Of a stretch of DNA of 64,000 nucleotides, positions 1 to 64,000 are shown in pieces. Where the stretch lies: positions 37,199 through 101,198 of the forward strand of contig SVQF01000001.1 of assembly GCA_015065445.1 (NCBI GenBank), read 5' to 3'. The position numbers were made by a program, and so were the translations under genes. Under the pieces are notes generated by a model. That model searched no databases, had not been told where the DNA came from, and saw only the letters and a list, made by a program, of their open reading frames with translations. Positions within the stretch are counted from its first letter, which is position 1, and each line of letters starts with the position of its first letter. The DNA is from Oscillospiraceae bacterium. GTDB taxonomy: Bacteria > Bacillota > Clostridia > Oscillospirales > Acutalibacteraceae.

Positions 1-225
1 GCATTTGCTGCCGATGATCCGTTATCGGTAGTAAACAACCTTTCAACCTTTATTTTCGGACTTATCAGAGCAATCGGACTTATTATCCTCGGCTTTGGTA
101 TTGTTCAGGTAGGTTTATCTCTTAAATCACACGATCCTTCACAGAGGGCAAACGGCTTGCTTACCCTTGCAGGTGGCGTAGTAATTACCTTTGCGAAGGA
201 AATTCTTAACCTTATTACAGGCTAA
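1..225 (+). CDS. Maff2/VirB2-like small T4SS membrane protein, C-terminal part (5' end outside window)
   Basis: Frame 1 is open from base 1 to TAA at 223-225. The translation ...GFGIVQVGLSLKSHDPSQRANGLLTLAGGVVITF... has two hydrophobic segments flanking an HDPSQ loop, as in Maff2-family proteins of Firmicutes conjugative elements. Confidence 0.55.
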   Translation, partial: AFAADDPLSVVNNLSTFIFGLIRAIGLIILGFGIVQVGLSLKSHDPSQRANGLLTLAGGVVITFAKEILNLITG

Positions 226-236
226 AAAATGAATGA

Positions 237-261
237 GGCAGGCACCGATATGGTGTCTGCC
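237..261 (+). other. 10-bp stem-loop directly after the pilin-like gene (intercistronic hairpin, no T-run)
   Basis: ggcaggcacc / ggtgtctgcc pair with one G-U and a 5-nt loop. Confidence 0.3.
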
Positions 262-273
262 ACGATTTAGGAG

Positions 274-1116
274 GTGAACAAATTGGCAAATTGGGTTGTA
301 GATAACCTTGAAAACACACTTGATACTTGGAATACCAAGTTTGACGAAATGTGGAGTTTGCTGACAACTTCACCAAAAGACTTCAAAGGCGGAAGAATAT
401 GGGATGTTATCGTTGATATTAACGGTGCTTTGGAAGCAATAGGACTCGGATTACTTGTCCTGTTCTTCGTTATTGGCGTTGTTAAAACCTGCGGTTCGTT
501 TGCAGAAATTAAACGCCCTGAACACGCCTTCCGACTATTCATACGGTTTGCCGTTGCAAAGATAGTCGTCACTTACGGTATGGACTTAATGCTTTCTTTG
601 TTTAAGATTGCACAAGGTATCATATCTTCGATAATGACTACTTCGGGTGTTTCTCAAAGTGCAGGTGCAACGCTGCCGGATGAAATGAAAACGGCAATAG
701 AAGATTGCGGATTTTTTGAGAGCATACCACTATGGGCTGTCACGCTGATAGGAGGACTGTTTGTAACTGTTCTGGCTTTCATTATGATACTGACGGTTTA
801 CGGCAGATTTTTCAAAATCTATATGTACACTGCTATGGCTCCCATTCCGCTTTCAACCTTTGCAGGCGAGCCGACACAAAGCGTAGGCAAGTCGTTCTTA
901 AAGAGTTACTGTGCTGTCCTTCTTGAAGGTGGCGTTATTGTTCTTGCCTGCGTAATATTCTCCGTGTATGCTTCCTCCCCACCGGAGGTTGATACAAGTT
1001 TGGAAGCTGTATCAATGGTATGGAAATATATCGGAGAATTGGTATTCAATTTACTCGTTCTCGTCGGTGCAGTCAAAATGTCAGACAGAATTATCCACGA
1101 AATGATGGGATTATAA
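274..1116 (+). CDS. VirB6/TrbL-like polytopic conjugal transfer membrane protein
   Basis: 280 aa with several hydrophobic helices, positioned between the pilin-like gene and PrgI/VirB4. AGGAGG at 268-273 suggests the true start may be TTG at 283. Confidence 0.6.
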   Translation: MNKLANWVVDNLENTLDTWNTKFDEMWSLLTTSPKDFKGGRIWDVIVDINGALEAIGLGLLVLFFVIGVVKTCGSFAEIKRPEHAFRLFIRFAVAKIVVTYGMDLMLSLFKIAQGIISSIMTTSGVSQSAGATLPDEMKTAIEDCGFFESIPLWAVTLIGGLFVTVLAFIMILTVYGRFFKIYMYTAMAPIPLSTFAGEPTQSVGKSFLKSYCAVLLEGGVIVLACVIFSVYASSPPEVDTSLEAVSMVWKYIGELVFNLLVLVGAVKMSDRIIHEMMGL

Positions 1117-1136
1117 GTTAGGAGGAAAGATTAACT

Positions 1137-1517
1137 ATGCAAGTACAAGTTAATAAAGAGTTTCGTGATTACAGCGAATCTATATTCTTTGGGCTGAACT
1201 TGCGTCAGCTCATTTTTTCTGCCCTTGCAATCGGTGTAGCAGTAGGTTCATACTTTCTGCTTCGTGACAGATTAAGCACGGAAACGCTTTCGTGGCTCTG
1301 TATTATTATGGCAGCACCTTTTGCAATACTCGGCTTTGTTAAGTACAACGGAATGACGGCTGAAAAGTTCGTTTGGGCATATATCAAGTCAGAATTTCTT
1401 ATGCCAACCGAACTCAAGTTTAAGGGCGAAAACAAATACTACACAATGCTTGAGGAAAGCAATAACAACACAGGAAAGAGAGGTAAGAAGAATGTTCACT
1501 CTAAGAAAAATTCTTAA
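1137..1517 (+). CDS. PrgI-family (VirB3-like) small membrane protein
   Basis: 126 aa with two TM helices. It sits immediately upstream of, and overlaps, the VirB4-like gene. The N-terminus MQVQVNKEFRDY..FFGLNLRQL is typical of the PrgI family. Confidence 0.65.
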   Translation: MQVQVNKEFRDYSESIFFGLNLRQLIFSALAIGVAVGSYFLLRDRLSTETLSWLCIIMAAPFAILGFVKYNGMTAEKFVWAYIKSEFLMPTELKFKGENKYYTMLEESNNNTGKRGKKNVHSKKNS

Positions 1518-3816
1518 AAGGGACAAGACAAAGTTTGTTGTTCCTAAAAGTGTTCAGGATACTATTCCCGTAAAGGAAATATACAAGGATGGAATATTCC
1601 TCGTAGGCGAAAACAGATATTCAAAAACCTTTGCTTTTACAGATGTCAACTACTCTGTTGCAAGCAGAGAGGATCAGGAATCAATCTTTCTCGGCTACTC
1701 CGAACTCTTGAACACTTATGATGACGATGCTACAACAAAGCTCACGATATATAACCGCAGAATTAACAAGGTTGATTTTGAGCAGACAATGATGATTCCG
1801 TATAATCAGGACAATCTTGACGGTTACAGAAAAGAATACAACCAGATGCTTATGGATAAGGCTTCCGGCGCAAACTCAATCGTTCAGGAAAAGTATTTGA
1901 CCGTAACGGTAGTTAAGAACACGCTTGAGGAAGCAAAAAAGTATTTCAGCGATATTGAAACCGAGTATTCTGCAAGGCTCAAAAAGATAGGTAGCAAGCT
2001 TCGTGATTTGGACGCAGAGGAAAAACTCCATATCATTCACGACTTTTACAGAGCAGACAGCGAGGAAAACTTTTCTTTTAACTTTGATGAATACAGAAAG
2101 AAAGGTCATTCCTTTAAGGATGCAATCTGTCCCGACTCATTAGAGTTCAAAAGAGACCATATCCGTATCGGCGATAAATGTGCAAGAGTGCTTTTTCTTC
2201 GTGAATATGCCTCTGCTATTCCCGACAGTTTTGTCTCTGATTTAACCGAGCTTGACAATGATTTAATGTTGTCCATTGACATTGTTCCTATTCCTACACA
2301 CGAGGGAATTAAGCAGGTTGAGAATACCTTACTCGGTATCAATACAGAGATTACAAATTGGAAGCGTAAGCAGAGTTCAAACGGCAACTACGGTGCAGAT
2401 GTTCCTTATGATATGCAGCAGAGAAAAAAGGAACAGGAAGAACTCCTGCACGACCTTCAGGAGCGTGACCAGAGAATGTTTTTCTGTGTTCTCACAATGG
2501 TTATTACTGCTGATACTATTGAGCAGTTAAACATTGAAACGGATACGGTTATAAGAACGGCACAGGCAAAACGCTGCCAGATGGGTAAACTCACATTTCA
2601 GCAGTATGACGGTTTAAGAACGGTTCTGCCTTTTGGTGTAAGAGAGATTGAAACGCTCAGAACACTTACTACAGAATCACTCGGAGTATTTATGCCGTTT
2701 AAGGTTCAGGATATTCAGCACAACAAAGGTGTATATTACGGCTTAAACCCGATTTCTAAAAACCTTATTCTTATCAACAGAATGGAGCTTCTTAACGGCA
2801 ACTCATTTATTCTCGGTGTTCCGGGCGGTGGTAAGTCATTCGCTGCAAAGGGAGAAATTGTTAATCAAATTCTTGCCTCGGATGCTGATGTTATCATCAT
2901 TGACCCAGAAAGAGAATACTCCCCGCTTACAAAGGCTCTCGGTGGAGAAGTTATTAAGATTTCGGCGACATCTAAAAACCATATCAACGCACTTGATATG
3001 AACGAGGACTATGCTGACGGCGCTGATCCTATCGTGCTTAAATCAGAGTTCATTATGTCACTTTGTGAACTGCTTATGGGTGGTTCAGGTGTAGCAGCAA
3101 ATCAAAAGTCAATTATTGACCGTTGTGCCAAGAATGTTTACAGAGATTATGTTGCAAGAGGATATACAGGCAAAACACCTACGCTCAAGGATTTCCGTGA
3201 AGAACTCTTAAGACAGCCCGAAATTGAGGCTCACGATATGGCTCTTGCTCTTGAACTTTTCACAAACGGTTCACTTAACACATTTGCTCAAGATACCAAT
3301 GTTGATACAAACAGTCGTCTTATCTGTTATGACATTCTTGACCTTGGTAAGCAGCTTATGTCAATCGGAATGCTTGTTGTACTTGACAGCATTTTTAACC
3401 GTATTGTTGCAAACAGAGCAAGAGGAAGAAAGACTTATGTTTTCATTGATGAGATTTATCTTCTCTTTGCAAATGAGTATTCTGCAAACTTCCTTTTCAC
3501 TCTTTGGAAGCGTGTTCGTAAGTACGGAGCCTTTGCAACTGGCATTACGCAGAATGTTGAGGACTTGCTCCAGAGCCATACAGCGAGAACGATGCTTTCT
3601 AACTCGGAATTTATTGTTATGCTTAATCAGGCAGCAACGGACAGAATTGAACTCGGCAAACTCCTTAATATTTCAGAGGAGGAGTCAAAGTATATTACCA
3701 ATGTTGATGCAGGTCACGGACTTCTCAAGATTGGTTCATCTCTTGTTCCGTTTGAAAACAAATTCCCGAAGAACTCACTATACAGACTAATGACAACAAA
3801 GCCGGGCGAGGGTTAA
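1492..3816 (+). CDS. virB4: VirB4-like conjugal transfer ATPase (Firmicutes CD1110 type)
   Basis: Walker A is GVPGGGKS and Walker B is YVFIDEIY. The protein is about 775 aa from ATG 1492, which is preceded by a GAGAGGTAAG ribosome-binding site. The ORF track starts at 1450. Confidence 0.9.
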   Translation: MFTLRKILKRDKTKFVVPKSVQDTIPVKEIYKDGIFLVGENRYSKTFAFTDVNYSVASREDQESIFLGYSELLNTYDDDATTKLTIYNRRINKVDFEQTMMIPYNQDNLDGYRKEYNQMLMDKASGANSIVQEKYLTVTVVKNTLEEAKKYFSDIETEYSARLKKIGSKLRDLDAEEKLHIIHDFYRADSEENFSFNFDEYRKKGHSFKDAICPDSLEFKRDHIRIGDKCARVLFLREYASAIPDSFVSDLTELDNDLMLSIDIVPIPTHEGIKQVENTLLGINTEITNWKRKQSSNGNYGADVPYDMQQRKKEQEELLHDLQERDQRMFFCVLTMVITADTIEQLNIETDTVIRTAQAKRCQMGKLTFQQYDGLRTVLPFGVREIETLRTLTTESLGVFMPFKVQDIQHNKGVYYGLNPISKNLILINRMELLNGNSFILGVPGGGKSFAAKGEIVNQILASDADVIIIDPEREYSPLTKALGGEVIKISATSKNHINALDMNEDYADGADPIVLKSEFIMSLCELLMGGSGVAANQKSIIDRCAKNVYRDYVARGYTGKTPTLKDFREELLRQPEIEAHDMALALELFTNGSLNTFAQDTNVDTNSRLICYDILDLGKQLMSIGMLVVLDSIFNRIVANRARGRKTYVFIDEIYLLFANEYSANFLFTLWKRVRKYGAFATGITQNVEDLLQSHTARTMLSNSEFIVMLNQAATDRIELGKLLNISEEESKYITNVDAGHGLLKIGSSLVPFENKFPKNSLYRLMTTKPGEG

Positions 3817-3848
3817 TCCCTTGCCTTTGCTTTATTAAGGAGCGACCA

Positions 3849-4559
3849 ATGAAAAAGACATTAAAGATTATAGTGTTGTTTGTCCTTCTCGGACTGTTTG
3901 CCTTCTGTATGGCAAAGATAGCAACACCGCATATTGAAAGTGAAATACAGGAACAGAAATTTGAGGTTCTTACAGAAAAAACAAAAGACACCGAAAATCC
4001 ACTTGATATGTACCTGGAATTACAGGCACAAAACGAAGACTTTTTCGGTTGGATTAAGATTGATGGAACTCACATTGATTATCCCGTTATGCGAAATTGT
4101 AATGATTTCTATTTACGCCACAATTTTCAAAAAGAGTATTCCAAAAGCGGAACTCCGTATATTTCCGAAGGTAGCGAATACAACCGAGATAATATCATTA
4201 TCTACGGTCATAATATGAAAACCGACACAATGTTTCACGATTTAACAAAGTATGCAGATAAGGACTTTTGTGAAAAGCACAAGATTGTGCATTTTAATAC
4301 GCCTTTTGAGATTGTTGATTATGAGGTGGTGTACGCTTTCAAAACAGTTGCGTATTCAGAATATGGCTTTGATTACTATTCCTATGACGGCTTCTTAACG
4401 GAAGAACAGTTTAACAAATTCAATATTAACTGTGCTTCTTGTGCCCTGTATGATACGGGCAAATCTCTTGAATACGGCGACGAGCTTATTACCCTTTCAA
4501 CCTGTGAATATTCAAGGTACAATGGTCGTTTCGTAATTGTCGCAAGAAAAATGAGGTGA
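3849..4559 (+). CDS. srtB: Class B sortase
   Basis: N-terminal TM anchor, a YGHNMKTDTMFHDL His motif and a TLSTCEY catalytic Cys motif. Confidence 0.85.
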   Translation: MKKTLKIIVLFVLLGLFAFCMAKIATPHIESEIQEQKFEVLTEKTKDTENPLDMYLELQAQNEDFFGWIKIDGTHIDYPVMRNCNDFYLRHNFQKEYSKSGTPYISEGSEYNRDNIIIYGHNMKTDTMFHDLTKYADKDFCEKHKIVHFNTPFEIVDYEVVYAFKTVAYSEYGFDYYSYDGFLTEEQFNKFNINCASCALYDTGKSLEYGDELITLSTCEYSRYNGRFVIVARKMR

Positions 4560-4563
4560 TGTT

Positions 4564-4923
4564 GTGGAAAGATGGTTTACCCTTGAGCAAAGACGAAGGG
4601 TAAAGAAACTAATAACTCAAAAATGTGCGAACTATCAAGATAACAACTGTATTGCTCTTGATTACTATGACGGCTGTCCCTGCATACAGATGATTAACAA
4701 TAAACTGTACTGTAACTATTTCAGAAACGCTGTACTGCCTAATGACAGTTACCTTGAAAAAGAACTTACAGGAAGCATTAGTAGAGACAGATGTGTAATA
4801 TGCGGCAAAGTATTTAACAGGACAAATAACCGTCAGCGATATTGCTCGGATTGTGCTAAAAAAAGCAAAAGAGTTGTCAAGGCAAAAAGTGAGCGAAAAC
4901 GAAGACAAAAACGTGGGCTTTAA
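4564..4923 (+). CDS. Cysteine-rich VLP-type small protein
   Basis: 119 aa with many Cys pairs (CxxxxxxxC, CVICG, CSDC) and a basic tail. Proteins of this kind are common in Clostridial ICE transfer operons. GTG start. Confidence 0.55.
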   Translation: MERWFTLEQRRRVKKLITQKCANYQDNNCIALDYYDGCPCIQMINNKLYCNYFRNAVLPNDSYLEKELTGSISRDRCVICGKVFNRTNNRQRYCSDCAKKSKRVVKAKSERKRRQKRGL

Positions 4924-4927
4924 GAAA

Positions 4928-4970
4928 CCCCGAAACCCTTTATTTGTGCGGGTTTCGGGACTTTGATTTT
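4928..4970 (+). terminator. Intrinsic terminator-like hairpin
   Basis: ccccgaaaccc / gggtttcggg stem followed by a T-rich tract. Confidence 0.5.
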
Positions 4971-5040
4971 GAGGGGTATGTATAGTTTGTTGTCTTACCC
5001 TAAAAAACGGGTTCTAAAGGTCCACGCACGGAGGTGAAAA

Positions 5041-6798
5041 ATGGCAAAAGATATTAAGACTGTTGATGTTGTAAAGGATGGTATTAAAACCGTTGACAAG
5101 GCTTCCATTGGCGTTGAAAGGATTAAAGATACTACCATCAAGATTAAGAATGAGGGCAAGGATGCTGTGAAGTCCGAAGGACAGGAAAACATCAGTTCTT
5201 ATGCTTCATCAAAGGTGGAAACTGTCAGCGAGGGTGTAGCAATAGAAGCAGCTCATCAAACTAAGGAAGCAATCAAGAAAGCACCTGAACGCATCAAACG
5301 ATATAACAGCAGGCGTCAAATCGCCCATGAAAAGTACGAGCTTCAAAAAGAAGTATTTGAAACAGAAAAAAAGGCTTTCAAGGAGGCAAGAGAAAATGTC
5401 AAGCAAGCCATTAAGACCGCTGATAGAACCGGTAATGATATCAAGAAAGCTACCAAGACGGCAAAGAAAGGCACAGAGAAAGTTGTCAAAGAAACCACTA
5501 TCAAAACGGCGCAGGCGGAAATTAAATCAGCAGAAGTCGGTACAAAAGCAACGATAAAAACTGCTGAAACTACTGCAAAAGGCACAGCAAAAGCAACAAA
5601 GGTTACTGTGGAAAGTGCAAAGAAGGCGGAGGTTGCTGCTCGTGAAACAATCAAGGCTTCTGCTGCGGCTCTCAAGGCTGCTATGAAAGCAGCTGTTGCC
5701 GCAGGAAAAGTAGCAGCAAAAGCAATAGAAGAATTGATTGCAGCCATTGCTGAAGGAGGTTGGGTAGTTTTACTTGTAATCGCCGTTGTTGCCTTAATTG
5801 CAGGTATTGTTGCTTCAACATACGGTATTTTCTTTTCTTCTGAGGACTCAGGAACAGGTATTACAATGTCAAGCGTTGTTCAGGAACTCAATATGGAGTT
5901 TCTTGATACTGTTGATGCGGAGAAAAACAAAGGCACCTATGACGAAGTATATATAACGGGTAGTCAAGCAAATTGGAAAGACATTATTGCTATTTATGCA
6001 ATTAAGACCAACACGGATGCTGACAACCCGCAAGAGATAGCAACGATTGATGAAAACAAAAAAGGTATCATATCCGACATCTTTTGGGATATGAATACCA
6101 TAACTACTCAAACTGAAACAAAAACAGAAGAAAAGGTTGAAACAACCACTGATGAAGAAGGTAATGAGGTTGAAACCGTAACAACGATAACTAAAACTTA
6201 TCTTACAATAACCATATCATCAAAATCTGCTGAAGATATGATACAGGAATACGGTTTTACTGATGAACAAAAAGCGTTTTTCTACGATTTAACCGATTCT
6301 AAAAACGACAAGCTATGGAACGGACTTATCTTTGGTATGAACTCGCTCCAGACAGTTGATATATCTGCAATTACCTTTACAAATGAGGAAGCAGGAGAAG
6401 TTCAAAAGAAGGTCGTGTCTATTGCAATCAATTCTTCACAGTACGGCGTTCCGGCTAACAAAGGCTATTGTCAGGCTTGGGTTGCCGATGTGCTTCAAAT
6501 TGCAGTCGGTACAAGAGGACACGCTGCCTCTGCAGTTGATGCAGGAAGAAAGTGGAGCGTATCAAAAGACTGGTCGCAAATTCAAGTTGGTGCAGCAGTT
6601 TACGGATATTCCTCATCACAATGGGGACACGTTGGAATCTATATAGGCGACGGTATGGTGGCTCACAATATCGGTGGAGTCAAAATCGAATCGCTTTCCG
6701 ATTGGGTTAGCACATACAAAGGTGTATGTTGGGGTTGGGAGCAAGGTATAAACCTTTCGGGCAACCCGGAATACGACTCTATTGGTGGCTTAATGTAA
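5041..6798 (+). CDS. T4SS-associated cell-wall hydrolase with a C-terminal CHAP/NlpC-P60-like domain
   Basis: The N-terminal region is Lys/Ala/Thr-rich and coiled-coil-like, followed by one TM helix. The C-terminus has GYCQAWV (Cys) and GHVGIYIGDGMVAHN (His) motifs. Confidence 0.75.
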   Translation: MAKDIKTVDVVKDGIKTVDKASIGVERIKDTTIKIKNEGKDAVKSEGQENISSYASSKVETVSEGVAIEAAHQTKEAIKKAPERIKRYNSRRQIAHEKYELQKEVFETEKKAFKEARENVKQAIKTADRTGNDIKKATKTAKKGTEKVVKETTIKTAQAEIKSAEVGTKATIKTAETTAKGTAKATKVTVESAKKAEVAARETIKASAAALKAAMKAAVAAGKVAAKAIEELIAAIAEGGWVVLLVIAVVALIAGIVASTYGIFFSSEDSGTGITMSSVVQELNMEFLDTVDAEKNKGTYDEVYITGSQANWKDIIAIYAIKTNTDADNPQEIATIDENKKGIISDIFWDMNTITTQTETKTEEKVETTTDEEGNEVETVTTITKTYLTITISSKSAEDMIQEYGFTDEQKAFFYDLTDSKNDKLWNGLIFGMNSLQTVDISAITFTNEEAGEVQKKVVSIAINSSQYGVPANKGYCQAWVADVLQIAVGTRGHAASAVDAGRKWSVSKDWSQIQVGAAVYGYSSSQWGHVGIYIGDGMVAHNIGGVKIESLSDWVSTYKGVCWGWEQGINLSGNPEYDSIGGLM

Positions 6799-6802
6799 TA
6801 AT

Positions 6803-6829
6803 TACGGAGAGAATATCCTTCTCTCCGTA
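6803..6829 (+). terminator. Hairpin after the hydrolase gene
   Basis: tacggagagaa / ttctctccgta form an 11-bp stem. Confidence 0.45.
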
Positions 6830-7138
6830 AAATATAACAAAGAAACTGTATTAGACAAATATAAACAACGGACTTATTTATGGTAAACATCTTGAAAGTT
6901 ATTGTTAATTTTGTTATTATTAATATAATAGCGCAACAAGATGTCGAATATTTTTGATGATAACTTTTTTGTGGTTTGATATTGATAAGCTGAGAATAAC
7001 CAAAGTAAAATAATTATGACAAGACAATCACTACTGTTTGCATTTTCATATACAGTATCCGTTATAGAGATTTTTTCAGCCTTTCGTATATATAAAAGCG
7101 AAGACCAGTGCATATTGCTATACACCGGTCAAGCTAAA

Positions 7139-8038
7139 TTATTTAGTAGTACTCTTTTGAGTAAGCTTGAGTTTGCTTTTTGCGCGAGAACGGAGTTCTG
7201 AGATTTGATGTCCTACTTTTTTGGGATCATTACTGTCTACCTTGAAGAGCTTGTCTGAAATAGAAGCAGTATTAACATATTCGTTAATATTCTTTATTTC
7301 AAACTCTCGTGAAATGTTGTTTAATATCTCATCACAAGCAGCGACAGCTCCCTTATCTAAAAGCAGTGAACAAACATCTCTGTTTTTCATGTTGAGATGA
7401 ACAGTTAAATTCGCAAAAACCTCAGCTGGCTTCAGTGAAAGCACTTCAATTTCCTGAAGAATAGTGTTGCGCTTCAGTTCAGCATCATTTCTCTGCTTTT
7501 CCTTAAGCATTCCAGTAAGTTCTTTTATGGTTTCGTTATCTATAAATGTTTTTTCAGGATTATATGTGTTGTCGGGCGTCATTTCTCCGATTGTGGATGG
7601 TTTATCATCGGAATTCGTATGTACCTCGACTGTTTTGTCAAGCCATACCATCCCGAGATCGATCTCGCGAAGATAGTCGTTAACAACATTAGAGCAGATG
7701 TTGAAAATATACCATGCTTGACCGTTAAGCGGTTTTGCAAATGCCTTTTCAATATTTTCCATTACTTTAGCAAGGCACTCCATTTCAATGTCTTCTCTTT
7801 CATATGAAGAGTTTTCAGTAATAAAACGGACTTTTTCGAGATTTCCGTTCACAACAACACCGTTTTTCTTTTTATGAGTTTTACTCATGAGTACATAATA
7901 CTTTATGTATCTTTCCGTCGCATAAAACATGTTGGTATATAACAACGGGTCTGCCAAGAGTTCTTCCCTAGTAGTAATGCCTTTTTTGGCGATGGTGTTG
8001 AGAGTATTAACAAAGTTGGTGCAATTTTCATTTTTCAT
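7139..8038 (-). CDS. Hypothetical protein (weak sigma-70 region-4-like C-terminus); first gene of the cargo region, opposite strand to the T4SS operon
   Basis: 299-aa ORF. The C-terminal HQISELRSRAKSKLK resembles the sigma region 4 recognition-helix context. No other motif was recognised. Confidence 0.45.
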   Translation of the reverse strand: MKNENCTNFVNTLNTIAKKGITTREELLADPLLYTNMFYATERYIKYYVLMSKTHKKKNGVVVNGNLEKVRFITENSSYEREDIEMECLAKVMENIEKAFAKPLNGQAWYIFNICSNVVNDYLREIDLGMVWLDKTVEVHTNSDDKPSTIGEMTPDNTYNPEKTFIDNETIKELTGMLKEKQRNDAELKRNTILQEIEVLSLKPAEVFANLTVHLNMKNRDVCSLLLDKGAVAACDEILNNISREFEIKNINEYVNTASISDKLFKVDSNDPKKVGHQISELRSRAKSKLKLTQKSTTK

Positions 8039-8062
8039 GATGGTGTCCCCCTTAAGAATTAT

Positions 8063-8090
8063 TGAAAGTGCTTGTTCACTTTCTATACAC
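8063..8090 (+). promoter_or_regulatory. Candidate sigma-A promoter for the 8188 operon
   Basis: TTGAAA (8063-8068), a 16-nt spacer, then TATACA (8085-8090). Confidence 0.35.
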
Positions 8091-8187
8091 CAACATGAAG
8101 TAGGTTTTAGTTTTCGTAAATAGTTGTTATTGTTTGATTAGTTTTTTTAGTTTTTTTAGTTTTTTTTTTGGAAAGGAGGGGTGAAAA

Positions 8188-9531
8188 ATGGAAAACAAAG
8201 ATAATTACCCGTACCTTTGTATAGGTATCTTTTTTAATCTGCTTAATACAATTATTGCCCCTTCACCCTCCCAAAGATTAAAATTACAGGGAGTTAAAAG
8301 TCGTGTCCCCGAAAAGGAATTAATGAAAGAATTGTGTTGGGCGTTAACAGGATGGGATTATATTCGTTCTTTAAACATCCAAGGAAGCGAAGTAACAGCA
8401 ATAAAGCAATGCACGAAGAATAAAACGGCAAATTTTAATTTTGATAGTAGTCAAAAAAGTGGAACAATATGTTCTAGTTTTCGTGAACAATATAAAGACG
8501 AAAATGATTATATGAATCTTATAGAACGTATTACCATACTATTTAACGAAGATATTAAACAAGATAAAAGCGATATTGGATACTTTTTCAAAAATCTTAT
8601 TTGGATTATAAAAAATGATGTCACGATAAATGATGATGTAAAATTTAGGACCACATTCAAGAATGAAGAAGAGATATCAAAGAAAAACATTGGAAACATT
8701 ACTAGTTTAGAAATACAGCCATTTGTTGCTTCAGTATTAAAATATATTCTCACAAAGACCGACAACACAAACGGAGAAAATACTTTTATATCATGGTCAA
8801 GACAAATTGGCTATAAAGGTTCCAAATATGATTTTCGTCTACCGGAAGAAGCTTATGACTTCATTCAAATTGATGTGGATTTTTGTGACTTATCAGAAGA
8901 GTCTTGGCAGCAAGGAAAAAATGTCCAACCTGAACCAAGAGTCAAAAAGCCTGTTGGCTCTAGTCCCACAGTTAAGATCGTGGTCCCTTCGGCTGTCAAG
9001 GGAACACGCGTTTGGGAAAACCTCGGAGAATCATTCGAACAATTATCTGCGGCGAATGATACTGACGAGGTCGGATATGCTAAATGGCAGATTGTACAAG
9101 ATATAAACAACATTTTCTCGGATGTAGCATTGAATTTTTTTACAAATAGCCAAGACTCAGACGATTCCAATTGGCAAAATGAATTTAATAAACATAGTCA
9201 GAGAATACGAAGTGTAGTAAATAAATATATTGCATTTGTTGATTCACTTAATGAAGACCCTAATTTAATAGATATAAAGAAAGAAGTGCTCTTTTTCAGC
9301 TCAGATATTTATCCTATATTTGCAATGTTAAGCGCCCTTTATGCCTACGAAAAAGACGCACTCGAAAAGTCTGGCGAATCAATAGGAAAAGAAGTTCGTC
9401 AATCAAGAATAGAACGAATCCAACGGGAACTTAAGTATGCTGAAAAAAGAGTAAAGAAGCAGGAAACGTCAATAAATGGCATGGTAGCCGCTTATGAACA
9501 CGGTGACGTAAAAAACAGACCATCAATTTAA
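8188..9531 (+). CDS. Hypothetical protein, first gene of VirD4-like module A
   Basis: 447-aa ORF with a strong ribosome-binding site (GGAAAGGAGGGG). No motif was recognised. Confidence 0.6.
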   Translation: MENKDNYPYLCIGIFFNLLNTIIAPSPSQRLKLQGVKSRVPEKELMKELCWALTGWDYIRSLNIQGSEVTAIKQCTKNKTANFNFDSSQKSGTICSSFREQYKDENDYMNLIERITILFNEDIKQDKSDIGYFFKNLIWIIKNDVTINDDVKFRTTFKNEEEISKKNIGNITSLEIQPFVASVLKYILTKTDNTNGENTFISWSRQIGYKGSKYDFRLPEEAYDFIQIDVDFCDLSEESWQQGKNVQPEPRVKKPVGSSPTVKIVVPSAVKGTRVWENLGESFEQLSAANDTDEVGYAKWQIVQDINNIFSDVALNFFTNSQDSDDSNWQNEFNKHSQRIRSVVNKYIAFVDSLNEDPNLIDIKKEVLFFSSDIYPIFAMLSALYAYEKDALEKSGESIGKEVRQSRIERIQRELKYAEKRVKKQETSINGMVAAYEHGDVKNRPSI

Positions 9532-9543
9532 TGGAGGCATAAT

Positions 9544-11232
9544 ATGGCACATATAACAGGTTTTGAAAGTCTTGAAAAGATAAAGAAAATATATCCGTGC
9601 TTTGATTTGACAACAAGAAAGTTTTCCAATATCAAAGGGACAAAATTTCACGGTGGAATACCGCTTTTATATGATTCGGAAACAAAACGTTTATACATTG
9701 ATGCAAGCGATACGCACAGTTTGGTTTACGGCTCTACAGGTTCTTTGAAAACAAGAGCGATAGTATCTCCAGGTATAAAAGTACTGGGCTATGCCGGAGA
9801 GTCAATGATCATAAATGATCCTAAAGGAGAACTTTTTGCTCGACATGCCGGAGATTTGAAAAAGCAAGGATATAACATAGTTGAGATCAATTTTCGTGAC
9901 CCAAGTGTAGGAAATTCGTGGAATCCTCTTTACATTCCTTATCAGTTTTATATAAACGGCGATATTGATAAATCAGCGGAATTCATTAACGATATTTCAA
10001 ATAATTTAATGGTCAGCGACCGCTCCACTGACGATCCTTTTTGGGATTTTTCAGCGTCTGACCTTCTTTACGGCTTAATTCAACTCTTGTTTAGATATTG
10101 TAAAGATCATGATGCGCCTATCAACGCAGTAAATATTGGAAACCTCATAGCGTTACGAAGAGCGCTTTTCTCAGGTAAACAGCAAGCACAGAACACAGTT
10201 CTATGGAAATATGCCTCAGAAGATGAGCTCGTGGCAGCAAGCCTGTCTGGAAGTGTCTATGCACCGAGAGATACAATGAACAGTATTTTAAGCGTTTTTG
10301 ATCAAAAAATGCGCTCATTTACTATTCAACCGACACTGTTAGACATGCTTGCAAATAACGATTTTGATATTGCAGGCATTGGCAAGACAAAAACCGCCGT
10401 CTTTCTAATTACACCGGATGAAAAGACAAGCTATCATCGACTTGTTTCGATGTTTGTAAAAGAGAGTTATGAATATTTAATATATTTGGCAACACAGACG
10501 GAGGACAATAAGGTTGAAAACCGAATCAACTACATTTTAGATGAGTTTTCTTCTCTTCCGCAGATTGCAGATATGCCTTCAATGATAAGCGCTGCAAGAA
10601 GTCGTGATATTAGGTTTTTACTTGTTGTACAAAGCCAGTCCTCGCTCAAACAACGCTATTCTGAGGAAGCGGAGACAATAATTTCCAACTGTACTAATTG
10701 GATTTTCTTTACAAGCCGTGAATTAAGCCTGCTCAAGGAAATCTCCGAATTATGTGGAACACAAAAAAATCAAATGCCAAATATCAGCGTATATGATTTA
10801 CAGCATTTAAACAAAGAAAGACGTGAAGCGTTGATTCTGTCCGGGCGGCTTAAACCTGCCAAAGTTAATATGCTTGACATTGACAAATTCGGCGATCGAA
10901 CATATACACTTCTTTCTCACGAGCATCGCGAACGGCTAAACAGAGAAAAATTGACATTCGAGTTGAGGGAAGATATTAAAAGCAAGTATATTTCACAAAT
11001 GCCAACCAATCCGTTTCTAGATGGCAATCCCTTTAGTAGTATGTCAACGGATGATTTACATGAAAATACTTCTAAGCCAAAAAACAGTGATGTAGAAGTA
11101 GATGATATACTTAAACGAATTGATCAACGCATTGCAGAACTCGAAAAAGAGGAAGCCGAAGAACAGGAAGGTAAGGATTCACCAGATACTACTGACAGTC
11201 CTGAATCAAATAACGATAAGAAAGGAGAATAG
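9544..11232 (+). CDS. Soluble VirD4/TraG-family NTPase (no N-terminal TM anchor), paralogue 1
   Basis: P-loop-like GSTGSLKTR, then WNPL, Walker B YILDEFSSLPQI and AARSRDIRFLLVVQSQSSLKQRY. The first 60 aa contain no hydrophobic helix. The C-terminal tail is acidic. Confidence 0.85.
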   Translation: MAHITGFESLEKIKKIYPCFDLTTRKFSNIKGTKFHGGIPLLYDSETKRLYIDASDTHSLVYGSTGSLKTRAIVSPGIKVLGYAGESMIINDPKGELFARHAGDLKKQGYNIVEINFRDPSVGNSWNPLYIPYQFYINGDIDKSAEFINDISNNLMVSDRSTDDPFWDFSASDLLYGLIQLLFRYCKDHDAPINAVNIGNLIALRRALFSGKQQAQNTVLWKYASEDELVAASLSGSVYAPRDTMNSILSVFDQKMRSFTIQPTLLDMLANNDFDIAGIGKTKTAVFLITPDEKTSYHRLVSMFVKESYEYLIYLATQTEDNKVENRINYILDEFSSLPQIADMPSMISAARSRDIRFLLVVQSQSSLKQRYSEEAETIISNCTNWIFFTSRELSLLKEISELCGTQKNQMPNISVYDLQHLNKERREALILSGRLKPAKVNMLDIDKFGDRTYTLLSHEHRERLNREKLTFELREDIKSKYISQMPTNPFLDGNPFSSMSTDDLHENTSKPKNSDVEVDDILKRIDQRIAELEKEEAEEQEGKDSPDTTDSPESNNDKKGE

Positions 11233-11235
11233 ACA

Positions 11236-12276
11236 ATGAGTGCAGAACGTGAAATAATTATTGAAAACCACGAAGACAATTCCAGCGTAGATGATAATGT
11301 TCAGTTTCAGGAATATAAAGTTAATATTCCTGTCAGCAATGCGAGTGTAAAAGCTCAAACTTATTTAGAATATATTTATAAATTGGAGGACGATGATGCA
11401 CGACAGGATCTATATGATTTGATAAACAAATTTTTGAGTCAAGATCAGCAGTCGGGAGATGCAGATGATTTTCATAATTTCGCTGTAGACCTCGCTCGTC
11501 GCGATGAGTATGCACTTGCCTGCCAGATCATTGAATGCGGTTTAAAATTGTTTCCCAAAAATGTGGATTTGCTTTCGGATTATCTTCAATATGGTGTTAG
11601 TTGCAACAAGCTAGAGGAATGTAAAAAGATGTACAAGACGCTTGTTAAAATTCCCCGCAGAAGATGGACTTGGCGCGGATTTGCATTTCTTATTGATTAT
11701 CTTCAATTTTTGGTAGACCGCAGTGATTCCGAAAAAGAGATAGATGCAAAAGAAGAAGAGATGTTATCGGTTGTAAGCGACTTTAAAAAGCAATTCCCCT
11801 ATAGCGAAGATTCTTACAGAACAGAAGCAAACGTGTATCGTAGTCTAAACATGCCTGACAAAGAGACTGAAGCTTTGAAACAAGCATTGGAGCATCTGCG
11901 AATAGCTCCAAAATGTGCACTCAGATATGCTGATATAATGTTTGAACGCGGATTGTATGAGGAAGCTTCAGTAGCTATACGCCGTGCGATAAGTGATGCT
12001 ACTCAAACACAAACAAGCGTAAACGAAGGTTATCTTTATTATTTGTCTGCTCTATGTAAAATTGCGACTTCACAAAAAACAAATATGGATTTGGATTTGG
12101 ACGAGGATGCTGTAGAAGCAATTTATTCGGATTTCAATATTGCTCTTTCAAAATTCCAAGATACCAAAAACAGTTATATAGATGTAATACGCACAAAAAC
12201 CAACACTATAATTAATAAAACAGGCATAGAGGTTGATCCAAAATACGATCTCCTTTGTGAATATCTTGACAATTGA
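11236..12276 (+). CDS. TPR-like alpha-helical repeat protein
   Basis: 346 aa with repeated about-34-aa helical-hairpin patterns (..YALACQIIECGLKLFPKNVDLLSDYLQYG.., ..ALRYADIMFERGLYEEASVAIRRAI..). Confidence 0.55.
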   Translation: MSAEREIIIENHEDNSSVDDNVQFQEYKVNIPVSNASVKAQTYLEYIYKLEDDDARQDLYDLINKFLSQDQQSGDADDFHNFAVDLARRDEYALACQIIECGLKLFPKNVDLLSDYLQYGVSCNKLEECKKMYKTLVKIPRRRWTWRGFAFLIDYLQFLVDRSDSEKEIDAKEEEMLSVVSDFKKQFPYSEDSYRTEANVYRSLNMPDKETEALKQALEHLRIAPKCALRYADIMFERGLYEEASVAIRRAISDATQTQTSVNEGYLYYLSALCKIATSQKTNMDLDLDEDAVEAIYSDFNIALSKFQDTKNSYIDVIRTKTNTIINKTGIEVDPKYDLLCEYLDN

Positions 12277-12306
12277 TATTTTGGTGAAAGAAATTTTGAG
12301 GAAGAT

Positions 12307-13029
12307 ATGAGCATTGAAAACAATAAATCTCTCCAACAAGCTTGGTTAAGCGATAGGAAAAAAGAGTGGGAGAATATATCTGAGAGTAAAGACTTTGAGG
12401 ATGTTTCGTCTTTTTTTCACAACATAATCGACCATGCATCCAAAATTGATGAATCATCCTTGGTCTTGGAGTTCTTACTTTTTCTTGAATCGTGTTATAA
12501 AGAAATAAATGGATTTCCAAATATTTTATTTGGACTATATGGTCTTACCTCTTTGGGCCTAAGTGCATATAAAAATCACGAATACCAAAATGCTGAAGTT
12601 GCGTTTAGAATTCTTTCAGATAGTGGCGATTCTAACGGCCTAAACAATTATGCCTACATGATGCGCAGAGGTGAAATATCTGACCCAGAAAATAATTCAC
12701 CGTTAAAGGCTCTCAAAATTCTAAGAGAGGAATTTTGCAACACTGAACCATTTATGTGTATTAATATATCCTTAACCCTTGCTCTTTGTTATGGAACGGA
12801 TAACGATTGGCATCTTGCGGATGATATAATAAAACTAATACCCAACAATAATGTTTCAGGTGTAATAAACTGGTGGTCAGATATTGAAAATGTCGGAACA
12901 ACTGAATGTTTAGTAGTTCATTTGTTATTGTTACGAAACAAACTCATTGAAGAAAGTACATTTGGAACAAAAGAGGAAATAATAAAAAAACTAAAGAAAG
13001 AAAAATTTAATATACCTAAATGGATTTAG
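12307..13029 (+). CDS. Sel1-like/TPR repeat protein
   Basis: GDSNGLNNYAYMMRRGE resembles a Sel1 repeat core. Confidence 0.5.
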   Translation: MSIENNKSLQQAWLSDRKKEWENISESKDFEDVSSFFHNIIDHASKIDESSLVLEFLLFLESCYKEINGFPNILFGLYGLTSLGLSAYKNHEYQNAEVAFRILSDSGDSNGLNNYAYMMRRGEISDPENNSPLKALKILREEFCNTEPFMCINISLTLALCYGTDNDWHLADDIIKLIPNNNVSGVINWWSDIENVGTTECLVVHLLLLRNKLIEESTFGTKEEIIKKLKKEKFNIPKWI

Positions 13030-13035
13030 ATAATT

Positions 13036-13080
13036 AAAAACAGAACGCTCTTTGCAAAAGCAGAGAGCGTTCTGTTTTTG
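13036..13080. terminator. Bidirectional intrinsic terminator closing module A
   Basis: A-run, then an 11-bp stem cagaacgctct / agagcgttctg, then a T-run. Confidence 0.7.
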
Positions 13081-13189
13081 TATATTAGACGAAATAAATT
13101 AGACATTCAGATAAATTGAATTTGTAAAAATTGGAGAAATTAACCACACATACGTATTAAAAAACGAAACTGCAAAAGGAGGTTTTCTG

Positions 13190-13735
13190 ATGTCTACTAT
13201 TACTAAAAAATGGGATGAAAAGAAAATTCGCGACATTATCCGTGCACTTGATGAAAAAACCGGACTTAATGGTGCTGCGTATCCCATTAGACTTACTGAG
13301 TACCAATCAGATGTTTTGAGTTGTTTAGGTTGCTTCATGGCCGTTGGTAAAAATAAAGGATTTAAGTTTGCCATTGATTATTTTAACGATCCTTTTACCA
13401 AAGAAGCTGAAGTGATAGATATAATCCGTCATGAGTATGCACATTATTATACTGATACTGTACAACTTTATAGATATATTAATTATTCACATAGCGAACG
13501 TTCACACGGAGATGCATGGAAATGGGCATGCATAATGGTCGGAGCAGAACCCAAGCGTTACCATGATGTGGAATCGTTCAAGGATAAAAACTGGTCCATT
13601 GATGAAGCAAAAGCTGCGTATAGAGCCGATGACGTGCCTGAATTTAATATACGCAGGGCTATTAGATTCGGAGGGTCGTTAACAACTAATGCAAAGAAAT
13701 TATCTTGGATTTTATTAAATGATAAAATGGGTTGA
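13190..13735 (+). CDS. SprT-like zinc metalloprotease, ending at an in-frame TGA
   Basis: HEYAH (HExxH) followed by SHGDAWKWAC, which matches the SprT pattern HExxH...HGxxWK. TGA at 13733-13735 is followed in the same frame by 67 sense codons (see findings). Confidence 0.75.
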   Translation: MSTITKKWDEKKIRDIIRALDEKTGLNGAAYPIRLTEYQSDVLSCLGCFMAVGKNKGFKFAIDYFNDPFTKEAEVIDIIRHEYAHYYTDTVQLYRYINYSHSERSHGDAWKWACIMVGAEPKRYHDVESFKDKNWSIDEAKAAYRADDVPEFNIRRAIRFGGSLTTNAKKLSWILLNDKMG

Positions 13736-14045
13736 GCGAATGCTTATTATGAACCCGGTGACGAAGTTCTCCATCCCAAAAGGGGCTTTGGAGTTGTCGA
13801 TGATGCAATTCCCTGTGGATACTATGGACAAAAGGTGTATGTTGTTTTTGATGATCATACCGATGGCGTATTTAAAACAGAAGAATTATGCAAAGTTATT
13901 GATGGGGTTGTTATTCCATACAGTACGAAAAAACGATAATAGAAACTCTATTGTGACTTCAATGTCGCAAAAAATGGAGATTTTGGAAGTAGTTTCGTAT
14001 GTAAGAATGGGAACGACCCAATATTCAAATTTCAAATGAGAAAGG

Positions 14046-14651
14046 ATGAAAAGAATGAACAAATATGAATTTAAAGCGACCAATCTTATTGCAGAGGTTT
14101 TTGAAGAGCATGGAGTAAAGTTTGATGTGAAAAATGCACATGGGTTTGAAACTATTGTAGCCGGATTTCCCATTGATGGTGGACCTCTTATTACCGAAGA
14201 ATTCATTAGTAATAGTAATGATAATGATGTAGCAGTAAGAGTTTTTCGCATTGTAACAAACACTCCTGAAGCCAGGAGAACCCGTGCAATGGAGGCGTGT
14301 AATATCTTAAACAAAGAGGTGCGTTGTTTAGAATTTACCATTGATGATGATGGTGACGTTAATGCTTCATATGACTTTTTGAACAGCACTCCCGATGAAG
14401 CAGTGGGAGAAATGGCTCTTGAAATATTTGTACGAACAATGAAAATTCTTGATGACCGATTTTGTGTATTGATGAAGGCAATTTACACAAACGAAGAACT
14501 CAATCAAGAAGAGAAGAAACGCAAACTGGAACTTCTTCGCAGATTTCAGGCTGCTCTTAAGGAGGCAGAGGACAGGAATGACGATGGAGAAGCTAACGAC
14601 GAAGAGCTTGACAATTTCGCCTCGTGGTTAGCTGACGAAGTTGCTAGTTAA
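14046..14651 (+). CDS. YbjN-like (secretion-chaperone-fold) protein with an acidic C-terminus
   Basis: 201 aa. The alternating strand/helix pattern (..FDVKNAHGFETIVAGFPIDGG.., ..FTIDDDGDVNASYDF..) resembles YbjN-family proteins. Confidence 0.5.
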   Translation: MKRMNKYEFKATNLIAEVFEEHGVKFDVKNAHGFETIVAGFPIDGGPLITEEFISNSNDNDVAVRVFRIVTNTPEARRTRAMEACNILNKEVRCLEFTIDDDGDVNASYDFLNSTPDEAVGEMALEIFVRTMKILDDRFCVLMKAIYTNEELNQEEKKRKLELLRRFQAALKEAEDRNDDGEANDEELDNFASWLADEVAS

Positions 14652-14662
14652 ACAGCATAAAA

Positions 14663-14734
14663 TTCCCGCCCGATGAGGTTAGTTGGCGTCTAACCGAAAC
14701 TATGGCAGTATTATTGCTGTCATGGTCGCGGGGA
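14663..14734 (+). ncRNA. Type I hammerhead ribozyme (core CCGAUGA ... GAAA ... GUC)
   Basis: Stem I is 14663-14669 paired with 14728-14734. The core is 14670-14676. Stem II is 14677-14682 paired with 14690-14695. GAA is at 14696-14698. Stem III is 14699-14708 paired with 14717-14726. C17 is at 14727. The only deviation from consensus is C instead of U at core position 4. Confidence 0.7.
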
Positions 14735-14775
14735 GCCATCCGCTTAATAAATAATGTAAATAGGAGGTATTGACA

Positions 14776-15495
14776 ATGTCAAACTACAACTATGGCGATT
14801 ACGAAGAAGTCGCTCCCGAAAACATCAATGAATCTCATATGCCTGTTTTAATCGCAGGTGATATTTCAGGAAGCATGGCGGGTTTACCTATTCAAAATGT
14901 TAACAAGTCAATCAACCGCTTCTCCAGTGATGTTTGTAAGGATTCAAAAGCAGCAGCAAGGGTCGATGTTGCAGTGATTGGATTTAACGATGCTCCTCAT
15001 ATCGAGCAAAATTGGCGACCAATTACTGAAATGAACCCCGTAGAATTCACTGCTGGAGGTGGCACTAACATTTCTGCAGCTCTTGAGAAAGGTGTAAATA
15101 TGCTTCGCGATAGAGGTCACCTTTATGAAGATGTTGGCATCGATGTAAAAATGCCTTATCTAATTCTTATTACTGATGGTTATGGCGGTGATGTTACCGA
15201 GATAGCTGAAGTTATCAAGCAGCGCACGGCTGACCGTAAAATGAAGCTGTGGGTTCTTGCAGTTAAGGGCTATGATAAAGCAACTGTCGCTCAGTTAACA
15301 GATGGTAAACGAGTATTTGAATTAGTTAATGAAGACGGATATGATTTTACTGAATTCTTTGACTTTATGGCAGTTAGTGTAAAAGCCGTTTCAACTAGCG
15401 CACCCGGTCAGGACACTGTTAACGTAAAATCAAACATTGGTCGAGATGGTTCTAATTGTCGTGTTCCCGACCTTGATGCATGGCTTAATGATTGA
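14776..15495 (+). CDS. vWA-domain protein (TerY-like), TerY-P triad component
   Basis: MIDAS motif DISGSM near the N-terminus and ILITDG later on. ATG 14776 follows AGGAGG. Confidence 0.85.
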   Translation: MSNYNYGDYEEVAPENINESHMPVLIAGDISGSMAGLPIQNVNKSINRFSSDVCKDSKAAARVDVAVIGFNDAPHIEQNWRPITEMNPVEFTAGGGTNISAALEKGVNMLRDRGHLYEDVGIDVKMPYLILITDGYGGDVTEIAEVIKQRTADRKMKLWVLAVKGYDKATVAQLTDGKRVFELVNEDGYDFTEFFDFMAVSVKAVSTSAPGQDTVNVKSNIGRDGSNCRVPDLDAWLND

Positions 15496-15503
15496 TATGA
15501 TGC

Positions 15504-15544
15504 TGTGATTCTGACTGAACCAAACTTGTTCAGCCAGAATCACA
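15504..15544 (+). other. Long intercistronic stem-loop between the vWA and PP2C genes
   Basis: tgtgattctgactgaac / gttcagccagaatcaca give 16 of 17 paired positions with a 7-nt loop and no T-run. Confidence 0.5.
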
Positions 15545-15560
15545 TAAACGGAGGTTCACT

Positions 15561-16667
15561 ATGATTATTTATAAAAGTAACATGGCCGGTCCATACCATA
15601 TTGAAAATGGGCTGCCTTGTCAGGACTCATATGCGGTCCTTCAAAGTGAGAACTTTTGCGTTTTAGCTGTAACTGATGGTTTAGGAAGTGAATTATATTC
15701 TGATATTGGTGCTTCCGAGGCCGCTAGTTCCGCTGTCAATTATTGCTCAGAGAATTTATCCGTTAATATGGCTTTTGAGGACATTAAAAAAGTTATGAAC
15801 AATGCCCTTGTATGTGCATATAAAGCTGTACTTGAAAGAGCTGCGTGTGATAATAATGACCCAGATGAATACGATACAACCATGTGTTTGGCTGTTTATG
15901 ACGGTGAACACCTGTACTATGCGCAATCGGGTGACAGCGGGCTTATAGCATTACTGCAAAACGGAGAATACTACCGAGTTACATCTCAACAGCGAGATGA
16001 TGAAGGAAGGGTGTATCCACTGTGTTGGGGTCCGGATAAATGGGAATTTGGATGTGTTAAGTCACCCGTTTCTGCTTTTATGCTGATGACTGACGGAGTC
16101 TTTGAACAGATGTGTCCCCCGATTATGCGAAATCGCGATATTGATATCAATGTTCCTCTTGCCAGAAAGTTTATGGATCACTTTAATGCAACTGAAAATG
16201 ATATATTTGATATTGAAAAGTGGGCACATGAATACCTTGAACACTATCCGAGATATCTTCTTGATGACGATAAAACTATACTTGTGCTAATTAACACCGA
16301 GCGAAAGCCTAAAGAAATGGATGAAGCTTATTATGCAATTCCCGATTGGGAATCCATGAAAACTGAGGCTTTAGAAAAACTATATAACAATTCCGAGGAA
16401 CCTGATAATCAGGATGGTGAAAGAATTGATTCAAATAGTACATCGATAGAGTCAGAAATGTATATTAGCAAAGACGATGAAACATTAACCGACAAGAAAC
16501 CCATTTCAAAAAACAGAATAGAAGCACAAAACAGTGTTGCGAATAATAGCATTGGTGAAAAAATATCAGACGCACAAAATCAATATGATTCTCAGAAAAC
16601 GGGTGATACTGAAACAGCACATTCTTCAGCTATAAATGACGTAAAAAAAAACGACTGTTCAACATAA
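15561..16667 (+). CDS. PP2C-family protein phosphatase, TerY-P triad component
   Basis: CQDSY..AVTDGLGS..GDSG..LMTDGV motifs, with a low-complexity C-terminal extension. Confidence 0.8.
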   Translation: MIIYKSNMAGPYHIENGLPCQDSYAVLQSENFCVLAVTDGLGSELYSDIGASEAASSAVNYCSENLSVNMAFEDIKKVMNNALVCAYKAVLERAACDNNDPDEYDTTMCLAVYDGEHLYYAQSGDSGLIALLQNGEYYRVTSQQRDDEGRVYPLCWGPDKWEFGCVKSPVSAFMLMTDGVFEQMCPPIMRNRDIDINVPLARKFMDHFNATENDIFDIEKWAHEYLEHYPRYLLDDDKTILVLINTERKPKEMDEAYYAIPDWESMKTEALEKLYNNSEEPDNQDGERIDSNSTSIESEMYISKDDETLTDKKPISKNRIEAQNSVANNSIGEKISDAQNQYDSQKTGDTETAHSSAINDVKKNDCST

Positions 16668-16723
16668 CTATAAGCCGAAAATTTAATACATTTGTAATTA
16701 TCGGCCTTTTTCTGTTCGGACTT

Positions 16724-17185
16724 GTGTCATGGCTCTTAAAGTCAGTCATTCAAAAGCATGTGGCAGTTAGTGCTATAGGCATAATGTTAGTGTGTTTCTT
16801 TGCAAATGCATCTGTCCTGCTGCCATCTTCAAGCATTTTCATTGTGGTTGAATACTCTATGATAATTAATCCACTTCTTGTAGCGCTTTGCGGAGCAATC
16901 GGCTCATCACTTGGAGAACTAACAGGATTCTATTTAGGAAGATGTGGAACATCTGTCATTCCAAAAAAAATCACAATATGGATACAAGAAAAGATGTCAT
17001 GTCATAAATACTTAGTTGTGTTTTTATTCTCTGTGTTGCCTTTGCCAATTTTTGATATAGTCGGAATTCTTTCAGGGGCGACAAAAATGAATGCTTTGAA
17101 GTTTTTAGGAATATGTTTCGTCGGAAAACTGATCAAGATGTTATGTTATGTTTGGTTGATGCACGAAATGGTGCTATTTGTTTAA
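16724..17185 (+). CDS. Small DedA/VTT-like polytopic membrane protein
   Basis: 153 aa with four hydrophobic helices. GSSLGELTGFYLGR resembles the VTT/YqaA motif. GTG start. Confidence 0.5.
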   Translation: MSWLLKSVIQKHVAVSAIGIMLVCFFANASVLLPSSSIFIVVEYSMIINPLLVALCGAIGSSLGELTGFYLGRCGTSVIPKKITIWIQEKMSCHKYLVVFLFSVLPLPIFDIVGILSGATKMNALKFLGICFVGKLIKMLCYVWLMHEMVLFV

Positions 17186-17198
17186 AAAGGAGGAATCA

Positions 17199-18785
17199 AT
17201 GATGAATACGGTTGATTATGCCTATACAAAAGGAAAAACAAAACTTAAGCTTTCCTTTTTAGGCTCGGGAGGAGAAGGTTCAGTTTATGAAATTGTTGGA
17301 TACCCTAACCGAGTTGCAAAGATCTATCATGACGAATCGAACTTTCAAAAAAAAGAACGGGAAGCCAAAATAAATGCCATGGTGGCAATCAGCCAAAACT
17401 TTAATTTTAAAAGTGCAAGCCTTTCTAACGATATAGCTTGGCCATTGGCTCCTCTCTATGATGTCAATGGAAATTTTATTGGTTTTGGAATGGATCGAAT
17501 TCCAGCTACAACCGAACTTGATGACTTATATGTTTATCCTACAAAAAACAATGCAACTGTAACAATTAAGGATCGAGTTACATGTTTAATTAGTCTTTGT
17601 GATGTTATTGAAAGACTGCATAAGATTGATCAGGTATTTGGAGACTTTAATCCAAATAATATCAAAATCAAATCCGATTGGACAGTGAGTTTTGTTGATG
17701 CTGACTCATACCATGTAAATAATAAAGGGAATGTGTACCGATGTGTTGTTTGTGCACCCGGATATGTAGCTCCAGAGGTGATACGTGCTTGTAAAGGCAC
17801 AACTTATGCACAGTGCAAGTATACAACGTTTACAAAAGAAACCGACCGTTTTGCACTTGCTATTCACATCTTTAGAATGCTGATGAACGGATGTCACCCG
17901 TTTACCTGCGAAAGACATGTAACGCGAGTCGGTTCAGCACCTGCACCTAAGTCAACTGACAAGAGGGTAGAAACTGGAGAAACTCCATTTTTCAAATCTG
18001 TTCCAAACTGTGTTGCACCTCAATATGCACCTGACATTAACTCACTTCCATTATATCTTAGAGATTTATTTAGAAAGGCGTTTATTGAGGGACATACTGA
18101 ACCATCTAAAAGACCTTCTGCTTCTGAATGGAAAAGAGCGTTAATTAAATACAATTCTGAATTAATTGAATGTAAGAGCAATCATTTGCACTTTTATTGG
18201 AAGGGAGACCATTCTTGTCCATATTGCGAAGCTGATCGCAGATACAATCAAAAAATCGGTCTCGTCCCTGCAAAGAGTATATCAAAAAAGACGATTATTA
18301 ATACAAACAACTGTACACAATCTTCAAAAAACAAAACCAATACTAATAGCACTTACAAATCAAAGAAGGTTGCATCAACTGCCACGGCTGTTTCATCTCG
18401 AACAAATCGCTTGAACTCGGGGCTTTTTTGGAGCATTACACTCACAATCACTATAATCATGCAGGTGTTATTAGGGCTGTATGCACTACCAGAAATCTAT
18501 AGTGAAGTATTTGATAATGAGACGATAGCAATAATTGGGGTTATAGGCAGTTTGGTGTCAGGCATAGTTGGTTCAATACTATTCAATTGTCTATGGGCCC
18601 CGGGTAAGTATAAAGGCTCGTATTCATGGTGGGAATATCTCTTATCAGTTTTAACTGCATTTGGGTTCACCGTTGGATTTGGTGTTGTTATGGGGTTAGT
18701 AATTCTTATCGCAATTGCCTTGTTTTATTTGTTGGTTGGTGCTGCAATCATTGCAATAATTATAGGCATACTTTCAGGAGGTTAA
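17199..18785 (+). CDS. Ser/Thr protein kinase with zinc ribbon and C-terminal multi-TM domain, TerY-P triad component
   Basis: Gly-loop GSGGEGSVYE, Lys in VAKIYH, catalytic GDFNPNNIKI, VDADS, and YVAPEV. CPYC follows, then an S/T/N-rich linker and about four TM helices. Confidence 0.8.
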   Translation: MMNTVDYAYTKGKTKLKLSFLGSGGEGSVYEIVGYPNRVAKIYHDESNFQKKEREAKINAMVAISQNFNFKSASLSNDIAWPLAPLYDVNGNFIGFGMDRIPATTELDDLYVYPTKNNATVTIKDRVTCLISLCDVIERLHKIDQVFGDFNPNNIKIKSDWTVSFVDADSYHVNNKGNVYRCVVCAPGYVAPEVIRACKGTTYAQCKYTTFTKETDRFALAIHIFRMLMNGCHPFTCERHVTRVGSAPAPKSTDKRVETGETPFFKSVPNCVAPQYAPDINSLPLYLRDLFRKAFIEGHTEPSKRPSASEWKRALIKYNSELIECKSNHLHFYWKGDHSCPYCEADRRYNQKIGLVPAKSISKKTIINTNNCTQSSKNKTNTNSTYKSKKVASTATAVSSRTNRLNSGLFWSITLTITIIMQVLLGLYALPEIYSEVFDNETIAIIGVIGSLVSGIVGSILFNCLWAPGKYKGSYSWWEYLLSVLTAFGFTVGFGVVMGLVILIAIALFYLLVGAAIIAIIIGILSGG

Positions 18786-18787
18786 AT

Positions 18788-19072
18788 ATGAAAGATAAGA
18801 TTATTAGAAAACTAATTAAAGATTTGGGATACTCTAATTCCGTTGCTAATAAAACTGCAGACGATTTGTGCAAATTAAAGTATCCCGATTTAAACGACGG
18901 ACTTAAGAATTGGCTTAATACGAATGCGCACACAATGATAATCGACGGAAAATATTCGACTCATATTCTCACAGAAAAATACAATATGACCTATCCTGCC
19001 GCTTTAATCTTTTTGGATTGGTACAGAACCGACCCAAAAACCGCCGCATCAGTGCTGAAAATGCGTATGTAA
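18788..19072 (+). CDS. Small hypothetical protein
   Basis: ATG lies 3 nt after the kinase stop and uses the AGGAGG inside the kinase 3' end. 94 aa. Confidence 0.45.
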   Translation: MKDKIIRKLIKDLGYSNSVANKTADDLCKLKYPDLNDGLKNWLNTNAHTMIIDGKYSTHILTEKYNMTYPAALIFLDWYRTDPKTAASVLKMRM

Positions 19073-19085
19073 AGGCGGTGATGAA

Positions 19086-19754
19086 GTGACCTATAAAGAA
19101 AGCCTTATGCTTATTGGAGATGAATGGGCAACATTAAGTGATGATAAAAAAATAGAAGTATTACAATCAATAGAAAATCACATGGCATTCGAATCGAACC
19201 GTATGTCTGTACCTGTGGAAGGCAAATTTCTTTATACTGGGACCGACGGAATAGTGTTAGGAGAATATGATCCTGGCAAAGGATGTATTTACGTTAACAC
19301 TTCTCAATTCGATTCAGAGTCTATGTATGGAAAGGATTCTTCGACCTTAGTTACAACGTGCCTGCACGAGGGTCGACACGCATATCAACACCAAGTTGCA
19401 AATGGAACAGTTGCACATGACAATCTAGAAGAAGCAGAAGTATGGCGGGAAAACTTAAATGGTGAAAATTATATATCGTTTGAAGACAATCCTAGAGGAT
19501 ACTTTGAACAGCCGGTGGAAGTAGACGCAAGAGACTTTGCAAGCAATCGTTATAATGAGCTGTTATCGGAGCGACAAGTAGAAATCGAACATCAAACGGA
19601 CTACCATTGTGCAAAAAATGTATTTGAAGAACAAATCAGCAATGCAGAAAACGGCGAATCAAATCTAGCAGCAGATTACCACCAGGTTGATGACCTTAAC
19701 AAGTCACAAGAATTATCTTCAGTTGCGAATACAGAGGAAACAATCCATCAGTAA
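19086..19754 (+). CDS. Putative zincin-like metallopeptidase (HExxH)
   Basis: CLHEGRHAYQH motif. GTG start. Confidence 0.45.
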   Translation: MTYKESLMLIGDEWATLSDDKKIEVLQSIENHMAFESNRMSVPVEGKFLYTGTDGIVLGEYDPGKGCIYVNTSQFDSESMYGKDSSTLVTTCLHEGRHAYQHQVANGTVAHDNLEEAEVWRENLNGENYISFEDNPRGYFEQPVEVDARDFASNRYNELLSERQVEIEHQTDYHCAKNVFEEQISNAENGESNLAADYHQVDDLNKSQELSSVANTEETIHQ

Positions 19755-19824
19755 GAATATGGAGATTCGATTCGCTATCCCGTATATAAACTTTAGATAA
19801 TTCCGATGAAAGGATTGAACCAAA

Positions 19825-21144
19825 ATGATTATTCGTAAAACAATGCTATATGGTAATTCCGTGAACGATAACGCTTTAACTGCACTTTGCTCTAAACCAC
19901 TAATTATTATCCCGGGTGTTACAAATGGGAAACAAACCTTTGTTGGATTCACTGAAGACACGCTCCATATGCATACTCTATTTATGGGCGGAACAGGTTC
20001 CGGAAAAACGAATACATTCTGTCATCTTATACCGCAGTTGCAAAGAAAAATGACAAACAATGATGTCATGTTGGTATTTGATTCTAAACAAGATTTTGAG
20101 CAATTTCACAGAGAAGATGATTATGTAATCAGCTATCGAGCTCAGAGTAAAGGTGAAAAAGAAACCTGGAACCTGTTTCGTGATGTTATAGCAGACGGAT
20201 GGGAAAAAGAAAGTATCATTATGAATGCAGATGAAATAGCGGACGTTATTTTTTCAAAGGCAATAAACGAGAGTTCCCAACCGTTCTTTCCAAGAGCCGC
20301 AAAAGATATCTTTGCCGCAATCATTAAGGGAATGTGTTTCATTGGAATCACCGACAAAGATTACAGAATTAATTATATGAATAACAAAGCTCTAATTAAG
20401 TATCTTACAGCTTTAAATGCAGAAAAACTGCATGCATTTTTAACAAATATACCAGAACTTGCAGGTGTGCTTAAGTATATAGGTAATGGAAAATCAGAGC
20501 AAGCCCTTGGAGTATTTGCGGAACTCCAATCTGTAGTTGGACACATCTTTACAAGAAATTTTGCTGAAGATGGTCGTTTTTCAATAAGGAAAACGGTTCA
20601 ACAAAAAAATGGTCGTACGCTATTTATAGAATATGATCCTTCAAGAGGAGTGTCTTTGCGCCCAATATATCAGTTGCTTGTTGACCTGTTTTTAAAAGAA
20701 GCCTTAACTCCAAAAGACGGTACAAAAGGTAATGTATTCGTTATTTGTGATGAACTGAAAATGCTTCCCTTTCTTAATCATCTTGAAGATGCACTAAATT
20801 TTGGTAGATCGCTTGGGGTTTCAGTTATTGCCGGCATTCAGAGTATGGAACAATTATATGAAGTATATGGAGAATACGGTGGCAAAAACATTGCTTCCGC
20901 GTTTCAGACGGTATTTTGTTTTCATACAAATGACGTTGCTTCTCGGCAGTACATAAAAGGAATGTTTGGAGAAAACAAATCGGTTATTCAATATATGACG
21001 CCTTCTGGAAAAACCATTGAAGAACAACACAGTGGATATAGTGTTGAAGATTGGGATATAACGAACCTAAATAAAGGAGAGGCCATAGTCGGCATGCCAT
21101 ATCAATTGCCATTTAAGATTAAAATAAAAAAATATGGAGGATAG
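19825..21144 (+). CDS. Soluble TraD/VirD4-like P-loop NTPase, paralogue 2
   Basis: Walker A GGTGSGKT, Walker B VFVICDELKML, and SVIAGIQSMEQL. No TM helix. Confidence 0.75.
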   Translation: MIIRKTMLYGNSVNDNALTALCSKPLIIIPGVTNGKQTFVGFTEDTLHMHTLFMGGTGSGKTNTFCHLIPQLQRKMTNNDVMLVFDSKQDFEQFHREDDYVISYRAQSKGEKETWNLFRDVIADGWEKESIIMNADEIADVIFSKAINESSQPFFPRAAKDIFAAIIKGMCFIGITDKDYRINYMNNKALIKYLTALNAEKLHAFLTNIPELAGVLKYIGNGKSEQALGVFAELQSVVGHIFTRNFAEDGRFSIRKTVQQKNGRTLFIEYDPSRGVSLRPIYQLLVDLFLKEALTPKDGTKGNVFVICDELKMLPFLNHLEDALNFGRSLGVSVIAGIQSMEQLYEVYGEYGGKNIASAFQTVFCFHTNDVASRQYIKGMFGENKSVIQYMTPSGKTIEEQHSGYSVEDWDITNLNKGEAIVGMPYQLPFKIKIKKYGG

Positions 21145-21149
21145 GAAAA

Positions 21150-22427
21150 ATGGGTGGAAAAGTCAACACTGTTTTGTCATTGGTCGCTGCACTAATAGAC
21201 CGTTCCAATCGTAAAAAAGCGAGAAAAAGAATAAACTTGCTAAACGAACAAAACCGAAACATTCAAATGCTTGGAAGCTCAACTACAGAACATATTATCC
21301 CTAGTAATTACCAAATGGGTAATATAAGCATTTCCGGAGGTACTACAGATATTCGAAATGCATTAATAATTCAAAATTGCAAGCAAAGCGTATCATTGGG
21401 GGTTCCAACAATAATAATACATGAAGGCAACTATCTTTTAGAACAACTATTGCAATCTACATTTTCAAATCATCGATATTTGAGAATAATTAACCCTAAT
21501 AACCCATATTATGAGCCGCTCTTTAGATTAAGCGACATGGAGATTGGTCATTTCATATCTGATTCTTCCTTAAAAGAACACAAAATCGGATCAAATGGTG
21601 CATTATATGTAAGTGCACTCTCGACTATTCTTCGCAAAAAGGGTATAACACCATACACCAGAATGTTTGCAAACTGTCCCCATGGTTCTATTAACAATTT
21701 AATTGTAAATATGGAAAACTCTGGTATCATATCCGCAAATGAAGCTGATAAATTAAGAAACGAAGTATTGTTGGGAATAAAAGAGCAAGCTGAAGTTGAG
21801 TATTTTTTTCAACAAACAGAACTTGAATCTCCTATTTTAGCATGGAAAAGCAATCTTTCAAAATGCACTTCCGTTTCTGAATGCATTTTGAGGAACGGAA
21901 TCATGTCTTTAGATATTTCCAGTTGTGGAAACCAGAATCAATTATCGTTAATATCTACTGAAATTAATAATTGTAAAAGAACAGGAACACAATTTAGAAT
22001 AATTGTTGATGCGGTATCATTTTATGGAAATGACAAATTAATTCAAGTTCTAAAAAACACGTCGGGTTCAGCCTCATGGACTATTTCATCTCCAGACATT
22101 GACTGTATGCTTGGAAATACTCCGGGAGAACTTGCCACTTGGTTGGCTTTGTCACACAGAGCAATACTGTTTTCACATGGAATTAAAACATGTGAATTAT
22201 TATCTGCTGAATTAGGAGAATATGAACATATAGATGTAGTTGAGTCGCATGCAGGAAACAATAATATCGGAAGGATTGGCTATCATTATGGTGCTAATTC
22301 TAGTTTTAGCACATCTGAAAAAAGGAAACGAGTTATTAAACCTGAAGAAATCGAATCTCTTGAAAGCAACGAATTCATTATGCTAGATAATTATACAGCG
22401 ACAATTAGCAAAGGGACATTGGTTTAA
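21150..22427 (+). CDS. Hypothetical protein, possibly a P-loop-degenerate paralogue of the preceding NTPase
   Basis: By eye, SGGTTDIRNALIIQN..PTIIIHEGNYLLEQL aligns with GSGKTNTFCHLIPQL..VMLVFDSKQDFEQF of the 19825 protein, and FRIIVDAVSF occupies the Walker B position. Confidence 0.5.
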   Translation: MGGKVNTVLSLVAALIDRSNRKKARKRINLLNEQNRNIQMLGSSTTEHIIPSNYQMGNISISGGTTDIRNALIIQNCKQSVSLGVPTIIIHEGNYLLEQLLQSTFSNHRYLRIINPNNPYYEPLFRLSDMEIGHFISDSSLKEHKIGSNGALYVSALSTILRKKGITPYTRMFANCPHGSINNLIVNMENSGIISANEADKLRNEVLLGIKEQAEVEYFFQQTELESPILAWKSNLSKCTSVSECILRNGIMSLDISSCGNQNQLSLISTEINNCKRTGTQFRIIVDAVSFYGNDKLIQVLKNTSGSASWTISSPDIDCMLGNTPGELATWLALSHRAILFSHGIKTCELLSAELGEYEHIDVVESHAGNNNIGRIGYHYGANSSFSTSEKRKRVIKPEEIESLESNEFIMLDNYTATISKGTLV

Positions 22428-22428
22428 A

Positions 22429-23463
22429 ATGGAGACAATGAAAGACTTTAATAATAGTTTGGCTGGCTACATTGCAAAAAACCAATACAGATACTACTAC
22501 ACCACTCTCTCAGTCAAAATGCAAAATGCTTATAGTATTTTGCTTGATGGATATTTGAAGCACAAAAGAGATATCAAGGTTAATGTAGGTAATATCGAAG
22601 ACGCTTGGTTAGTTCATAGAGCGCTTTGTTATGATGTTCCAGAATTGTTTTTTATCAAATCAATCAAGGCAGCTTTTAATCCAGTAAACACAACGGTTAC
22701 TGTCTACCCGGAATACCGTTTCGATTATGAGACTTGTATTAGCATTATTAAGAACATGGAACAACAAACAAAGCCTTTAATAAAAAAAATATCAATGTTT
22801 TCAGAACAAGAGAAGGTTAAGGCAATACACGATTACATAGTAGAAACAGTTACATATAAAGATTTAGACGCTCCATATAGTCATGAAGCTCCAGGAGCTA
22901 TTCTATATGGCATTGCAGTATGCGAAGGGATTTCGAAAGCATTCAAGTTTTTAGCAGATAGAGCAAATATCAACTCCATAGTCCTTATCGGAGAAGCAGT
23001 AGACGGAGGAACTTATCGTACGGCAAACGAATCTGGTCATGCTTGGAATATTGCAGTTATAAATTCCGTATCTTATCACATTGATGTAACCTTTGATTAC
23101 TCACTTTCAAAAGGAAAAACTATCCGTTACGATTATTATCTTTTATCCGATAATCAAATACAAAATGATCATAAATTTAAACCTACTTTTAATTGTCGTT
23201 GCGATTACGAACACTATATATCAAACGGACACTACGCAGATAGCAGAAAAAAACTTCAACATCTTGTAAAAAATGAACTAAAAGTAGGAGGAAAACCACT
23301 TGTAATCAAAGTTCCAAATGTTTTTGAAAGCGAAAAACAAGCATCCGAATTATTATTGCAAATCGTCGTATCTGCAATTCCCATGTCATATAAACTAAAG
23401 TCTACAGTTTCTTTATCGTACAACTGGATGCGAATGATTTATCAAATCGAATTAAGCTGCTAA
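22429..23463 (+). CDS. Transglutaminase-like cysteine protease-fold protein
   Basis: Cys in GIAVCEGISKAF, His in GHAWNIAV and Asp in HIDVTFD, which together make the Cys-His-Asp triad arrangement. Confidence 0.8.
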   Translation: METMKDFNNSLAGYIAKNQYRYYYTTLSVKMQNAYSILLDGYLKHKRDIKVNVGNIEDAWLVHRALCYDVPELFFIKSIKAAFNPVNTTVTVYPEYRFDYETCISIIKNMEQQTKPLIKKISMFSEQEKVKAIHDYIVETVTYKDLDAPYSHEAPGAILYGIAVCEGISKAFKFLADRANINSIVLIGEAVDGGTYRTANESGHAWNIAVINSVSYHIDVTFDYSLSKGKTIRYDYYLLSDNQIQNDHKFKPTFNCRCDYEHYISNGHYADSRKKLQHLVKNELKVGGKPLVIKVPNVFESEKQASELLLQIVVSAIPMSYKLKSTVSLSYNWMRMIYQIELSC

Positions 23464-23530
23464 AAACATCTCTAATTAATGAAACAATAAATAGCGTTAA
23501 ACAATTTAAAGGTTAATTGCTGTGCTAATT

Positions 23531-23583
23531 AAAATCCCGATTCATGATTTATCGATGATGCGATAACAGAATCGGGATTTTTG
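23531..23583 (+). terminator. Intrinsic terminator closing the 13.2-23.5 kb gene array
   Basis: aaatcccgattc / gaatcgggattt form a 12-bp stem followed by TTTTT. Confidence 0.65.
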
Positions 23584-23685
23584 ATGTCCTAAAAGCCCTG
23601 AAACGGGTGCAACAATAAAAACCTCTTGGAGAAAAATAGTGTTACTGCGTATTTATAAATAACAACTCAGAAAAGGGTGATAAAA

Positions 23686-23871
23686 ATGAAAACTATTCAA
23701 GATTACGATTTTTCCTGCGTAGCAAATCACAGAGCTGAAAACATCGAACAAATGCCTCACTCACTACTAATTGCTTCTGAAAAGAAAATCTATGTTCCCG
23801 AAAATAGAATTATTCTGTTGGACCAAATGAGTGAACAAGAATCTCAAATTATAAACAGAATAGTATTTTAA
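23686..23871 (+). CDS. Small hypothetical protein (61 aa)
   Basis: ORF with a weak ribosome-binding site, isolated in a 550-bp spacer. Confidence 0.3.
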   Translation: MKTIQDYDFSCVANHRAENIEQMPHSLLIASEKKIYVPENRIILLDQMSEQESQIINRIVF

Positions 23872-24020
23872 TTGACTAATAATGCTGAAATTAATATGCA
23901 CATTTTGACAAAATGGAGATTTTCTTGATGCTCCGTATATATAGATGAAGAGAATAATAGTTTTTCAAATCAAGGTTCAACTAAATTGCTCAATATTAAA
24001 ATACAAAAGGAGAAAACCAA

Positions 24021-24593
24021 ATGATTAGAGATCCAAACATTGTTGTTACACATAATGGAGAGGCACAAATGGTAACGCCGAGAGACAACCTCTATATTAA
24101 GAACCGAATGGTTTTTTTGACAGGAGAAATTGATCAAGATTTATCCTTATCAATTATTTCACAGTTATTATATTTAGATAATGAGTCAAATGAAGATATT
24201 GTGCTCGTTATCAATTCGGGCGGAGGCAGTATTAGTGATGGCTTTGCAATTCTTGATGTCATGAACAGTCTAGATTCTGATGTGGAAACAGTGTGTTCTG
24301 GAATGTGTGCAAGCATGGCAGCAATTTTACTTGCCGGTGGTACTAAAGGGAAGCGAAAGGCGTATAAAAACGCAGAGGTAATGATACATCAGCCACTTGG
24401 AGGTATTAAGGGTCAAGCAAGCGACATCGAGTTGACTGCAAAACATATCTTAAGCAGAAAAGATGCGCTTAACACCTTGCTTGCTGAAAGCTGTTGTAAA
24501 GAAAAAAACATTATTGCCACAGATACTGACAGAGATAACTGGATGACAGCAGCAGAAGCATTAGAGTATGGGCTAATTGATGAGATTATTTAA
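24021..24593 (+). CDS. clpP: ClpP-family serine protease, full catalytic triad
   Basis: GMCASMAA (Ser), MIHQPLGG (His) and TDRDNWM (Asp). 190 aa. Confidence 0.9.
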   Translation: MIRDPNIVVTHNGEAQMVTPRDNLYIKNRMVFLTGEIDQDLSLSIISQLLYLDNESNEDIVLVINSGGGSISDGFAILDVMNSLDSDVETVCSGMCASMAAILLAGGTKGKRKAYKNAEVMIHQPLGGIKGQASDIELTAKHILSRKDALNTLLAESCCKEKNIIATDTDRDNWMTAAEALEYGLIDEII

Positions 24594-24604
24594 GGAGGTA
24601 AACC

Positions 24605-25378
24605 ATGATTCGTGATATTAAGGAACCTGCAGGACTTGACTCTGTTAAATGCACCGTTAAAAACATCTGTAGCGAAGCCGCAAAATATAGATTCCGCCAT
24701 CCTGCAAGCATGATTATTTATCTTAATGAAAAGCAAGGGCGCAGCACCGTTGCTGAATATATCACAGATATGTTCTTTGTTCACAAGGTAATGGATTTTT
24801 CAATGTCCAGAAGTGAGTTTATTGAGCTTGATTTCAATGGAGAGTATAAACAATTCAATGACTGCATGAAACAAGTTAACGATGCAGCCGATTATACAAA
24901 CGATGACAAATATTCAAATGTTCTCGTTGAAACAGGCATCAACAACCTTTCTAAGCATCTCGGCGAACAGCACGTTGATGATTATTTAAATCATGTTGAA
25001 ACAATGTCTAAAACTGCTGTACTTGTGATTTTTGTTAGCGAAAACCCTAATTCAAAAGAAAGTCAGCTCATAGATAGAATTAAAGAAGTACTTCCTTTTG
25101 CCAATATAATCAAGCCACATGAATATAGTGTGGAAGATTATTGCAAAGTCATAAAGGAAAAACTTTGCGATTATGGCGTTATTGTTCCTAAAAACACACC
25201 GTTAAATGAGATCGTAAAGAAATCAATGAATAAAGATAAGTCTTTCAATATGAAAGATGCATGCTTAATTGCCGAGGAACTATTTCTTGGTTCAAAACTA
25301 GTAAATGGGAAACTGAAGGTTGATGTTTCAGCAATTAATTCGCCCAAAACAGACAGGGTAATAGGAGGAAAATCATGA
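24605..25378 (+). CDS. Hypothetical protein, module C
   Basis: 257-aa ORF with an AAGGAGG ribosome-binding site. Its stop overlaps the next start (ATGA). Confidence 0.6.
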   Translation: MIRDIKEPAGLDSVKCTVKNICSEAAKYRFRHPASMIIYLNEKQGRSTVAEYITDMFFVHKVMDFSMSRSEFIELDFNGEYKQFNDCMKQVNDAADYTNDDKYSNVLVETGINNLSKHLGEQHVDDYLNHVETMSKTAVLVIFVSENPNSKESQLIDRIKEVLPFANIIKPHEYSVEDYCKVIKEKLCDYGVIVPKNTPLNEIVKKSMNKDKSFNMKDACLIAEELFLGSKLVNGKLKVDVSAINSPKTDRVIGGKS

Positions 25379-26979
25379 GCAGATATGAAAGGTTCTCTGA
25401 AGAGAAAGAGCTAAATAAAAACTTTCCATTAGCGGGTAAAGGGGTAAGCGGATTACCCGTTTACTATGATAAGAAACGACAGCTACACTGTGATCCGGGA
25501 CCAGCGCATGCACTTATTACAGCTACAACTGGCTATGGTAAAACATATGGTGTATCATTATCAGCTATCATGAGATGTATTGAGGCAACTGAAAGCTTTG
25601 TTGTTATTGATTCAAAGAAAGATGCACTTAGGCACACATTTAATGCCGTTCCGGAAAATTATCAAAAATTTGTTTTCGATTTTAGCAAGCCTGCCGAATC
25701 TCCTGACAAGTGGAATCCGCTTGAATTAATTCGTGTTCAATTAACCTCATCCGATATTACAGAACAGGACCTTGGATACGAAAATCTTAATGCGTTCACA
25801 GTTGGCTTGCCCGATAAAGATAAGGATTCATTTTGGCCAAATAGTTCCACAGAATTATTAACTGGAACTGCAGAAGCGTTAATTGAATCATCAAACGATC
25901 CTCGCGAGGTTCACATGGGGAGTATTTGCAGAATTCTTAGGGACGGCAACGAAAGATTTGGCGGAAATATTCTTCTTAAAAGTTTTTATGACTCGTTGTC
26001 CGATGATTCACTTGCGAAGCAACATCTTGGTACTTTTGTGAATGCTCCAAATGATACTAGAAACTCTATCTATGCTGTAACTTCAACAGCTTTATCGGTG
26101 TTCACAAGAAGCAGAGGCTTATTGCAAATGATTTCTCAAGATACAATTGACATTGCTCACCTTGATAATAGCGAGTCTCCAGTTGCCATTTATATATGTT
26201 TACCTGATGAAAACAATGTACATGCGAAATTGGCGGGGTGTTTAATTCAACAATTATCGCAGCAATTTATTAAATTAGCTCGTTCTCAGCCTGATGGAAA
26301 GCTGAAAAATCGAATTAGCTTTATTTTAGAGGAATTAGGTTCTATTGGAGGTTCAATTCCAAATTTAGCAAACCTCATGACAGCCGGTCGCTCTCGAGGA
26401 ATAAGAATGGTCCTTATATTGCAGAGTTTATCTCAACTTGATGCTATCTATGGTGAATCTGCAGAAGCAATTAAAAACTGTATCGGTATTACATATAGTT
26501 TTTCAAACAACAACTTAGATACGCTTAAAGAATTCAGCGAAAAATGCGGTTATTGTAATGACAAAGATTTGTTAATAACTCCTACACAGCTTTCAGCAAT
26601 GCCTCCTCTACAGTGCCTTGTTATTCTTTACAACAGATATAAATTCATCAGTAAATTTGAATTCTTTACTGATGTCTATAAAGTGGAAGAATATACTCCG
26701 TCAGGTCAAGAAAGAGAAAAAATTGAAAAAGCAGTTAATTCAATTAAGTATTTCAATATTAAGGAGTATGTAAAAAAAGCAAGGGAGAGAGCGCAAGTGG
26801 AAGCAATAAGAAAGAATAACGAGTTAAATCCATTTGCACAGCCGCACAGTCTTCCCTCTTCTTGTCCTAGCGATCCAATAATGCCTGATGATATAGACAT
26901 AGAGGAGTTAGTGAAAAAAATAGATGAGGAAATCGCCAAAAGAGAAAGAGAAATTGAAAGTGAGAGAAATGATGAATAG
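25375..26979 (+). CDS. Soluble VirD4/TraG-family NTPase, paralogue 3
   Basis: Walker A ATTGYGKT, then WNPL, FILEELGSIG and TAGRSRGIRMVLILQSLSQLDAIYG. No TM anchor. The acidic C-terminal tail resembles that of the 9544 protein. Confidence 0.85.
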   Translation: MSRYERFSEEKELNKNFPLAGKGVSGLPVYYDKKRQLHCDPGPAHALITATTGYGKTYGVSLSAIMRCIEATESFVVIDSKKDALRHTFNAVPENYQKFVFDFSKPAESPDKWNPLELIRVQLTSSDITEQDLGYENLNAFTVGLPDKDKDSFWPNSSTELLTGTAEALIESSNDPREVHMGSICRILRDGNERFGGNILLKSFYDSLSDDSLAKQHLGTFVNAPNDTRNSIYAVTSTALSVFTRSRGLLQMISQDTIDIAHLDNSESPVAIYICLPDENNVHAKLAGCLIQQLSQQFIKLARSQPDGKLKNRISFILEELGSIGGSIPNLANLMTAGRSRGIRMVLILQSLSQLDAIYGESAEAIKNCIGITYSFSNNNLDTLKEFSEKCGYCNDKDLLITPTQLSAMPPLQCLVILYNRYKFISKFEFFTDVYKVEEYTPSGQEREKIEKAVNSIKYFNIKEYVKKARERAQVEAIRKNNELNPFAQPHSLPSSCPSDPIMPDDIDIEELVKKIDEEIAKREREIESERNDE

Positions 26980-27871
26980 CGAAATGTTAAACGGGTTAAT
27001 TGAAGAACAAGACGGCAGGAACATTAAAGTCCCCATAAAGGACATTTTGGATGAATGTATAGCATTTAATGAATGCAGCTATCCTATCGAAACAACTTTT
27101 CTCATTCGTCGGTTTTCTATAAGCGGTTTGAATTTAGGCTATTATACACCGGAAGACCTTCCGGTAATAGTTAACCGATTTTGTTCAAAAATCCGCTGCA
27201 TAAAATATGACTATAATATTGGAACCGACAATAGTGTTAAACACTATTCAATTAAGAACGGCACATTGTATTTGTCTGAAGAATTGGAGTCCATTAATCC
27301 TTACTTGTTTGAAATTTCAGCATTTGCAGCATTTTTTGAAGTCATATCTGATGCGGATGTATATCATGAACATGAAATCTTTAAAACTGTTCTTTCATAT
27401 ATGGCCGGTGAAAAATTCTTAAATATGGACAAGAATGATTCGCGAATAATAATGCCTAAAACTGAAGAAATTGTTTGTGGGCAATATAAGTATGAACTTA
27501 GAGCGGGATACACATTTTTCAACCTTCCAATTGTTTTAGTGAAGCAGTTGTTTATTGCACTACATAAAAACGAAAACATTCTTATTAGAAACTCACTGTT
27601 AGGAAACTTTACAAAAGACACGGTAGATGAATTGGTCAATGACAACAAACAAGTATCAATGTTGATATCTGTTGTTGATGTGATTACTCGCTCATACATT
27701 AATCAAGAATATGAAGAAGCAAACAAGTTGTTGTTTAAATATCAAAAAATAATCAACTTACTTTTCAAAAAGGTAGATCAAGATTATTTAGCCTTTTGTG
27801 CTCTTATTCTGACAGATGAGTGGAGAAGTTCCCTTATGAAAGCCATGGAAGAAAGACTAAACTCGCAATAA
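26969..27871 (+). CDS. Hypothetical protein, module C
   Basis: About 300 aa, overlapping the NTPase gene end. No motif was recognised. Confidence 0.5.
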   Translation: MMNSEMLNGLIEEQDGRNIKVPIKDILDECIAFNECSYPIETTFLIRRFSISGLNLGYYTPEDLPVIVNRFCSKIRCIKYDYNIGTDNSVKHYSIKNGTLYLSEELESINPYLFEISAFAAFFEVISDADVYHEHEIFKTVLSYMAGEKFLNMDKNDSRIIMPKTEEIVCGQYKYELRAGYTFFNLPIVLVKQLFIALHKNENILIRNSLLGNFTKDTVDELVNDNKQVSMLISVVDVITRSYINQEYEEANKLLFKYQKIINLLFKKVDQDYLAFCALILTDEWRSSLMKAMEERLNSQ

Positions 27872-27926
27872 AGGCGTTGATCGTTTAGATATAAATGTTT
27901 ACCCATAATTGTCTTATCTTAATATT

Positions 27927-27974
27927 ATCCGTTTCATAGGTCTCTTTGATATAGACAAATGAAACGGATTTTTG
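27927..27974 (+). terminator. Intrinsic terminator closing module C
   Basis: atccgtttcat / atgaaacggat form an 11-bp stem followed by TTTT. Confidence 0.65.
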
Positions 27975-28154
27975 CCAACAACTATAATTAAATAAAAACT
28001 GGAGAAAGTCAATTGCGATACGTATACAAGAACAAGGAAACTTGAATTGAACATAAAATGCAGCTCGTTAATTAACTGTATTATGAAGGTGTTTTGCTAT
28101 ATAAGCAATTATTATTATAAAATTCACATAAAGAGGAAAGGACAAGAAATATCT

Positions 28155-31052
28155 ATGGGACTAAACGAGATAATAAAAGTTACTGATGAAATTGTTATAA
28201 CACTTGCGAGTCCGTTAGCCGTTCCTTATTTAGACGAATTCATTGTTAATCTATTAGGACGAGATTACATGTTCAAATATCGTTACCGTTGCGCTCCAAG
28301 AAAAATAGAATTTGATGAATACTCGGGGAAAAAGCACATCCCCGATAAGGATCGTTATGGAGGCATGCATCTTCGCAATACAAAAACCTATGGCACAAGC
28401 CGTATGTCCGCGCTTGCAATTTTGGAACATTTAATAAATAACCGTCCTATAATAGTTTATGACAATAAATGGAACGGCGAGCGTAGCGTTAATGAAAAAG
28501 AAACGCACTTAGCTAATGAAAAGGCTAAGGCAATTGTTGATGAATTTGAACGCTGGATTTTTGAGAGTTTAAAGCGCAGAAATGAGATTAGAGAGGTTTT
28601 TTATAAAAAGTACAATATAACTGATAGATGCAGTTTTGATGGTTCTGCACTTGTTTTTCCCGAAATAGCAGAAGATTTTGAGTTAAGACCTTACCAAAAA
28701 GATGCAGTCGCAGCAATTCTTGAAAATGGCGAATCAATCGATTCAAGAAACAAGATTCTTTGTCATACTGTTGGAGCAGGAAAAACAGCAATTGTTATTG
28801 CAGCTTGCATGGAATTGAAACAGGCGCATATATCCGAAAAAAACCTTATCATTGTACCAAAAGACATACTGAATCAGTGGAGTACGATGTTTAAGAGCAT
28901 CTATCCTAACGCAAATGTGCTCGTAATTGCACCGAGTGATTTTACTCCGTCAAAGCGAAACAAAGTGCTTCAACAAATTCGAGATACAGATTCAGATGCA
29001 GTTATTATGTCAAAGAGCAGTTTTGATATGATCGCTCTTTCAAAACAGTTTCTCATTAATGAAACAGAACAAAAGATCAGAGATTTAAATAATAAGCAGG
29101 CAAAGATTATTGCAAGTGGCAAAAGGCCTTCGTCAAAACTGATGAAAGATCGAAGGAAGTTGTCAGATGTGCTTGTTAAAATCAGTGCGAAAGAGCAAAG
29201 CAATGCTATTTGTTTCGATGAACTTGGTATAACTAAGCTCTTTGTCGATGAGAGCCAAAGTTACAAAAACCTTCCTCTTGCCTCGTCACTTAAGGTAAAA
29301 GGTTTTTCAGGAGCCGGCAGTAAAAAGTGTGCTGATATGCTTAGAAAAGCAAGATGCGTACAAACAAACGGTGGAGGAGTTGTCTTTGCAACCGGAACTC
29401 CATTAAATAATTCATTAGCAGAATTGTTCGTATTACAGACATACCTTCAGCCTGAACTTCTTATTAAGACAGGCAACGAAGATTTTGATACCTGGGTTTC
29501 AAATTTCGCTGAAATAACAGAAGATCTTGAAATTGATGTGACTACAAGTAAATTTGTACCCACACGAAGATTGAGCAAGTTTAACAATTTAAAGCTTCTT
29601 ACAGAACAATTCTCGCAAGTTGCGATCTTCCATGACTATCAACTCGACAACTCTGAGCTGCCTGAATTTGATGGTTATGAGGACATAATAATTAAAAAAA
29701 CAAAAGCTCTTGCAAGATATCTTGAATATATTAGCGAGCGTGCAACCAAAGTAAAGGCAGGTGAGGTGCCAAGAAGCACGGATAATATGCTTAAAATCAC
29801 CACGGATGGACGAAAGGCTGCACTTGATATTCGTCTAGCGAGTCCATTTGGCACATTTCATATTGAATCTAAGGCATATTACTGCGCAAGTAAGGTAGCT
29901 GAAATCTATTATGAAACAAAGAAAGACAAACTTACACAAGTTGTTTTCTGTGATCTTGGAACACCTAAAACAACATTCAATATGTATGATGAACTCAAAC
30001 GGTTGCTTGCCAATGAGGGTGTCATTGAAGAAGAAATAGCATTCATCCATGATTACACTACGGATGCCAAGAAAAAGAAACTCTTTGAGGATATCAACTC
30101 TGGCAAAATCCGTATAGTAATCGGTAGCTCTTCTAAACTCGGCACTGGAGTTAACATTCAAAGCCGGTTGGTAGCCGCACATCACCTCGATGTTCCGTGG
30201 CGTCCGTCAGACCTTATTCAACGTGAAGGTAGGATTATAAGACAGGGAAACATAAATAAGAAGGTTAGAATCTTTAGGTACATAACAGAGGGCAGCTTCG
30301 ATGCTTATTCTTGGCAAATCATTGAGGCAAAAGCAAGATTTATAGCCGAATTCACGTCAGGTCAAAATGATATTAACACCGCTAGTGATATTGACGAAAC
30401 TGTATTGAGCTATGCAGAGGTCAAAGCTCTTGCTATAGGAAATCCTTTGATTAAGACAAGAGTTGAAAAGCAGAACGAACTCAATCGTCTTCTTATGTTG
30501 CGTGCTAAAGAAAGAGAAGAAATAGCCGTACTCAAGGACAATCTTCGTCAAATGGAGGAATCATACAAACAGATATCAGAAAAAAAGTCTCGCTTAACTA
30601 GTGACTATAGCATCGTAAAAGAAAACCCTCGTCCAAAAAAGGCTTCGCCTGAAAGAAACGAGTTGAAGAACACTCTGTTTGAAGCTGTAGGAACATATAT
30701 TGCTCAACCGGAAGCAAGAGTCGCTACTTCGTACAGAGGATTTGATTTAGTCCTTCCTTCCAACAGACAAGAAGGCGAAACGCCTTATATTATAGTCTCT
30801 GGAAAAGAGCAATATAATGTTGAAATCGGTGAAAGCCATAAAGGCGTTCTGGTAAGAATTGACAATGCTATTGATGGTATAGGTGACACACTTAACAAAC
30901 TTCAGAATCGAAAGAATTCTCTAACTAACGAGATAAGAGAAGCAAGATTATCTATAAATGCCTATGAAGAAGATAAGTTCAATATTGAAATAGACAAGCT
31001 CAGACTTATTATTAGCGAGATAGATGAGCAAATAAAGAATAATTCAAATTAA
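28155..31052 (+). CDS. SNF2/DEAD-like superfamily 2 helicase of the ICE methylase-helicase family, without a methyltransferase domain
   Basis: RPYQKDAV, motif I HTVGAGKT, motif II DESQSYKN and motif VI QREGRIIRQGN. The C-terminus is coiled-coil. ATG 28155 follows AGAGGAAAGG. Confidence 0.85.
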   Translation: MGLNEIIKVTDEIVITLASPLAVPYLDEFIVNLLGRDYMFKYRYRCAPRKIEFDEYSGKKHIPDKDRYGGMHLRNTKTYGTSRMSALAILEHLINNRPIIVYDNKWNGERSVNEKETHLANEKAKAIVDEFERWIFESLKRRNEIREVFYKKYNITDRCSFDGSALVFPEIAEDFELRPYQKDAVAAILENGESIDSRNKILCHTVGAGKTAIVIAACMELKQAHISEKNLIIVPKDILNQWSTMFKSIYPNANVLVIAPSDFTPSKRNKVLQQIRDTDSDAVIMSKSSFDMIALSKQFLINETEQKIRDLNNKQAKIIASGKRPSSKLMKDRRKLSDVLVKISAKEQSNAICFDELGITKLFVDESQSYKNLPLASSLKVKGFSGAGSKKCADMLRKARCVQTNGGGVVFATGTPLNNSLAELFVLQTYLQPELLIKTGNEDFDTWVSNFAEITEDLEIDVTTSKFVPTRRLSKFNNLKLLTEQFSQVAIFHDYQLDNSELPEFDGYEDIIIKKTKALARYLEYISERATKVKAGEVPRSTDNMLKITTDGRKAALDIRLASPFGTFHIESKAYYCASKVAEIYYETKKDKLTQVVFCDLGTPKTTFNMYDELKRLLANEGVIEEEIAFIHDYTTDAKKKKLFEDINSGKIRIVIGSSSKLGTGVNIQSRLVAAHHLDVPWRPSDLIQREGRIIRQGNINKKVRIFRYITEGSFDAYSWQIIEAKARFIAEFTSGQNDINTASDIDETVLSYAEVKALAIGNPLIKTRVEKQNELNRLLMLRAKEREEIAVLKDNLRQMEESYKQISEKKSRLTSDYSIVKENPRPKKASPERNELKNTLFEAVGTYIAQPEARVATSYRGFDLVLPSNRQEGETPYIIVSGKEQYNVEIGESHKGVLVRIDNAIDGIGDTLNKLQNRKNSLTNEIREARLSINAYEEDKFNIEIDKLRLIISEIDEQIKNNSN

Positions 31053-31177
31053 CAAAAGGCTGTTAGAGAATTATACTCGCTAACAGCCAATAAGACGGTC
31101 AAATTAAAAATGACTTTACACAGTTTTCTATGAATCATTTATATTACTGAATATAGTTTCTACTGATAGGAGTAATT

Positions 31178-32146
31178 ATGAAGTACCCAAGACTTGTCAA
31201 TGGTTTATCATATAAGAAGAACTATGACGGAACAGTTATAGTTAAAGATAATCGGATTGACGAATCATATCTTTTTGAAGAAGAGTCTGTTCGTATATTA
31301 CAGCATCTTGACGGTAAGACAGATCCATATAATGGAATTGAAACATACTATACTCCTAGCGAGATCGGTTTATTGATTGAATTCTTAATTGAAGAAGAGT
31401 TGATTGAGTACAGCAGGATTACTGCTTCCAATGGAAATATTTTGATTCGTTTGTTTAATATTAAAGTCAGTATGAAAAAAAGGATAATTTCGTTTGTCTT
31501 AAATGTCATTTTGATGAACTCATTCTTGCCAATTTTTATTTACGGGTTATGTATGTTCCTGCCTCGCTATAACGAATTAGAGTTTAGATTTCCATTGTTT
31601 TTTGTTGGTGCTATTATTGGGGTGTTACTTGGAGCACCATGTCATGAATTTGGACACTTAGTAGCAGCATTGGGGTTAGGTGGGAAGGCTTTTTCAATGG
31701 GAATACTGCTTGGAATAACACCCGGAATGTATGTTGAAATTAACGAAAAATGCATTAAAAGTACTTTGAGAAAGGTGCAAGTCCTTCTGGCAGGGATAGA
31801 AGTGAATTTGTTGCTTGCAGGTTTGTTTTTTATCATTTCTACATTGTTTTCTTCTTCTCTATTTTATGGTATTGCATTTAACAATCTATTGCTTGCAGTT
31901 GTAAATTTACTTTTTATTGATGGTTTGGATGGATACCAAGCGATGCAAATTCTACTTGGTGCTAACGAGCTAAATGAAAAAGCCAAAAGGCTACGAAATG
32001 AAACAGCTAAGAATGAACTATTATCTGAAGGTATACTAGGTTACATCAAATTCATTCTTTTTAGGATTATTAGATATAACCAACTTGCTTACCCGGTTTT
32101 GATTTTGATAAATATAGGTGGTGGATTATTTTGGATAATAAACTAA
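31178..32146 (+). CDS. Polytopic membrane metalloprotease (M50/site-2-protease-like, HExxH in a TM helix)
   Basis: HEFGH lies within a hydrophobic segment, and there are about six TM helices. Confidence 0.55.
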   Translation: MKYPRLVNGLSYKKNYDGTVIVKDNRIDESYLFEEESVRILQHLDGKTDPYNGIETYYTPSEIGLLIEFLIEEELIEYSRITASNGNILIRLFNIKVSMKKRIISFVLNVILMNSFLPIFIYGLCMFLPRYNELEFRFPLFFVGAIIGVLLGAPCHEFGHLVAALGLGGKAFSMGILLGITPGMYVEINEKCIKSTLRKVQVLLAGIEVNLLLAGLFFIISTLFSSSLFYGIAFNNLLLAVVNLLFIDGLDGYQAMQILLGANELNEKAKRLRNETAKNELLSEGILGYIKFILFRIIRYNQLAYPVLILINIGGGLFWIIN

Positions 32147-32490
32147 TTCAACTGAGCTTATTCTGTATTCCACTGGTCATTTCAATAATATCAGCTAAAG
32201 CATGCTTTTATTACCTTGTTCCAGTGATTATTATTCTGATTTTTGTTTTGGTGTCTGTTCTACCAATTTGTTTTCTTCACGAAAATATGTTTATTTTTGT
32301 TGTGTCAACAATTATTTTACAACCAGTAAATCTGTCTGTAATAAAAAACATTCTCGCTATATGTGGTGACGAATATGAGATTATTGGATTAATCTATTCT
32401 TTAATGCTATTATTTTGTATTTCTTGTGCTGAAAATATAGTTTTAGGAATTTGCGCAAGATTGATTTGGAAAGAACAGAACGAATTATAA
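32131..32490 (+). CDS. Small polytopic membrane protein
   Basis: Hydrophobic 119-aa ORF. TTG start after GGTGGTGGA. Confidence 0.4.
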   Translation: MDNKLIQLSLFCIPLVISIISAKACFYYLVPVIIILIFVLVSVLPICFLHENMFIFVVSTIILQPVNLSVIKNILAICGDEYEIIGLIYSLMLLFCISCAENIVLGICARLIWKEQNEL

Positions 32491-32506
32491 ATTGTTGAGG
32501 GAGAAA

Positions 32507-33082
32507 ATGAAAGATATACAAATAAAACAAAAAGATATTGCGTTTCTGATTGGGGCAATTACACTGGTGCTATTTATCATAACAACTATATTTAAAATAA
32601 ATCTTTCGTCTTATTATAGAGAGTTAAGCAATGAATACTTTAGGTCAAATCTTCTAGTCGTCAGTATAATATTTTTAGTATTATCATTTCAAGAAACTAA
32701 AGCTAATCATAAACTCTATAAAATGCTGTGTTTGACGCTACCCACAATTTTGTATACAAATCAATTTATGATTCTGTTGACTGATAATAACTGGAAAACA
32801 AATATGGATTTGTTTTGCGTGGCAAATATGTTCAGCATCATTGGAGCGTCATTTATGCTAGCGAGCATTATAAACAAAAGATTTTATGGTATTTATAAAA
32901 GTATTAATTGCGATGCTTTTTCAATTATTCTATTCTTAATTTCAGTCTCGATTGGCATTTGCTATGATTTCCACAGAATGATTCATTTGATAATACTTAA
33001 CATGATATATGTGTTTCTAAGTTGCTTAAACATCCTATCATCTAAAGACAAACAGACAAAACAGGAGAGAAAAAATGAATAG
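32507..33082 (+). CDS. Polytopic membrane protein
   Basis: About 190 aa with about five TM helices. ATG follows GAGGGAG. Confidence 0.5.
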   Translation: MKDIQIKQKDIAFLIGAITLVLFIITTIFKINLSSYYRELSNEYFRSNLLVVSIIFLVLSFQETKANHKLYKMLCLTLPTILYTNQFMILLTDNNWKTNMDLFCVANMFSIIGASFMLASIINKRFYGIYKSINCDAFSIILFLISVSIGICYDFHRMIHLIILNMIYVFLSCLNILSSKDKQTKQERKNE

Positions 33083-33641
33083 TAGAATTATAAGAGTTTT
33101 GTCCCTAATATCGTCTATCATATCAATGTCTTTAGTCGTTTATTTTATTATAAAGTATGCGCCGGATTTGATTTATTTAACTAGACCATGTGCTTTTCTT
33201 GTAATACTGGAGATAGTTCACATGATTTGTATATGTGCTTTATTTATTACACTTGCATTAAAACCCAAAACCAATAAAACATCCAATGCTTTATTGATGG
33301 TTATTATGCTTTTGACAATTTGTTGTCTATGTGCTCAAGGTATGCAGCTTGATTACCTTTTTAACTCATGGTTTTGGGATGCTTACAGCATATCTATCAT
33401 TGATTTAGCAGCATATTTTATTGTTTTATTTTACAATGTATATTTTGAAAAAAAGCATTATGAATTCCAAACAATTTTATGTATAGTATTTGTTACGGTA
33501 ACTGTTATATATCAGGATATAGGGTTGCATCGTTTTGGAATATACATTAATTCAATGATCGTTATTCTTCCTCTGATAACTCTCTTAGTTGATTTTGGCT
33601 TGTTTTCTAATACACCTCAAAAATGCAGAAAAACTGTTTAA
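33075..33641 (+). CDS. Polytopic membrane protein
   Basis: 188 aa with about five TM helices. It overlaps the previous gene. Confidence 0.5.
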   Translation: MNSRIIRVLSLISSIISMSLVVYFIIKYAPDLIYLTRPCAFLVILEIVHMICICALFITLALKPKTNKTSNALLMVIMLLTICCLCAQGMQLDYLFNSWFWDAYSISIIDLAAYFIVLFYNVYFEKKHYEFQTILCIVFVTVTVIYQDIGLHRFGIYINSMIVILPLITLLVDFGLFSNTPQKCRKTV

Positions 33642-33754
33642 AATAGAAAAAACAATATGTTTGTTTGGGATTTTTGCAATTCTTTTTCTGAAAGATAAGG
33701 GCAAAATACTATGATTATCAATAGCAAACAATTAGAAGAATAAGGAGAATAACT

Positions 33755-34459
33755 ATGGTACATATAACAGGAGATATACACGGAGAGCTATGGCGCTTCT
33801 GCGAAGAATGTATGCCCGGTGAATCATCTTGGACCGAAAACGATATTTTAATCATCTGTGGAGATTTTGGGTTTATTTGGTATGAGAAATCAGATAATGT
33901 AGGCTACCGTTCTAATGAAAGAGCACTAAACACACTTGCTGAAAAGCCATATACAATCCTTTGGGTTGATGGTAATCATGAGAACTTTAACCGAATATAT
34001 TCATATCCGGAAAACACTAAATACGGCAACAAGGTTCACAGAATAAGAGATAATATTTATCACCTTGAAAGAGGACGCATTTATACCATAGAAGGAAAAA
34101 GATATTTTACCTTTGGCGGTGCTTATAGCATTGACCGTTATATGCGTCAAAAAGATATAAGCTATTGGGAACAGGAGATTCCTTGTAACAGGGAGTACAA
34201 TCAAGCGAGTAAGGAATTAAAACAAGTAAATTATAAAGTGGATTATGTTATTACTCATACCTGTCCCTCGGAAATAATCAAACTTATGGGTTATTATCCC
34301 GATGTTCACGATGCTGAATTATGTGGATTCTTTGATTTCGTTATGTATGAAGTCAGCTTTACAAAATGGTTTTTCGGTCATTGGCACACAGAAGAAAAAA
34401 TCGTCTTGCCAAACGGAAAAGAACTTCGTGCAATTTTTAATGAAATTGAAACTATATAA
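33755..34459 (+). CDS. Calcineurin-like metallophosphoesterase
   Basis: GDIHG, GDFG, GNHEN, and HTCP..GHWH motifs, in that order. Confidence 0.8.
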   Translation: MVHITGDIHGELWRFCEECMPGESSWTENDILIICGDFGFIWYEKSDNVGYRSNERALNTLAEKPYTILWVDGNHENFNRIYSYPENTKYGNKVHRIRDNIYHLERGRIYTIEGKRYFTFGGAYSIDRYMRQKDISYWEQEIPCNREYNQASKELKQVNYKVDYVITHTCPSEIIKLMGYYPDVHDAELCGFFDFVMYEVSFTKWFFGHWHTEEKIVLPNGKELRAIFNEIETI

Positions 34460-34473
34460 AGGAGAAACATAAA

Positions 34474-34941
34474 ATGAGTGACAAAAGGGAAAACAAAAGA
34501 AATAATGATAAACGCACATATTATTCTTTTTATATTTTTGCGATAATATCTATACTAATTAATCTCTTATACTTTATTTTTTATGCGGAGCTAAGTATAA
34601 AATACATACCGAGTATTATTCTTTGCGTTGCTGATATTTTTCTTCTTTACAATGTTGTTATAGCTTGTAGTGATTTTAGCCTATTAAGATTGATATTATT
34701 TAGTGTTTTCTTTTCTTACCCACCAATTGCCTTATATAGCATTATTTGCCAGCCTTTTCCATATGCTTTGATGTGTTTTATTGCTCTACTACTTTTATCT
34801 TTATCTGCCTTTATCGAGCAATATAAGTACGAATTGAGAAGAAATGGCTTTATTATTAAAGAGTTTATAATCATAGAAACAGTTGGTGTAACAGCTTCAG
34901 CTTTAACAATAATCGGTATGATAATAAATCTGTTAGATTAG
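34474..34941 (+). CDS. Polytopic membrane protein
   Basis: 155 aa with four hydrophobic helices. Confidence 0.5.
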   Translation: MSDKRENKRNNDKRTYYSFYIFAIISILINLLYFIFYAELSIKYIPSIILCVADIFLLYNVVIACSDFSLLRLILFSVFFSYPPIALYSIICQPFPYALMCFIALLLLSLSAFIEQYKYELRRNGFIIKEFIIIETVGVTASALTIIGMIINLLD

Positions 34942-34969
34942 GTATTATTAGCGACAAGGAGACTACTCT

Positions 34970-36661
34970 ATGGAAAAACAATTTATTATTGCTAACGGAT
35001 ATACTTGTGAAGAGGACGTTAGAATCACTGACATTGTTTCCGGACAAGCAATATTAACTTCTGACAAAATAAAAAAGTTTAAGTCGGTAACTCATTGTGG
35101 AAATAGTATATCATTTACAAAGAAAGTTGTAGTATGTCCTTATTGTGGATACAAATCGGCAATAAAGAATTTAAACAATAAGAACAAATCGTTCTTTAAT
35201 GACTGGTGCTCTCCTCAAACCTCATTGTTTATAAAGGACAAGGAGACAATAGAGTTTAATACAGTAAAAGTTCCTTTTGAATATGAATGTAAACATTGTC
35301 ATAAAGTGTCAAAAGTCGCCACGAAAGAGTATATTGTTTTAATTAATAGTAATGATAATATAATTACTGTTTCCATTGAAATAAAGGATATCGCAGATTT
35401 AATTAATGCAATGTGGGCAGATCTTGACAATGTAGATATCTTGGAATTATTAGAGAATGCACCATTATTCCAGAAAATTGCGTTTGATTTTAACAACGGA
35501 GAATCTACGATTTTTATTGAGGACAGTAAAAAAAGAAAAGTTTCCGTGATTGATGTTAACAAAGAAATCTTTAAGTTGTACAACAAATGTGTACTCTTTT
35601 CTATGGTTGAAAACAACACCAAAACAAGAAGAGCTGTAAAAAAAGAGGTAGAAAAAATATGGGGCACCTCCTTGCCTTTCTCTGAAAATGAACTAAGTGT
35701 AGAAAGAATTGTTCAAATGTCCCAGTTCATCGGTTATTCAAGAAGTTTTTATTCAAACCTTCCATATTATGTCGGCACCATGAAAATTATGGATGTGTAC
35801 AAGCCTATTGCATATGAGTTACATAATTGTGATAACGCTGTTAAGCTATATGAAAAATCAAGGTTGCCAAATATAAAAAGTTTGAAGAAGTTCATTTTTG
35901 AACAATCGTCATCGGGCATATTCTTCTTTTTTAACGAAATAAAAATGCTGTTAAATATATTTGAAAATGATACCAACATTCTGCTTTCAATACTTAATGA
36001 CGACAATAGTGACATAATTCTTCCAAGACTGAAAGCGTTTCCAAAAGCAATGAAATTCTTTAAAGATTATACTAAATGTGTTACAAAGAGAAGCGTTGCA
36101 AAAGAGCTTTCTCAAGACCCAATTAAAGTATTCCAATACGCACTCCATTATATAGCTATGGCAAAGGAATTCCAAGTTCAACAGCAAAACTACTGGAAAG
36201 TACCTAAGAAGGAAAACCGGCGAGATTTTTTCTTTTCAATTACTGACTATAAGCCATATTACATTGAAGGACGCAACTACGATAGTATCGGTGAAAGAAT
36301 GGTTCAGTTTAGCATTGCACCTCAAGTTCCCAAGCCTCTTAACTCTGTTAAGTACCATGTGGAAATTGAAGGATATTTATTTAAAGCGTTAGAGAATAAA
36401 AACGACTATTTGCGTGCGTCAAACGAACTTAACAACTGCCTTTCTGACTACAATGCTTCATGCAGTCCAGTATATGTCTGCATAAGAATATCTGATGGAA
36501 AATATATGGCAGCGATTGAAATTGATGAAAATTCATTAGTTGTAAAACAAGCACTGGGATATGGTAATTGCAGCATAAAAAGAGATAGCAAGTCATATAA
36601 AGCTTTTCTGAAATTTGTGGAAAAGTATGATCTTAGTTTATTCGATTCGGCGACATACTAA
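34970..36661 (+). CDS. PcfJ-like protein with N-terminal zinc ribbons
   Basis: CPYCG / CKHCH pairs at the N-terminus. The C-terminal SNELNNCLSDY...ALGYGNC resembles the PcfJ domain of conjugative plasmids. Confidence 0.5.
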   Translation: MEKQFIIANGYTCEEDVRITDIVSGQAILTSDKIKKFKSVTHCGNSISFTKKVVVCPYCGYKSAIKNLNNKNKSFFNDWCSPQTSLFIKDKETIEFNTVKVPFEYECKHCHKVSKVATKEYIVLINSNDNIITVSIEIKDIADLINAMWADLDNVDILELLENAPLFQKIAFDFNNGESTIFIEDSKKRKVSVIDVNKEIFKLYNKCVLFSMVENNTKTRRAVKKEVEKIWGTSLPFSENELSVERIVQMSQFIGYSRSFYSNLPYYVGTMKIMDVYKPIAYELHNCDNAVKLYEKSRLPNIKSLKKFIFEQSSSGIFFFFNEIKMLLNIFENDTNILLSILNDDNSDIILPRLKAFPKAMKFFKDYTKCVTKRSVAKELSQDPIKVFQYALHYIAMAKEFQVQQQNYWKVPKKENRRDFFFSITDYKPYYIEGRNYDSIGERMVQFSIAPQVPKPLNSVKYHVEIEGYLFKALENKNDYLRASNELNNCLSDYNASCSPVYVCIRISDGKYMAAIEIDENSLVVKQALGYGNCSIKRDSKSYKAFLKFVEKYDLSLFDSATY

Positions 36662-36730
36662 TGTTGAGAATAATAAACTGTAGTTTCATACTCAACGAAA
36701 AGTCTTAACTTAAGAAGGAAGGAGCAAAAA

Positions 36731-37612
36731 ATGCAAAGTAATGATTTTTATAAAGCTTTAAAGGACAGACTCAAAGAAAAAATTAGTCCTACTGCATATA
36801 TGATTTGGGTTCAGCCAATATCATTGTATCTTTCAAATGGTATATTGGAGATTTCCTGTAATTCAAAACTAAGATGTGATGTTGTGAAAAATGAATACGG
36901 AGAGTTTATTAAGGCTTTTTCAAAAGATTTGCTAGGATTTGATGTAATATTGACTTTTCATGTTACAGATGATAAGGAGCAAGAATATTTTGAAGAGGAT
37001 GATATAGATAATACACCTGTCTGTGAATTCAAGAAATCCGACGACGAAATATCAAGAGATATTAAATTAGAAATAAGCAAACACATTTCGCTAAAAGCAT
37101 ATAACGAATGGATAAAAGATGCCGACTTAAAAGCATTTGAAGACTTTGATGGTAGAATAGTAAAAATACACTTTTGCTTTTCAAACGAATTTAAGGCGAA
37201 TATTGCCTCGCATTTTTATAAAAAAATAAGGGCTTCGGTAAATGCGGTGATTCAACCAGTCAACGAGATTAAAATAGTATATGGTTATTATAGCGAAAAT
37301 GGTGCTATTATTGATATTGACTTTCATCTCGAAGAAATCGAAAAAGAAGGCGTTATACTTCACTATGCATTGAATTACATAAAAGAGGTTTACAAATATT
37401 CCATTGACCCCTTTGTATACGATTTGCTCTTCAAGGAAATAAAAATACACAAGATAGATAATGATATCATTTATCTTAATTTAGAACACAAATTTCTCTG
37501 CGAAACCTTACAAAACAATTACAGCAAAGAGCTAATTGAGGCTTTCAGTGAAGCGATGAACGCAGATGTTACGATACGATATACAGTGGATGGTGATGAC
37601 TATACGCATTAA
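36731..37612 (+). CDS. Protein with three DnaA N-terminal-domain-like repeats
   Basis: Three segments match the pattern ..Y..W[IV]....L......I.[IL]......F....[IL]...Y...I (residues about 1-78, 110-185 and 215-285). Confidence 0.45.
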   Translation: MQSNDFYKALKDRLKEKISPTAYMIWVQPISLYLSNGILEISCNSKLRCDVVKNEYGEFIKAFSKDLLGFDVILTFHVTDDKEQEYFEEDDIDNTPVCEFKKSDDEISRDIKLEISKHISLKAYNEWIKDADLKAFEDFDGRIVKIHFCFSNEFKANIASHFYKKIRASVNAVIQPVNEIKIVYGYYSENGAIIDIDFHLEEIEKEGVILHYALNYIKEVYKYSIDPFVYDLLFKEIKIHKIDNDIIYLNLEHKFLCETLQNNYSKELIEAFSEAMNADVTIRYTVDGDDYTH

Positions 37613-37710
37613 ATAAAACAGGTTTAATGTTGATTTTTGTGAATCAACTATTTATAATGAAAATGAAACACTGATTTATGAACACTATCACCATTAAAGG
37701 AGGAATCATT

Positions 37711-37977
37711 TTGAGCGAAGAAAACACTTTTACAATTTTAGGCGAGGACGGAGAAGAGATTAAGTGCGAAGTCTTGTTTACATACGAAGACGAAGACACT
37801 GGAAAAAACTTCATTGCTTATACGGATAATACTTTAGATGACGAAGGCAACACTAAAGTATTTGCAAGCTCGTTCGATCCAGAAGAAGAAAATCCAATTC
37901 TTTTTCCTATTGAGGATGACGACGAATGGGCTAAAATTGAGGCGATTCTGGACTCACTGACAAACGATAATGAATAG
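37711..37977 (+). CDS. DUF1292-family protein
   Basis: FTILGEDGEEIKCEVLFTYEDEDTGKNFIAYTD...DDDEW is classic DUF1292. TTG start lies 7 nt after AAAGGAGG. Confidence 0.7.
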   Translation: MSEENTFTILGEDGEEIKCEVLFTYEDEDTGKNFIAYTDNTLDDEGNTKVFASSFDPEEENPILFPIEDDDEWAKIEAILDSLTNDNE

Positions 37978-38025
37978 TATTGTCGCTGAACTCTAAATAC
38001 ATTCATAACAGAATACATATATAAG

Positions 38026-38060
38026 CCTCTTACTTTAACTTAGTGAGAGGTTTATTTTAT
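38026..38060 (+). terminator. Intrinsic terminator
   Basis: cctcttact / agtgagagg stem followed by a T-rich tract. Confidence 0.55.
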
Positions 38061-38165
38061 GAGCAAAAAGTACAACAAATTGGGCTGTAAATATAAAAGC
38101 ATTGTATTAAATATTTAATTTTGTTATAATATAAGACATAAATTATCATACAAAGAGGTTTTGAT

Positions 38166-39740
38166 ATGCCTACATTAAATTGGATTGGAAAAGATAAGGT
38201 TATTAATCATCATCACGATGTGCCGTATCATGTGCTTGAAAGACAATATAGTTTTGATGAGAACGGACAACACGAAGAAGATAACGGGAGCGAAAATATG
38301 ATTATTCACGGTGACAACCTTGTCGCCTTAAAATCGTTGCTTCCTAAATATGAAGGCAAAATTAAGTGCATTTACATAGATCCCCCTTATAACACCGGTA
38401 ATGAGGGATGGGTTTACAATGACAATGTTAATGATCCAAAAATCAAAAAATGGCTTGGCGAGGTTGTAGGTAGTGAAGGCGAAGATTTGTCAAGGCACGA
38501 TAAATGGCTTTGTATGATGTATCCTCGTCTTAAATTATTACACAAATTGCTTGCAGATGACGGAGCTATTTTCATTAGTATTGATGACAATGAGCAAGCA
38601 AATTTAAAGTTGATTTGCGATGAAATATTTGGAACTACAAATTTTATAGCAAATATTGTATGGAAGAAAAAAACTAATGGAAATAATATGGGATATATTC
38701 CTGCCGTACATGATTTTGTTGTTTGTTACTGTAAAAATATTAATAAATTATCGTTCAAAGGCTTACCGCTTTCTGAGGAATACTTAAAAAATAAATATTC
38801 AAATCCCGATAATGACCCGAGAGGTGCGTGGACTACAACAGATTTATCTGCCAATCATAAGGGTCCTTACTTCAAAATAATAAATCCCAATAATGGGCAA
38901 GAATACTATCCCCCAGAGGGAAGATATTGGGTGTTTAATGAGGACGAAGTTCTCAAAAGAATAGACGATGGAAGAATTATTTTTGGTAAAAGTGGAAACA
39001 CACGACCGGTTCAAAAGGTATTTGCATCAAATAGGGACCTAACCCAAAAGCCAGAGACTTGGTTTGATAAACAAGGTTATAATAGCGATGGCATGTTAAC
39101 AATGGCTGCATTGTTAGGAAAAAAAGTTTTTGATTACCCAAAACCAATTCAACTAATTGAATATATCTTACGATTTGCAACAGAAAACAATTCAATAGTT
39201 CTTGATTCGTTTGGAGGCTCGGGAACCACAGCACATTCTGTTATTGATTTGAATAAAAGAGATGGTGGTAACAGAAAGTTTATTTGTGTAGAGTTAATGG
39301 ATTATGCGGATACAATAACAGCAGAAAGAGTTAAGAGAGTTATCAAAGGCTACGGCGAAGGCAAAAACGCTGTTGAAGGCACAAGTGGCAGTTTCAGTTT
39401 TTATGAACTTGGAGAACCATTGTTAATTGGCGAAAATCTCAATGAAAACATAGGAACTGATAAGATTAAAGAATACATCTGGTACACCGAAACAAAAGCC
39501 GATTACCAAGAAAATGATAATGGAAACGAGTTTTATCTTGGAAGAAATAATGACACAGATTATTATTTCTTCTATAACAAAAACTGTGTAACAACGCTTG
39601 ACCACACATTCCTTGCAACAATAAAGCAAAAGGCAGAGGGATATGTGATTTATGCTGATTTGTGTTCTCTTTCGGATGATGAACTATCAAAGTTTAACAT
39701 CATCTTTAAGAAGATACCGAGAGATATTACAAGGTTTTAA
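38166..39740 (+). CDS. mod: Type III restriction-modification methyltransferase (Mod)
   Basis: IIHGDNL, motif IV DPPYNTG and motif I DSFGGSGTTAH. The size and gene order with Res fit a Type III system. Confidence 0.9.
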   Translation: MPTLNWIGKDKVINHHHDVPYHVLERQYSFDENGQHEEDNGSENMIIHGDNLVALKSLLPKYEGKIKCIYIDPPYNTGNEGWVYNDNVNDPKIKKWLGEVVGSEGEDLSRHDKWLCMMYPRLKLLHKLLADDGAIFISIDDNEQANLKLICDEIFGTTNFIANIVWKKKTNGNNMGYIPAVHDFVVCYCKNINKLSFKGLPLSEEYLKNKYSNPDNDPRGAWTTTDLSANHKGPYFKIINPNNGQEYYPPEGRYWVFNEDEVLKRIDDGRIIFGKSGNTRPVQKVFASNRDLTQKPETWFDKQGYNSDGMLTMAALLGKKVFDYPKPIQLIEYILRFATENNSIVLDSFGGSGTTAHSVIDLNKRDGGNRKFICVELMDYADTITAERVKRVIKGYGEGKNAVEGTSGSFSFYELGEPLLIGENLNENIGTDKIKEYIWYTETKADYQENDNGNEFYLGRNNDTDYYFFYNKNCVTTLDHTFLATIKQKAEGYVIYADLCSLSDDELSKFNIIFKKIPRDITRF

Positions 39741-39752
39741 GGAGGACTGAAT

Positions 39753-42377
39753 ATGGAACTGAAAAATTATCAGAAAAATGTTATCAAAGATTTAGTCCGC
39801 TATCTTGAACTCTTGTCAACAGAAAAAGATATATCTAAGGCATATAAGAAGCTTTGGAATGATAAAGGCGTTAATGTTGGCTTCGGTGGTATGCAAAACT
39901 ATAAGTGCAAATTGCCGGGTGTTCCAGAAGTTTGCTTTAAGGTACCGACAGGTGGTGGAAAAACTTTTCTTGCTGCCAATTCGGTTAAACCAATTTTTGA
40001 TGCTATTCCGTCACTTAGGTCTAACGCAGTAGTATGGCTTGTGCCTTCCGATGCTATTTTGACCCAAACATACAATGCTCTATCTAATCCGCAACATCCA
40101 TACAGACAAAAGTTAGATGTTGATTTTGGTTCAAGAGTTGAAGTGTATTCAAAAAATCAGCTTTTAAGCGGACAAAACTTTAACCCAACTACTGTTACAG
40201 AACAATTATCTGTTTTTGTACTGAGTTATGATTCTTTCAGAACAAGCAAAAAAGACGGAAGAAAAGCATATCAGGAAAACGGAAATCTTGAACCTTTTGC
40301 ACGACAAATTGAGGATAGAAGCGTACTGCTTGAAGACACGGATGATACAGCACTTATTCAGGTAATCAGAACGCTTAATCCACTTGTAATTGTGGATGAG
40401 AGTCATCATGCAACATCACAGTTAAGCAAGGAAATGCTTGAAAACTTTAATCCTTGTTTTGTACTTGATTTAACTGCTACACCGCATAAGGATAGTAATA
40501 TAATTTCTTTTGTTGACGCTGCACAGCTCAAAAAAGAAAACATGGTTAAATTGCCTGTTATCGTATATAACCGTAAATCACAAAATGATGTTTTTGTTGA
40601 TGCTCTTACAATTCGTCAAAAACTTGAAATGCAGGCAAAGGTGCTTGAGGAAAAAGGTGGGAATTACATAAGACCTATCGTACTGTTTCAGGCTCAACCA
40701 AAAAACAATAAAGACAGTACAACTTATGAAAAAATCAAGCAAACACTTGTTGATTGCGGTGTCCCTGAAAACGAAATTGCAATCAAGACTGCTGATAAAG
40801 ATGAACTTAAAAATGTTGACCTTATGTCCCGTGATTGTAAAATCAGGTACATAATAACCGTTAACGCTCTTAAAGAAGGTTGGGACTGCCCGTTTGCTTA
40901 TATTCTTGCTACTGTTGCAAACAGGACTTCGTCAGTTGATGTTGAACAAATACTCGGCAGAGTGCTTCGTTTACCTTATACAAAAAGGAATGAAAGCAAT
41001 GTGCTTAATCTATCTTATGTTCTAACTTCCTCGTCAGATTTTGGAAACACTCTTGAAAATGTCGTTAAAGGTTTGAACAATGCCGGATTTTCTGATAAAG
41101 ACTGCAGAGCAGAGGAACCAGAAGAAACAGTTGTTGACATTCCCGAACAGACAGTTATTGAACCCCACACCGAACCAGACGAGAAAACACCTGAAGAAGA
41201 TGTTCCAAAGGTTGATACAACATTTATCAGAAACAAATTCCGTTCAGCTGTAGAGTCTGATGGAGATGTTCCCAATATTAAAGACGATGAATTGTTATCA
41301 TCTGCAGAAGAGCAAGGAAATGCTTATGATGAAGCTCTTAACAACTATGAGGAAACCGATTATACAGATGCACCTACGGAGGTTAGAGATAAGATGAATG
41401 TCTTTAGAATGAATGAAAAGTATAAAGATGAAGCATCCGAACTCCGTTTGCCTCAATTTATGCTTAAAATTAGTGCTTCGCTGTTTTCTGATGCCCAGTA
41501 TGTTCCATTAACAAAAGAACATTTATCAGAAGGCTTTACTCTTAAAGATAAAGATTGCAGCATTGATTTCAATTCAATGGAAACAGAAATGGCAAGAGTT
41601 GATGTTCAAGATGATGAATCAATGAAGCCTAAAATAATGAAGCTTGACAGCGACAATACTGCTTATTTCAAGGAATGGTTTAATGCTCAACCTGATGAAA
41701 GAAGATTATCCATCTGTAAGGGAATGATAAAGAAGCAGTTATCTAAGTTGAATGAAGTAAACGATAACGAGCTCAGCGAGTATATTGACAGAGTTATCGC
41801 TACTCTTGACGAAGATAGGCTCAGTGATTTAGAGCAATCACCATATCCATATATCAGCAAGATAAAAGAAAAAGTGAATGCTCTGCTTGACGAACATAGA
41901 TCAAAGAAGTTTGATTTATGGGTTGAACAAGGAAAAATCTCTTGTCAACCGAATTATCAATTGCTTTCAAGTATTTCGCCGACCACTGCTACTGACAGTT
42001 ATGCTCATTCGCTTTATACAAGTGAAGAAGGCAATATGAACGAGTATGAAAAGAAAATGGTGCTTGAATTATCTTCTAATTCAAATATCAAGTGGTGGCA
42101 CAGGAATATTTCAAGAAAGGGTTTTAAGATAAACGGTCCGATTTATGCTTATCCGGACATTATTGCAATGACTAACAGCGGAAAAGTTTTGATGGTTGAA
42201 ACTAAAGGTGATCAGCTTGAAAATTCCGAATCAAAAAATAAAGCTCTGATAGGTCACAAATGGGATATGCTTTCAGGGACAGAGTGGAAGTATTATATGG
42301 TATTTGAACACAAAAATCCTGATTATGAAGGAGCTTGTTCGTTTGAAAGATTTATTGAAATAATCAAAGATATATAA
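39753..42377 (+). CDS. res: Type III restriction endonuclease (Res), helicase-nuclease
   Basis: Motif I VPTGGGKT and motif II VDESHH. A C-terminal PD-(D/E)xK-like segment is present (YPDIIAMT..VETKG). It lies 12 nt downstream of mod. Confidence 0.88.
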   Translation: MELKNYQKNVIKDLVRYLELLSTEKDISKAYKKLWNDKGVNVGFGGMQNYKCKLPGVPEVCFKVPTGGGKTFLAANSVKPIFDAIPSLRSNAVVWLVPSDAILTQTYNALSNPQHPYRQKLDVDFGSRVEVYSKNQLLSGQNFNPTTVTEQLSVFVLSYDSFRTSKKDGRKAYQENGNLEPFARQIEDRSVLLEDTDDTALIQVIRTLNPLVIVDESHHATSQLSKEMLENFNPCFVLDLTATPHKDSNIISFVDAAQLKKENMVKLPVIVYNRKSQNDVFVDALTIRQKLEMQAKVLEEKGGNYIRPIVLFQAQPKNNKDSTTYEKIKQTLVDCGVPENEIAIKTADKDELKNVDLMSRDCKIRYIITVNALKEGWDCPFAYILATVANRTSSVDVEQILGRVLRLPYTKRNESNVLNLSYVLTSSSDFGNTLENVVKGLNNAGFSDKDCRAEEPEETVVDIPEQTVIEPHTEPDEKTPEEDVPKVDTTFIRNKFRSAVESDGDVPNIKDDELLSSAEEQGNAYDEALNNYEETDYTDAPTEVRDKMNVFRMNEKYKDEASELRLPQFMLKISASLFSDAQYVPLTKEHLSEGFTLKDKDCSIDFNSMETEMARVDVQDDESMKPKIMKLDSDNTAYFKEWFNAQPDERRLSICKGMIKKQLSKLNEVNDNELSEYIDRVIATLDEDRLSDLEQSPYPYISKIKEKVNALLDEHRSKKFDLWVEQGKISCQPNYQLLSSISPTTATDSYAHSLYTSEEGNMNEYEKKMVLELSSNSNIKWWHRNISRKGFKINGPIYAYPDIIAMTNSGKVLMVETKGDQLENSESKNKALIGHKWDMLSGTEWKYYMVFEHKNPDYEGACSFERFIEIIKDI

Positions 42378-42387
42378 GTGTTGCAAT

Positions 42388-42428
42388 AAGCAAGGCACAG
42401 GTTGTTATCTGTGCCTTGCTTTATTTCA
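42388..42428 (+). terminator. Intrinsic terminator after res
   Basis: aagcaaggcacag / ctgtgccttgctt form a 13-bp stem followed by a T-rich tail. Confidence 0.75.
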
Positions 42429-42550
42429 ATTATCATCATATTATTAAGAATAAAATCTTTTATTATACCACAATTTATGCTATAAGTCATTACATTAAAC
42501 AGGCATAGTCCCATATTTAGTACACATAAACACGATTTTGAAAATCTATG

Positions 42551-42579
42551 TTGACTTTGCAATTTTGAAGTGATATAGT
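42551..42579 (+). promoter_or_regulatory. Candidate sigma-A promoter of the LexA-like/ImmA module
   Basis: TTGACT (42551-42556), a 17-nt spacer, then TATAGT (42574-42579). Confidence 0.55.
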
Positions 42580-42633
42580 TTGCTTACACCGATAAAAGAA
42601 ACGCACCGTTTCCGATAGAATTGAGGTTGGTTT

Positions 42634-43236
42634 ATGAGAAGCAAAGATCCGGTTTTGATGGAAGAGATTAAACTTTTTGCAGAGCAATATATGATTGCTA
42701 ACGGCAAGAGCCCGTCAACCTCCAAAATTGGAGAAGAGTTTGGTATTGCAAAAGGAACTGCGTACAAATATCTGGTTGAAATGAGAAAGCTCAATATGAT
42801 TAGATATGAAAACGGAGTTATTTCCACTCCTATTACTGAAAAATGCAACACCAAGCACTCAACAGCGGCGTTAGTAGGCGAAATACTATGTGGAACACCG
42901 CAGGAGGAAACTGAAGAAGTAGAAGAATTCATAAATCTACCCAATTCATTATTCGGTGAGGGACCATTTTACTTGTTGAGAGCCAAAGGCGATTCTATGA
43001 TAGAAGTCGGAATTAACAGCGGTGATTTGCTTGTTATTAAACAGCAGAATTTTGCTAAAGACGGCGACATAGTGGTTGCACTGACTCCTGAGAATGAAAA
43101 CACGCTAAAAAGGTTCTATCAAGACAAGAAAAACCACAAAATCATACTGCATCCTGAAAACTCTTTTCTTGATGATATGACATTTGATAGTGTTAAAATC
43201 CAAGGGGTGCTGAAGAATGTTATTAAATTCTATTGA
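42634..43236 (+). CDS. LexA-like repressor (HTH plus S24 autopeptidase)
   Basis: N-terminal HTH (IGEEFGIAKGTAYKYL) and a C-terminal AKGDSM Ser motif with a downstream Lys (TLKRF). Confidence 0.8.
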   Translation: MRSKDPVLMEEIKLFAEQYMIANGKSPSTSKIGEEFGIAKGTAYKYLVEMRKLNMIRYENGVISTPITEKCNTKHSTAALVGEILCGTPQEETEEVEEFINLPNSLFGEGPFYLLRAKGDSMIEVGINSGDLLVIKQQNFAKDGDIVVALTPENENTLKRFYQDKKNHKIILHPENSFLDDMTFDSVKIQGVLKNVIKFY

Positions 43237-43244
43237 GGGTTGAA

Positions 43245-43445
43245 ATGACAAGATTAAGAAAGCCAAATTTATGCTGCCCAAACTGTAACACCATTCTGCT
43301 AAAACTCAGAACGCCAGAATTAAAGAAAGTATATAAGCTAAAAGAGTACAATGAGCAGGACAGCGATTATGACACAATCGTGTACTGTAGGGGTTGCAAA
43401 AAGCACTATTCCGTACATACAACGAACGATAACAAAACTGCATAA
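43245..43445 (+). CDS. Com/Cys-rich-KTR-like zinc-ribbon protein
   Basis: CCPNC ... CRGCKK. Confidence 0.45.
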   Translation: MTRLRKPNLCCPNCNTILLKLRTPELKKVYKLKEYNEQDSDYDTIVYCRGCKKHYSVHTTNDNKTA

Positions 43446-43552
43446 GGCGTAGAGAAATACATCCACGCATCCGTGAATATGCGAATAATGGGTTGGTATT
43501 CAATGTCAGACAATACTGATATTATTTACCAACCCTTTTATTTTTTAGTGAG

Positions 43553-44290
43553 GTGATTGAATTGTCAAAAGTATTAATGTCAAACGAAGAAATCGAAGAA
43601 CTTGCCGAAACTATGATTACAGATTACATAGGCAGTGACAGCGAATGGATTCTTGTATATTTTGATATTGAGCTCTTTATCAGTGAATATTTGGGACTCA
43701 ATATAGTAGAAGCTGAATTTGCCGAGAATGACTTTAATAAAGTGGGGTTCTTTTCTGATGGGATAAGACCACTGAAGGTTTATCAAAACGGTAAAATTGT
43801 TTCCGTACGCTACCCAAAGAATACAGTTGTTATTGATCCAAGAGTTAAGGAAACAACGGGTACGGGAAGCTATCGATTCACTCTTGCACACGAAGCAGCA
43901 CATTATATTTTGGATAAGGTATCCGGACAAAAGCTAAACGCAAGCTTCAAAACAGAATATGATAATGAAAAGACCTATAAGATTGAAGAACTTAAAGACT
44001 TCTTGACGGCAAAGGAATGGCTTGCTGACAAACTTGCTGCAGCCATTCTAATGCCAAGATATGCACTCGAGGAACTGGTTTTTGATACATTCAAATCAAA
44101 GCGAGTTAAAATATACGGAAACTCTTTGTTTGAAAACTCTGACAGTGAAAAAATCAATGTTCTTGCAAAAAAGCTCGGCGTTTCACGCCAAGCTTTGTTA
44201 ATCAGATTAAGAACTCTTAAGCTCTATGAAAATCATCCTGCTAATGAATATCTGAAAATACTGAATATCGGAGGCACAAGCAATGCGTAG
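43553..44290 (+). CDS. ImmA/IrrE-family metallopeptidase
   Basis: FTLAHEAAHYIL (HExxH) in a DUF955-like context. Confidence 0.8.
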   Translation: MIELSKVLMSNEEIEELAETMITDYIGSDSEWILVYFDIELFISEYLGLNIVEAEFAENDFNKVGFFSDGIRPLKVYQNGKIVSVRYPKNTVVIDPRVKETTGTGSYRFTLAHEAAHYILDKVSGQKLNASFKTEYDNEKTYKIEELKDFLTAKEWLADKLAAAILMPRYALEELVFDTFKSKRVKIYGNSLFENSDSEKINVLAKKLGVSRQALLIRLRTLKLYENHPANEYLKILNIGGTSNA

Positions 44291-44522
44291 CTTTATGACT
44301 CCTGAAAAAGAAAGATTACTTCTTCTTTCATTTGAAGAAGTTCAAGACCTTAAAAAGCGACCTTTGAAATGTCCCGAATGTCAATTTACTATTCAGTACA
44401 TATATGAGGACGCAAGAGGTCATGTTTCCGTCAAGTGTAAAAAATGCGGCGGAACATATATCGTAGATATGGAAAAATTTAGAACCTTAAAGATACCCAA
44501 AAGGTACTATATTAGCAAATAA
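44283..44522 (+). CDS. Com/Cys-rich-KTR-like zinc-ribbon protein
   Basis: CPECQF...CKKCG. The start overlaps the ImmA stop by 8 nt, with GGAGG upstream. Confidence 0.5.
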   Translation: MRSFMTPEKERLLLLSFEEVQDLKKRPLKCPECQFTIQYIYEDARGHVSVKCKKCGGTYIVDMEKFRTLKIPKRYYISK

Positions 44523-44531
44523 AGATTGAAT

Positions 44532-44936
44532 TTATTGAAGTCTTATCTTGTTAAAGACTTCGTTAAAATCGTGTTTTGCACCGCCAAAGTCTGGCCATGT
44601 ATTAACCCCGTCTCCGTTTTTTCGGGGAATAAGATGCTAATGAAAATGTGGCACTGATTGTCCGGCGCTTTCGTCACTGGCGTTCAAAATATTCACGCCA
44701 TCATAACCACAATCGTTTTTTAGGTGAGTACATATCATTTTTGTTGTTTCCATAATGCTGTTCATCGTATCTGTATCACAATCAAAGATGTTTTTATAAT
44801 GCTTTTTTGGAATAACCAAAATATGTCCGTCAACATCGTTGGCGTTAGACATAAATACATATGTATCATTGTTTTCAAATACTTTGAAACTCGGTTCTTC
44901 CCCAGCGATAATTTTACAAAAAATACAGTCAGACAT
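44532..44936 (-). pseudogene. HIT-family hydrolase interrupted by an amber codon inside the histidine triad
   Basis: The minus-strand translation reads ...SVPHFH-TAG-HLIPRKNGDG... The TAG is at 44637-44639, where the HxHxHxx motif needs a hydrophobic residue. The frame continues to TAA at 44532-44534. Confidence 0.75.
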
Positions 44937-44950
44937 TTTAATTTCCTTTC

Positions 44951-45436
44951 TTAAATCGAAACATATTTTTCAAGGCGAATTAAATACTGATTATCAGGCT
45001 CAGCAACACCGTTTTTATAAGTATATCCCATTTTTAAGTAAAAGGGCGTTGCTGTAATTGAGGCGGGTATTTCCACTCTTTTGGCTCTCAAGAAGTATTC
45101 ATCCTTTTCAAGAGTTTCAATTATTTTTCGTCCTACTCCCTGTCCCTGATAATCAGGCGATACAAATATCGTGAACAAACTACTTTCATCTTCTTTATCC
45201 CAATACGGACCGATTGCCCCACATCCAACAATCGTTTCATTCTCTTCTACCACATAGAAGTGAGTCCAGCTTGCTCGCTCCATTACATGTTCAGGAGTTT
45301 GCTGTTCAATGAGTTGTTTGATTACTTCTGAGGGATAATCTTTGGAATTGGAAATTTTCATAGTAGTTTTGATTAAGTTAGAAACATTTTCTGCATCAGA
45401 TTTTCTGAATCGTCTAATCATTATAGAGTTCTCCAC
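44951..45436 (-). CDS. GNAT-family N-acetyltransferase
   Basis: YQGQGVGRKIIE acetyl-CoA-binding motif. 161 aa. Confidence 0.85.
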   Translation of the reverse strand: MENSIMIRRFRKSDAENVSNLIKTTMKISNSKDYPSEVIKQLIEQQTPEHVMERASWTHFYVVEENETIVGCGAIGPYWDKEDESSLFTIFVSPDYQGQGVGRKIIETLEKDEYFLRAKRVEIPASITATPFYLKMGYTYKNGVAEPDNQYLIRLEKYVSI

Positions 45437-45522
45437 CGTTTTTGTTATATTGTCATTATAACATAATAACAGACCTAAAACAATATTATCAAAATCACAC
45501 TAAAAAAACTAAATAACTCGTA

Positions 45523-45680
45523 ATTGAGCAAGTGAAGGCAGCGTAACGCTGGATTTATCAAGTGCCGTGCGAAGTAAGATTAACCAATTTAAGGTTAATC
45601 TCTTTGACGGCACTTTTTTATTTGCTCAATACTTTGCACGACTGAGGTTCTTTCCCTTGCTTAAGGGAAGGAACCTTTTA
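45523..45680 (+). promoter_or_regulatory. Two consecutive terminator-like structures in the leader of the sigma gene (candidate attenuator)
   Basis: A nested inverted repeat spans 45523-45630 (attgagcaa/ttgctcaat, agtgccgt/acggcact, agattaacc/ggttaatct) and is followed by TTTTTT. A 14-bp hairpin at 45645-45676 is followed by TTTT. Confidence 0.45.
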
Positions 45681-45778
45681 TGCTATATAACCAATGGCAA
45701 TGCCAAATTGCTGAATATCCGTAATCTCCGAATTTTGAAGAGAAACCGAAATTCAAAATTCAAAGGAGATTACAACAA

Positions 45779-46195
45779 ATGAAATATGTATATCAGACTG
45801 TAACAGGACCCGAAACCATAGATGTCGATGAAAAGTGGGTAAAAATCCTCAAAGACCTTGATGCCGAAGAAGAAAGAAATAACCGAAAGGAAACTCGCAG
45901 GCATGTTTCACTTGAAAACCTTACATATGAAGGTGATTGGTTTGTTTTAGACGATGGCTTTGAGAAGAAAATGATTTCTGCAATTGATTTAAACAACGCT
46001 ATTTCAAGATTAACTGAGCGTCAGCAGTATCTAATCAAAAAAGTGTATTTTGAGGGTAAAACTTACTCTGAAATAGCCAGATTAGAAAACAAACACAAAT
46101 CATCAATAGCAGAATCGGTACAGTCAGCATTAAAAAAATTAAAAATTTTCTTAGTTGAACCCCGACAAACGCCTTCTCCCGTGGCTATATATTGA
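45779..46195 (+). CDS. Small sigma-70 region-4-type regulator (conjugative-transposon Orf7-like)
   Basis: LTERQQYLIKKVYFEGKTYSEIARLENKHKSSIAESVQSALKKLK is a sigma region 4 HTH. Confidence 0.7.
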   Translation: MKYVYQTVTGPETIDVDEKWVKILKDLDAEEERNNRKETRRHVSLENLTYEGDWFVLDDGFEKKMISAIDLNNAISRLTERQQYLIKKVYFEGKTYSEIARLENKHKSSIAESVQSALKKLKIFLVEPRQTPSPVAIY

Positions 46196-46284
46196 GAGGA
46201 CTTTTTAAGAACTCTCAATTGATGCTTGAAAATTGAATATACAGTTCATCGGTTACGTTATGTTCGATGCACTCTAAAATAGTG

Positions 46285-46500
46285 CGAGCCACTTTAGGGG
46301 TACGCCAAGACCTTCCGTAAGGAAGCGAGCGAGAAAACCTGCTATAACCACAGGATTGCCTCCTGTGTTGGCGATGACAGTCGAACTGATAATGATACTT
46401 CTGCTATGACAGTAGCTTCGGGCGACGGAGAGGTGAAATTCCTATGATGCGTAAAAGCAGTACGCAGGCTGATGAACTCCTTTCACACGGGGTGCGTGGC
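46285..46500. ncRNA. GC-rich non-coding segment with multiple hairpins (unclassified candidate structured RNA or small insertion)
   Basis: No ORF is present. Local hairpins include cttcc-GTAA-ggaag, cacagg/cctgtg and tgcgta/tacgca. The segment is flanked by AAATAGTG at 46277-46284 and 46501-46508. Strand is undetermined. Confidence 0.35.
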
Positions 46501-46549
46501 AAATAGTGTGATTACATATAAATGAAACACTTTGAAAGGATTAATGATT

Positions 46550-47455
46550 ATGAGTATAAAATACAAAAACTATTATATTACTTCATTTCCTGCAAAAGAC
46601 GAATACAAATGCAGGCAGAGAAAAAACAAAAAGCTTGAACCGTTTTTCTTTTTAACAAGAAAAGGTTTTAAGAAACTCAAAGACGAACACGACGATATTC
46701 AAGTTATCGGCGATGTTAAACTTCTGCAGCAGAAGTACAAAGAGATTGATTCGGACAGCGTTGAAAATGAAAAGCTGAAACGAAAAATCAAAGGCACGGT
46801 AATGATGAAACTATCGCACATTGACGATTATCAAAAATATGATTTGTATGAACAAAACAGATTTCGTCATTGCGTAGGTTATGCAATGGTAGGCGAAACA
46901 AAGTATGTACGGCTCGTTAAGTTCTCGCCGTTATATATCATTTTAATTCTGTTTCTCGCACTACTGCTTATAGGAACGCTTACCAACTGCCCAAAAATTG
47001 ATCCGATACCTATTATTATGGGCGATGACATTATTGAGCAGCAAGAGGAAATGACTGACTCACCGATTTGTTATTATGTTCCGTTTGAAGAAATAACCGT
47101 CTTGGATAAAGAACATCCAAACTTTGTTTTGTCAAATGTCGAATCAAATAAGGATACATATTATATATCCTATCAAATATTGATTAACGATGTTCCAATG
47201 ACTAATAAAGACGGTTCCACATATTCAACAGGTGCTATACCGCCGGGAAAACAAGTAAGTCTTAACTTATGGAAGCAACTTGATAAAGGCGTTTATGAAA
47301 TTAAGGTTATTGCAACCGATTATGATTATAAACTGCTCAAGGAACTGTCCGAAAATGAAAAGTCATATTCAAGTTCGGAGTATGCTTCTTTATTAGGCAA
47401 AGCAATGAAGCCGGTATCACACACGCTGACAACAACCTTGAAAATCGTTAAATAA
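46550..47455 (+). CDS. Hypothetical membrane-anchored protein
   Basis: About 300 aa with one central TM helix (LYIILILFLALLLIGTL). ATG 46550 follows GAAAGGA. Confidence 0.5.
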   Translation: MSIKYKNYYITSFPAKDEYKCRQRKNKKLEPFFFLTRKGFKKLKDEHDDIQVIGDVKLLQQKYKEIDSDSVENEKLKRKIKGTVMMKLSHIDDYQKYDLYEQNRFRHCVGYAMVGETKYVRLVKFSPLYIILILFLALLLIGTLTNCPKIDPIPIIMGDDIIEQQEEMTDSPICYYVPFEEITVLDKEHPNFVLSNVESNKDTYYISYQILINDVPMTNKDGSTYSTGAIPPGKQVSLNLWKQLDKGVYEIKVIATDYDYKLLKELSENEKSYSSSEYASLLGKAMKPVSHTLTTTLKIVK

Positions 47456-47510
47456 ACAATTTACATGAGGTTATTTAATGTAAAACTAATATGAAAAGGA
47501 GACAAGATTT

Positions 47511-49295
47511 ATGAAATCAATAAACAAATTTATTTCTTTTGTGTTGACCTTAGCAACCCTGCTTTCAATGTCTGTTCCTGTAATGGCTGCCGATTCGGTT
47601 AATTCTACAGGTTCAAATACCACTGATATTGCTGTTATTGATGACAGTTCATATTCAGTACACGGTATAGACAGAAATCAGAGCCAAAAATCCGAGTTTG
47701 AAACCTACACATATACGGGCGATACAATTGTAAGCTCAGTGAATGTTTACGGTACCATTGCCGAAGGCTCGAATGTTTATGACCCCGACAATTCGGACGC
47801 TGACGAAAACGGCTATGTTGACGGAAAAATTGAGGTAGGTGTGCCTACAACAATCATTTTCAGTGGCACAGCTGATTCAGAAGGCTACTATGTCGGCGAA
47901 AGTTCTGGACGAGTTAAAGGCAATATCTCAGGCTCAACAGTAATTGCAGTAGTTCCCGATGACAGCTTTACTCTTTCATCTAAAGGTAAGGATGACATTA
48001 CTGCAACTGTAGAGCAGGACTATACGCAGTTTGTTGTTGAGACTTCTGAACTCACTGGTGAAAAGGTCAACAAAAATGTAACCCCGAGTTACAATGACAG
48101 AGCCGTCTTTAATGTTAGTGTAAAGACAAACGAAGCAACTGCAGGTTCTTGGAAAGGTTCGTTTAATTACAACATTTCACTTTTGAATACTGCTACTGCT
48201 TCTCTCGGCAGGAGAATTACCTCTTGGGACGTATCAGCAACCGAAAACGATGATGTTTGGATGTCTTACTATCAGACAACAGATAATCTCACATCTGGTA
48301 GGTCGGCTGCTTTTGCATCACCGAAAAGAACTACTAACGGAACAACCGTTGAAACCTATGAAGACGGAACGGTAGTTATTTCAGGTATCGGCAATATGGA
48401 GGATGCCGTAAACAAGTATTTCTACGATGTTGATGCAATGAGTGATTCCCTCACAACAAAGATATGGAAACATCTCAAGGATAATCTGTCGGCAGACGAA
48501 TATGCTTCTATCATTGATGAAATTGACGAAAACACACAGACTTACTATTATGAATCATCAAGTGCGTTTGGTCAAAAGAACCTGAAAGGTCTTACTGCAC
48601 AGACAAAGCAACTCATTAAGGATGCTTTTGAGGCTGTGCGCTTTGAAGTTAAGGCAAGTGATTATATTAAGTATACTCCCAAAAATGTAATTATCCTTGA
48701 TGGAGTAACAAATGTATCAAAAGGTGCTTTCAGCACTTGTAAGAGTATAGAAACCGTAACACTTCCCGACACGCTTAAGCGTATTGAAAACAATGCATTC
48801 TTGAACTGTTCTGAATTAACAGGTATTGATATTCCAGAAGGATGTGAATATATCGGTTCAGCCGCATTTCTTGCTTGTGGCAAAATTGGAACGATCAGGG
48901 TTCCTGCAAGTGTTAGGGAGATTCAGGTACTGACATTCATTAGCAACTCTGTTGAAATCAGCGAAAACAACAGAAGCTATACGCTTATTGATGGGGTTAT
49001 TTATAACAAGAATGTTACAGAACTTCATAGTATAACAAAAGACACCCCAAACAGTTTTGTTATACCGAACACAGTAACCAAAATCAAAGATAGTGCTTTG
49101 CAAAAGGATAATATAACTGTAACTATCCCCGCATCGGTAACTGACCTTTCGGTTCACGCATTTGCATCACATTCTAATGGCACAAAAGTCATCTGCAAAT
49201 CTCAGGCAGTATATGACCTTATGATTAATCTCATTGAGGCAAATGCAGGTACAGATGACGAATTCAAAGGCACAGTCGAATTATCAATAGACTAA
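47511..49295 (+). CDS. Secreted BspA-type leucine-rich-repeat surface protein
   Basis: Signal peptide ...SVPVMAADS. C-terminal repeats have the form VTLPDTLKRIENNAFLNCSELTGIDIPEGCEYIGSAAFLACGKI. Confidence 0.8.
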   Translation: MKSINKFISFVLTLATLLSMSVPVMAADSVNSTGSNTTDIAVIDDSSYSVHGIDRNQSQKSEFETYTYTGDTIVSSVNVYGTIAEGSNVYDPDNSDADENGYVDGKIEVGVPTTIIFSGTADSEGYYVGESSGRVKGNISGSTVIAVVPDDSFTLSSKGKDDITATVEQDYTQFVVETSELTGEKVNKNVTPSYNDRAVFNVSVKTNEATAGSWKGSFNYNISLLNTATASLGRRITSWDVSATENDDVWMSYYQTTDNLTSGRSAAFASPKRTTNGTTVETYEDGTVVISGIGNMEDAVNKYFYDVDAMSDSLTTKIWKHLKDNLSADEYASIIDEIDENTQTYYYESSSAFGQKNLKGLTAQTKQLIKDAFEAVRFEVKASDYIKYTPKNVIILDGVTNVSKGAFSTCKSIETVTLPDTLKRIENNAFLNCSELTGIDIPEGCEYIGSAAFLACGKIGTIRVPASVREIQVLTFISNSVEISENNRSYTLIDGVIYNKNVTELHSITKDTPNSFVIPNTVTKIKDSALQKDNITVTIPASVTDLSVHAFASHSNGTKVICKSQAVYDLMINLIEANAGTDDEFKGTVELSID

Positions 49296-49320
49296 AAACC
49301 AACCACATTAAATAACCTCA

Positions 49321-49347
49321 GAAGGCAGTTTAGGCTGCCTTCTTTTT
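49321..49347 (+). terminator. Intrinsic terminator after the LRR gene
   Basis: gaaggcag / ctgccttc stem followed by TTTTT. Confidence 0.65.
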
Positions 49348-49371
49348 ACATCAAAAGGAGGAGTAAATACT

Positions 49372-49518
49372 ATGTTGAAGTTTATACTTGGAGTCTTTAT
49401 AGGCTCTTTGTTCGGCGTAACAACAATGATTTTGGCAACGGCAGCAAAGCAGGCAGATAAAGAACTTGAGAACATACAGACAGGAGAGAAAAAAGACGAT
49501 GATAAAACAAGTGTATAG
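49372..49518 (+). CDS. DUF3789-like small membrane protein (48 aa)
   Basis: MLKFILGVFIGSLFGVTTMILATAA... follows AAAGGAGGAG. It is below the ORF-track length cut-off. Confidence 0.45.
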   Translation: MLKFILGVFIGSLFGVTTMILATAAKQADKELENIQTGEKKDDDKTSV

Positions 49519-50245
49519 AGGCGATATTTTTTACGCTTCACTTGATCCGGTTATAGGTTCGGAACAAGGTGGAAAACGCCCTGTAGTCGTGGTGCGTGGC
49601 AATAGCAAAAACCCTAATAACTCCGTTATTACCATAGCACCCGTTACCACAGAATTAAAAAAGGAGTTTCTCGGAACTCATTTTGTAATAGATGAGGATT
49701 GTAATTTGCCTGAAAAATCAATGCTTTTAGGTGAACAAATACGCTCAATAGATGTTGAGCGTTTAGGAGAATATGTCGGTTCCGTTAGCTATAACACAAT
49801 GATACGAATTGAGGAACACCTCAAATACGGAATCGGCATTAATCCCGATGAAGACCCATACAAGTTTGAAACGGAGTTGTGTGCCTCTTGTGCCGAAAGA
49901 TTCTATAACGGAAAACGATATATCATTCTCCGAAGGGACAAGTTTGATAGAGCAAAAGGCACTTGCTCTTGCTGCGGTAAGCACAAGGCTCACAGATATA
50001 TATTCATACGAAAAAACAAAATGCGTAGGTACTTAAATGATATTCAGGCTATCAAGGACAAGCAGAACAGACGACCTCAAGGAGTTGACCTTTGCTTATG
50101 TCCTTCGTGCTTATCTCATTATTATAACGATGAGAATTATATCGTAAGAAGAATTGACAAATATCAAGAAATCAAGGATACCTGCATGTTGTGTCAGGTA
50201 AAGACGGGTTTTGATTACCATATTACACGAAAAAACACATCTTAA
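49499..50245 (+). CDS. MazF/PemK-like toxin domain fused to two Cys4 zinc-ribbon repeats
   Basis: The N-terminus YRGDIFYASLDPVIGSEQGGKRPVVVV...ITIAPVT is the MazF/PemK signature. Two C-terminal repeats read CxxC..YN....YI..R.DK.....C..C. Confidence 0.75.
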   Translation: MIKQVYRGDIFYASLDPVIGSEQGGKRPVVVVRGNSKNPNNSVITIAPVTTELKKEFLGTHFVIDEDCNLPEKSMLLGEQIRSIDVERLGEYVGSVSYNTMIRIEEHLKYGIGINPDEDPYKFETELCASCAERFYNGKRYIILRRDKFDRAKGTCSCCGKHKAHRYIFIRKNKMRRYLNDIQAIKDKQNRRPQGVDLCLCPSCLSHYYNDENYIVRRIDKYQEIKDTCMLCQVKTGFDYHITRKNTS

Positions 50246-50325
50246 AAGTCAAGTGTGCGATTTGTAAAATCGCATAATTAACAAAAAACCGTTTTTGGTT
50301 TATTGTTCCCACGAAGGAGGTAAAA

Positions 50326-50562
50326 ATGAAAATTGGCGCTGATACAAGTAGTCAAATTTATGTATCAAGTGAAGTTCGCTTCTACACAATGGAAGACTTA
50401 AAGAATATGCTTGGTTGGAGTAAAGATACAATTGTCAAGCTATTTAATGATCCTAAATTTCCTTCGTCAGATTTTGGCAGAGAAAAAGTCGTTGAAGCGC
50501 ACGCTCTCATTGACTACTTTTCATCCAAACACACAAAACGAAATGATAGACATTGGAATTAA
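50326..50562 (+). CDS. xis: Excisionase-like small HTH protein
   Basis: 78 aa, immediately upstream of and overlapping the integrase ORF. GAAGGAGG ribosome-binding site. Confidence 0.55.
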   Translation: MKIGADTSSQIYVSSEVRFYTMEDLKNMLGWSKDTIVKLFNDPKFPSSDFGREKVVEAHALIDYFSSKHTKRNDRHWN

Positions 50563-50576
50563 ATAGGAGAATTATT

Positions 50577-51752
50577 ATGGCAAAAGCAAAGAAACCAACA
50601 AGAAATGACAAGGGTGATGGTACTTTTCGTATTCGACCTAATGGAACTTGTGAGTATCGCATAATCTATATTGATGAGTATGGAGAAACAAAGAGAAAAT
50701 CGTTTTACGGTCAAAGCGATGTTGTTTGTTTGAAAAAGGCAGAACAGTTCCTTGACGAACTTGAAATGTTAAAGCTTGGCATAGATGTTAGAGCAACAAT
50801 TCCTGAGATTGTAAGGGAAAAGTGTAAAAGCGATTATGAAAAAAACTTTATGCATGAACAAGGGTATTCCCGCAATCTCTACACCATATCATTAATCGAA
50901 AAAAGTAACATTGGTAAAACCCCGATTGTGGATTTAACAGAACAACAAATTGATTTGTATTTGCGCTCATTAACCGATTATTCAAATAGTATTATCACCA
51001 AAGTGTATCGACATATAAAATTGGCTTACAAAGAAGCATACAACAAGGGAATAATTGAGAAAAACCTGATGGAGTTAAGTCATATTAGGTGCCCCAAATC
51101 AAACAAAAAAGATAAGAAGGTTACAGGTTTAACTCGTGAGGAACAGAATCGGTTGGTTGAGTTTCTAAAAGAATACAAGCCTCCGAAAAACAGAAATGTA
51201 TATAAAGCTCAGATCCTTATTTCGCTTTATAGTGGTATGCGAATGGGTGAAGTAAACGCTCTCAAACCCGAAAACATTGATTTCAAAAACGGGGTAATTC
51301 ATGTTCGTTCAACAGTATCAAGGGGATTAAATTATGAGAACTTTATCAAGGATGGTACGAAAACCTACGCCGGTATTCGTGATATTCCAATAATGGAAGG
51401 ACTTAAGCCCATTTTAGAAGATGCAATTAATAGTGCAGGTAGGAACAAACAAGGACTATTGTTCTACGATTATGAACACGATAAAATCATCTCCACTTCA
51501 CAAGTTAATCTGTTTTTTAAGCGTGCTTGCGAAAAGTGCGATATTGAGGAACGAGGACAACACGCTTTACGACACACTTTTGCAACAAGATGCATTGAAG
51601 CCAACATTCCTGCTGTTGTATTAAAGAACTGGTTAGGACATACAGATATTCATGTAACTTTGGATACATATGCCGATGTGTTCAGTAGTATGCATAATGA
51701 ATCTATTTTGAAACTCGATACTTATATCAACAATTTATCATCTGCAAGTTAA
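50577..51752 (+). CDS. int: Tyrosine site-specific integrase
   Basis: Catalytic residues lie in YSGMRMGEV (Arg), HALRHTFAT (His-x-x-Arg) and LGHTDIHVTLDTYADV (His...Tyr). Confidence 0.9.
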   Translation: MAKAKKPTRNDKGDGTFRIRPNGTCEYRIIYIDEYGETKRKSFYGQSDVVCLKKAEQFLDELEMLKLGIDVRATIPEIVREKCKSDYEKNFMHEQGYSRNLYTISLIEKSNIGKTPIVDLTEQQIDLYLRSLTDYSNSIITKVYRHIKLAYKEAYNKGIIEKNLMELSHIRCPKSNKKDKKVTGLTREEQNRLVEFLKEYKPPKNRNVYKAQILISLYSGMRMGEVNALKPENIDFKNGVIHVRSTVSRGLNYENFIKDGTKTYAGIRDIPIMEGLKPILEDAINSAGRNKQGLLFYDYEHDKIISTSQVNLFFKRACEKCDIEERGQHALRHTFATRCIEANIPAVVLKNWLGHTDIHVTLDTYADVFSSMHNESILKLDTYINNLSSAS

Positions 51753-51881
51753 TAATTTGCATAAGGGGTAGAATAAGGGGTAGATTTGAAAAATCGGCAA
51801 ATCACTTAACCCTGAAAACCCGCATGAATAGGACGTTTCAAGCGTTTTATTATAATTTCGGTTCCTGTCCGGGTCACCAAG

Positions 51882-51909
51882 AAAAAAGCATCCCATGGGA
51901 TGCTTTTTT
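51882..51909. terminator. Bidirectional terminator at the ICE right junction
   Basis: A-run, then a gcatcc-catg-ggatgc hairpin, then a T-run. Confidence 0.6.
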
Positions 51910-52054
51910 CAATGAAGCCGCTTCGCTAATTAAAGAATGAAGCCACTTTGTTAATGAAGAAATTGAATGTGAGAAATTATTAAATGAAGAATGCGGCTTC
52001 GCTTCATTTCTTCATTCCTTCTTTTCTTCATTAAAGATGTTTTGGAGATTAAAT

Positions 52055-52408
52055 ATGAGAAATGATGAATTATCCGTTCAGTCAATGGATTTTGCTGTTT
52101 CAATAATAAAACTTGTTAAAGAGTTAAAGGCAAAACACGAAACTATTATTTCAAATCAAATTGGAAGAAGCGGAACAAGTATAGGTGCCAACATCAGAGA
52201 AGCTCAATATGCCCATGGAACGGCAGATTTCATATCAAAGCTCCAAATTGCATTAAAAGAGGCAAACGAAACAGGATACTGGCTCGAATTACTATATAAT
52301 ACCGAATACATTTCGTTAACTGAATACAAAAATCTTGAGGATGTCTGCAGAAGCCTGCGGGTAATGCTGATTTCTTCGATAAATACTGTAAAAAAGAATA
52401 GCAAGTAA
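52055..52408 (+). CDS. Four-helix-bundle protein (23S rRNA intervening-sequence protein family)
   Basis: ...QIGRSGTSIGANIREAQYA....DFISKLQIALKEANETGYWLELL is the family signature. Confidence 0.8.
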   Translation: MRNDELSVQSMDFAVSIIKLVKELKAKHETIISNQIGRSGTSIGANIREAQYAHGTADFISKLQIALKEANETGYWLELLYNTEYISLTEYKNLEDVCRSLRVMLISSINTVKKNSK

Positions 52409-52538
52409 ACAGCATAAGGGACTAATCACAATTTTATTTGTGAAAGTCCCTTTGTCTTTTAAAGAAACCCCTGTCCAAGTCAATAAAAAGACGAAAAATT
52501 CTTATGGTCTCCCAATGGTCACTTTATTGATAATGCTT

Positions 52539-53522
52539 TTAGAGGTTTTCCAAACACATTACGATATTTCCAGCTAAATCTTGATTTGAAATATTTATTG
52601 TTCTTCCGTATGTATTTAATTTTGAGAAGAATAACTGTAATTGTTTAAACAAATCGTTGTTACTGATTTTTGTTTTTTCTTGACACTGTTTCATTTTCTT
52701 AATAACAGCGGGAGCAAACAAATCAGCGATACTATCATACCCTGAAAAACTTTGAAAGTAGGTCACATCATAGTAACAAACTTCTGAATACATCCGCAAG
52801 GCATCAGCATATCTTTCCTCTTCGAAAAGAAACTCTGCCATATTAAAGCAGATGTTTCTATATCTACCCACATCTTGAGGCAGATGTAATCCATATTTCT
52901 GTTTATTAAACTGTCCCCAAATTACATCACGATATCTTAAATGTCGTTGATAAATGATTTGATTCAGTTCCCAAACTGATATGCCAAAGTTTTTATGAGA
53001 ATGAATGTACCCTACATATTCATTCTCATTTAATTCCTGCTGCCCAAGTTCTGTTAACGTGTATTTGTTATCTTGAAAATAACCGTTTAATATTGAAGTG
53101 TTAGGACATTCCTTTATTCTGCTAATTAATTCGTCTTTTTTGCCAGAAGCAGGAAGATTTAATTTTGATAATATCTCTTTTAATTGTGCAACCTTTAAAG
53201 TTTCAATTCTTTCGACAGGAGTCGCAAACCGAATAAATCCCCTTTGTGCCAAGGAAGATAATACTGCACCTACATTGTCAAAGCCATAATCAAACCACCA
53301 AAAGTTTTGGTAGCCACCTTTTGGATTTGGATAGTCTCCGCGTTTACAGTAATCTAAAAGGAGTATTTCACCAACTGTGAGACCGTTTTTGCTTCTAAAA
53401 CAGTTTTCATTTAATCGTTTGCTTTCTAATGCGATATTTTGACTATTATCTATTACTTCAAAACTCATATTAACATTGTTTGCACTGTTATTGTTTTTTT
53501 TAAAGATATCAAAAAGTCCCAT
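52539..53522 (-). CDS. SAP-domain-containing hypothetical protein
   Basis: LKVAQLKEILSKLNLPASGKKDELISRI matches the SAP motif. ATG 53522 follows GAGG. Confidence 0.55.
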   Translation of the reverse strand: MGLFDIFKKNNNSANNVNMSFEVIDNSQNIALESKRLNENCFRSKNGLTVGEILLLDYCKRGDYPNPKGGYQNFWWFDYGFDNVGAVLSSLAQRGFIRFATPVERIETLKVAQLKEILSKLNLPASGKKDELISRIKECPNTSILNGYFQDNKYTLTELGQQELNENEYVGYIHSHKNFGISVWELNQIIYQRHLRYRDVIWGQFNKQKYGLHLPQDVGRYRNICFNMAEFLFEEERYADALRMYSEVCYYDVTYFQSFSGYDSIADLFAPAVIKKMKQCQEKTKISNNDLFKQLQLFFSKLNTYGRTINISNQDLAGNIVMCLENL

Positions 53523-53620
53523 ACTATACCTCACTGTATACTTGTTTTAACTAATTATAACATAGCAAAAGAAAAAAGTATAGCTTTAATCTTTTCATGT
53601 TCACGCGGTCACCAAAAATA

Positions 53621-53650
53621 AACAGCACCTTATGGTGCTGTTTTATTTTT
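53621..53650. terminator. Bidirectional terminator at the low-GC/high-GC boundary
   Basis: aacagcacc-ttat-ggtgctgtt hairpin flanked by A- and T-runs. Confidence 0.65.
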
Positions 53651-53760
53651 GTCGGCGGGAATTGGTTCGAGGTCCCCGAAAAGTCGCAAGACTTTTTGGG
53701 GAGAGGAGAAACATTCGCAGTGATTGTCAGTATTTTACACTGCTTTTTTGTGTGTTTCTC

Positions 53761-54963
53761 CTATTCAAACACGCCTGTTATTGATGTGTCTGCGAGGAAG
53801 GTGTTGGCATTGTACAGCCACAGAACGTCAGTTACTTCCTCTTTGCCGATAATCTGCTCGATGTCGTCGGTGTAGTACCTTGGGTCAACTACAACAATGC
53901 TTTTAAAATACGGATACAGCATTGGCAGAAGACAGTTAGCATAAGAGTCCTTGATTACAAGCAGGACCCTGTCGGTATTGCGTGTTGTGGTTATGTTTAT
54001 CTGTGCAAAGTTGCCGCCGAAAAACAGTTCGTACTTGTTTTTCTGCGAAAGTTTTGAACTGTCAAAAAACGACGCACTGTTTTTGTTTTCGTTAACATAT
54101 GTCACGGCGTACTCAACCTTGCTTTGCGGAACCGTTACCTCTATGCTGTCGCTTGTGCTGAACAGCCCTGCCATTGACGAGAGAGTACCTTGAAAATCAT
54201 CTGTTACAAAGTACGTGCTGTACTTTGTGTCTGACGCATCAATCTTCATCTGCTTTGCTATTTCGTCAAACGCAATCCGGGCAGCAGCCGTTGTCCAGTG
54301 GTGGTCTGTTTTGTAGTAGAGCTTTGTTCTGTCAGCCGCCTTGCCAAGCGGCGTGCAGAGGTCGATTGTCTTTATATCTTTGTCAAGGTCTGAATAAACC
54401 TTTTTAATCTGTTCGCTCTGGTTTTCAGCAGGTGCGGTTTTGGGCATATAGTCCGAAAGTATTTCGCACGCATTAGGGGCAATCGCAGCATATGAACGAA
54501 CGTCGCCGTGCTTTTCCGTAAAGTTGTTAATAGCCGCAATTGTTTTGCCGACTGCGACATCGTCATACGACACGGGCTTTTCAAAAAGAAAATGCTTTTT
54601 GCCGATGTAAACTCCGCCGACCTCTTTTTTGCCGACAAAAATATCTATTGCCGTTCGGGTTTTTACAAAATTACTTCTGAACACAAACTGGTCGGAGAGA
54701 TATTTTTCGGCGTCGTCGGTGAACTTGCCGCTTGCGAGTGACGAAAGGCTGAACTTAGGCTTTTGAGCAAGGTTGCGGTTTTCGTCCTCGCTGAACGCCC
54801 TGTCTTTTGCGGCAAGATTAATAATCCCCGTACCCGCAATAATCACGGCAAGGATAATCGCCGTAATTACGGTGCAGAGATTGTCAAACGTGCGGCGGTC
54901 GGTTTCGGTAACCTCGGCGTCGACGTCACGCTCTATTTTGTTTTCAAATCTTTCTTTAAGCAT
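53761..54963 (-). CDS. DHHW-family protein (partner of MBOAT O-acyltransferases)
   Basis: YKTDHHWT motif and an N-terminal TM anchor. It lies 2 nt downstream of the MBOAT gene. Confidence 0.85.
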   Translation of the reverse strand: MLKERFENKIERDVDAEVTETDRRTFDNLCTVITAIILAVIIAGTGIINLAAKDRAFSEDENRNLAQKPKFSLSSLASGKFTDDAEKYLSDQFVFRSNFVKTRTAIDIFVGKKEVGGVYIGKKHFLFEKPVSYDDVAVGKTIAAINNFTEKHGDVRSYAAIAPNACEILSDYMPKTAPAENQSEQIKKVYSDLDKDIKTIDLCTPLGKAADRTKLYYKTDHHWTTAAARIAFDEIAKQMKIDASDTKYSTYFVTDDFQGTLSSMAGLFSTSDSIEVTVPQSKVEYAVTYVNENKNSASFFDSSKLSQKNKYELFFGGNFAQINITTTRNTDRVLLVIKDSYANCLLPMLYPYFKSIVVVDPRYYTDDIEQIIGKEEVTDVLWLYNANTFLADTSITGVFE

Positions 54964-54965
54964 AA

Positions 54966-56384
54966 TCAGAACCTGAAGTATAAGAAGGGATTATATGTTT
55001 CGCTTATCATAAGCACGTAGCACAGTAGAAGGAGCATTGGCAGTGCGATAATTTTGAGGGTGCTTACCGCTTTGTACGGCATACGCTCTGCAACGCTTTT
55101 GTAAATCGGCGTTGCACAGAAAGCCGCTGCAAGAATAAGCAGGATGTTTGATGTGAAAAGGTACACCGACTCGCCGTCCGCAATACCGTGTCCGCCGAAG
55201 AACATTGCCGAAATATAGTGCATAGCCTCGGTAAGATTGGGGGCAGAAAAGAATACCCATCCGAGCATTACAATTATAAGGGTTAACACGTGGTTTGCCC
55301 AGGTCGGCATTTTGTCAATCAGTTTTTTGAACACGTATTTTTCCGCAATCAGCAGAACGCCGTAGTACACGCCCCACATAACAAAGTTCCACGCAGCCCC
55401 GTGCCAGAAACCTGTGAGCATCCAGACTACGAAAATGTTAAATATTACCCGTGGCGTTTTTCTGCGGTTGCCGCCGAGCGGAATATAAACATAATCTCTG
55501 AACCAGGTTGAAAGCGATATGTGCCACCTACGCCAGAAGTCGGTAATGCTTTTTGCGATATAGGGATAGTTGAAGTTTTCGTTAAACTTAAATCCGAACA
55601 TTCTGCCGAGTCCGATTGCCATATCTGAGTAGCCCGAAAAATCAAAATATATCTGCAGCGTATAGCAGATAATACCTATCCACGCAGTAAGGGCACTGAT
55701 ACTGAGTGCCTCTTTGGTCTGAATCTGCGTATACACCGCTCCGAGGGTGTTTGCAAAAATAAGTTTTTTTGCAAGACCTACGGTGAATCTTGAAAGTCCT
55801 GCAGAAAACTTGGGAAGCGATTCCCTGCGGTGCAAAAGCTGATGCTCGATTTCTTTATACTTTACAATGGGACCTGCGATTAACTGCGGGAACAGCGAGA
55901 TGTAAAGTGCAAACGATACAAACTTTTTTTGCACGTCAACTTTGCCACGGTACAGGTCGATAATGTACGACATAATCTGGAAGGTATAAAACGAAATACC
56001 TATGGGCAACGCAAGTTCCGGAACTCTGAGGTTTGCACCGAACAGCGAGTTGATGTTCTGCACGAAAAAGCCAAAGTACTTGAAAAAGCCGAGTACCGCA
56101 ATATTGAACACTATGGCAATAACAAACTTTGCCTTAGCCTCTGCAGTTCTGTCGTCCTGCTTTGCGGCGTCAATATCCAGACCGATAACATAGTTAAAAA
56201 CTATGCTTATCAGCATCAGCAGGATATAAACAGGCTCGCCCCATGCGTAAAACAGGAGGCTTGCCGCAAGGAGTATTAAGTTTTTAACCTTGATGTTTTT
56301 TGTGATGAGTCCGCCGACAAGGTAGTAAACAACTACCGTAATCGGCATAAACAGCAGCAAAAAAGTTGATGAGCTGAATACCAT
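54966..56384 (-). CDS. MBOAT-family membrane O-acyltransferase (AlgI/DltB-like)
   Basis: 472 aa and polytopic, with the conserved FWRRWHISL and GFWHG His motifs. Confidence 0.9.
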   Translation of the reverse strand: MVFSSSTFLLLFMPITVVVYYLVGGLITKNIKVKNLILLAASLLFYAWGEPVYILLMLISIVFNYVIGLDIDAAKQDDRTAEAKAKFVIAIVFNIAVLGFFKYFGFFVQNINSLFGANLRVPELALPIGISFYTFQIMSYIIDLYRGKVDVQKKFVSFALYISLFPQLIAGPIVKYKEIEHQLLHRRESLPKFSAGLSRFTVGLAKKLIFANTLGAVYTQIQTKEALSISALTAWIGIICYTLQIYFDFSGYSDMAIGLGRMFGFKFNENFNYPYIAKSITDFWRRWHISLSTWFRDYVYIPLGGNRRKTPRVIFNIFVVWMLTGFWHGAAWNFVMWGVYYGVLLIAEKYVFKKLIDKMPTWANHVLTLIIVMLGWVFFSAPNLTEAMHYISAMFFGGHGIADGESVYLFTSNILLILAAAFCATPIYKSVAERMPYKAVSTLKIIALPMLLLLCYVLMISETYNPFLYFRF

Positions 56385-56407
56385 TATTTGTCCTTAAATA
56401 TGTAAAA

Positions 56408-56896
56408 TCATAGTGCTTTTTTGAATGCGGCGTATGCGTCGTCTGCGTTTTTGCCCGTGCAGTAAAACACGGTGTTGCCGCTTGTTTTAATAACGCTTTC
56501 GCCGAGCAGGTCGTACTGGTCGGGAGCGTAGTTTTTAAACAGATTTTTTTGCGACTCAACCTGCTTTTCTATCTGCCGGGCGACTTCTTTTGCATCCTGC
56601 CTGTCCTTAACTTTTACAATCAGGAGTTCGGACACATCCATAATGTTTTCGTTGGTGTAGTACACAACGCCGTCCGTTTTTGCAAGGTCGAACGAAAATG
56701 TTTTAGCCGCAAAAGCAGCGGGCTTTTTTGTCATCTTTGACACGTCTGCCGCCTTTATAACAGGCTCTGCCACGTCCGTAACGGCTTTGTCTGTGCCGCC
56801 CGAATTTACAGCGAGCAAAATAATCACAAACACAACAAGCACCGCAACGCAGCCAAGTTCTATTGCTGAATATTTATTGTTTTTTATTTTGTTCAT
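56408..56896 (-). CDS. DUF4358-like membrane-anchored protein
   Basis: Starts at MNKIKNNKYSAIELGCVAVLVVF. One TM helix, then an extracytoplasmic domain. It lies in the same operon. Confidence 0.5.
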   Translation of the reverse strand: MNKIKNNKYSAIELGCVAVLVVFVIILLAVNSGGTDKAVTDVAEPVIKAADVSKMTKKPAAFAAKTFSFDLAKTDGVVYYTNENIMDVSELLIVKVKDRQDAKEVARQIEKQVESQKNLFKNYAPDQYDLLGESVIKTSGNTVFYCTGKNADDAYAAFKKAL

Positions 56897-57671
56897 TGCT
56901 GACCCTTTCCAGAATAAACGGCAGATACTGCACTGTGTAAAATTTCTTAAGCGGATGCACGCCGTCGGCGTCGTAATAATTTTCGTCAAACGACTTCCAC
57001 ATAGAGTTGTAGTTAATATAAGTTACGCCGAGCTCCTCTGCCATCTCTTTAATGCAGGTGTTGTAGTACGGAATGTTTTTAAGATACGGCTCTTTTTTAA
57101 ACGCCTTTTTCTGCACGGGAAAAATGCTGTCCACATAGATTTTGGTGTTAGGCAGTTTTTTCTGCAGCGTCTTAATGCAGGCTGCATAGGCGTTTTTAAA
57201 CTCGTGAGCGTGTTTTTTTGTGGTAACTTCGTTTTCGCCGTAGTGCAGAATAAGATACTTGGGCTTTGCCTTGACGATTTTTTTGATATTCTTTTTAAGA
57301 TATATGCTGCCTGCGTTGATTTCGGCAATAACCTGCGACTTGTCAAGAATACCGTACTCCCAGATTGCCTTTACAATACTGTCGCCCGAAATAACGATAT
57401 GCTTGAAGGCAGGTTTGTAGTTGCGTGTTTTGCGTGCCTTTGCATTGATTTCGTTTGCACGGGCAATATCGTACGCCTCCTGAGCGTCTTTTACAAGGCT
57501 TGCGGCAGCGTCGCCGTCCTTTTTTTCCTGTGCGGCGAGGTACGAAACGCCTTTTTCGGTGTTGTTTTTATCGGTTTTCTGCGGTGCGGCAACAACAAAA
57601 AGACGAATGGACATTGTGCCAATCGCAATTACAAGTATTAACGGTAAAATTCTCATTAATTTTTTTCTCAT
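56874..57671 (-). CDS. SGNH/GDSL hydrolase or acyl-esterase
   Basis: Block I VISGDSIV, and a DGVHP block near the C-terminus. N-terminal signal/anchor. Confidence 0.8.
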   Translation of the reverse strand: MRKKLMRILPLILVIAIGTMSIRLFVVAAPQKTDKNNTEKGVSYLAAQEKKDGDAAASLVKDAQEAYDIARANEINAKARKTRNYKPAFKHIVISGDSIVKAIWEYGILDKSQVIAEINAGSIYLKKNIKKIVKAKPKYLILHYGENEVTTKKHAHEFKNAYAACIKTLQKKLPNTKIYVDSIFPVQKKAFKKEPYLKNIPYYNTCIKEMAEELGVTYINYNSMWKSFDENYYDADGVHPLKKFYTVQYLPFILERVSNEQNKKQ

Positions 57672-57870
57672 TATGCCGCCTCAAAATGTGTTTTTTCTTT
57701 AAGTCAAGGCTATTCTATCACAAGCAAAATAGTAATGCAATCACAGTTTTAAGTATTTTTAATTTTTTTGTAAGATTTTTTATTTATTCACCTTTTTCTT
57801 TTCAAAATTTTTGAAATTCTGTAAAATTTGCACTAAAAAACCGCCTTTTGTTTTCGCAATACAGTGCCAC

Positions 57871-57899
57871 TTGAAAATATAGCATAAATGCTTTATACT
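57871..57899 (+). promoter_or_regulatory. Candidate sigma-A promoter
   Basis: TTGAAA, a 17-nt spacer, then TATACT. It ends 18 nt upstream of ATG 57917. Confidence 0.5.
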
Positions 57900-57916
57900 A
57901 AAGAGGGTGACAAAAT

Positions 57917-58846
57917 ATGAAAAACAAAGGTAAAAAAGGTAGAATATTAAAGAAAATACTCGTTACATTCGTGTGCGTGGTGCTTGTTCTTGTTCTGGGA
58001 TTCGGCACGGCTGATATGATTTACTATCCGCAGTATAAAAAAAGCACCGCAAGTTTTGACGTGTCGCAAAACAGTACGCAGGGCGAAATAACCGTTATGA
58101 GTGCCAACGTACGCACCTGGAGTCCGACGGACGTGGGTAAGAAAAGCTGGTTTTACCGTGCTGATTTGATAATTAACAACATAGCCTCCGTCAAGCCCGA
58201 CATCATCGGTTTTCAGGAGGTTACACGAATGCACTACTCGTACCTCACAAACGCACTGAAGGGGTACGACAACATTCTTCAGTACCGTGACAACAGCAAA
58301 CTGTCGGAGGGTTGCCCCGTATTTTACAACACGGCACGCTTTGACCTTAAGGACAAAGGCTCCTTCTGGCTGAGCGAAACACCCGACGTAATGAGCAAGG
58401 ACTGGGGCTCGGTATACTACCGCATATGCTCGTACGTCATACTCGTCGACAAAAGCACGGGCAAAGAGCTTGTTGTGTTTAACACACACCTTGACAACGT
58501 AAGCGATACGGCAAGGATAAACGGCATAAACGTCGTTCTTGACAAGATAAAGCAGTTTGGCGGGCTGCCGAGCATAATTATGGGCGACTTCAACGCTGAC
58601 GAGAGCAGTTCCACCTACAAGGCGGCAACAGAGTTGTTCCTCGACGCAAAGTATCAGACCGAAAACACCGACAGCGGAGCAACGTATCAGGGCTTTGGCA
58701 GGCAGCTTGAACGTGAAAACATCGACTATTTTATGATTTCAAAGCAGGGCATTAAGGTAAACGAATACAAAATTATTGACACCACATACGACGGCGTGTA
58801 CCCCAGCGACCACTTTTCAATCGCATTAAAAATAGAACTCACTTGA
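57917..58846 (+). CDS. Endonuclease/exonuclease/phosphatase (EEP) family protein, membrane-anchored
   Basis: MSANVR, GFQEV, NTHLD, GDFN and PSDH motifs. Confidence 0.85.
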   Translation: MKNKGKKGRILKKILVTFVCVVLVLVLGFGTADMIYYPQYKKSTASFDVSQNSTQGEITVMSANVRTWSPTDVGKKSWFYRADLIINNIASVKPDIIGFQEVTRMHYSYLTNALKGYDNILQYRDNSKLSEGCPVFYNTARFDLKDKGSFWLSETPDVMSKDWGSVYYRICSYVILVDKSTGKELVVFNTHLDNVSDTARINGINVVLDKIKQFGGLPSIIMGDFNADESSSTYKAATELFLDAKYQTENTDSGATYQGFGRQLERENIDYFMISKQGIKVNEYKIIDTTYDGVYPSDHFSIALKIELT

Positions 58847-58896
58847 CATTTTAACCGCAAACTTATAAAATAATAAAAAACTACGGAGCAGATATT

Positions 58897-59565
58897 ATGG
58901 CAGAATTTAAAGTTATTGAAATTAAAAAATCGGTTTTTGAAAACAACGACCGTGAAGCAGATAAGCTTCGTGACGAACTCAGGGGCAGTAAAACATTTTT
59001 GCTCAACCTTATGTCGTCCCCCGGCAGCGGCAAAACAACAACGCTCAGGCAGACAATCGCACGCCTTAAAGACGAGTACAAAATGGGCGTTATGGAGGCG
59101 GATATTGACAGCGATGTTGACGCCAGAACAATTGCCGAAACAGGCGTTCAGTCAATTCAGCTGCACACCGGCGGTATGTGCCACCTTGACGCAGGAATGA
59201 CTAAGCAGGGACTTGACAGTATTGATGCCGACGAGTTTGACTTTATAGTGCTTGAAAACGTGGGCAATCTTGTTTGTCCCGCAGAATTTGACACGGGTGC
59301 AAGCAAAAACGCTATGATTTTGTCCGTACCCGAGGGCGACGACAAGCCGCTCAAATACCCGCTTATGTTCTCTATTTGCGACGCCGTAATCATAAACAAA
59401 ATCGACACAAAGGTTGTGTTTGACTTTGATGACGACGCAGTTGTTGAGCGTATTAAAAAACTCAACCCGAAGGCTGAAATTTTCTTCATTTCGGCAAAGA
59501 CGGGCGAAGGCGTTGACGCCTGGTGCGACTGGCTCAGAGGTCAGATTGACGAGTGGAATAAATAA
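58897..59565 (+). CDS. hypB: HypB-type G3E GTPase (hydrogenase nickel incorporation)
   Basis: SSPGSGKTT P-loop, ENVGNLVCP and INKID. Confidence 0.85.
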   Translation: MAEFKVIEIKKSVFENNDREADKLRDELRGSKTFLLNLMSSPGSGKTTTLRQTIARLKDEYKMGVMEADIDSDVDARTIAETGVQSIQLHTGGMCHLDAGMTKQGLDSIDADEFDFIVLENVGNLVCPAEFDTGASKNAMILSVPEGDDKPLKYPLMFSICDAVIINKIDTKVVFDFDDDAVVERIKKLNPKAEIFFISAKTGEGVDAWCDWLRGQIDEWNK

Positions 59566-59577
59566 TCTGTTAAACAA

Positions 59578-59612
59578 AACAGGCTGTTTCAAAAGAAACA
59601 GCCTGTTTTTTT
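59578..59612. terminator. Bidirectional terminator
   Basis: aacaggctgtttc / gaaacagcctgtt stem followed by a T-run. Confidence 0.75.
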
Positions 59613-60285
59613 ATTCATAGTATTTTGCGAGTTTCGGAAAACGGTTGTAAAACTCAAAATGCTTTTCCATTAATTTGTCAAAATATGCAATCAGATTGCC
59701 GTTAAGTACAACAATAACAAACGTACCCCACGTTATACCGACAAATTTGCCAAAAAGCACAAGTGTCAGTATTACGCTTGCCGCAAGGTAAACGGCGTCG
59801 TTTATCAGCTTTGTTTTGCGAAGGTCGGTGTGCTTTTCCTTCACAAGCGTTCTTACAAAATAATCATAAGCACAGGGCGGGAGATACGTTTTGATAAACA
59901 GTTCCACGCCGATTGCAGTCAGCACGATGCCGAGTGCAAACAGTATCAGCCTTTGCCACAGCTGAGTTGCCTCGAACGGCGACAGCAGAAAAATGTAGCC
60001 GTCCAGCACCGTTCCGTAAATTATTGCGGACAAAAACGAGGTAAGATAAATCAGTCTGAATTTGCCGACTGCCGCTGCCATAAGCAGCAGAATAACCGTC
60101 TGGAGTATGTACTCCGCCTGCCCGTAAGTCAGAAAACTGACACGCTCGCTGATAATAAACGTGGGGGCGGCAATCATTGACAGTCCGAGGTTTGCCTTGG
60201 TCATAATCGCTACCGCAAACGGCAATACGAGCATTCCCCATACGTATGCCGCCTCACGTGATAAGCGAAAGCGTTTGTTACTCAT
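59611..60285 (-). CDS. YczE/YitT-like polytopic membrane protein
   Basis: Starts at MSNKRFRLS. About six TM helices. Confidence 0.55.
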   Translation of the reverse strand: MSNKRFRLSREAAYVWGMLVLPFAVAIMTKANLGLSMIAAPTFIISERVSFLTYGQAEYILQTVILLLMAAAVGKFRLIYLTSFLSAIIYGTVLDGYIFLLSPFEATQLWQRLILFALGIVLTAIGVELFIKTYLPPCAYDYFVRTLVKEKHTDLRKTKLINDAVYLAASVILTLVLFGKFVGITWGTFVIVVLNGNLIAYFDKLMEKHFEFYNRFPKLAKYYE

Positions 60286-60823
60286 AAATCTCTCTTTTAA
60301 GCGAGCCGATATACGGCAGGTTGCGGTACTTCTGGTCAAAGTCAAGACCGTAGCCGACTACAAATTCATCCGGAACGTCGCAGCCCACGTAGTCGGGCGT
60401 GAGGTCAACAACCCTGCGTGCAGGCTTGTCAAGAAGCGTGCATATAGAAATTGACCTTGCATTGCGTGCTTTGAGAAGATTGCTGACGTACTGCAGGGTT
60501 CTGCCCGAGTCGAGAATGTCCTCAATAAGAAGAACGTCGTAACCTTCGAGGTCTATGTCAATATCCTTTATAATCTTGACCGAACCCGATGACCGTGTGC
60601 CGCTGCCGTAACTTGACACTGCAAGAAAGTCTATTTTAAGCGGCAGGTCAATATGCCTTGTAAGGTCGGTCATAAAATAAACCGAGCCTTTGAGAATGCC
60701 TACAACAAGCAGGTTTTTATCTCTGAAGTCCTGCGTAATCTGAGCACCGAGACGGGCATTAATTTCCTTAAGGTCCGCCTCGGACACAAGTACTTCGTTA
60801 ATATCGTTATTAAGTGTTTTCAT
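60278..60823 (-). CDS. hpt: Hypoxanthine phosphoribosyltransferase
   Basis: The PRPP motif VLLIEDILDSGRT and DFLAVSSYG are both present. Starts at MKTLNNDI. Confidence 0.9.
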   Translation of the reverse strand: MKTLNNDINEVLVSEADLKEINARLGAQITQDFRDKNLLVVGILKGSVYFMTDLTRHIDLPLKIDFLAVSSYGSGTRSSGSVKIIKDIDIDLEGYDVLLIEDILDSGRTLQYVSNLLKARNARSISICTLLDKPARRVVDLTPDYVGCDVPDEFVVGYGLDFDQKYRNLPYIGSLKREIYE

Positions 60824-60836
60824 AATATCACCTGGG

Positions 60837-61817
60837 TTATCTGTCCTCACGGAAGTATGAAAGTCCGAGAGATGCGGGTGGCTGATGCTCCTTCTTCTTA
60901 CGTGCCGAAACAATTACAAGCACAAGGATTGTTACAACGTACGGAAGCATCTGGATAAGCGGAATGTACGTCATCGGAACGCTGAGATAGTTGAAAAGAA
61001 TGTACAAAGCGCCGAATACATACGAGCCGATTATTGCAAGGCTCGGCTTCCAGATTGCGAAAATAACGATTGCGATTGCAAGCCAGCCTCTGTCGCCAAA
61101 GCCGTTGTTTGACCATATGCCGTTGCTGTAGTCCATAACATAGTACAGTCCGCCGAGACCTGCTATTACGCCGCCTATTAACGTTGCACCGTACTTGTAA
61201 GCACTTACGTTAACGCCTGCAGCGTCGGCAGTTGCAGGGCTTTCACCTACTGCACGGAGTTTAAGTCCAAGCTTTGTTTTGTTAAGAATAACGCTTGCCA
61301 CAACTGCAATTATTACTGCAAGATACACCATAAAGCCGTAGGAGAAAATCATTTTTCCGAAAGCACCCATATTCTCTGCGAACGGAAGTGCTTTTTTGAA
61401 TGCGTTTGCGGTGTCGGTAAGAGCGAGATAAGGAACGTCGCTCTTTAAAACCTTGATGAGCGAACCGCCGAAGAAGTTACCAAAGCCTACGCCGAAAGTT
61501 GTGAGTGCAAGACCCGTTACGTTCTGGTTTGCTCTGAGTGTGATTGTGAGGAAGCAGTAAATCAGCGTTACGAGGAACGAACCGATAAGACTTGCAACAA
61601 GCGGGATAAGCACTGCAAGAAAATGGTTTACGTATTCTGTGTGCGACTGATAGAAAAATGCACCGATAACACCCGAAATGGCGCCAACATACATAATGCC
61701 CGGAATACCGAGGTTAAGGTTGCCCGATTTTTCGGTAATAATTTCGCCTGTTGCACCGTAAAGAAGGGGTGTGCCCTGCATAATTGAACGAGTGATAAAC
61801 TGAAAAATCAAATCCAT
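60837..61817 (-). CDS. ABC transporter permease (BMP/nucleoside type, NupQ/YufQ-like)
   Basis: 326-aa polytopic protein, third gene in an ATPase-permease-permease order. Confidence 0.85.
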   Translation of the reverse strand: MDLIFQFITRSIMQGTPLLYGATGEIITEKSGNLNLGIPGIMYVGAISGVIGAFFYQSHTEYVNHFLAVLIPLVASLIGSFLVTLIYCFLTITLRANQNVTGLALTTFGVGFGNFFGGSLIKVLKSDVPYLALTDTANAFKKALPFAENMGAFGKMIFSYGFMVYLAVIIAVVASVILNKTKLGLKLRAVGESPATADAAGVNVSAYKYGATLIGGVIAGLGGLYYVMDYSNGIWSNNGFGDRGWLAIAIVIFAIWKPSLAIIGSYVFGALYILFNYLSVPMTYIPLIQMLPYVVTILVLVIVSARKKKEHQPPASLGLSYFREDR

Positions 61818-61818
61818 A

Positions 61819-62925
61819 TTATTTATCCTCCTTCACTGCTTTTTTGCTGTTTCTGAAGTGAACTTTGTAGTTGATGAAAAATTCACAGCCAATAATGAAG
61901 AACAGGATTATACCTGTAAGTATCTCTGAAAAGTCTGTGCTAAGACTGATTTTGGGGTCTTTTACCAGTTCGGTTGCACCGATGTCAAGAGCAACAAGTA
62001 AAAGAGAAGTAAGCACCATATAAAGCGGATTGAACTTTGCAAGCCACGATACCATAATTGCGGTAAAGCCTCTGCCGCCTGCGATATTTGAGTCGATGGA
62101 GTGCGACGAGCCGCCTACTATCAAAAGACCTGCAACACCGCAGATAGCACCCGAGAGTGCCATAGTTCTGACAATTACCTTTTTAACGTTGATGCCGATG
62201 TAGCGTGCGGTGTTTTCACTTTCGCCGACTACAAGGAGCTCGTAACCGTGTTTGCTCTGCTTTAAGTAAACATACAAAACAATTGTGATTACTGCAACAA
62301 TGATGATGTTAAGAATATAGTCCGCACCGAAAACTTTGGGGAACCAGCCGTGCGAGAGCAGGTTGGGACCTACTGTGTTTGAACCGCTCTTGTCGGCGAT
62401 TTTGAGGAAGTACTCAATAAGCTGGATTGCAACGTAGTTCATCATAAGGGTGAACAGCGTTTCGTTAGTACCCCAGTGAGCCTTGAAAAATGCGGGGATA
62501 ACCGCCCATATGCAAGCCGCTGCGACTGCACATACGGTCATTATTACAATCAGAAGTGCGTCGGGAACTTTGCCGCCGAGGTAGAACATACACATCGCCG
62601 TTGACAGAGCACCCATAAGCACCTGACCTTCGGCGCCGATGTTCCAGAATCTCATTCTGAAAGCGGGCGTTACGGCAAGCGAAACGCAAAGAAGAATTGC
62701 AACTTCGTGAATTGTTACAAGCACCTGTCCTTTGCCGAACGCACCCGTAATAATCGTTTTGTAAACGGCGATTGGGTTGATGCCTGTAAAAAGTTTTGTG
62801 ATAATTCCGCACACAATGAGTGCCAGAATAATGGCAATTGCTCTGACGAGAATTCCCGTTTTAGTGGACACGTCGGTGCGTTTGGTGATATGGATTAAAG
62901 GCTCATTCTTCTTCATTTTCTGCAC
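61819..62925 (-). CDS. ABC transporter permease (NupP/YufP-like)
   Basis: 368-aa polytopic protein. Confidence 0.85.
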   Translation of the reverse strand: MQKMKKNEPLIHITKRTDVSTKTGILVRAIAIILALIVCGIITKLFTGINPIAVYKTIITGAFGKGQVLVTIHEVAILLCVSLAVTPAFRMRFWNIGAEGQVLMGALSTAMCMFYLGGKVPDALLIVIMTVCAVAAACIWAVIPAFFKAHWGTNETLFTLMMNYVAIQLIEYFLKIADKSGSNTVGPNLLSHGWFPKVFGADYILNIIIVAVITIVLYVYLKQSKHGYELLVVGESENTARYIGINVKKVIVRTMALSGAICGVAGLLIVGGSSHSIDSNIAGGRGFTAIMVSWLAKFNPLYMVLTSLLLVALDIGATELVKDPKISLSTDFSEILTGIILFFIIGCEFFINYKVHFRNSKKAVKEDK

Positions 62926-64000
62926 CTCCGTTTGTCTTGGTCATCAGCAAGCCGATTTCCTCTTTCTTGGCGGTTCGTCCGTCAACAACGCCCGTAACCT
63001 CGCCCGAGTTGATAACCATAATTCTGTCGCAAAGGGCAATAAGAACGTCGAGGTCCTCGCCGACAAATATAATCGAAACGCCCTTTTCTTTCTGCTCGTT
63101 AAGCAGATTGTAAATAGTGTAAGACGAGTTTATGTCGAGTCCTCTTACGGGATAAGCCACCATAAGAAGTCTTGGCTCGAGTGCGATTTCACGGCCTACA
63201 AGGATTTTCTGAACGTTACCGCCCGAAAGACGGCGAACAGGTGTGTTTGTGCCGGGTGTTACAACCTCGAGTTCGTCAATAATCTCTTCCGCAAGTTTTT
63301 TAGGCTGCTTTCTGTCAAGGAATTCGCCCTTGCCGTTTTTGTAAGAACGCAGCATCATATTGTCGGTAATGTCCATATTGCCTACAAGACCCATACCGAG
63401 TCTGTCTTCGGGAACAAACGACATAGCAACGCCGAGCTTTCTGATTTCTCTCGGGGTTTTGCCCACAAGCTGCTGCTCAACGTCGTCTGAGTCAGTGTAA
63501 AGAATGCTTGAGCCTTTTTCACAAAGCTGAAGTCCTGCGATTGACTCGAGCAGTTCTTTCTGTCCTGAGCCCGAAATGCCTGCGATACCGAAAATCTCGC
63601 CGCTGTTTACGGTAAATTTTACGTCGGTGAGTGCTTTTGAGCCGTCCCTCTTTTTAACGTTGAGGTTGCGGACAACGAGTCGGGTTTCGGGATTTACAGG
63701 GTCTTTTCTTTCGATGTTGAGGTCAACTTTTGCACCGACCATCGCCTCTGTAAGACTCTGCTCTGTTGCGTCTGCGGTGTTTACGGTGCCTACGTTCTCG
63801 CCTTTGCGGAGAATTGCGACTCTGTCGGATATTTCGAGTACCTCGTGGAGTTTGTGCGTAATGATGATAACGGTCTTGTTGTCGTGTTTCATATTACGCA
63901 GTACAGAAAAGAGTTTTTGCGTTTCCTGCGGGGTGAGTACCGCCGTAGGCTCGTCGAGGATGAGTATGTCTGCACCTCTGTAAAGCACCTTTATAATTTC
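62903..64000 (-). CDS. ABC transporter ATP-binding protein with duplicated NBD (NupO/YufO-like), N-terminus outside window
   Basis: ILILDEPT Walker B of the first NBD, GISGSGQ Walker A, LSGGN signature and a second Walker B. The frame is open to the window edge. Confidence 0.85.
   Translation of the reverse strand, partial: EIIKVLYRGADILILDEPTAVLTPQETQKLFSVLRNMKHDNKTVIIITHKLHEVLEISDRVAILRKGENVGTVNTADATEQSLTEAMVGAKVDLNIERKDPVNPETRLVVRNLNVKKRDGSKALTDVKFTVNSGEIFGIAGISGSGQKELLESIAGLQLCEKGSSILYTDSDDVEQQLVGKTPREIRKLGVAMSFVPEDRLGMGLVGNMDITDNMMLRSYKNGKGEFLDRKQPKKLAEEIIDELEVVTPGTNTPVRRLSGGNVQKILVGREIALEPRLLMVAYPVRGLDINSSYTIYNLLNEQKEKGVSIIFVGEDLDVLIALCDRIMVINSGEVTGVVDGRTAKKEEIGLLMTKTNGGAENEEE

What the first reader, a model, noticed from the sequence alone, without database searches (positions are those of the whole stretch)
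8188..13029. Third anchorless VirD4/TraG-like NTPase in an operon with an unknown protein and TPR/Sel1 repeat proteins
The operon contains genes 8188, 9544, 11236 and 12307, with gaps of 12, 3 and 30 nt. It has its own candidate promoter (8063-8090) and a strong bidirectional terminator (13036-13080). The 562-aa NTPase has VirD4 hallmarks (WNPL, YILDEFSSLPQI, AARSRDIRFLLVVQSQ). Its P-loop is atypical (GSTGSLKT, with Leu where the second conserved Gly is expected). It has no TM anchor. Its partners are two alpha-solenoid repeat proteins, which are typical sensor or scaffold modules. The operon contains no recognisable enzyme effector.
Basis: partly seen in the sequence, partly recalled or inferred. 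Interest (0 to 1): 0.68.

Follow-up and report, generated by a model that had tools for sequence, protein, structure and literature searches.

The report
Anchorless coupling-protein paralog with TPR partner
A conjugative element from a gut Clostridia bacterium carries, besides its normal DNA-transfer "coupling" ATPase, a membrane-anchorless copy with an altered ATP-binding loop that always travels with a TPR protein and three other genes as a self-contained cassette, which probably works as a cytoplasmic sensor/switch and not in DNA transfer.

Summary
Four co-directional ORFs (8188, 9544, 11236, 12307) have gaps of 12/3/30 nt and end at a 21-bp hairpin terminator. The 562-aa protein (B) is a VirD4/TrwB-type NTPase with no TM segment and the Walker A GSTGSLKT.

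New findings:
- The same ICE has a canonical two-TM T4CP beside its relaxase, just upstream of the window. B is therefore a surplus paralog, 25% identical to it.
- The Gly-to-Leu P-loop defines the whole clade: none of 120 relatives keeps Gly.
- B is followed by the TPR protein C in every locus examined. D and a divergent sigma-like gene are usually present as well.
- The first gene (A) is a swappable slot. It usually carries an OmpR-type winged helix. Here it carries an orphan domain also found at the N-terminus of NACHT and ABC-3C immune NTPases.
- In one genome the five-gene cassette sits alone as a low-GC, repeat-flanked island with no T4SS nearby.

"Sel1" for D and the + strand promoter are not supported.

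Best reading (about 0.42): a T4SS-independent NTPase/TPR sensor-switch, probably a conflict system. It matches no PADLOC system, and function is unproven.

The parts
7139..8038 (-). Divergently transcribed 299-aa sigma-70-like protein ('sig'), the fifth conserved member of the cassette
   Evidence: Weak NCBIfam ECF-sigma region 2 hit (26.4 bits, E 5.5e-6, residues 76-154). The conserved C-terminal motif VSxQISRxxYRAKxxL resembles sigma region 4.2 (alignment A5; the resemblance is my reading). Homologs in the same divergent position were found in L001-L004, L008-L010, L020, L023, L024 and L028, with an ORF of the same size and position in L026. No Pfam hit and no PDB sequence support.
8039..8187 (.). 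149-nt divergent intergenic region holding the presumed promoters for sig and for the A-B-C-D operon. It contains three overlapping copies of a T-rich 19-nt repeat spaced 9 nt apart (8130-8166).
Evidence: The sequence was read directly and the repeats were found. Only a 9/12 minus-strand promoter-like site is reported (8085-8058).
8188..9531 (+). Protein A (447 aa), a two-module protein. The N-terminal domain (about 3-243) is shared with N-termini of NACHT/nSTAND and ABC-3C proteins. A disordered linker (244-270) follows. The C-terminal helical bundle (273-443) is shared with A-slot proteins of other loci.
   Evidence: Exhaustive phmmer gave 110 hits, about 100 of them through the N-domain only. 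A Pfam census of 47 such proteins found NACHT in 10, SNaCT14 in 7, ABC-3C CTD6 in 5 and nSTAND3 in 5. The C-domain matches the A-slot profile at 90 bits. The AF2 model has pLDDT 86. No PDB or BFVD structural match. No Pfam hit.
9544..11232 (+). Protein B (562 aa), an anchorless T4CP-derived P-loop NTPase. It has Walker A GSTGSLKT, an intact Walker B (LDEF) and RSRDIRF/VVQS motifs, and an acidic C-terminal tail with a conserved helix.
   Evidence: Pfam and NCBIfam hits. No TM segment. In the Walker A census of 120 clade members, none has Gly before the Lys. The clade is monophyletic and sister to anchored T4CPs. B is 25% identical to the ICE's own T4CP.
11236..12276 (+). Protein C (346 aa), a TPR solenoid of 16 helices with a disordered acidic N-terminus (1-27). 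It is the constant partner of B.
   Evidence: AF2 pLDDT 88.3, pTM 0.80. Top Foldseek PDB matches are TTC0263, consensus TPR and OGT/SPINDLY TPR domains. C lies immediately downstream of B in every locus with context. It has 193 homologs, nearly all about 340 aa.
12307..13029 (+). Protein D (240 aa), a helical protein with a conserved C-terminal core (about 80-240) carrying the motif NNLAYMIRRxExxNPEN. Any Sel1 likeness is marginal.
   Evidence: Homologs at 32-37% identity were found in L001, L002, L004, L009, L020, L023 (fused to a DUF1292-like domain), L024, L026 and L028. No Pfam hit. The family profile gives E 0.19-0.5 to single SEL1L repeats.
13035..13080 (.). Bidirectional intrinsic terminator that closes the operon
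   Evidence: 21-bp perfect stem with a 4-nt loop, -32.7 kcal/mol, z = -9.98, and none of 200 shuffles folds as well. It is flanked by A5 and T5 runs.

Best explanation
The region is a self-contained five-gene cassette: sig (divergent), then A, B, C and D. It is built around a cytoplasmic paralog of a type IV coupling protein that has lost its membrane anchor.

Shown:
- B is not the element's coupling protein. The ICE has a canonical anchored T4CP beside its relaxase.
- B belongs to a monophyletic clade that lost the TM domain and replaced the Gly before the Walker-A Lys, mostly with Leu.
- B is always followed by the TPR protein C, and usually by D.
- The first gene is a recombining slot that keeps a common C-terminal helical bundle but swaps its N-terminal domain.
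- The cassette can exist as an isolated, repeat-flanked, low-GC island without T4SS genes nearby.

Inferred mechanism:
- B acts as a nucleotide-dependent switch or DNA- and protein-binding platform, presumably an oligomer like other T4CPs.
- The repeat proteins C and D supply the recognition surface. They may dock on B's conserved acidic C-terminal helix.
- A is tethered through its helical bundle and delivers the output through its variable N-terminal domain. That domain is DNA-binding in most loci. In this window it is the domain used at the effector end of NACHT and ABC-3C immune NTPases.
- The sigma-like gene regulates the operon or is part of the response.
- The logic parallels a STAND NTPase (output domain, NTPase, TPR sensor) split over three genes.
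- The likeliest role is a conflict or defence function of the ICE, against phage or competing mobile DNA, and not DNA export.
For: - Canonical T4CP on the same element: L018 overlaps the window at 100% over 2,983 nt. It carries NikA-like, relaxase, DUF3801, ArdC-N, then a 604-aa T4CP with two TM helices, GGSGSGKT and a 517-bit full-length CD1115 match, followed by TrbC, TrbL, PrgI and VirB4.
- B scores only 257.9 bits against a cut-off of 250, and clade members score 248-260, whereas anchored T4CPs score 299-517.
- No TM segment in A, B, C or D, nor in any protein of the L026 cassette.
- Walker A census: Leu 106, Lys 8, Met 3, Gln 2, Gly 0 of 120, with Walker B and the Arg motifs retained.
- B followed by C in every context examined, including the most divergent C homologs at 43-44% identity.
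- A-slot modularity: Trans_reg_C in L001, L007, L008, L010, L026 and P0243. Window A's N-domain occurs in NACHT, SNaCT14, nSTAND and ABC-3C CTD6 proteins.
- Isolated island: the L026 cassette lies between PPDK and GntR/ECF/MatE genes, at GC 0.33 against 0.48-0.56, flanked by about 80-nt direct repeats 7,687 bp apart.
- Neighbouring cargo is defence-like: ABC-3C in L020, OLD-like TOPRIM in L023, and the VWA-PP2C-kinase triad here.
- Precedent: a TrwB-like T4SS-DNA_transf domain is proposed as a sensor in a few Menshen NsnA proteins (PMC12065111).
Against: - No experimental data, and no PADLOC hit for A-D.
- No recognisable toxic or enzymatic effector. The commonest A-slot domain is a transcription-factor-type winged helix, and a sigma-like gene is attached. 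Both fit a regulatory module as well as an immune one.
- Nearly all contexts belong to one ICE family, where the cassette is syntenic with a ClpP-c8-B2 module. That is what a backbone function would look like.
- The isolated L026 island could be an ICE remnant.
- The B-C, B-A and B-tail contacts are inferred, not computed.
- A Leu before the Walker Lys might abolish nucleotide binding, which would make 'switch' the wrong word.
Confidence: 0.42

Rival explanations
1. The cassette is an ICE life-cycle module for regulation or DNA processing. A binds specific ICE DNA through its winged helix. It recruits the T4CP-like motor B through B's C-terminal tail, as the DNA-binding protein TraM recruits the coupling protein TraD in the F plasmid. 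C and D act as adaptors, and the sigma-like protein drives the associated transcription. The module controls excision, replication, transfer-gene expression or establishment of the element.
For: - OmpR-type winged helix in most A-slot proteins.
- Conserved divergent sigma-like gene.
- B retains the TraG-D_C region, which Pfam names the 'TraM recognition site', and an acidic tail with a conserved helix.
- A's conserved C-terminal helical bundle could play the part of TraM's tetramerisation domain (the analogy is from my own knowledge).
- The cassette is syntenic within one ICE family, next to another T4CP-like module with ClpP.
Against: - The isolated L026 island has no ICE to regulate within 7 kb either side.
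- The A slot is replaced wholesale between close relatives, and here by a domain typical of NACHT/ABC-3C conflict proteins. That is unusual for a backbone regulator.
- The position relative to the T4SS genes is not fixed.
Confidence: 0.27
2. B is an auxiliary coupling protein of the TMD-less class, like TraJ of plasmid pIP501. It docks on the ICE's T4SS through a partner and feeds it a special substrate, for example proteins bound by the TPR chaperone-like C and D, or a second DNA.
For: - TMD-less T4CPs are a recognised class, exemplified by the TraJ/TraI pair of pIP501 (PMC7431656).
- B keeps every T4CP motif except one glycine.
- TPR proteins act as secretion chaperones in type III systems (my own knowledge).
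- A YbjN/T3SS-chaperone-like gene lies 1 kb downstream, at 14046-14651.
Against: - No cassette protein has a TM segment that could act as the membrane partner.
- The ICE already has a complete anchored T4CP next to its relaxase.
- The cassette occurs without nearby T4SS genes in L026.
- The Walker A glycine needed in canonical motors is lost throughout the clade.
- Published TMD deletions of TrwB, PcfC and MobB are non-functional (PMC7431656).
Confidence: 0.12
3. B is a decaying duplicate of a coupling protein, and the operon has no function of its own.
For: Loss of the anchor and of a canonical P-loop residue are the kinds of change seen in pseudo-enzymes.
Against: - More than 120 clusters at 90% identity span 54-100% identity, with conserved length, Walker B, Arg motifs and tail helix.
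- The substituted residue is itself conserved: Leu in 106 of 120.
- Partner C is conserved across 193 homologs, with 21 invariant positions among the 34 aligned.
- Operon spacing stays tight in all loci.
Confidence: 0.03

Closest known systems
Canonical type IV coupling proteins (VirD4 / TraG / TrwB; NCBIfam NF045973 'CD1115 family'), including this ICE's own T4CP
   Same: Same NTPase fold family: T4SS-DNA_transf, TrwB_AAD_bind and TraG-D_C. Walker B, the RSRxxR and Q motifs and the WNP motif are all present. B scores marginally above the CD1115 cut-off. It is sister to anchored T4CPs of Bacilli ICEs at 37-38% identity.
   Different: No TM anchor. Walker A has Leu, Met, Lys or Gln in place of the Gly before the Lys, throughout the clade. 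B is not next to the relaxase or T4SS genes. It is only 24-25% identical to the ICE's real T4CP. It has dedicated TPR and helical partners. It can occur without a T4SS nearby.
TMD-less T4CPs such as TraJ of pIP501 (with membrane partner TraI)
   Same: A coupling-protein NTPase domain without a transmembrane domain, in a Gram-positive mobile element (PMC7431656).
   Different: TraJ is the only T4CP of its system. It sits in the tra operon and is thought to use a membrane protein partner. Here there is a separate anchored T4CP, no membrane partner in the cassette, and a non-canonical P-loop.
STAND NTPase immune and regulatory proteins (NACHT/Avs; SARP/AfsR-type wHTH-NTPase-TPR regulators)
   Same: The parts list and order are alike: a variable N-terminal output domain, a P-loop NTPase and a TPR sensor. 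Window A's N-domain is literally shared with NACHT/nSTAND proteins. Other A-slot proteins carry the OmpR-type winged helix used by SARP regulators (the SARP architecture is from my own knowledge).
   Different: The NTPase is of the FtsK/HerA-T4CP lineage, not STAND. The three modules are separate polypeptides. No homology of B or C to Avs or NACHT proteins was found, and there is no PADLOC hit.
Menshen (NsnABC) variants with an N-terminal T4SS-DNA_transf domain on NsnA
   Same: A TrwB-like coupling-protein domain recruited outside conjugation, proposed as a sensor in an antiphage system (PMC12065111).
   Different: There it is a fused domain in three proteins of a different, validated system. 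Here it is a stand-alone protein with its own partners, and no Menshen components were detected by PADLOC.

Membership tests
Functional type IV coupling protein (VirD4/TraG/TrwB) | T4CP nucleotide-binding domain (Pfam T4SS-DNA_transf / TrwB_AAD_bind) | tested here: met
   PF02534 2.1e-41, PF10412 1.7e-17, PF12696 8.5e-22.
Functional type IV coupling protein (VirD4/TraG/TrwB) | Canonical Walker A GxxGxGK[ST] | tested here: not met
   B has GSTGSLKT. None of 120 clade members has Gly before the Lys. Anchored relatives have G[AG]SGSGKT.
Functional type IV coupling protein (VirD4/TraG/TrwB) | N-terminal transmembrane anchor, or an adjacent membrane partner | tested here: not met
   Maximum 19-residue hydropathy is 1.19 in B and below 1.5 in A, C and D. 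Anchored homologs show 2-3 TM segments under the same test.
Functional type IV coupling protein (VirD4/TraG/TrwB) | Encoded with the relaxase and T4SS genes, as the element's T4CP | tested here: not met
   That position is held by L018:7780-9594, a 604-aa protein between ArdC-N and TrbC and four genes after the relaxase. B lies beyond the T4SS block, and in L026 it has no T4SS within 7 kb either side.
Functional type IV coupling protein (VirD4/TraG/TrwB) | Required for conjugative transfer and binds the relaxosome | not testable with these tools
   Needs genetics and biochemistry.
NCBIfam NF045973 'VirD4-like conjugal transfer protein, CD1115 family' | Score at or above the curated cut-off (250 bits) | tested here: inconclusive
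   B scores 257.9 and clade members score 248.2 and 260.0. Bona fide anchored members score 299-517. The match covers model positions 16-376 of 442. B passes formally but is a borderline outlier clade.
TMD-less T4CP class (TraJ of pIP501 type) | No TMD, sole T4CP of the system, within the tra operon, with a membrane partner | tested here: not met
   The no-TMD condition is met. However, a second, anchored T4CP exists and the cassette holds no membrane protein. The class definition comes from PMC7431656.
TPR repeat proteins (protein C) | Tandem helix-turn-helix repeats forming a solenoid, or a Pfam TPR match | tested here: met
   The Pfam hits are all below their cut-offs. The AF2 model (pLDDT 88) has 16 helices, and the best PDB matches are TPR proteins at E 1e-6 to 1e-5.
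RRNPP-type peptide receptors (Rap/PlcR/AimR) for protein C | TPR receptor fold of that family, with an N-terminal HTH or three-helix bundle | tested here: not met
   None appears in the top 50 Foldseek PDB matches, and the N-terminus of C is disordered.
Sel1 repeat proteins (protein D) | Significant match to Sel1 repeats | tested here: inconclusive
   No Pfam hit at E <= 0.1. The five-sequence family profile gives E 0.19-0.5 to one repeat of human SEL1L.
Known anti-phage defence systems (PADLOC-DB v2) | Match of the component proteins to a system's models | tested here: not met
   Only chance-level hits: A to a type IV Cas11 model at E 2.8e-4, and B to HerA at E 4e-3.
STAND NTPases (NACHT / NB-ARC / Avs) | STAND-clade NTPase domain | tested here: not met
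   B matches only T4CP families. The link to STAND proteins is A's N-domain, which is shared with NACHT/nSTAND proteins. This is an analogy of architecture, not membership.

The most novel reading that the evidence does not exclude
A previously undescribed, T4SS-independent conflict system of gut Clostridia in which a coupling-protein-derived NTPase has been exapted as the central switch. It has lost its anchor and has Gly-to-Leu in the P-loop. It works with TPR and helical sensor partners and a swappable output protein that shares domains with NACHT and ABC-3C immune proteins. Coupling proteins are, by ancestry, receptors for relaxase-DNA complexes. The trigger could therefore be incoming conjugative DNA, which would make this an anti-conjugation (exclusion or fertility-inhibition) sensor and not only an anti-phage one.
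Probability: 0.3. Interest if true: 0.82.

Novelty: new variant of a known kind. Interest (0 to 1): 0.6.

Why it matters
Automatic annotation and ICE-finding pipelines treat coupling proteins as markers of conjugation. This clade would be miscounted as a T4CP: NCBIfam calls it a 'conjugal transfer protein' by 8 bits. Yet it appears to have left the secretion machine. If the cassette is a sensor-switch system, it would be the first stand-alone case of a T4CP motor exapted for signalling or immunity. It would add a new NTPase lineage to the 'NTPase plus TPR plus swappable output' design seen in STAND immunity. It would also give a handle on how large Clostridia ICEs in the gut compete with phages and with each other. 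The clade-wide Gly-to-Leu P-loop is a clean biochemical question in its own right. The same elements carry two further anchorless T4CP paralogs, one always coupled to a ClpP protease, so repeated exaptation of this motor may be general.

Tried and rejected
- **Is B the ICE's real T4CP?** Rejected after walking upstream of the window. Two look-ups failed: the VirB4 start codon was wrong, and the contigs broke inside VirB4. The TrbL-like gene at 283-1116 then gave L018 with the anchored T4CP.
- **Known defence system?** PADLOC gave nothing for A-D.
- **Is C an RRNPP/Rap/AimR quorum-sensing receptor?** Foldseek gives generic TPR solenoids only.
- **Does window A hide an OmpR-type winged helix?** The evidence conflicts:
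  - A MAFFT alignment lines up 'SRQIGYKG' with the 'RGxGYKY' wing.
  - The A-slot profile aligns from that hairpin onward.
  - An N-domain profile weakly hits the wHTH region of L002 (16.8 bits).
  - hhalign gives under 1% probability, there are no PDB sequence hits, and Foldseek finds no winged-helix match.
  - I left this as 'topology compatible, not shown'.
- **Is A's N-domain an enzyme?** Conserved positions are C11, G13, C75, D144 and N193-G196-T199, with no conserved His and no structural match. Unresolved.
- **Is sig a bona fide sigma factor?** Only a 26-bit NCBIfam hit. A 13-sequence profile finds nothing in PDB sequences.
- **Is D a Sel1 protein?** E = 0.19 at best.
- **Is the cassette on plasmids or phages?** No C or B-clade member in PLSDB or INPHARED.
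- **Literature.** A search for 'CD1115' returned nothing on the protein's function, judged from titles and abstracts only. Searches for VirD4-like defence systems and for soluble T4CP paralogs in ICEs found no description of this cassette.
- **B against PDB.** Single-sequence phmmer gave no hit. I did not run a profile search.

Full report
**1. The observation**

The four ORFs exist exactly as described: A 8188-9531 (447 aa), B 9544-11232 (562 aa), C 11236-12276 (346 aa) and D 12307-13029 (240 aa). They are co-directional with gaps of 12, 3 and 30 nt, and each has an RBS-like tract. Gene calls on independent metagenome contigs carrying the identical sequence give the same products.

B is a clear VirD4/TrwB-type NTPase: T4SS-DNA_transf 2e-41, TraG-D_C 8.5e-22, TrwB_AAD_bind 1.7e-17. 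All four quoted motifs are present, and no hydrophobic stretch approaches TM character.

The operon ends in a 21-bp perfect hairpin at 13035-13080 (-32.7 kcal/mol, z = -10) flanked by A and T runs.

Two details do not hold up.
- The proposed + strand promoter is TTGAAA-16-TATACA, which lacks the final T of the -10 hexamer. The scan finds only a minus-strand site at that place. Promoter-like sites in the region (29) are only modestly above the shuffled expectation of 19.8, sd 4.6.
- The 'Sel1' label for D has no significant support. There is no Pfam hit, and a family profile reaches only E = 0.19-0.5 to single SEL1L repeats.

The TPR label for C is below every Pfam cut-off. A confident model confirms it (pLDDT 88.3, 16 helices), and its best PDB matches are TPR solenoids.

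**2. What element this is, and where its real coupling protein lies**

The window is the distal half of a large Firmicutes ICE. Its genes include:
- a CD1110-family VirB4 (1450-3816, 1009 bits);
- a sortase and an NlpC/P60 hydrolase;
- a VWA-PP2C-kinase triad;
- an SNF2 helicase and a methylase plus ResIII pair;
- a tyrosine integrase at 50553-51752.

GC content rises from about 0.35 to 0.46 near 54 kb.

The window holds three TM-less T4CP-like genes, starting at 9544, 19825 and 25375. I walked upstream using the TrbL-like gene at 283-1116. This recovered a contig (L018) that matches the window at 100% over 2,983 nt and extends 9.7 kb further.

L018 carries, in order: a 3,079-aa polyvalent protein, a Toprim gene, NikA-like, relaxase, DUF3801, ArdC-N, a 604-aa T4CP, TrbC-like, TrbL, PrgI and VirB4. 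The 604-aa T4CP has two N-terminal TM helices, GGSGSGKT and a full-length 517-bit match to the CD1115 model. That is the ICE's coupling protein, and B is only 25% identical to it.

It still needs genetics.

**3. The B clade**

NCBIfam puts B just over the CD1115 cut-off (257.9 against 250). Clade members score 248-260, while anchored T4CPs score 299-517.

A neighbour-joining tree shows the following:
- The B clade is monophyletic.
- It is sister to anchored T4CPs of Bacilli ICEs at 37-38% identity. Those proteins have 2-3 TM segments and GASGSGKT, and sit directly in their T4SS clusters.
- It is separate from the other two anchorless paralog clades (B2 at 25-26%, TrwB-like at 20-22%).

The unusual P-loop is a clade trait. 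Among 120 cluster representatives at 54-100% identity, the residue before the Walker Lys is Leu in 106, Lys in 8, Met in 3, Gln in 2 and never Gly. Walker B (LDEF), RSRDIRF and VVQS are retained. The acidic C-terminal tail contains a conserved helix, IDxLIxRIDxKIAELEAEE.

No member of the B clade, and no homolog of C, occurs in PLSDB plasmids or INPHARED phages. All loci come from Clostridia, apart from two MAGs labelled only 'bacterium'. The named genomes include Blautia, Pseudolachnospira, Hominifimenecus, Oscillospiraceae, Ruminiclostridium and Spyradocola.

**4. The neighbours**

Thirteen genome loci and sixteen metagenome loci were collected. C lies immediately downstream of B in every case with context. 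This includes the most divergent C homologs at 43-44% identity. C has 193 homologs, nearly all about 340 aa.

D homologs at 32-37% identity are present in most loci. They are sometimes preceded by, or fused to, a DUF1292-like domain.

A divergently transcribed 258-338-aa protein occupies the same upstream position throughout. It has a weak ECF-sigma region 2 match and a region-4.2-like C-terminal motif. The unit is therefore five genes.

**5. The A slot**

A is the variable member.
- **C-terminal domain.** Window A's residues about 190-439 match the A-slot family profile at 90 bits.
- **N-terminal domains elsewhere.** These differ between loci. An OmpR-type winged helix (Trans_reg_C) is found in L001, L007, L008, L010, L026 and P0243. 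Other loci have further unrelated N-termini.
- **N-terminal domain here.** An exhaustive HMMER scan shows that window A's N-domain (about 3-215) recurs at the N-terminus of about 100 proteins. A Pfam census of 47 of the longer ones found NACHT in 10, SNaCT14 in 7, nSTAND3 in 5 and ABC-3C CTD6 in 5. In STAND immune proteins the N-terminus is the usual effector position (my own knowledge).
- **Structure.** The model of A is confident (pLDDT 86). It has an alpha/beta N-domain, a disordered linker and a long helical bundle. It has no significant match in the PDB or BFVD.
- **Cryptic winged helix.** Whether the N-domain hides one is unresolved.

**6. Autonomy of the cassette**

In L026/L027 the five genes sit alone between PPDK and GntR-aminotransferase, ECF-transporter and MatE genes.
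- The island has GC 0.33 in a chromosome of 0.48-0.56.
- It is bracketed by imperfect direct repeats of about 80 nt, 7,687 bp apart.
- It has no tRNA, integrase or T4SS gene within 7 kb either side.
- No cassette protein has a TM segment; a 94-aa ORF just after D, still inside the island, scores 1.97 on the same hydropathy test.
- GATGSLKT and tight gene spacing are intact.

Elsewhere the cassette lies next to defence-type cargo: ABC-3C in L020, OLD-like TOPRIM in L023, and the VWA-PP2C-kinase triad here. It is often linked to a ClpP-c8-B2 module.

**7. Interpretation**

Three things are well supported:
- B is a surplus, anchorless, P-loop-altered T4CP paralog.
- It forms a conserved cassette with C, D, a swappable A and a sigma-like gene.
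- The cassette can persist away from a T4SS.

How it works is inference. I favour a cytoplasmic NTPase/TPR sensor-switch whose output is A. This is the logic of a STAND protein spread over three genes, most likely serving a conflict role (0.42).

The main rival is an ICE regulatory or DNA-processing module modelled on TraM-TraD (0.27). The winged helices, the sigma-like gene and the family-specific synteny support it.

An auxiliary T4CP of the pIP501 TraJ type (PMC7431656) is less likely (0.12). The cassette has no membrane partner, a complete T4CP already exists, and the L026 island has no nearby T4SS.

A decaying duplicate is excluded by the breadth and pattern of conservation (0.03).

A computational precedent exists for a TrwB-like domain used as a sensor in an antiphage system, Menshen NsnA (PMC12065111). 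PADLOC has no model that matches this cassette. My literature searches found no description of it.

**8. Verdict**

It is a new variant of a known protein kind, with a plausible but unproven claim to be a new kind of system.

Noticed in passing
window 24021-27871 (ClpP 24021-24593; unknown 24605-25378; anchorless T4CP paralog B2 25375-26979; unknown 26924-27871): A strongly ClpP-like protease (PF00574, 3e-62) is followed by a 257-aa unknown and then a second anchorless T4CP-like ATPase with canonical TGYGKT and an LEELGS Walker B. The ClpP-c8-B2 order recurs in L003, L009, L023 and L024/25 (c8-B2 also in L008), usually just downstream of the B-C cassette. A ring ATPase paired with ClpP might act as an unfoldase. 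That is speculation.
   Followed up: partly
window 19086-22427 (unknown 19086-19754; TrwB-like 19825-21144; unknown 21150-22427): A third anchorless T4CP-like gene (439 aa, TrwB_AAD_bind 7e-38, canonical GGTGSGKT) is flanked by 222-aa and 425-aa unknown proteins. The same trio (220, 437 and 426 aa) occurs in L028/L029 after the VWA-PP2C-kinase triad.
   Followed up: partly
L018:7780-9594 (same element, 9.7 kb upstream of window position 1): This is the ICE's canonical T4CP: 604 aa, two TM helices, GGSGSGKT, 517 bits on the CD1115 model. It lies four genes after a MobP-type relaxase and just before the TrbC-like, TrbL, PrgI and VirB4 genes. Further upstream is a 3,079-aa polyvalent protein with SNF2, MutS_I and Eco57I-like domains.
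   Followed up: yes
window 14770-18785: A VWA protein, a PP2C phosphatase, a small ORF and a Ser/Thr kinase-like protein lie in a row, resembling the TerY-P triad (my own knowledge). The kinase weakly matches PADLOC PD-T4-6 models (8.7e-7). The block is conserved in L003, L006 and L028/29, directly after the B-C cassette.
   Followed up: partly
window 8130-8166: Three overlapping copies of a 19-nt T-rich repeat, spaced 9 nt apart and containing the unit TAGTTTTTTT, lie just upstream of the RBS of gene A in the divergent intergenic region. They could be a regulator-binding or UP-like element.
   Followed up: no
L026 about 2380-2458 and about 10066-10146: Imperfect direct repeats of about 80 nt, 7,687 bp apart, bracket the isolated low-GC cassette island. 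Each contains two to three copies of a unit of about 20 nt (GAGTTTTCGTGATAGTAT-like). They could be att-like ends or binding sites for the winged-helix A protein.
   Followed up: partly
window 13190-14651: An SprT-like metalloprotease-motif protein (13190-13735, sub-threshold) and a YbjN/T3SS-chaperone-like protein (14046-14651, PF10722 1.7e-6) lie immediately after the terminator. YbjN homologs recur downstream of the cassette in L002 and L008.
   Followed up: no
window 28047-31052 and 38166-42377: A 1,001-aa SNF2-family helicase, and a DNA methylase (PF01555) plus ResIII helicase pair, are probably restriction or anti-restriction cargo of the ICE. A BspA-type LRR protein lies at 47511-49295. 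The tyrosine integrase at 50553-51752 precedes a GC jump at about 54 kb, which marks the likely end of the element.
   Followed up: no
L001, L004, L010 (for example L001:15003-19557): In a subset of related ICEs the stretch after the cassette carries a ThiF/E1-like protein, unknown proteins, a transglutaminase-like protein and an SPFH/Band-7 protein with a zinc ribbon. This is another candidate conflict module, and its transglutaminase-like member corresponds to window 22429-23463.
   Followed up: no

Follow-up and report, generated by a model that had tools for sequence, protein, structure and literature searches.

Canonical coupling proteins (T4CPs) of Firmicutes (Tn1549/CTn4-type; NCBIfam NF045973, 'CD1115 family') have a core of NBD and all-alpha domain. 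A class of T4CPs without transmembrane domain (TMD) is also recognised: TraJ of pIP501, likewise a VirD4-family ATPase without membrane anchor, works with the membrane protein TraI, and its gene sits in the tra operon beside a small membrane partner and serves transfer (PMC7434980). Anchorless FtsK/HerA-class secretion ATPases in the TerY-P-containing defence operons of CoCoNuT provide a precedent of another kind (PMC11090510), and in MADS, mad6–mad8 are needed for phage defence (bioRxiv 10.1101/2023.03.30.534895).

Here, we analyzed a stretch of 64,000 nucleotides (the window) from a conjugative element (ICE) of a gut Clostridia bacterium. The following T4SS genes are visible:

274–1116, VirB6
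1137–1517, PrgI
1450–3816, VirB4
5041–6798, NlpC/P60

The ICE has a canonical T4CP of its own. Contig L080, 100% identical to window positions 1–2983, encodes this protein of 604 aa in a gene that stops 125 bp short of window position 1; it has TM helices at residues ~11–29 and 61–79 and the Walker A motif GGSGSGKT. The gene order around it (relaxase, DUF3801, ArdC-N, T4CP, TrbC-like, VirB6, PrgI, VirB4) is Tn1549-type (PMC12084326). As an earlier note on this DNA had stated, three further VirD4-family proteins are encoded outside the T4SS operon, all downstream of the visible T4SS genes:

9544–11232 (+), D4_1, soluble VirD4-like ATPase, 562 aa (Pfam, NCBIfam, TM scan, clade statistics)
19825–21144 (+), D4_2, soluble TrwB-like ATPase, 439 aa (Pfam TrwB_AAD_bind, 7e-38)
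25375–26979 (+), D4_3, soluble VirD4-like ATPase, 534 aa (Pfam, TM scan)

All three match the Pfam VirD4/TrwB families PF02534, PF10412 and PF12696 (E-values 1e-13 to 1e-41), which they have in common with canonical Firmicute T4CPs, but they have no N-terminal TM helices. When scanned with Kyte-Doolittle windows of 19 residues, none reached 1.6 (maxima of 1.19 for D4_1, 1.42 for D4_2 and 1.37 for D4_3), while the same scan recovered the expected TM helices of VirB6, PrgI, the sortase and the kinase. A longer N-terminus is impossible because the reading frame is closed by a stop 4, 2 and 12 codons before the start, respectively. These results confirmed that the three proteins are anchorless and that their P-loops lie near the N-terminus (starting at residues 63, 55 and 51), both of which the earlier note had read from the sequence. 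Unlike TraJ, the three have only soluble immediate neighbours (TM scan) and hence no adjacent counterpart of the TraI anchor protein. In a neighbour-joining tree without support values, the soluble proteins fell into three distinct clades that lack TM helices and differ in their conserved cytoplasmic partner genes; the D4_1 clade was sister to TM-bearing T4CPs, and the ICE's own T4CP branched apart from all three. The single expansion of three paralogues proposed earlier was not supported, since D4_2 is TrwB-like and only distantly related, and each of the three genes lies in a different module. What NF045973 really models is the soluble part of T4CPs that have an anchor: the ICE T4CP scored 517 bits, compared to 244–260 for the D4_1 clade (D4_1, 257.9) around the cutoff of 250.

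Because TMD-less T4CPs such as TraJ exist, the missing anchor does not imply a protein other than a T4CP, as had been assumed, and the argument for a non-transfer role rests on context instead. Of that proposal, the supernumerary, anchorless copies and a gene context pointing away from the transfer machinery stood, while the one expansion and the special tail did not. On gene context, the best reading is that cytoplasmic conflict-type cargo modules took up the coupling-protein fold on at least two occasions, and the three proteins are probably ATPase subunits of such conserved modules, not the coupling proteins of the element. It is unlikely, though worth weighing, that they assist the conjugation machine as accessory ATPases for coupling or as adaptors. 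They would then bind to the membrane T4CP or form mixed assemblies with it and bring in additional protein substrates (e.g. anti-defence proteins, polyvalent proteins or peptidases), with the TPR and YbjN-like proteins as secretion chaperones. Such a role has precedents in TraJ, which is functional in transfer (PMC7434980), and in multi-subunit coupling complexes such as DotL-DotM-DotN-IcmSW (PMC12857230).

The C-terminus also bears on this alternative. D4_1 ends in an amphipathic helix followed by an acidic tail, and it aligned end to end with D4_3 at 28% identity, tail included (tail HMM scores of 33 and 24 bits, respectively), so the common tail is real; D4_2 has no such motif. However, the tail is not distinctive of the soluble copies, as TM-bearing, VirB4-linked T4CPs of uncultured Bacilli scored equally (21–31 bits) and some canonical Firmicute T4CPs have the same helix. 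Since TM-bearing, VirB4-linked coupling proteins also have it, the helix is inherited, not new. Its retention in D4_1 and D4_3 could mean continued binding of relaxosome or substrate partners, which favours an accessory coupling role and counts against cargo modules.

D4_1 belongs to module 1, together with p447 and a TPR protein, at the left side of the cassette:

7139–8038 (–), p299, divergently transcribed soluble protein, left cassette edge (position in relatives)
8188–9531 (+), p447, fast-evolving soluble protein (position in relatives)
11236–12276 (+), TPR346, TPR-repeat partner of D4_1 (weak Pfam TPR matches; position)
12307–14651 (+), variable inner cargo of the cassette (Pfam)
within 12307–14651 (+), p240, inner cargo
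13190–13735 (+), SprT-like Zn-peptidase, inner cargo (Pfam)
within 12307–14651 (+), p106, inner cargo
14046–14651 (+), YbjN/TY-Chap1 chaperone-like protein, inner cargo (Pfam)

The gene for p447 always lies directly 5′ of D4_1, here with a gap of 12 nt, and TPR346 begins 3 nt past the D4_1 stop. p447 had no match in Pfam, PHROG or PADLOC, and a gene of 330–470 aa occupies its position in six related loci. p299, which had no domain match, is encoded 5′ of D4_1 in opposite orientation in 11 of the 27 D4_1 loci, and the four inner cargo genes reappear in some D4_1 loci. The TPR346 family profile matched the TPR domain of kinesin light chain (E = 4e-4). Homologues of D4_1 (~550 aa) number at least 2879 among the best 8000 candidates scored. 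The Walker A motif of D4_1 is deviant (GSTGSLKT, with Leu in place of the conserved Gly), but the Walker Lys/Thr, Walker B (LDEF) and other invariant NBD residues are kept. Clade statistics, with one genome per species, covered 44 species of the soluble clade and 20 of its TM-bearing relatives. The P-loop of the soluble clade lies at residue 63–80, or slightly later where the called start precedes the likely start. In this clade, the Walker Lys is preceded by L, K or M in 42/44 species and never by G (no Walker A motif was found in 2/44), whereas G precedes it in all 20 species of the TM-bearing relatives. Among soluble members with at least 45% identity (34 species), a TPR gene is directly 3′ of D4_1 orthologues in 30/32 species, compared to 0/16 for TM-bearing relatives. 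Likewise, VirB4 was found within 7–10 kb upstream of none of 25 soluble-clade genes, compared to 15 of 17 TM-bearing relatives. The lost linkage to VirB4 and the lost P-loop glycine, both of which set D4_1 apart from canonical Firmicute T4CPs, argue against an accessory coupling role. Linkage to a relaxase, another trait of those T4CPs, is likewise missing in the soluble proteins. On the other side, TPR and YbjN/TY-Chap1 proteins, both encoded close by, are also typical secretion chaperones, which counts against the cargo reading. As a module subunit, D4_1 may be a sensor or scaffold that depends on nucleotide and is regulated or slow, and the TPR protein would be the partner that binds peptides.

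In module 2, D4_3 follows two other genes:

24021–24593 (+), ClpP-family serine protease (Pfam CLP_protease, 3e-62)
24605–25378 (+), p257, pseudo-AAA+ protein with CbbX/SpoVK-like fold (AF2, Foldseek, motif census)

Like ClpXP/ClpAP-type proteases, this module has a ClpP with intact catalytic Ser-His-Asp beside an AAA+-fold protein, but here the latter is catalytically dead. The AF2 model of p257 (pLDDT 91) had CbbX, RuvBL, DnaA, RFC and ClpX as top Foldseek matches (~1e-6); p257 has Arg or Gln instead of the Walker A Lys and no acidic pair in Walker B. The Walker Lys is lost in 62/62 homologues of p257, which always sits between ClpP and the VirD4-like gene. D4_3, whose gene shares its first 4 nt with the end of p257, has canonical Walker A (TTGYGKT) and Walker B (LEEL) motifs and the C-terminal helix motif. 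Judged by these motifs, this RecA-fold VirD4-like ATPase would be the sole competent motor of the operon. The catalytic motifs of ClpP and the Walker A/B motifs of D4_3 are kept in most orthologues examined. Orthologues of D4_3 were found at eight loci; the triad of ClpP, p257 and VirD4-like gene recurs at six loci and also, at two, around p257 homologues of only 23–25% identity. In the searchable literature, no pairing of ClpP/pseudo-AAA+ with a VirD4-like ATPase turned up. A hexameric D4_3 motor may engage a DNA- or protein-borne substrate, and p257 would link it to ClpP so that proteolysis can follow.

Module 3 consists of D4_2, p425, a transglutaminase-like protein and a vWA/PP2C/kinase switch:

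14770–15495 (+), vWA protein (Pfam)
15561–16667 (+), PP2C (Pfam)
16724–17185 (+), VTT membrane protein (Pfam)
17178–18785 (+), Ser/Thr kinase with three C-terminal TM helices (Pfam; TM scan)
18788–19072 (+), small protein of ~94 aa, 5′ of D4_2 (sequence)
19086–19754 (+), p222, HEGRH zinc-peptidase motif (sequence)
21150–22427 (+), p425, obligate D4_2 partner, 425 aa (follows D4_2 in most sufficiently long loci)
22429–23463 (+), transglutaminase-like (papain-fold) protein (Pfam Transglut_core)

The stretch at 14770–18785 (+) is a TerY-P-like phospho-switch with the same vWA, PP2C and Ser/Thr kinase domains as the TerY-P triad, but its kinase ends in three TM helices where that of TerY-P ends in an OB fold or zinc ribbon, and module 3 adds the VTT and transglutaminase-like proteins. 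Both CoCoNuT operons and module 3 have an anchorless FtsK/HerA-class secretion-type ATPase beside vWA genes, which is EssC-like or VirB4-like in the former and VirD4/TrwB-like in the latter. D4_2 has a canonical Walker A (GGTGSGKT), and its best match among solved structures is R388 TrwB (PDB 1e9r; 2.9e-18 over residues 247–365), which was crystallised as a soluble domain minus its first 70 residues (437 aa, compared to 439 aa for D4_2). TrwB was truncated by engineering, whereas D4_2 is naturally anchorless and is linked to p425, the transglutaminase-like protein and the kinase/PP2C/vWA set, not to a relaxosome. D4_2 also matched the PADLOC model of mad8 (1.6e-16), and the kinase matched mad6 (8.7e-5). 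The mad8 match may reflect only the shared TrwB-like fold because HHpred/PDB alignments underlie the mad profiles, and module 3, unlike MADS, is not flanked by a methyltransferase, a specificity subunit or an equivalent of mad7. Homologues of D4_2 number 1235 (430–444 aa in the 120 full-length ones listed) and accompany p425, transglutaminase, kinase, PP2C and vWA genes in variable order in gut and other metagenomes; VirB4, VirB6 and PrgI had no match in any of these loci. The pair of ~94-aa protein and p222 precedes D4_2 at ten loci, and the transglutaminase-like gene recurs with D4_2 modules and also just 5′ of ClpP in D4_1/D4_3 cassettes. p425 is possibly a degenerate VirD4-like pseudo-ATPase: it aligned to a broad VirD4 alignment (hhalign, E = 3.6e-4, probability 37%) and had Cag5 as best PDB profile match (E = 0.16), but showed no similarity to the D4_2 family profile. 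D4_2 itself may be an ATPase that senses DNA or serves as effector and is controlled by phosphorylation.

As a rule, modules 1 and 2 flank a variable cargo stretch, in which module 3 is nested in the window. The cassette adjoins guaA, MatE and other housekeeping genes in one complete chromosome and PTS and CinA genes at another locus, and D4_2-like genes were found on non-mobilizable megaplasmids. Relatives of the soluble paralogues are thus present on non-mobilizable plasmids and in chromosomal islands, where VirB4 is absent from the 10 kb of flank visible, beyond which a T4SS may lie. These settings and the lack of an adjacent membrane partner speak against an accessory coupling role, and we know of no counterpart among coupling complexes to the tight linkage with ClpP and a kinase/phosphatase switch. 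Such a role is favoured by the position of the cassette inside the ICE, only ~5.7 kb from VirB4, and by D4_2 modules elsewhere, which are often IME/ICE cargo and adjoin genes for a MobL relaxase, a 645-aa T4CP and an integrase. From their gene context, the cargo modules resemble conflict systems that serve defence or let mobile elements compete with each other, although PADLOC recognised none of the three as a known defence system and had no match for the vWA and PP2C proteins.

It is far less probable that the genes encode coupling proteins of IMEs nested in the ICE, each with its own relaxase and hijacking the ICE pore. Firmicutes IMEs often bring their own coupling protein (PMC12084326), and the cassette occurs in several different genomic contexts, like a mobile unit. 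However, no relaxase, oriT-type accessory gene or integrase was found in or beside modules 1–3 in the window, and the conserved partners (TPR, ClpP, AAA+, kinase) are not mobilisation genes. The IME coupling proteins described to date are, to our knowledge, membrane-anchored or TcpA-type.

Finally, the lost anchor and the deviant Walker A of D4_1 would fit functionless, decaying remnants of duplicated coupling-protein genes, but this reading is effectively refuted by conservation: the three ORFs are intact and full length, homologues of uniform length number hundreds to thousands, NBD motifs are invariant, pN (0.12–0.26) is far below a saturated pS, indicating purifying selection, and partner genes are kept across dozens of species.

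Three genes of the conjugative element (ICE) encode soluble VirD4/TrwB-family ATPases, named D4_1, D4_2 and D4_3. They and their partner genes lie as follows (window positions, forward strand).

8188-9531: p447, partner encoded ahead of D4_1
9544-11232: D4_1, soluble ATPase (562 aa)
11236-12276: TPR346, TPR protein directly after D4_1
14770-18785: adjacent vWA, PP2C and Ser/Thr kinase genes
19086-19754: p222, acidic protein ahead of D4_2
19825-21144: D4_2, soluble ATPase (439 aa)
21150-22427: p425, partner of D4_2
24021-24593: ClpP, protease subunit
24605-25378: p257, partner encoded between ClpP and D4_3
25375-26979: D4_3, soluble ATPase (534 aa)

All three ATPases matched PF02534, PF10412 and PF12696 in Pfam. 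None carries an N-terminal TM domain, the maximum hydropathy (KD19) being 1.19 for D4_1, 1.42 for D4_2 and 1.37 for D4_3, and upstream extension was ruled out by in-frame stops 2-12 codons ahead of each ATG. As a control, the hydropathy scan recovered the expected helices in VirB6, PrgI, the sortase, the kinase and the M50 peptidase. In addition, all three genes sit outside the type IV secretion system (T4SS) operon in the window. The earlier note had proposed three anchorless VirD4-family paralogues apart from that operon, and the Pfam matches, the hydropathy scan and the upstream stops confirmed this, with no overlooked anchor in any of them. D4_1 and D4_3 are full-length homologues with 28% identity, C-terminus included, while D4_2 is only distantly related to either and has TrwB as its best solved relative. 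D4_2 (GGTGSGKT) and D4_3 (TTGYGKT) conform to the canonical Walker A motif GxxGxGK[ST], whereas D4_1 (GSTGSLKT) deviates from it. Against NF045973 (CD1115 family, curated cutoff 250 bits), D4_1 scored 257.9, D4_3 187.3 and D4_2 62.7 bits. Since this model scores highest with the ICE's own anchored type IV coupling protein (T4CP; 517 bits, compared with 244-260 for the D4_1 clade), passing the cutoff means 'T4CP-derived' and not 'same function'. The idea that NF045973 describes a known anchorless family was rejected, because the model spans the soluble domain only and its top match is anchored.

Window positions 1 to about 53,000 form the right-hand part of an ICE of the Tn1549 family, which begins with these T4SS genes.

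274-1116: VirB6, first T4SS gene in the window
1137-1517: PrgI/VirB3
1450-3816: VirB4

Sortase, Cys-rich VLP and NlpC/P60 genes come after VirB4, followed by a long accessory region and then by a pair resembling Type III R-M, regulators of the LexA/ImmA type, a PemK toxin and, at 50553-51752, a tyrosine integrase. The G+C content rises from ~0.35 to ~0.46 near 54 kb, which marks the right end of the ICE; the window holds no tRNA gene. Contig L080, which is 100% identical to window positions 1-2983 and reaches 8.8 kb further left, encodes NikA, a relaxase (PF03432), DUF3801, ArdC-N, a 604-aa T4CP, a TrbC-like protein, VirB6 and PrgI, and Faecalibacterium ICEs have the same Tn1549 gene order (PMC12084326). 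The gene for the 604-aa T4CP ends 125 bp ahead of window position 1, and its product has two strong TM helices in the hydropathy scan (KD19 2.85 and 2.62) and a Walker A motif, GGSGSGKT, at residue 140. Thus, the element has one canonical VirD4-family gene in addition to the three anchorless ones.

A one-genome-per-species scan for relatives of D4_1 yielded 72 loci, which were sorted by ORF analysis and by tblastn with all window proteins. These loci split cleanly into soluble relatives (44 species counted) and TM-bearing relatives (20 species counted), the latter from uncultured Bacilli and several of them ending in DDEYFDDFF.

Table. Features of soluble and TM-bearing relatives of D4_1.
Identity to D4_1: soluble, 39% and above; TM-bearing, 32-41%
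TM helices: soluble, no convincing one (six internal segments are marginal, KD 1.6-1.8); TM-bearing, 1-2, N-terminal
P-loop position: soluble, residue 63-80 (later in a few with an upstream called start); TM-bearing, residue 94-159
Residue before the Walker Lys: soluble, Lys in 23, Leu in 18, Met in 1, motif not found in 2, never Gly; TM-bearing, Gly 20/20
TPR346 gene directly downstream: soluble (45% identity or more), 30/32; TM-bearing, 0/16
VirB4 within 7-10 kb upstream: soluble (45% identity or more), 0/25; TM-bearing, 15/17

The other NBD residues, Walker Lys/Thr and Walker B DE among them, are invariant in D4_1 orthologues. The pN of D4_1 was 0.12-0.14, far below a pS that is saturated, so that dN/dS was not computable and only this inequality is given. 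The upstream position of p447 is kept although its sequence evolves fast, and the TPR domain with which kinesin light chain binds peptides is matched by TPR346 (E=4e-4).

The earlier note had also described a distinctive acidic tail shared by D4_1 and D4_3. An HMM of this tail (D[IV]D.L[IV]KKID.KIAELE.EE) found many members of the D4_1 clade, as well as D4_3-clade members, and did not match D4_2 or the ICE's own T4CP. The motif is therefore real and conserved in D4_1 and D4_3, but it is not distinctive, because TM-bearing, VirB4-linked T4CPs scored equally (21-31 bits in L042, L044, L045, L047-L049, L051, L052 and L057; weakly, 6.7 bits, in L037). In the anchored proteins scoring 21-31 bits, the helix lies ~70 residues ahead of an acidic-aromatic C-terminus. 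The tail helix is an inherited trait of this T4CP lineage and not an invention of the soluble copies, and D4_1 and D4_3 may still recognise partners that true coupling proteins bind through it. In a neighbour-joining tree (85 sequences, 501 columns, no support values), the soluble D4_1 clade was monophyletic and sister to the TM-bearing Bacilli T4CPs, the D4_3 clade was separate, the D4_2 clade was remote, and the ICE's own T4CP stood apart from all, placing the soluble paralogues in clades of their own. This topology implies that the anchor was lost at least twice, three losses being probable.

D4_3 belongs to a recurrent arrangement. Genes for ClpP, a ~250-aa protein and a D4_3 homologue follow within 2-3 kb of the D4_1-TPR pair in L001, L002 and L077-L079, and the same order, with more cargo between, occurs in L007, L014, L015, L019 and L035. 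D4_1 and D4_3 are thus the two ends of one recurrent cassette, which in the window is split by ~11.7 kb of inserted cargo. The window ClpP has the catalytic Ser-His-Asp motifs (GMCASMA, IHQP and DTDRD), and most orthologues examined keep them; likewise, most D4_3 orthologues examined retain GxGK[ST] and LEEL. p257 had no Pfam match, and sequence-only PDB searches were not significant. Its representative homologues numbered 153 in an exhaustive HMMER search, whereas a word-indexed search gave only one. An AlphaFold2 model from an alignment of 62 homologues (pLDDT 91) shows an AAA+ fold, with CbbX, RuvBL1/2, DnaA, RFC, ClpX and RuvB as Foldseek neighbours (E about 1e-6). The Walker A lysine is replaced in 62/62 of these homologues (Arg 42, Gln 16, other 4) and the Walker B acidic pair is present in none of the 62; p257 is a pseudo-AAA+ protein. 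Compared with the Clp ATP-dependent protease, the module therefore has a ClpP with Ser-His-Asp but lacks an AAA+ partner with working Walker A and B motifs. The PIGL motif of p257 was considered as a ClpP-docking IGF/IGL loop, and this was rejected because it fits a SpoVK/CbbX-type signature and the top Foldseek match; we take it to be the ordinary N-terminal 'GL..VK' signature of such AAA+ proteins.

Two p257 homologues with only 23-25% identity again lie between a ClpP gene and a further gene, which encodes a 599-aa VirD4-like protein in L170 and is cut off at the contig end in L172. The D4_1-TPR pair was not found in the 6 kb upstream of the L170 triad, which argues that ClpP/p257/VirD4-like is a unit of its own. 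Furthermore, in L055 a ClpP gene lies directly 3' of a soluble VirD4-like gene from a different subclade. Several D4_3 orthologues (L014, L015, L019 and L077, ~610 aa) are extended at the C-terminus by a further domain of some 75-85 residues; it follows the helix motif wherever the latter can be detected, making the helix internal and not terminal in those proteins. In L077-L079 (positions 17739-20918), a contig very common in the gut, the D4_3 homologue is followed by small ORFs and by an FtsK_SpoIIIE protein of 1059 aa, which is a third FtsK/HerA-class ATPase in the cassette and possibly a T7SS-like link.

D4_2 had 1235 homologues, and the 120 full-length ones among the matches listed were 430-444 aa long. 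A ~425-aa partner accompanies D4_2 in public assemblies and in 80 metagenome loci, and transglutaminase-like, Ser/Thr kinase, PP2C, vWA and VTT genes go with the two in varying order. These loci are often ICE/IME cargo and have MobL, an anchored T4CP of 645 aa, an integrase and LPD domains in their vicinity; no match to VirB4, VirB6 or PrgI was found in 85 D4_2 loci. Distant D4_2-like genes occur in Paenibacillus and Curtobacterium, where they sit on non-mobilizable megaplasmids, and on plasmids of haloarchaea. L007 and L010 carry the vWA-PP2C-kinase-transglutaminase set between D4_1-TPR and ClpP but have neither D4_2 nor p425 there, indicating that the sub-modules are separable.

The vWA, PP2C and Ser/Thr kinase genes at 14770-18785 (Pfam VWA, PP2C_2 and Pkinase) have the architecture of the TerY-P triad; the vWA and PP2C proteins had no PADLOC match. 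The TerY-P kinase is fused to an OB fold or a zinc ribbon (PMC11090510), whereas the window kinase ends in three TM helices. The closest published precedent comes from defence operons in which TerY-like vWA genes flank anchorless ATPases of the EssC-like and VirB4-like kinds (PMC11090510). The MADS component mad8 matched D4_2 at 1.6e-16, a match that may reflect the TrwB-like fold alone because the mad profiles derive from HHpred/PDB alignments, and the kinase matched mad6 weakly (8.7e-5). MADS comprises mad6, mad7, mad8, a methyltransferase and specificity genes, but no methylase or mad7 equivalent is adjacent here.

p425 gave a weak match to a broad VirD4 alignment in hhalign (E=3.6e-4, probability 37%), the register holding between Walker B and the NBD end; its best PDB profile match was Cag5 (E=0.16), and its single-sequence AF2 model had a pLDDT of 34. 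It is not a clear D4_2 paralogue, since neither BLASTP nor hhalign matched it to the D4_2 family, and it may be a degenerate VirD4-like protein, the fourth such gene in the window. The ORF at 18626-19072 overlaps the 3' end of the kinase by 160 nt, and alignment with its homologues begins only at Met55; the gene proper probably spans 18788-19072 (94 aa), like the 94-aa gene in L088 and L089. p222, an acidic protein of 222 aa with the zinc-metallopeptidase motif HEGRH, regularly precedes D4_2 homologues and had no Pfam or PADLOC match. An M50 peptidase and three small multi-TM ORFs lie at 31178-33641; L088 and L089 have a similar M50 gene set downstream of their D4_2 modules, there with a radical SAM gene, which suggests a linked peptide-maturation or export unit. 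In L085 (region 3076-6432), a group II intron encoding a reverse transcriptase/maturase interrupts the gene for the anchored 645-aa T4CP of an IME, which is intact in L086.

The genes of these modules are tightly coupled (gaps of 12, 3, 11 and 5 nt and one 4-nt overlap), and we infer that D4_1, D4_2 and D4_3 serve cytoplasmic modules as motor or sensor subunits. The proteases, the phospho-switch, the pseudo-enzymes and the patchy spread on mobile elements and islands make up a composition typical of conflict systems, and we lean towards non-transfer, conflict-type modules; a non-transfer role had been suggested in the earlier note. Our confidence in any specific mechanism is much lower. The main alternative is that the soluble paralogues are accessory ATPases that recruit substrates to the T4SS. 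In its favour are the helix retained in D4_1 and D4_3, the chaperone-like neighbours, the location of the genes in an ICE and the known TMD-less T4CP TraJ of pIP501 (PMC7434980). However, proteins of the TraJ type have an adjacent small membrane anchor protein inside the tra operon, which has no equivalent here: the hydropathy scan found no TM segment in p447, TPR346, p222, p425, p257 or the further neighbour p315. The context statistics (VirB4 near 0/25 D4_1-clade loci compared with 15/17 TM-bearing ones) and the occurrence of modules in chromosomal or non-mobilizable settings also speak against recruitment to the T4SS, which we consider unlikely. A phage origin was rejected, as the ATPases and their partners had no meaningful PHROGs matches and only 3 IMG/VR loci were found.

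Within the conflict-type reading, ClpP, p257 and D4_3 could constitute a new ATP-dependent protease in which the substrate-engaging motor would be a FtsK/HerA-class, coupling-protein-derived D4_3 hexamer rather than an AAA+ unfoldase. Because D4_3 retains the substrate-docking helix of coupling proteins, such a machine could be a cytoplasmic decoy coupling protein; it would capture and destroy what rival conjugative elements send through their T4SS, such as relaxase-DNA complexes, or else the terminal proteins of phages, with D4_1-TPR as its sensor or regulator. We regard this full scheme as a decidedly long shot.

Anchorless T4CPs and FtsK/HerA-class ATPases in defence operons are already published, and a preprint (Sorokina 2021) deals with the 595-aa T4SS-locus VirD4 of CTn4. 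In the searchable literature, we found no VirD4/TrwB-like members in defence-operon roles, no D4_1 clade with a lost P-loop glycine and a TPR partner and, above all, no ClpP/pseudo-AAA+/VirD4-like triad. Conjugation has coupling proteins as its accepted signature genes, and ICE/IME detection pipelines and NCBI annotation would call D4_1, D4_2 and D4_3 conjugal transfer proteins. Gut Firmicutes contain at least three widespread lineages without an anchor, which track their own gene partners and ignore VirB4, and counting these as coupling proteins would lead to misclassified elements. These results suggest that the DNA- and protein-translocating motor of T4CPs has been repeatedly recruited into cytoplasmic systems, of which one is linked to a ClpP protease and another to a kinase/phosphatase switch like those of eukaryotes. 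If their role is in defence or inter-element competition, they would add a new motor class to that field and a testable link from conjugation machinery to immunity.

Other cargo of the ICE was also observed. After the Type III R-M-like methylase and ResIII pair (38166-42377) come two peptidases, LexA-like S24 and ImmA/IrrE M78 (42634-44290), which are likely a regulatory switch of the ICE. The PemK/MazF toxin domain sits in an unusually long 259-aa protein ahead of the tyrosine integrase (region 49466-51752). Directly after the D4_3 cassette, a 1001-aa SNF2/ResIII helicase (28047-31052) has DrmD/BrxH-like PADLOC matches and may serve the ICE in defence or anti-defence.

What the first reader, a model, noticed from the sequence alone, without database searches (positions are those of the whole stretch)
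14663..14734. Near-canonical type I hammerhead ribozyme inside a defence operon, predicted to cut the mRNA just upstream of the vWA-PP2C-kinase genes
The following can be read directly from the + strand. Stem I has 7 bp (14663-14669 with 14728-14734). The core is C-C-G-A-U-G-A (14670-14676). Stem II has 6 bp closed by G10.1-C11.1, with a 7-nt loop (14677-14695). G12-A13-A14 are at 14696-14698. Stem III has 10 bp and opens with A15.1-U16.1 (14699-14726). The cleavage triplet is GUC, with C17 at 14727. The only departure from the consensus CUGANGA is C at position 4. The element lies 12 nt after the YbjN-like stop codon and 42 nt before the vWA ATG. Self-cleavage would therefore separate the SprT/YbjN transcript from the TerY-P triad transcript and leave a 5'-OH leader on the latter. 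Bacterial hammerheads are mostly known from prophage and mobile contexts. A ribozyme embedded in a TerY-P locus suggests post-transcriptional uncoupling or stoichiometry control of a defence system.
Basis: partly seen in the sequence, partly recalled or inferred. Interest (0 to 1): 0.8.

Follow-up and report, generated by a model that had tools for sequence, protein, structure and literature searches.

The report
Hammerhead ribozyme between two conjugative-element genes
The flagged 72 bases are a real member of a widespread bacterial family of self-cutting hammerhead RNAs that sit between genes of mobile elements; this copy carries a rare but recurring C at core position 4, and it follows the upstream YbjN-like gene rather than belonging to any defence system.

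Summary
Window 14663-14734 (+) folds as a type I hammerhead with stems of 7, 6 and 10-12 bp. Every core base is canonical except C at position 4. The cleavage triplet is GUC, with C17 at 14727.

Rfam gives only a sub-threshold match (RAGATH-1-hammerhead, 30.2 bits against a cut-off of 56.3). Comparative evidence is strong, however:
- I collected about 57 distinct relatives from Clostridia conjugative-element contigs and IMG/VR contigs.
- All three stems and the pseudoknot covary.
- A covariance model built without the window sequence finds this site alone in the 64 kb (66.4 bits, E about 2e-17).
- Position 4 is U in 51 members and C in 6, from at least five separate origins. C3, G5, A6, G8 and A9 never vary.

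The element follows YbjN-like genes, with a median gap of 14 nt after the stop codon. The genes downstream vary, and most vWA-PP2C-kinase loci lack the element.

It is most likely an intercistronic self-cleaving ribozyme of the kind described by Perreault et al. 2011, and a new member of a known kind. Cleavage itself is untested. The "defence operon" framing is not supported.

The parts
14046..14651 (+). Upstream cistron: YbjN-like gene (201 aa). After cleavage its mRNA would keep almost the whole ribozyme at its 3' end.
   Evidence: Pfam YbjN PF10722, E 1.7e-06, 28.7 bits against a cut-off of 22. In relatives the hammerhead most often follows a YbjN-like gene.
14642..14657 (+). Weak 4-bp hairpin (UGCU/AGCA) that overlaps the YbjN stop codon. 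The 5' hairpin of the Rfam RAGATH-1-hammerhead model aligned here. Probably not part of the ribozyme.
   Evidence: Alignment to RF03152 and fold of 14641-14727. The 5' flanks of relatives show no such hairpin.
14663..14669 (+). Stem I, 5' strand (UUCCCGC). The inner 5 bp (14665-14669) are the part conserved in the family.
   Evidence: Stem I pairs covary: AU/GC/GU at column pairs 20:98 and 20:121.
14670..14676 (+). Core strand C3-C4-G5-A6-U7-G8-A9. Position 4 is C instead of the consensus U.
   Evidence: Family census: C3, G5, A6, G8 and A9 are invariant in 57 members; position 4 is U in 51 and C in 6.
14677..14695 (+). Stem II (GGUUAG/CUAACC, 6 bp, G10.1-C11.1) with the 7-nt loop UUGGCGU.
   Evidence: Compensatory changes occur in 4 of 6 pairs and 5 of 6 pairs.
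14684..14687 (+). Pseudoknot, 5' half (UGGC, inside loop II).
   Evidence: The pair C14687-G14735 corresponds to column pair 42:104 (CG 14, UA 2, UG 2) and 43:127 (CG 22, UA 16, UG 2, one unpaired).
14696..14698 (+). G12-A13-A14 of the core.
   Evidence: The Clostridia set was gathered without a DNA pattern that fixes these bases. There they are invariant apart from one decayed-looking copy with G12 changed to A (L017/L020).
14699..14726 (+). Stem III, 10-12 bp, opening with A15.1-U16.1; loop UUAU to UAUUAUUG.
   Evidence: Compensatory changes occur in 8 of 11 pairs and 9 of 11 pairs.
14727..14728 (+). Predicted cleavage site: C17 (14727) | G1.1 (14728). Hammerhead chemistry would leave a 2',3'-cyclic phosphate on the upstream fragment and a 5'-OH on the downstream one.
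   Evidence: The position follows from the hammerhead architecture. C17 is invariant in the family. The chemistry is established knowledge of the class and was not tested here.
14728..14734 (+). Stem I, 3' strand (GCGGGGA). It would become the 5' end of the downstream fragment.
   Evidence: After cleavage it can instead pair with UCCGC 14739-14743.
14735..14738 (+). Pseudoknot, 3' half (GCCA), immediately after stem I.
14763..15495 (+). Downstream cistron: Shine-Dalgarno AGGAGG (14763-14768) and the vWA gene (ATG 14776, 239 aa). PP2C (15561-16667), VTT/DedA (16724-17185) and the kinase (17178-18785) follow.
   Evidence: Pfam. Full-length homologues of 239 aa confirm the ATG at 14776. Nucleotide similarity to other vWA loci starts only at the Shine-Dalgarno sequence.

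Best explanation
Window 14663-14738 is a functional, or recently functional, type I hammerhead self-cleaving ribozyme. It belongs to a large bacterial lineage with three defining traits: a 5-bp conserved stem I (CCCRC/GYGGG), a loop II carrying GG[C/U], and a 3-4 bp pseudoknot from that loop to the [G/A]CC(A) that directly follows stem I.

It lies in the polycistronic plus-strand transcript of a conjugative element, 11 nt after the YbjN-like stop codon.

Inferred mechanism: as the 3' strand of stem I emerges from the polymerase, the junction folds and the pseudoknot docks stems I and II. The RNA then cleaves between C14727 and G14728.
- The SprT/YbjN part of the message ends in a compact structured ribozyme with a 2',3'-cyclic phosphate.
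- The vWA-PP2C-VTT-kinase part starts with a 5'-OH and a 35-nt leader before its Shine-Dalgarno sequence.
- The two halves can then have different stabilities and outputs.

The U4-to-C change probably slows cleavage rather than abolishing it.

Shown here: the structure, family membership, covariation, placement, and recurrence of C4. Inferred: cleavage itself, its rate, and the fate of the two fragments.
For: - Sequence and MFE fold.
- Leave-one-out covariance model: 66.4 bits, E about 2e-17, the only hit in 64 kb.
- Covariation in the Clostridia conjugative-locus set: 18 distinct sequences, 91.6% of cells paired, 16 of 28 pairs with changes on both sides, 0 of 500 shuffles as high, and slid controls far lower.
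- Covariation in an independently gathered IMG/VR set: 42 distinct sequences, 87.1% paired, 21 of 28 pairs with changes on both sides. The pseudoknot pair reads CG 22, UA 16, UG 2.
- Core census: C3, G5, A6, G8 and A9 are invariant in 57 members. Position 4 is U in 51 and C in 6.
- Five of the six C4 copies have a U4 copy as nearest relative, so C4 arose at least five times.
- C4 copies keep intact stems and pseudoknot. Decayed-looking copies (L017/L020, L024, third copy of L040) show other defects, such as G12 to A, G10.1 to A and stem I mismatches.
- Placement: a median of 14 nt after an upstream co-directional stop codon, and within 30 nt in 39 of 55 cases.
- No plus-strand promoter-like or terminator-like site in the spacer.
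- Several copies often flank single genes: L012 has 2, L022 has 3, L092 and L085 have 4 each.
- Related contigs also carry pistol and twister-sister ribozymes above Rfam thresholds.
- Literature: clustered hammerheads flank genes in prophages, and tandem Clostridium scindens hammerheads cleave during in vitro transcription. About 40% of hammerheads use a stem I/II pseudoknot. A U4C viroid variant is weakened in vitro yet sufficient in vivo (PMC3088659).
Against: - No Rfam hammerhead family reaches its threshold. The best is RF03152 at 30.2 bits against a cut-off of 56.3; RF00163 and RF00008 give nothing. Canonical-core relatives are missed as well, so this reflects the models more than the element.
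- U4 belongs to the CUGA U-turn. Single and double mutants of that motif had low activity in a deep mutational scan of a type III hammerhead (PMC9901934). U4C 'considerably decreases activity in vitro' (PMC3088659).
- In a longer context, the 3' strand of stem I can pair with 14739-14743 instead of the 5' strand. That competing fold is the MFE for 14655-14800.
- There are no cleavage or transcript data.
- The covariation alignments were fitted to the model structure, and the sequences are related to one another.
Confidence: 0.7

Rival explanations
1. Inactive relic. The element descends from an active hammerhead, but the U4-to-C change has destroyed the U-turn. It survives only because it is recent or because its hairpins are harmless.
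For: U-turn mutants have low activity (PMC9901934). U4C strongly reduces in vitro activity (PMC3088659). Clearly decayed copies of the same family exist in related loci (L017/L020 with G12 to A; L024 and L040c with G10.1 to A). A locus whose YbjN is 98% identical lacks the element altogether (L049), so it is dispensable.
Against: The window copy has perfect stems, all other core bases, and a 4-bp pseudoknot. C4 occurs in 6 of 57 members from at least five origins. None of C3, G5, A6, G8 or A9 ever varies, which is not the pattern of random decay. One C4 copy is identical in three separate contigs (L082, L093, L100).
Confidence: 0.2
2. A structured intercistronic RNA that works without self-cleavage. 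Examples would be a 3'-end stabiliser, an RNase or protein recognition site, or a repeat serving as a recombination junction between gene cassettes.
For: Similarity to other loci breaks exactly at both edges of the element: at the YbjN stop codon against L049, and at the Shine-Dalgarno sequence against L056, L001 and L055. In L012 two copies flank an inserted 68-aa ORF.
Against: The conserved unpaired bases are exactly the hammerhead catalytic core and cleavage triplet. A mere hairpin element or recombination site would have no reason to keep them. The pseudoknot matches a known activity-enhancing hammerhead feature. A cassette-junction role could also exist alongside cleavage.
Confidence: 0.06
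3. A member of the RAGATH-1 hammerhead family (RF03152), the only Rfam family that responds.
For: RF03152 matches 14641-14732 over the full model: 30.2 bits, E 0.0017 in a 201-nt search. The match includes a 5' hairpin and the AUAAAAU linker.
Against: The score is far below the 56.3-bit cut-off. In the whole-window search the match does not appear even at E up to 5. The model has a 1-bp stem II, whereas this element has 6 bp plus a loop II to 3'-tail pseudoknot. The 5' hairpin has only 4 weak pairs, overlaps the stop codon, and is absent from all relatives.
Confidence: 0.03
4. Chance resemblance to the hammerhead consensus in an AT-rich spacer.
For: The hammerhead motif is simple and occurs by chance in large databases (PMC3088659).
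Against: Leave-one-out model E about 2e-17. About 57 homologues with covariation. Conserved placement.
Confidence: 0.01

Closest known systems
Clustered bacterial hammerhead ribozymes of prophages and mobile elements (Perreault et al. 2011, PMC3088659), including the tandem Clostridium scindens hammerheads
   Same: Canonical three-stem core. A pseudoknot holds stems I and II together. The elements sit in short spacers between co-directional genes of a mobile element, and several copies flank single genes whose identity is not constant. Related contigs also hold other self-cleaving classes (pistol, twister-sister). Core variants occur, including an extra base after A6; the paper reports an 'A6a' insertion with low activity.
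   Different: This lineage had not, to my knowledge, been tied to the 3' end of YbjN-like genes in Clostridia conjugative elements. The window copy carries C4. The paper mentions C4 only for a viroid variant and for an Aedes construct named cCgauga in its primer table. I could not retrieve the C. scindens sequence to test direct homology; its primers do not match any locus held here.
RAGATH-1 hammerhead (Rfam RF03152)
   Same: Type I topology, the same core and GUC site, a long stem III, and an A-rich linker before stem I. It is the best-scoring Rfam family.
   Different: The model has a 1-bp stem II and a 5' accessory hairpin. The window element has a 6-bp stem II and a loop II to 3'-tail pseudoknot. 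Its score of 30.2 bits is far below the 56.3-bit cut-off.
Viroid hammerhead with the natural U4C change (Ambros and Flores 1998, as cited in PMC3088659)
   Same: The same single core substitution. It shows that C4 can be biologically sufficient when tertiary contacts support the core.
   Different: That case is a plant viroid RNA replicating by rolling circle, with different tertiary contacts. Here the RNA is a bacterial mRNA spacer.
Rfam Hammerhead_1 (RF00163) and Hammerhead_3 (RF00008)
   Same: The same ribozyme class and core.
   Different: Neither model reports this element or its canonical-core relatives, even at permissive E-values. This bacterial lineage is effectively outside those models.

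Membership tests
Hammerhead ribozyme, type I | Three helices around one junction, with the open ends in stem I. The order is stem I 5' strand, CUGANGA, stem II, GAA, stem III, H17, stem I 3' strand. | tested here: met
   Read from the sequence. The unconstrained MFE fold gives the same junction.
Hammerhead ribozyme, type I | Invariant core bases C3, G5, A6, G8, A9, G12, A13, A14, A15.1-U16.1, G10.1-C11.1, and a non-G at position 17. | tested here: met
   All are present at 14670-14677, 14695-14699 and 14726-14727. They are also conserved across the family.
Hammerhead ribozyme, type I | U at position 4 (the U-turn). | tested here: not met
   C at 14671. The same change occurs in 6 of 57 family members from at least five origins. 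It is a known natural variant in a viroid (PMC3088659). So it argues for reduced rate rather than exclusion from the class.
Hammerhead ribozyme, type I | Stems supported by compensatory changes in homologues. | tested here: met
   16 of 28 pairs and 21 of 28 pairs have changes on both sides. None of 500 shuffles reaches the observed values, and slid controls are much lower.
Hammerhead ribozyme, type I | [quoted passage not shown] | tested here: met
   14684-14687 pairs with 14735-14738. The covarying pair reads CG 22, UA 16, UG 2 and CG 14, UA 2, UG 2.
Hammerhead ribozyme, type I | Score at or above the curated threshold of an Rfam hammerhead model. | tested here: not met
   Nothing reaches a gathering score. 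RF00163 and RF00008 give no match at E up to 10 in a 201-nt search. Canonical relatives are missed too.
Hammerhead ribozyme, type I | Mg2+-dependent site-specific self-cleavage. | not testable with these tools
   Needs in vitro transcription and cleavage assays, or in vivo end mapping.
RAGATH-1 hammerhead (RF03152) | Score of at least 56.3 bits, a 1-bp stem II, and a conserved 5' accessory hairpin. | tested here: not met
   30.2 bits. Stem II has 6 bp. The 5' hairpin is weak and not conserved in relatives.
TerY-P triad (vWA + PP2C phosphatase + Ser/Thr kinase) | The three domains encoded by adjacent genes. | tested here: met
   VWA (E 1.1e-06), PP2C_2 (E 2e-25) and Pkinase (E 1.2e-08), with a VTT/DedA gene inserted between them.
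Known anti-phage defence system (the 'defence operon' claim) | Proteins match models of known or candidate defence systems. | tested here: not met
   PADLOC gives no hit for the vWA, PP2C, VTT, YbjN or SprT proteins. The kinase gives only weak matches to PD-T4-6 and similar models (E 8.7e-07 and weaker, under 27 bits).

The most novel reading that the evidence does not exclude
In Clostridia conjugative elements these hammerheads may act as portable punctuation for cargo cassettes. On this reading each cargo gene travels with its own roughly 75-nt ribozyme. The conserved sequence doubles as a homologous-recombination junction for swapping cargo downstream of the YbjN-like gene. The weakened U-turn tunes the system: C4 and the extra base after A6 both affect the U4 to A6/N7-phosphate contact, so cleavage becomes slow or conditional. 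It might, for example, depend on ribosomes terminating 7-19 nt upstream, and so set the ratio of upstream to cargo expression.
Probability: 0.15. Interest if true: 0.6.

Novelty: new member of a known kind. Interest (0 to 1): 0.4.

Why it matters
The element gives a concrete, testable ribozyme in an otherwise unannotated spacer. It also exposes a sizeable bacterial hammerhead lineage that the current Rfam models do not report, even at permissive E-values.

Why self-cleaving ribozymes cluster between genes of bacterial mobile elements is still an open question (PMC6765202). This lineage offers a clean system for it: a fixed upstream partner (YbjN-like), interchangeable downstream cargo, natural one-, two- and three-copy arrangements, and natural core variants (U4, C4, and an extra base after A6) in the same scaffold.

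The recurrent C4 disagrees with mutagenesis data that call the U-turn intolerant. Measuring these natural variants would show how far tertiary contacts can buffer the core.

The finding does not bear on how the vWA-PP2C-kinase triad works.

Tried and rejected
- Rfam at gathering thresholds on the window found only pemK RNA. The permissive whole-window scan found no ribozyme.
- RAGATH-1 membership was rejected on score and architecture.
- I looked for a second copy in the window with the family model and filters off. There was none; the next hit scored 14.4 bits and looked like junk.
- My first strict descriptor missed relatives because most have a bulged base in stem II. A relaxed descriptor and the covariance model fixed this.
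- A vWA-based search of IMG/VR found nothing.
- BLAST of the element against GenBank phages and PLSDB plasmids found nothing. Neither did the YbjN protein or the 3.7-kb region against plasmids.
- The C. scindens tandem-hammerhead primers from Perreault et al. match none of the loci held. Identity with that published example therefore could not be tested.
- The supplement of Weinberg et al. 2017, which describes RAGATH-1, and Ambros and Flores 1998 are not held.
- The idea that the element is tied to the vWA triad was rejected from the locus survey.
- A conserved 5'-terminal hairpin on the downstream cleavage product was considered. It forms in the window. In the IMG/VR set my search pattern fixes the bases involved, and in the Clostridia set it is not consistent, so I left it as a note.

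Full report
**Observation.** The sequence at 14663-14734 (+) is as described.
- Stem I is UUCCCGC/GCGGGGA, 7 bp.
- The core is CCGAUGA.
- Stem II is GGUUAG/CUAACC, with loop UUGGCGU.
- GAA follows, then a stem III of 10 bp that opens with A-U. The MFE fold extends it to 12 bp.
- The cleavage triplet is GUC, with C17 at 14727.
- The spacings are 11 nt from the YbjN stop codon and 41 nt to the vWA ATG at 14776.

An unconstrained fold of 14652-14745 returns exactly this junction (-35 kcal/mol, z = -2.86). The opposite strand is unremarkable.

**Rfam.** Nothing in the window reaches a hammerhead gathering score. In a 201-nt permissive search the only relevant match is RAGATH-1-hammerhead, RF03152 (30.2 bits, cut-off 56.3, E 0.0017). 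That model has a 1-bp stem II and a 5' accessory hairpin. The window element has a 6-bp stem II. The 'hairpin' that the model aligned (14642-14657) has four weak pairs across the YbjN stop codon and is absent from relatives. I do not file the element under RAGATH-1.

**Context.** The genes run on the plus strand through a conjugative-transfer array:
- a VirB4-like ATPase (1450-3816);
- an NlpC/P60 protein (5041-6798);
- three coupling-protein paralogues (9544-11232, 19825-21144, 25375-26979);
- then a TPR protein, SprT-like (13190-13735), YbjN-like (14046-14651), the element, vWA (14776-15495), PP2C, VTT/DedA and a kinase.

No plus-strand promoter-like or terminator-like site lies in the spacer. 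PADLOC has nothing for the vWA, PP2C, VTT, YbjN or SprT proteins, and only weak kinase-domain matches for the kinase. 'Defence operon' is therefore not established.

**Relatives found through the vWA protein.** I searched with the vWA protein and fetched 45 loci from genomes and metagenomes. Most have no hammerhead upstream of vWA.
- L001, L012, L017/L020 and L024 carry it directly after a YbjN-like gene.
- L012 has two copies, flanking an inserted 68-aa ORF.
- L022, L023 and L040 have three copies: one before their YbjN gene, one after it, and one after an 83-aa ORF.

**Relatives found through YbjN.** Searching with YbjN and fetching encoding contigs showed the element directly after YbjN with varied downstream genes:
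- vWA-PP2C-VTT-kinase (L055, L056);
- a ubiquitin-like repeat protein (L048, L050, L053), followed in L053 by ThiF/E1;
- an 83-aa gene followed by ClpP (L052).

L057 has no copy directly after YbjN. There the element lies further downstream, between an SH3 gene and the ubiquitin-like repeat gene.

Other YbjN loci lack it entirely: L049, L051, L060 and L064. L049 is one of these even though its YbjN is 98% identical to the window's.

Alignment shows that similarity to L049 stops at the stop codon. Similarity to the roughly 90%-identical vWA loci begins only at the Shine-Dalgarno sequence. The element is therefore a module of its own, not part of the triad.

**The family.** A covariance model built from 14 copies found 26 plus-strand hits in 460 kb of loci and one in the window. 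With filters off there is no second copy in the window.

A pattern taken only from the 3' half of the element retrieved 43 stretches from IMG/VR (CGAAAC...GTCRYGGGRARCCA). The model found 45 family matches in them, often several per contig.

The family shares a 5-bp stem I (CCCRC/GYGGG), a stem II whose loop contains GG[C/U], and [G/A]CC(A) immediately after stem I.

**Covariation.**
- Clostridia set: 18 distinct sequences, 91.6% of cells paired, 16 of 28 pairs with changes on both sides.
- IMG/VR set: 42 distinct sequences, 87.1% paired, 21 of 28 pairs with changes on both sides.
- In both sets none of 500 shuffles reaches the observed values, and slid controls are far lower.
- The loop II to 3'-tail pseudoknot is supported by C-G to U-A exchanges: CG 22, UA 16, UG 2. 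In the window it is U14684-G-G-C14687 with G14735-C-C-A14738.
- Caveats: the alignments were fitted to the model, the sequences are related, and the IMG/VR pattern fixed part of the tail.
- A model built without the window sequence still finds the window site alone (66.4 bits, E about 2e-17).

**The core, and C4.** Over 57 distinct members, C3, G5, A6, G8 and A9 never vary. N7 is U or C. Thirteen members have one extra base after A6 (CUGAAYGA). Position 4 is U in 51 and C in 6: the window, L052, L022b, L057, L082 and L113.
- Five of the six C4 copies have a U4 copy as nearest relative. L113 and L096 are 97% identical. C4 therefore arose repeatedly.
- C4 copies keep their stems and pseudoknot.
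- Copies that look decayed carry other lesions: G12 to A in L017/L020, and G10.1 to A plus stem I mismatches in L024 and L040c.
- This pattern argues that C4 is tolerated rather than a sign of decay.

Against that, U-turn mutants had low activity in a deep mutational scan (PMC9901934). Perreault et al. note that U4C considerably decreases activity in vitro, although a viroid carrying it stays infectious. They also report low activity for an insertion after A6, because the A6/N7 phosphate contacts U4 (PMC3088659). Both variants of this family thus touch the same contact. I infer a slower, not a dead, ribozyme.

**What is known.** Perreault et al. 2011 described hundreds of bacterial hammerheads near prophage and integrase genes, often several flanking single genes of varying identity. 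They showed that tandem Clostridium scindens, Azorhizobium and Agrobacterium arrangements cleave during transcription. About 40% of hammerheads use a stem I/II pseudoknot. A 2019 review states that the reason for these gene associations is still undetermined (PMC6765202).

In line with that picture, contigs holding this family also hold pistol (67.6 bits) and twister-sister (79.1 bits) ribozymes, and sub-threshold twister-P1 matches. Rfam's hammerhead models report none of the canonical-core members. The Rfam miss is therefore a property of the models, not of C4.

**Mechanism (inferred).** The element sits a median of 14 nt after a co-directional stop codon. In the type I topology almost the whole ribozyme stays on the upstream fragment.
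- Cleavage would leave the SprT/YbjN message with a structured end carrying a 2',3'-cyclic phosphate.
- The vWA message would carry a 5'-OH and a short leader.
- In Firmicutes a 5'-OH end is a substrate for RNase J1, as shown for the glmS ribozyme product. This is my own knowledge and was not tested here. Cleavage may therefore lower or uncouple cargo expression.
- The 3' strand of stem I can also pair with 14739-14743. That could trap the cleaved product or compete with the active fold.

**Verdict.** This is a real hammerhead of a known kind, newly placed, with a recurrent C4 core variant. The defence-specific interpretation is not supported.

Noticed in passing
window 46389-46447 (+): A pemK RNA (RF02913) scores 49.6 bits against a cut-off of 34.8 over the full model. 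It lies about 85 nt upstream of an ORF at 46532-47455. It is the only Rfam family above threshold in the window.
   Followed up: no
window 9544-11232, 19825-21144, 25375-26979 (+): Three paralogous type IV coupling proteins (T4SS-DNA_transf, TrwB and TraG-D_C domains) lie within 17 kb of one strand. A VirB4-like ATPase (1450-3816) and an NlpC/P60 protein (5041-6798) lie alongside. That is an unusual number for one conjugative element.
   Followed up: partly
L012 2554-2627 and 2884-2958; L022/L023/L040 1315-1375, 2221-2295, 2585-2659; L092 and L085 (four copies each): Several hammerhead copies bracket single small genes, including a 68-aa ORF, a YbjN gene and an 83-aa ORF. The arrangement looks like cassettes delimited by ribozymes.
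   Followed up: partly
L049 about 1955 compared with window 14651; L056, L001 and L055 compared with window about 14760: Similarity breakpoints fall exactly at the two edges of the hammerhead. A 98%-identical YbjN gene (L049) is followed by unrelated sequence from the stop codon on. The roughly 90%-identical vWA genes share sequence only from the Shine-Dalgarno sequence on.
   Followed up: partly
L113 5716-5795 and 7458-7524; L096 9441-9507; L083 582-661, 1696-1775, 3193-3247: Other self-cleaving ribozyme classes lie in the same IMG/VR contigs as this hammerhead family. Twister-sister scores 79.1 bits and pistol 67.6 bits, both above threshold. There are also sub-threshold twister-P1 and RAGATH-1-hammerhead matches.
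   Followed up: no
L022 1315-1375, L056 3125-3198, L096 10427-10525 and others: Canonical-core members of this hammerhead lineage are not reported by any Rfam hammerhead model, even at permissive E-values. Rfam-based annotation would miss the lineage.
   Followed up: partly
L017/L020 2871-2973; L024 2872-2974; L040 2571-2673: These copies look decayed. They show G12 to A, or G10.1 to A, together with stem I mismatches, directly upstream of vWA genes.
   Followed up: partly
L053 3250-5630, L057 3218-4565, L064-L073 about 4360-5594: Downstream of YbjN in other elements lie ubiquitin-like (Rad60-SLD, YukD or DUF2604-type) proteins with ThiF/E1. In L064-L073 there is also a UQ_con/E2-like gene and ClpP. 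These look like bacterial ubiquitin-like conjugation cassettes occupying the slot that vWA-PP2C-kinase fills in the window.
   Followed up: no
L012 64-951, L051 590-1477, L055 1-821: A gene that combines ASCH and PTS_2-RNA (Tpt1/KptA-type RNA 2'-phosphotransferase) domains recurs just upstream of the SprT-YbjN pair in related elements.
   Followed up: no
window 14728-14743 (+): The 3' strand of stem I (GCGGG) can pair with UCCGC at 14739-14743, forming a hairpin at the very 5' end of the predicted downstream product. In a longer context this competes with stem I in the MFE fold. Many relatives can form GUGG-GAAG-CCAC in the same place, but covariation could not be tested.
   Followed up: partly
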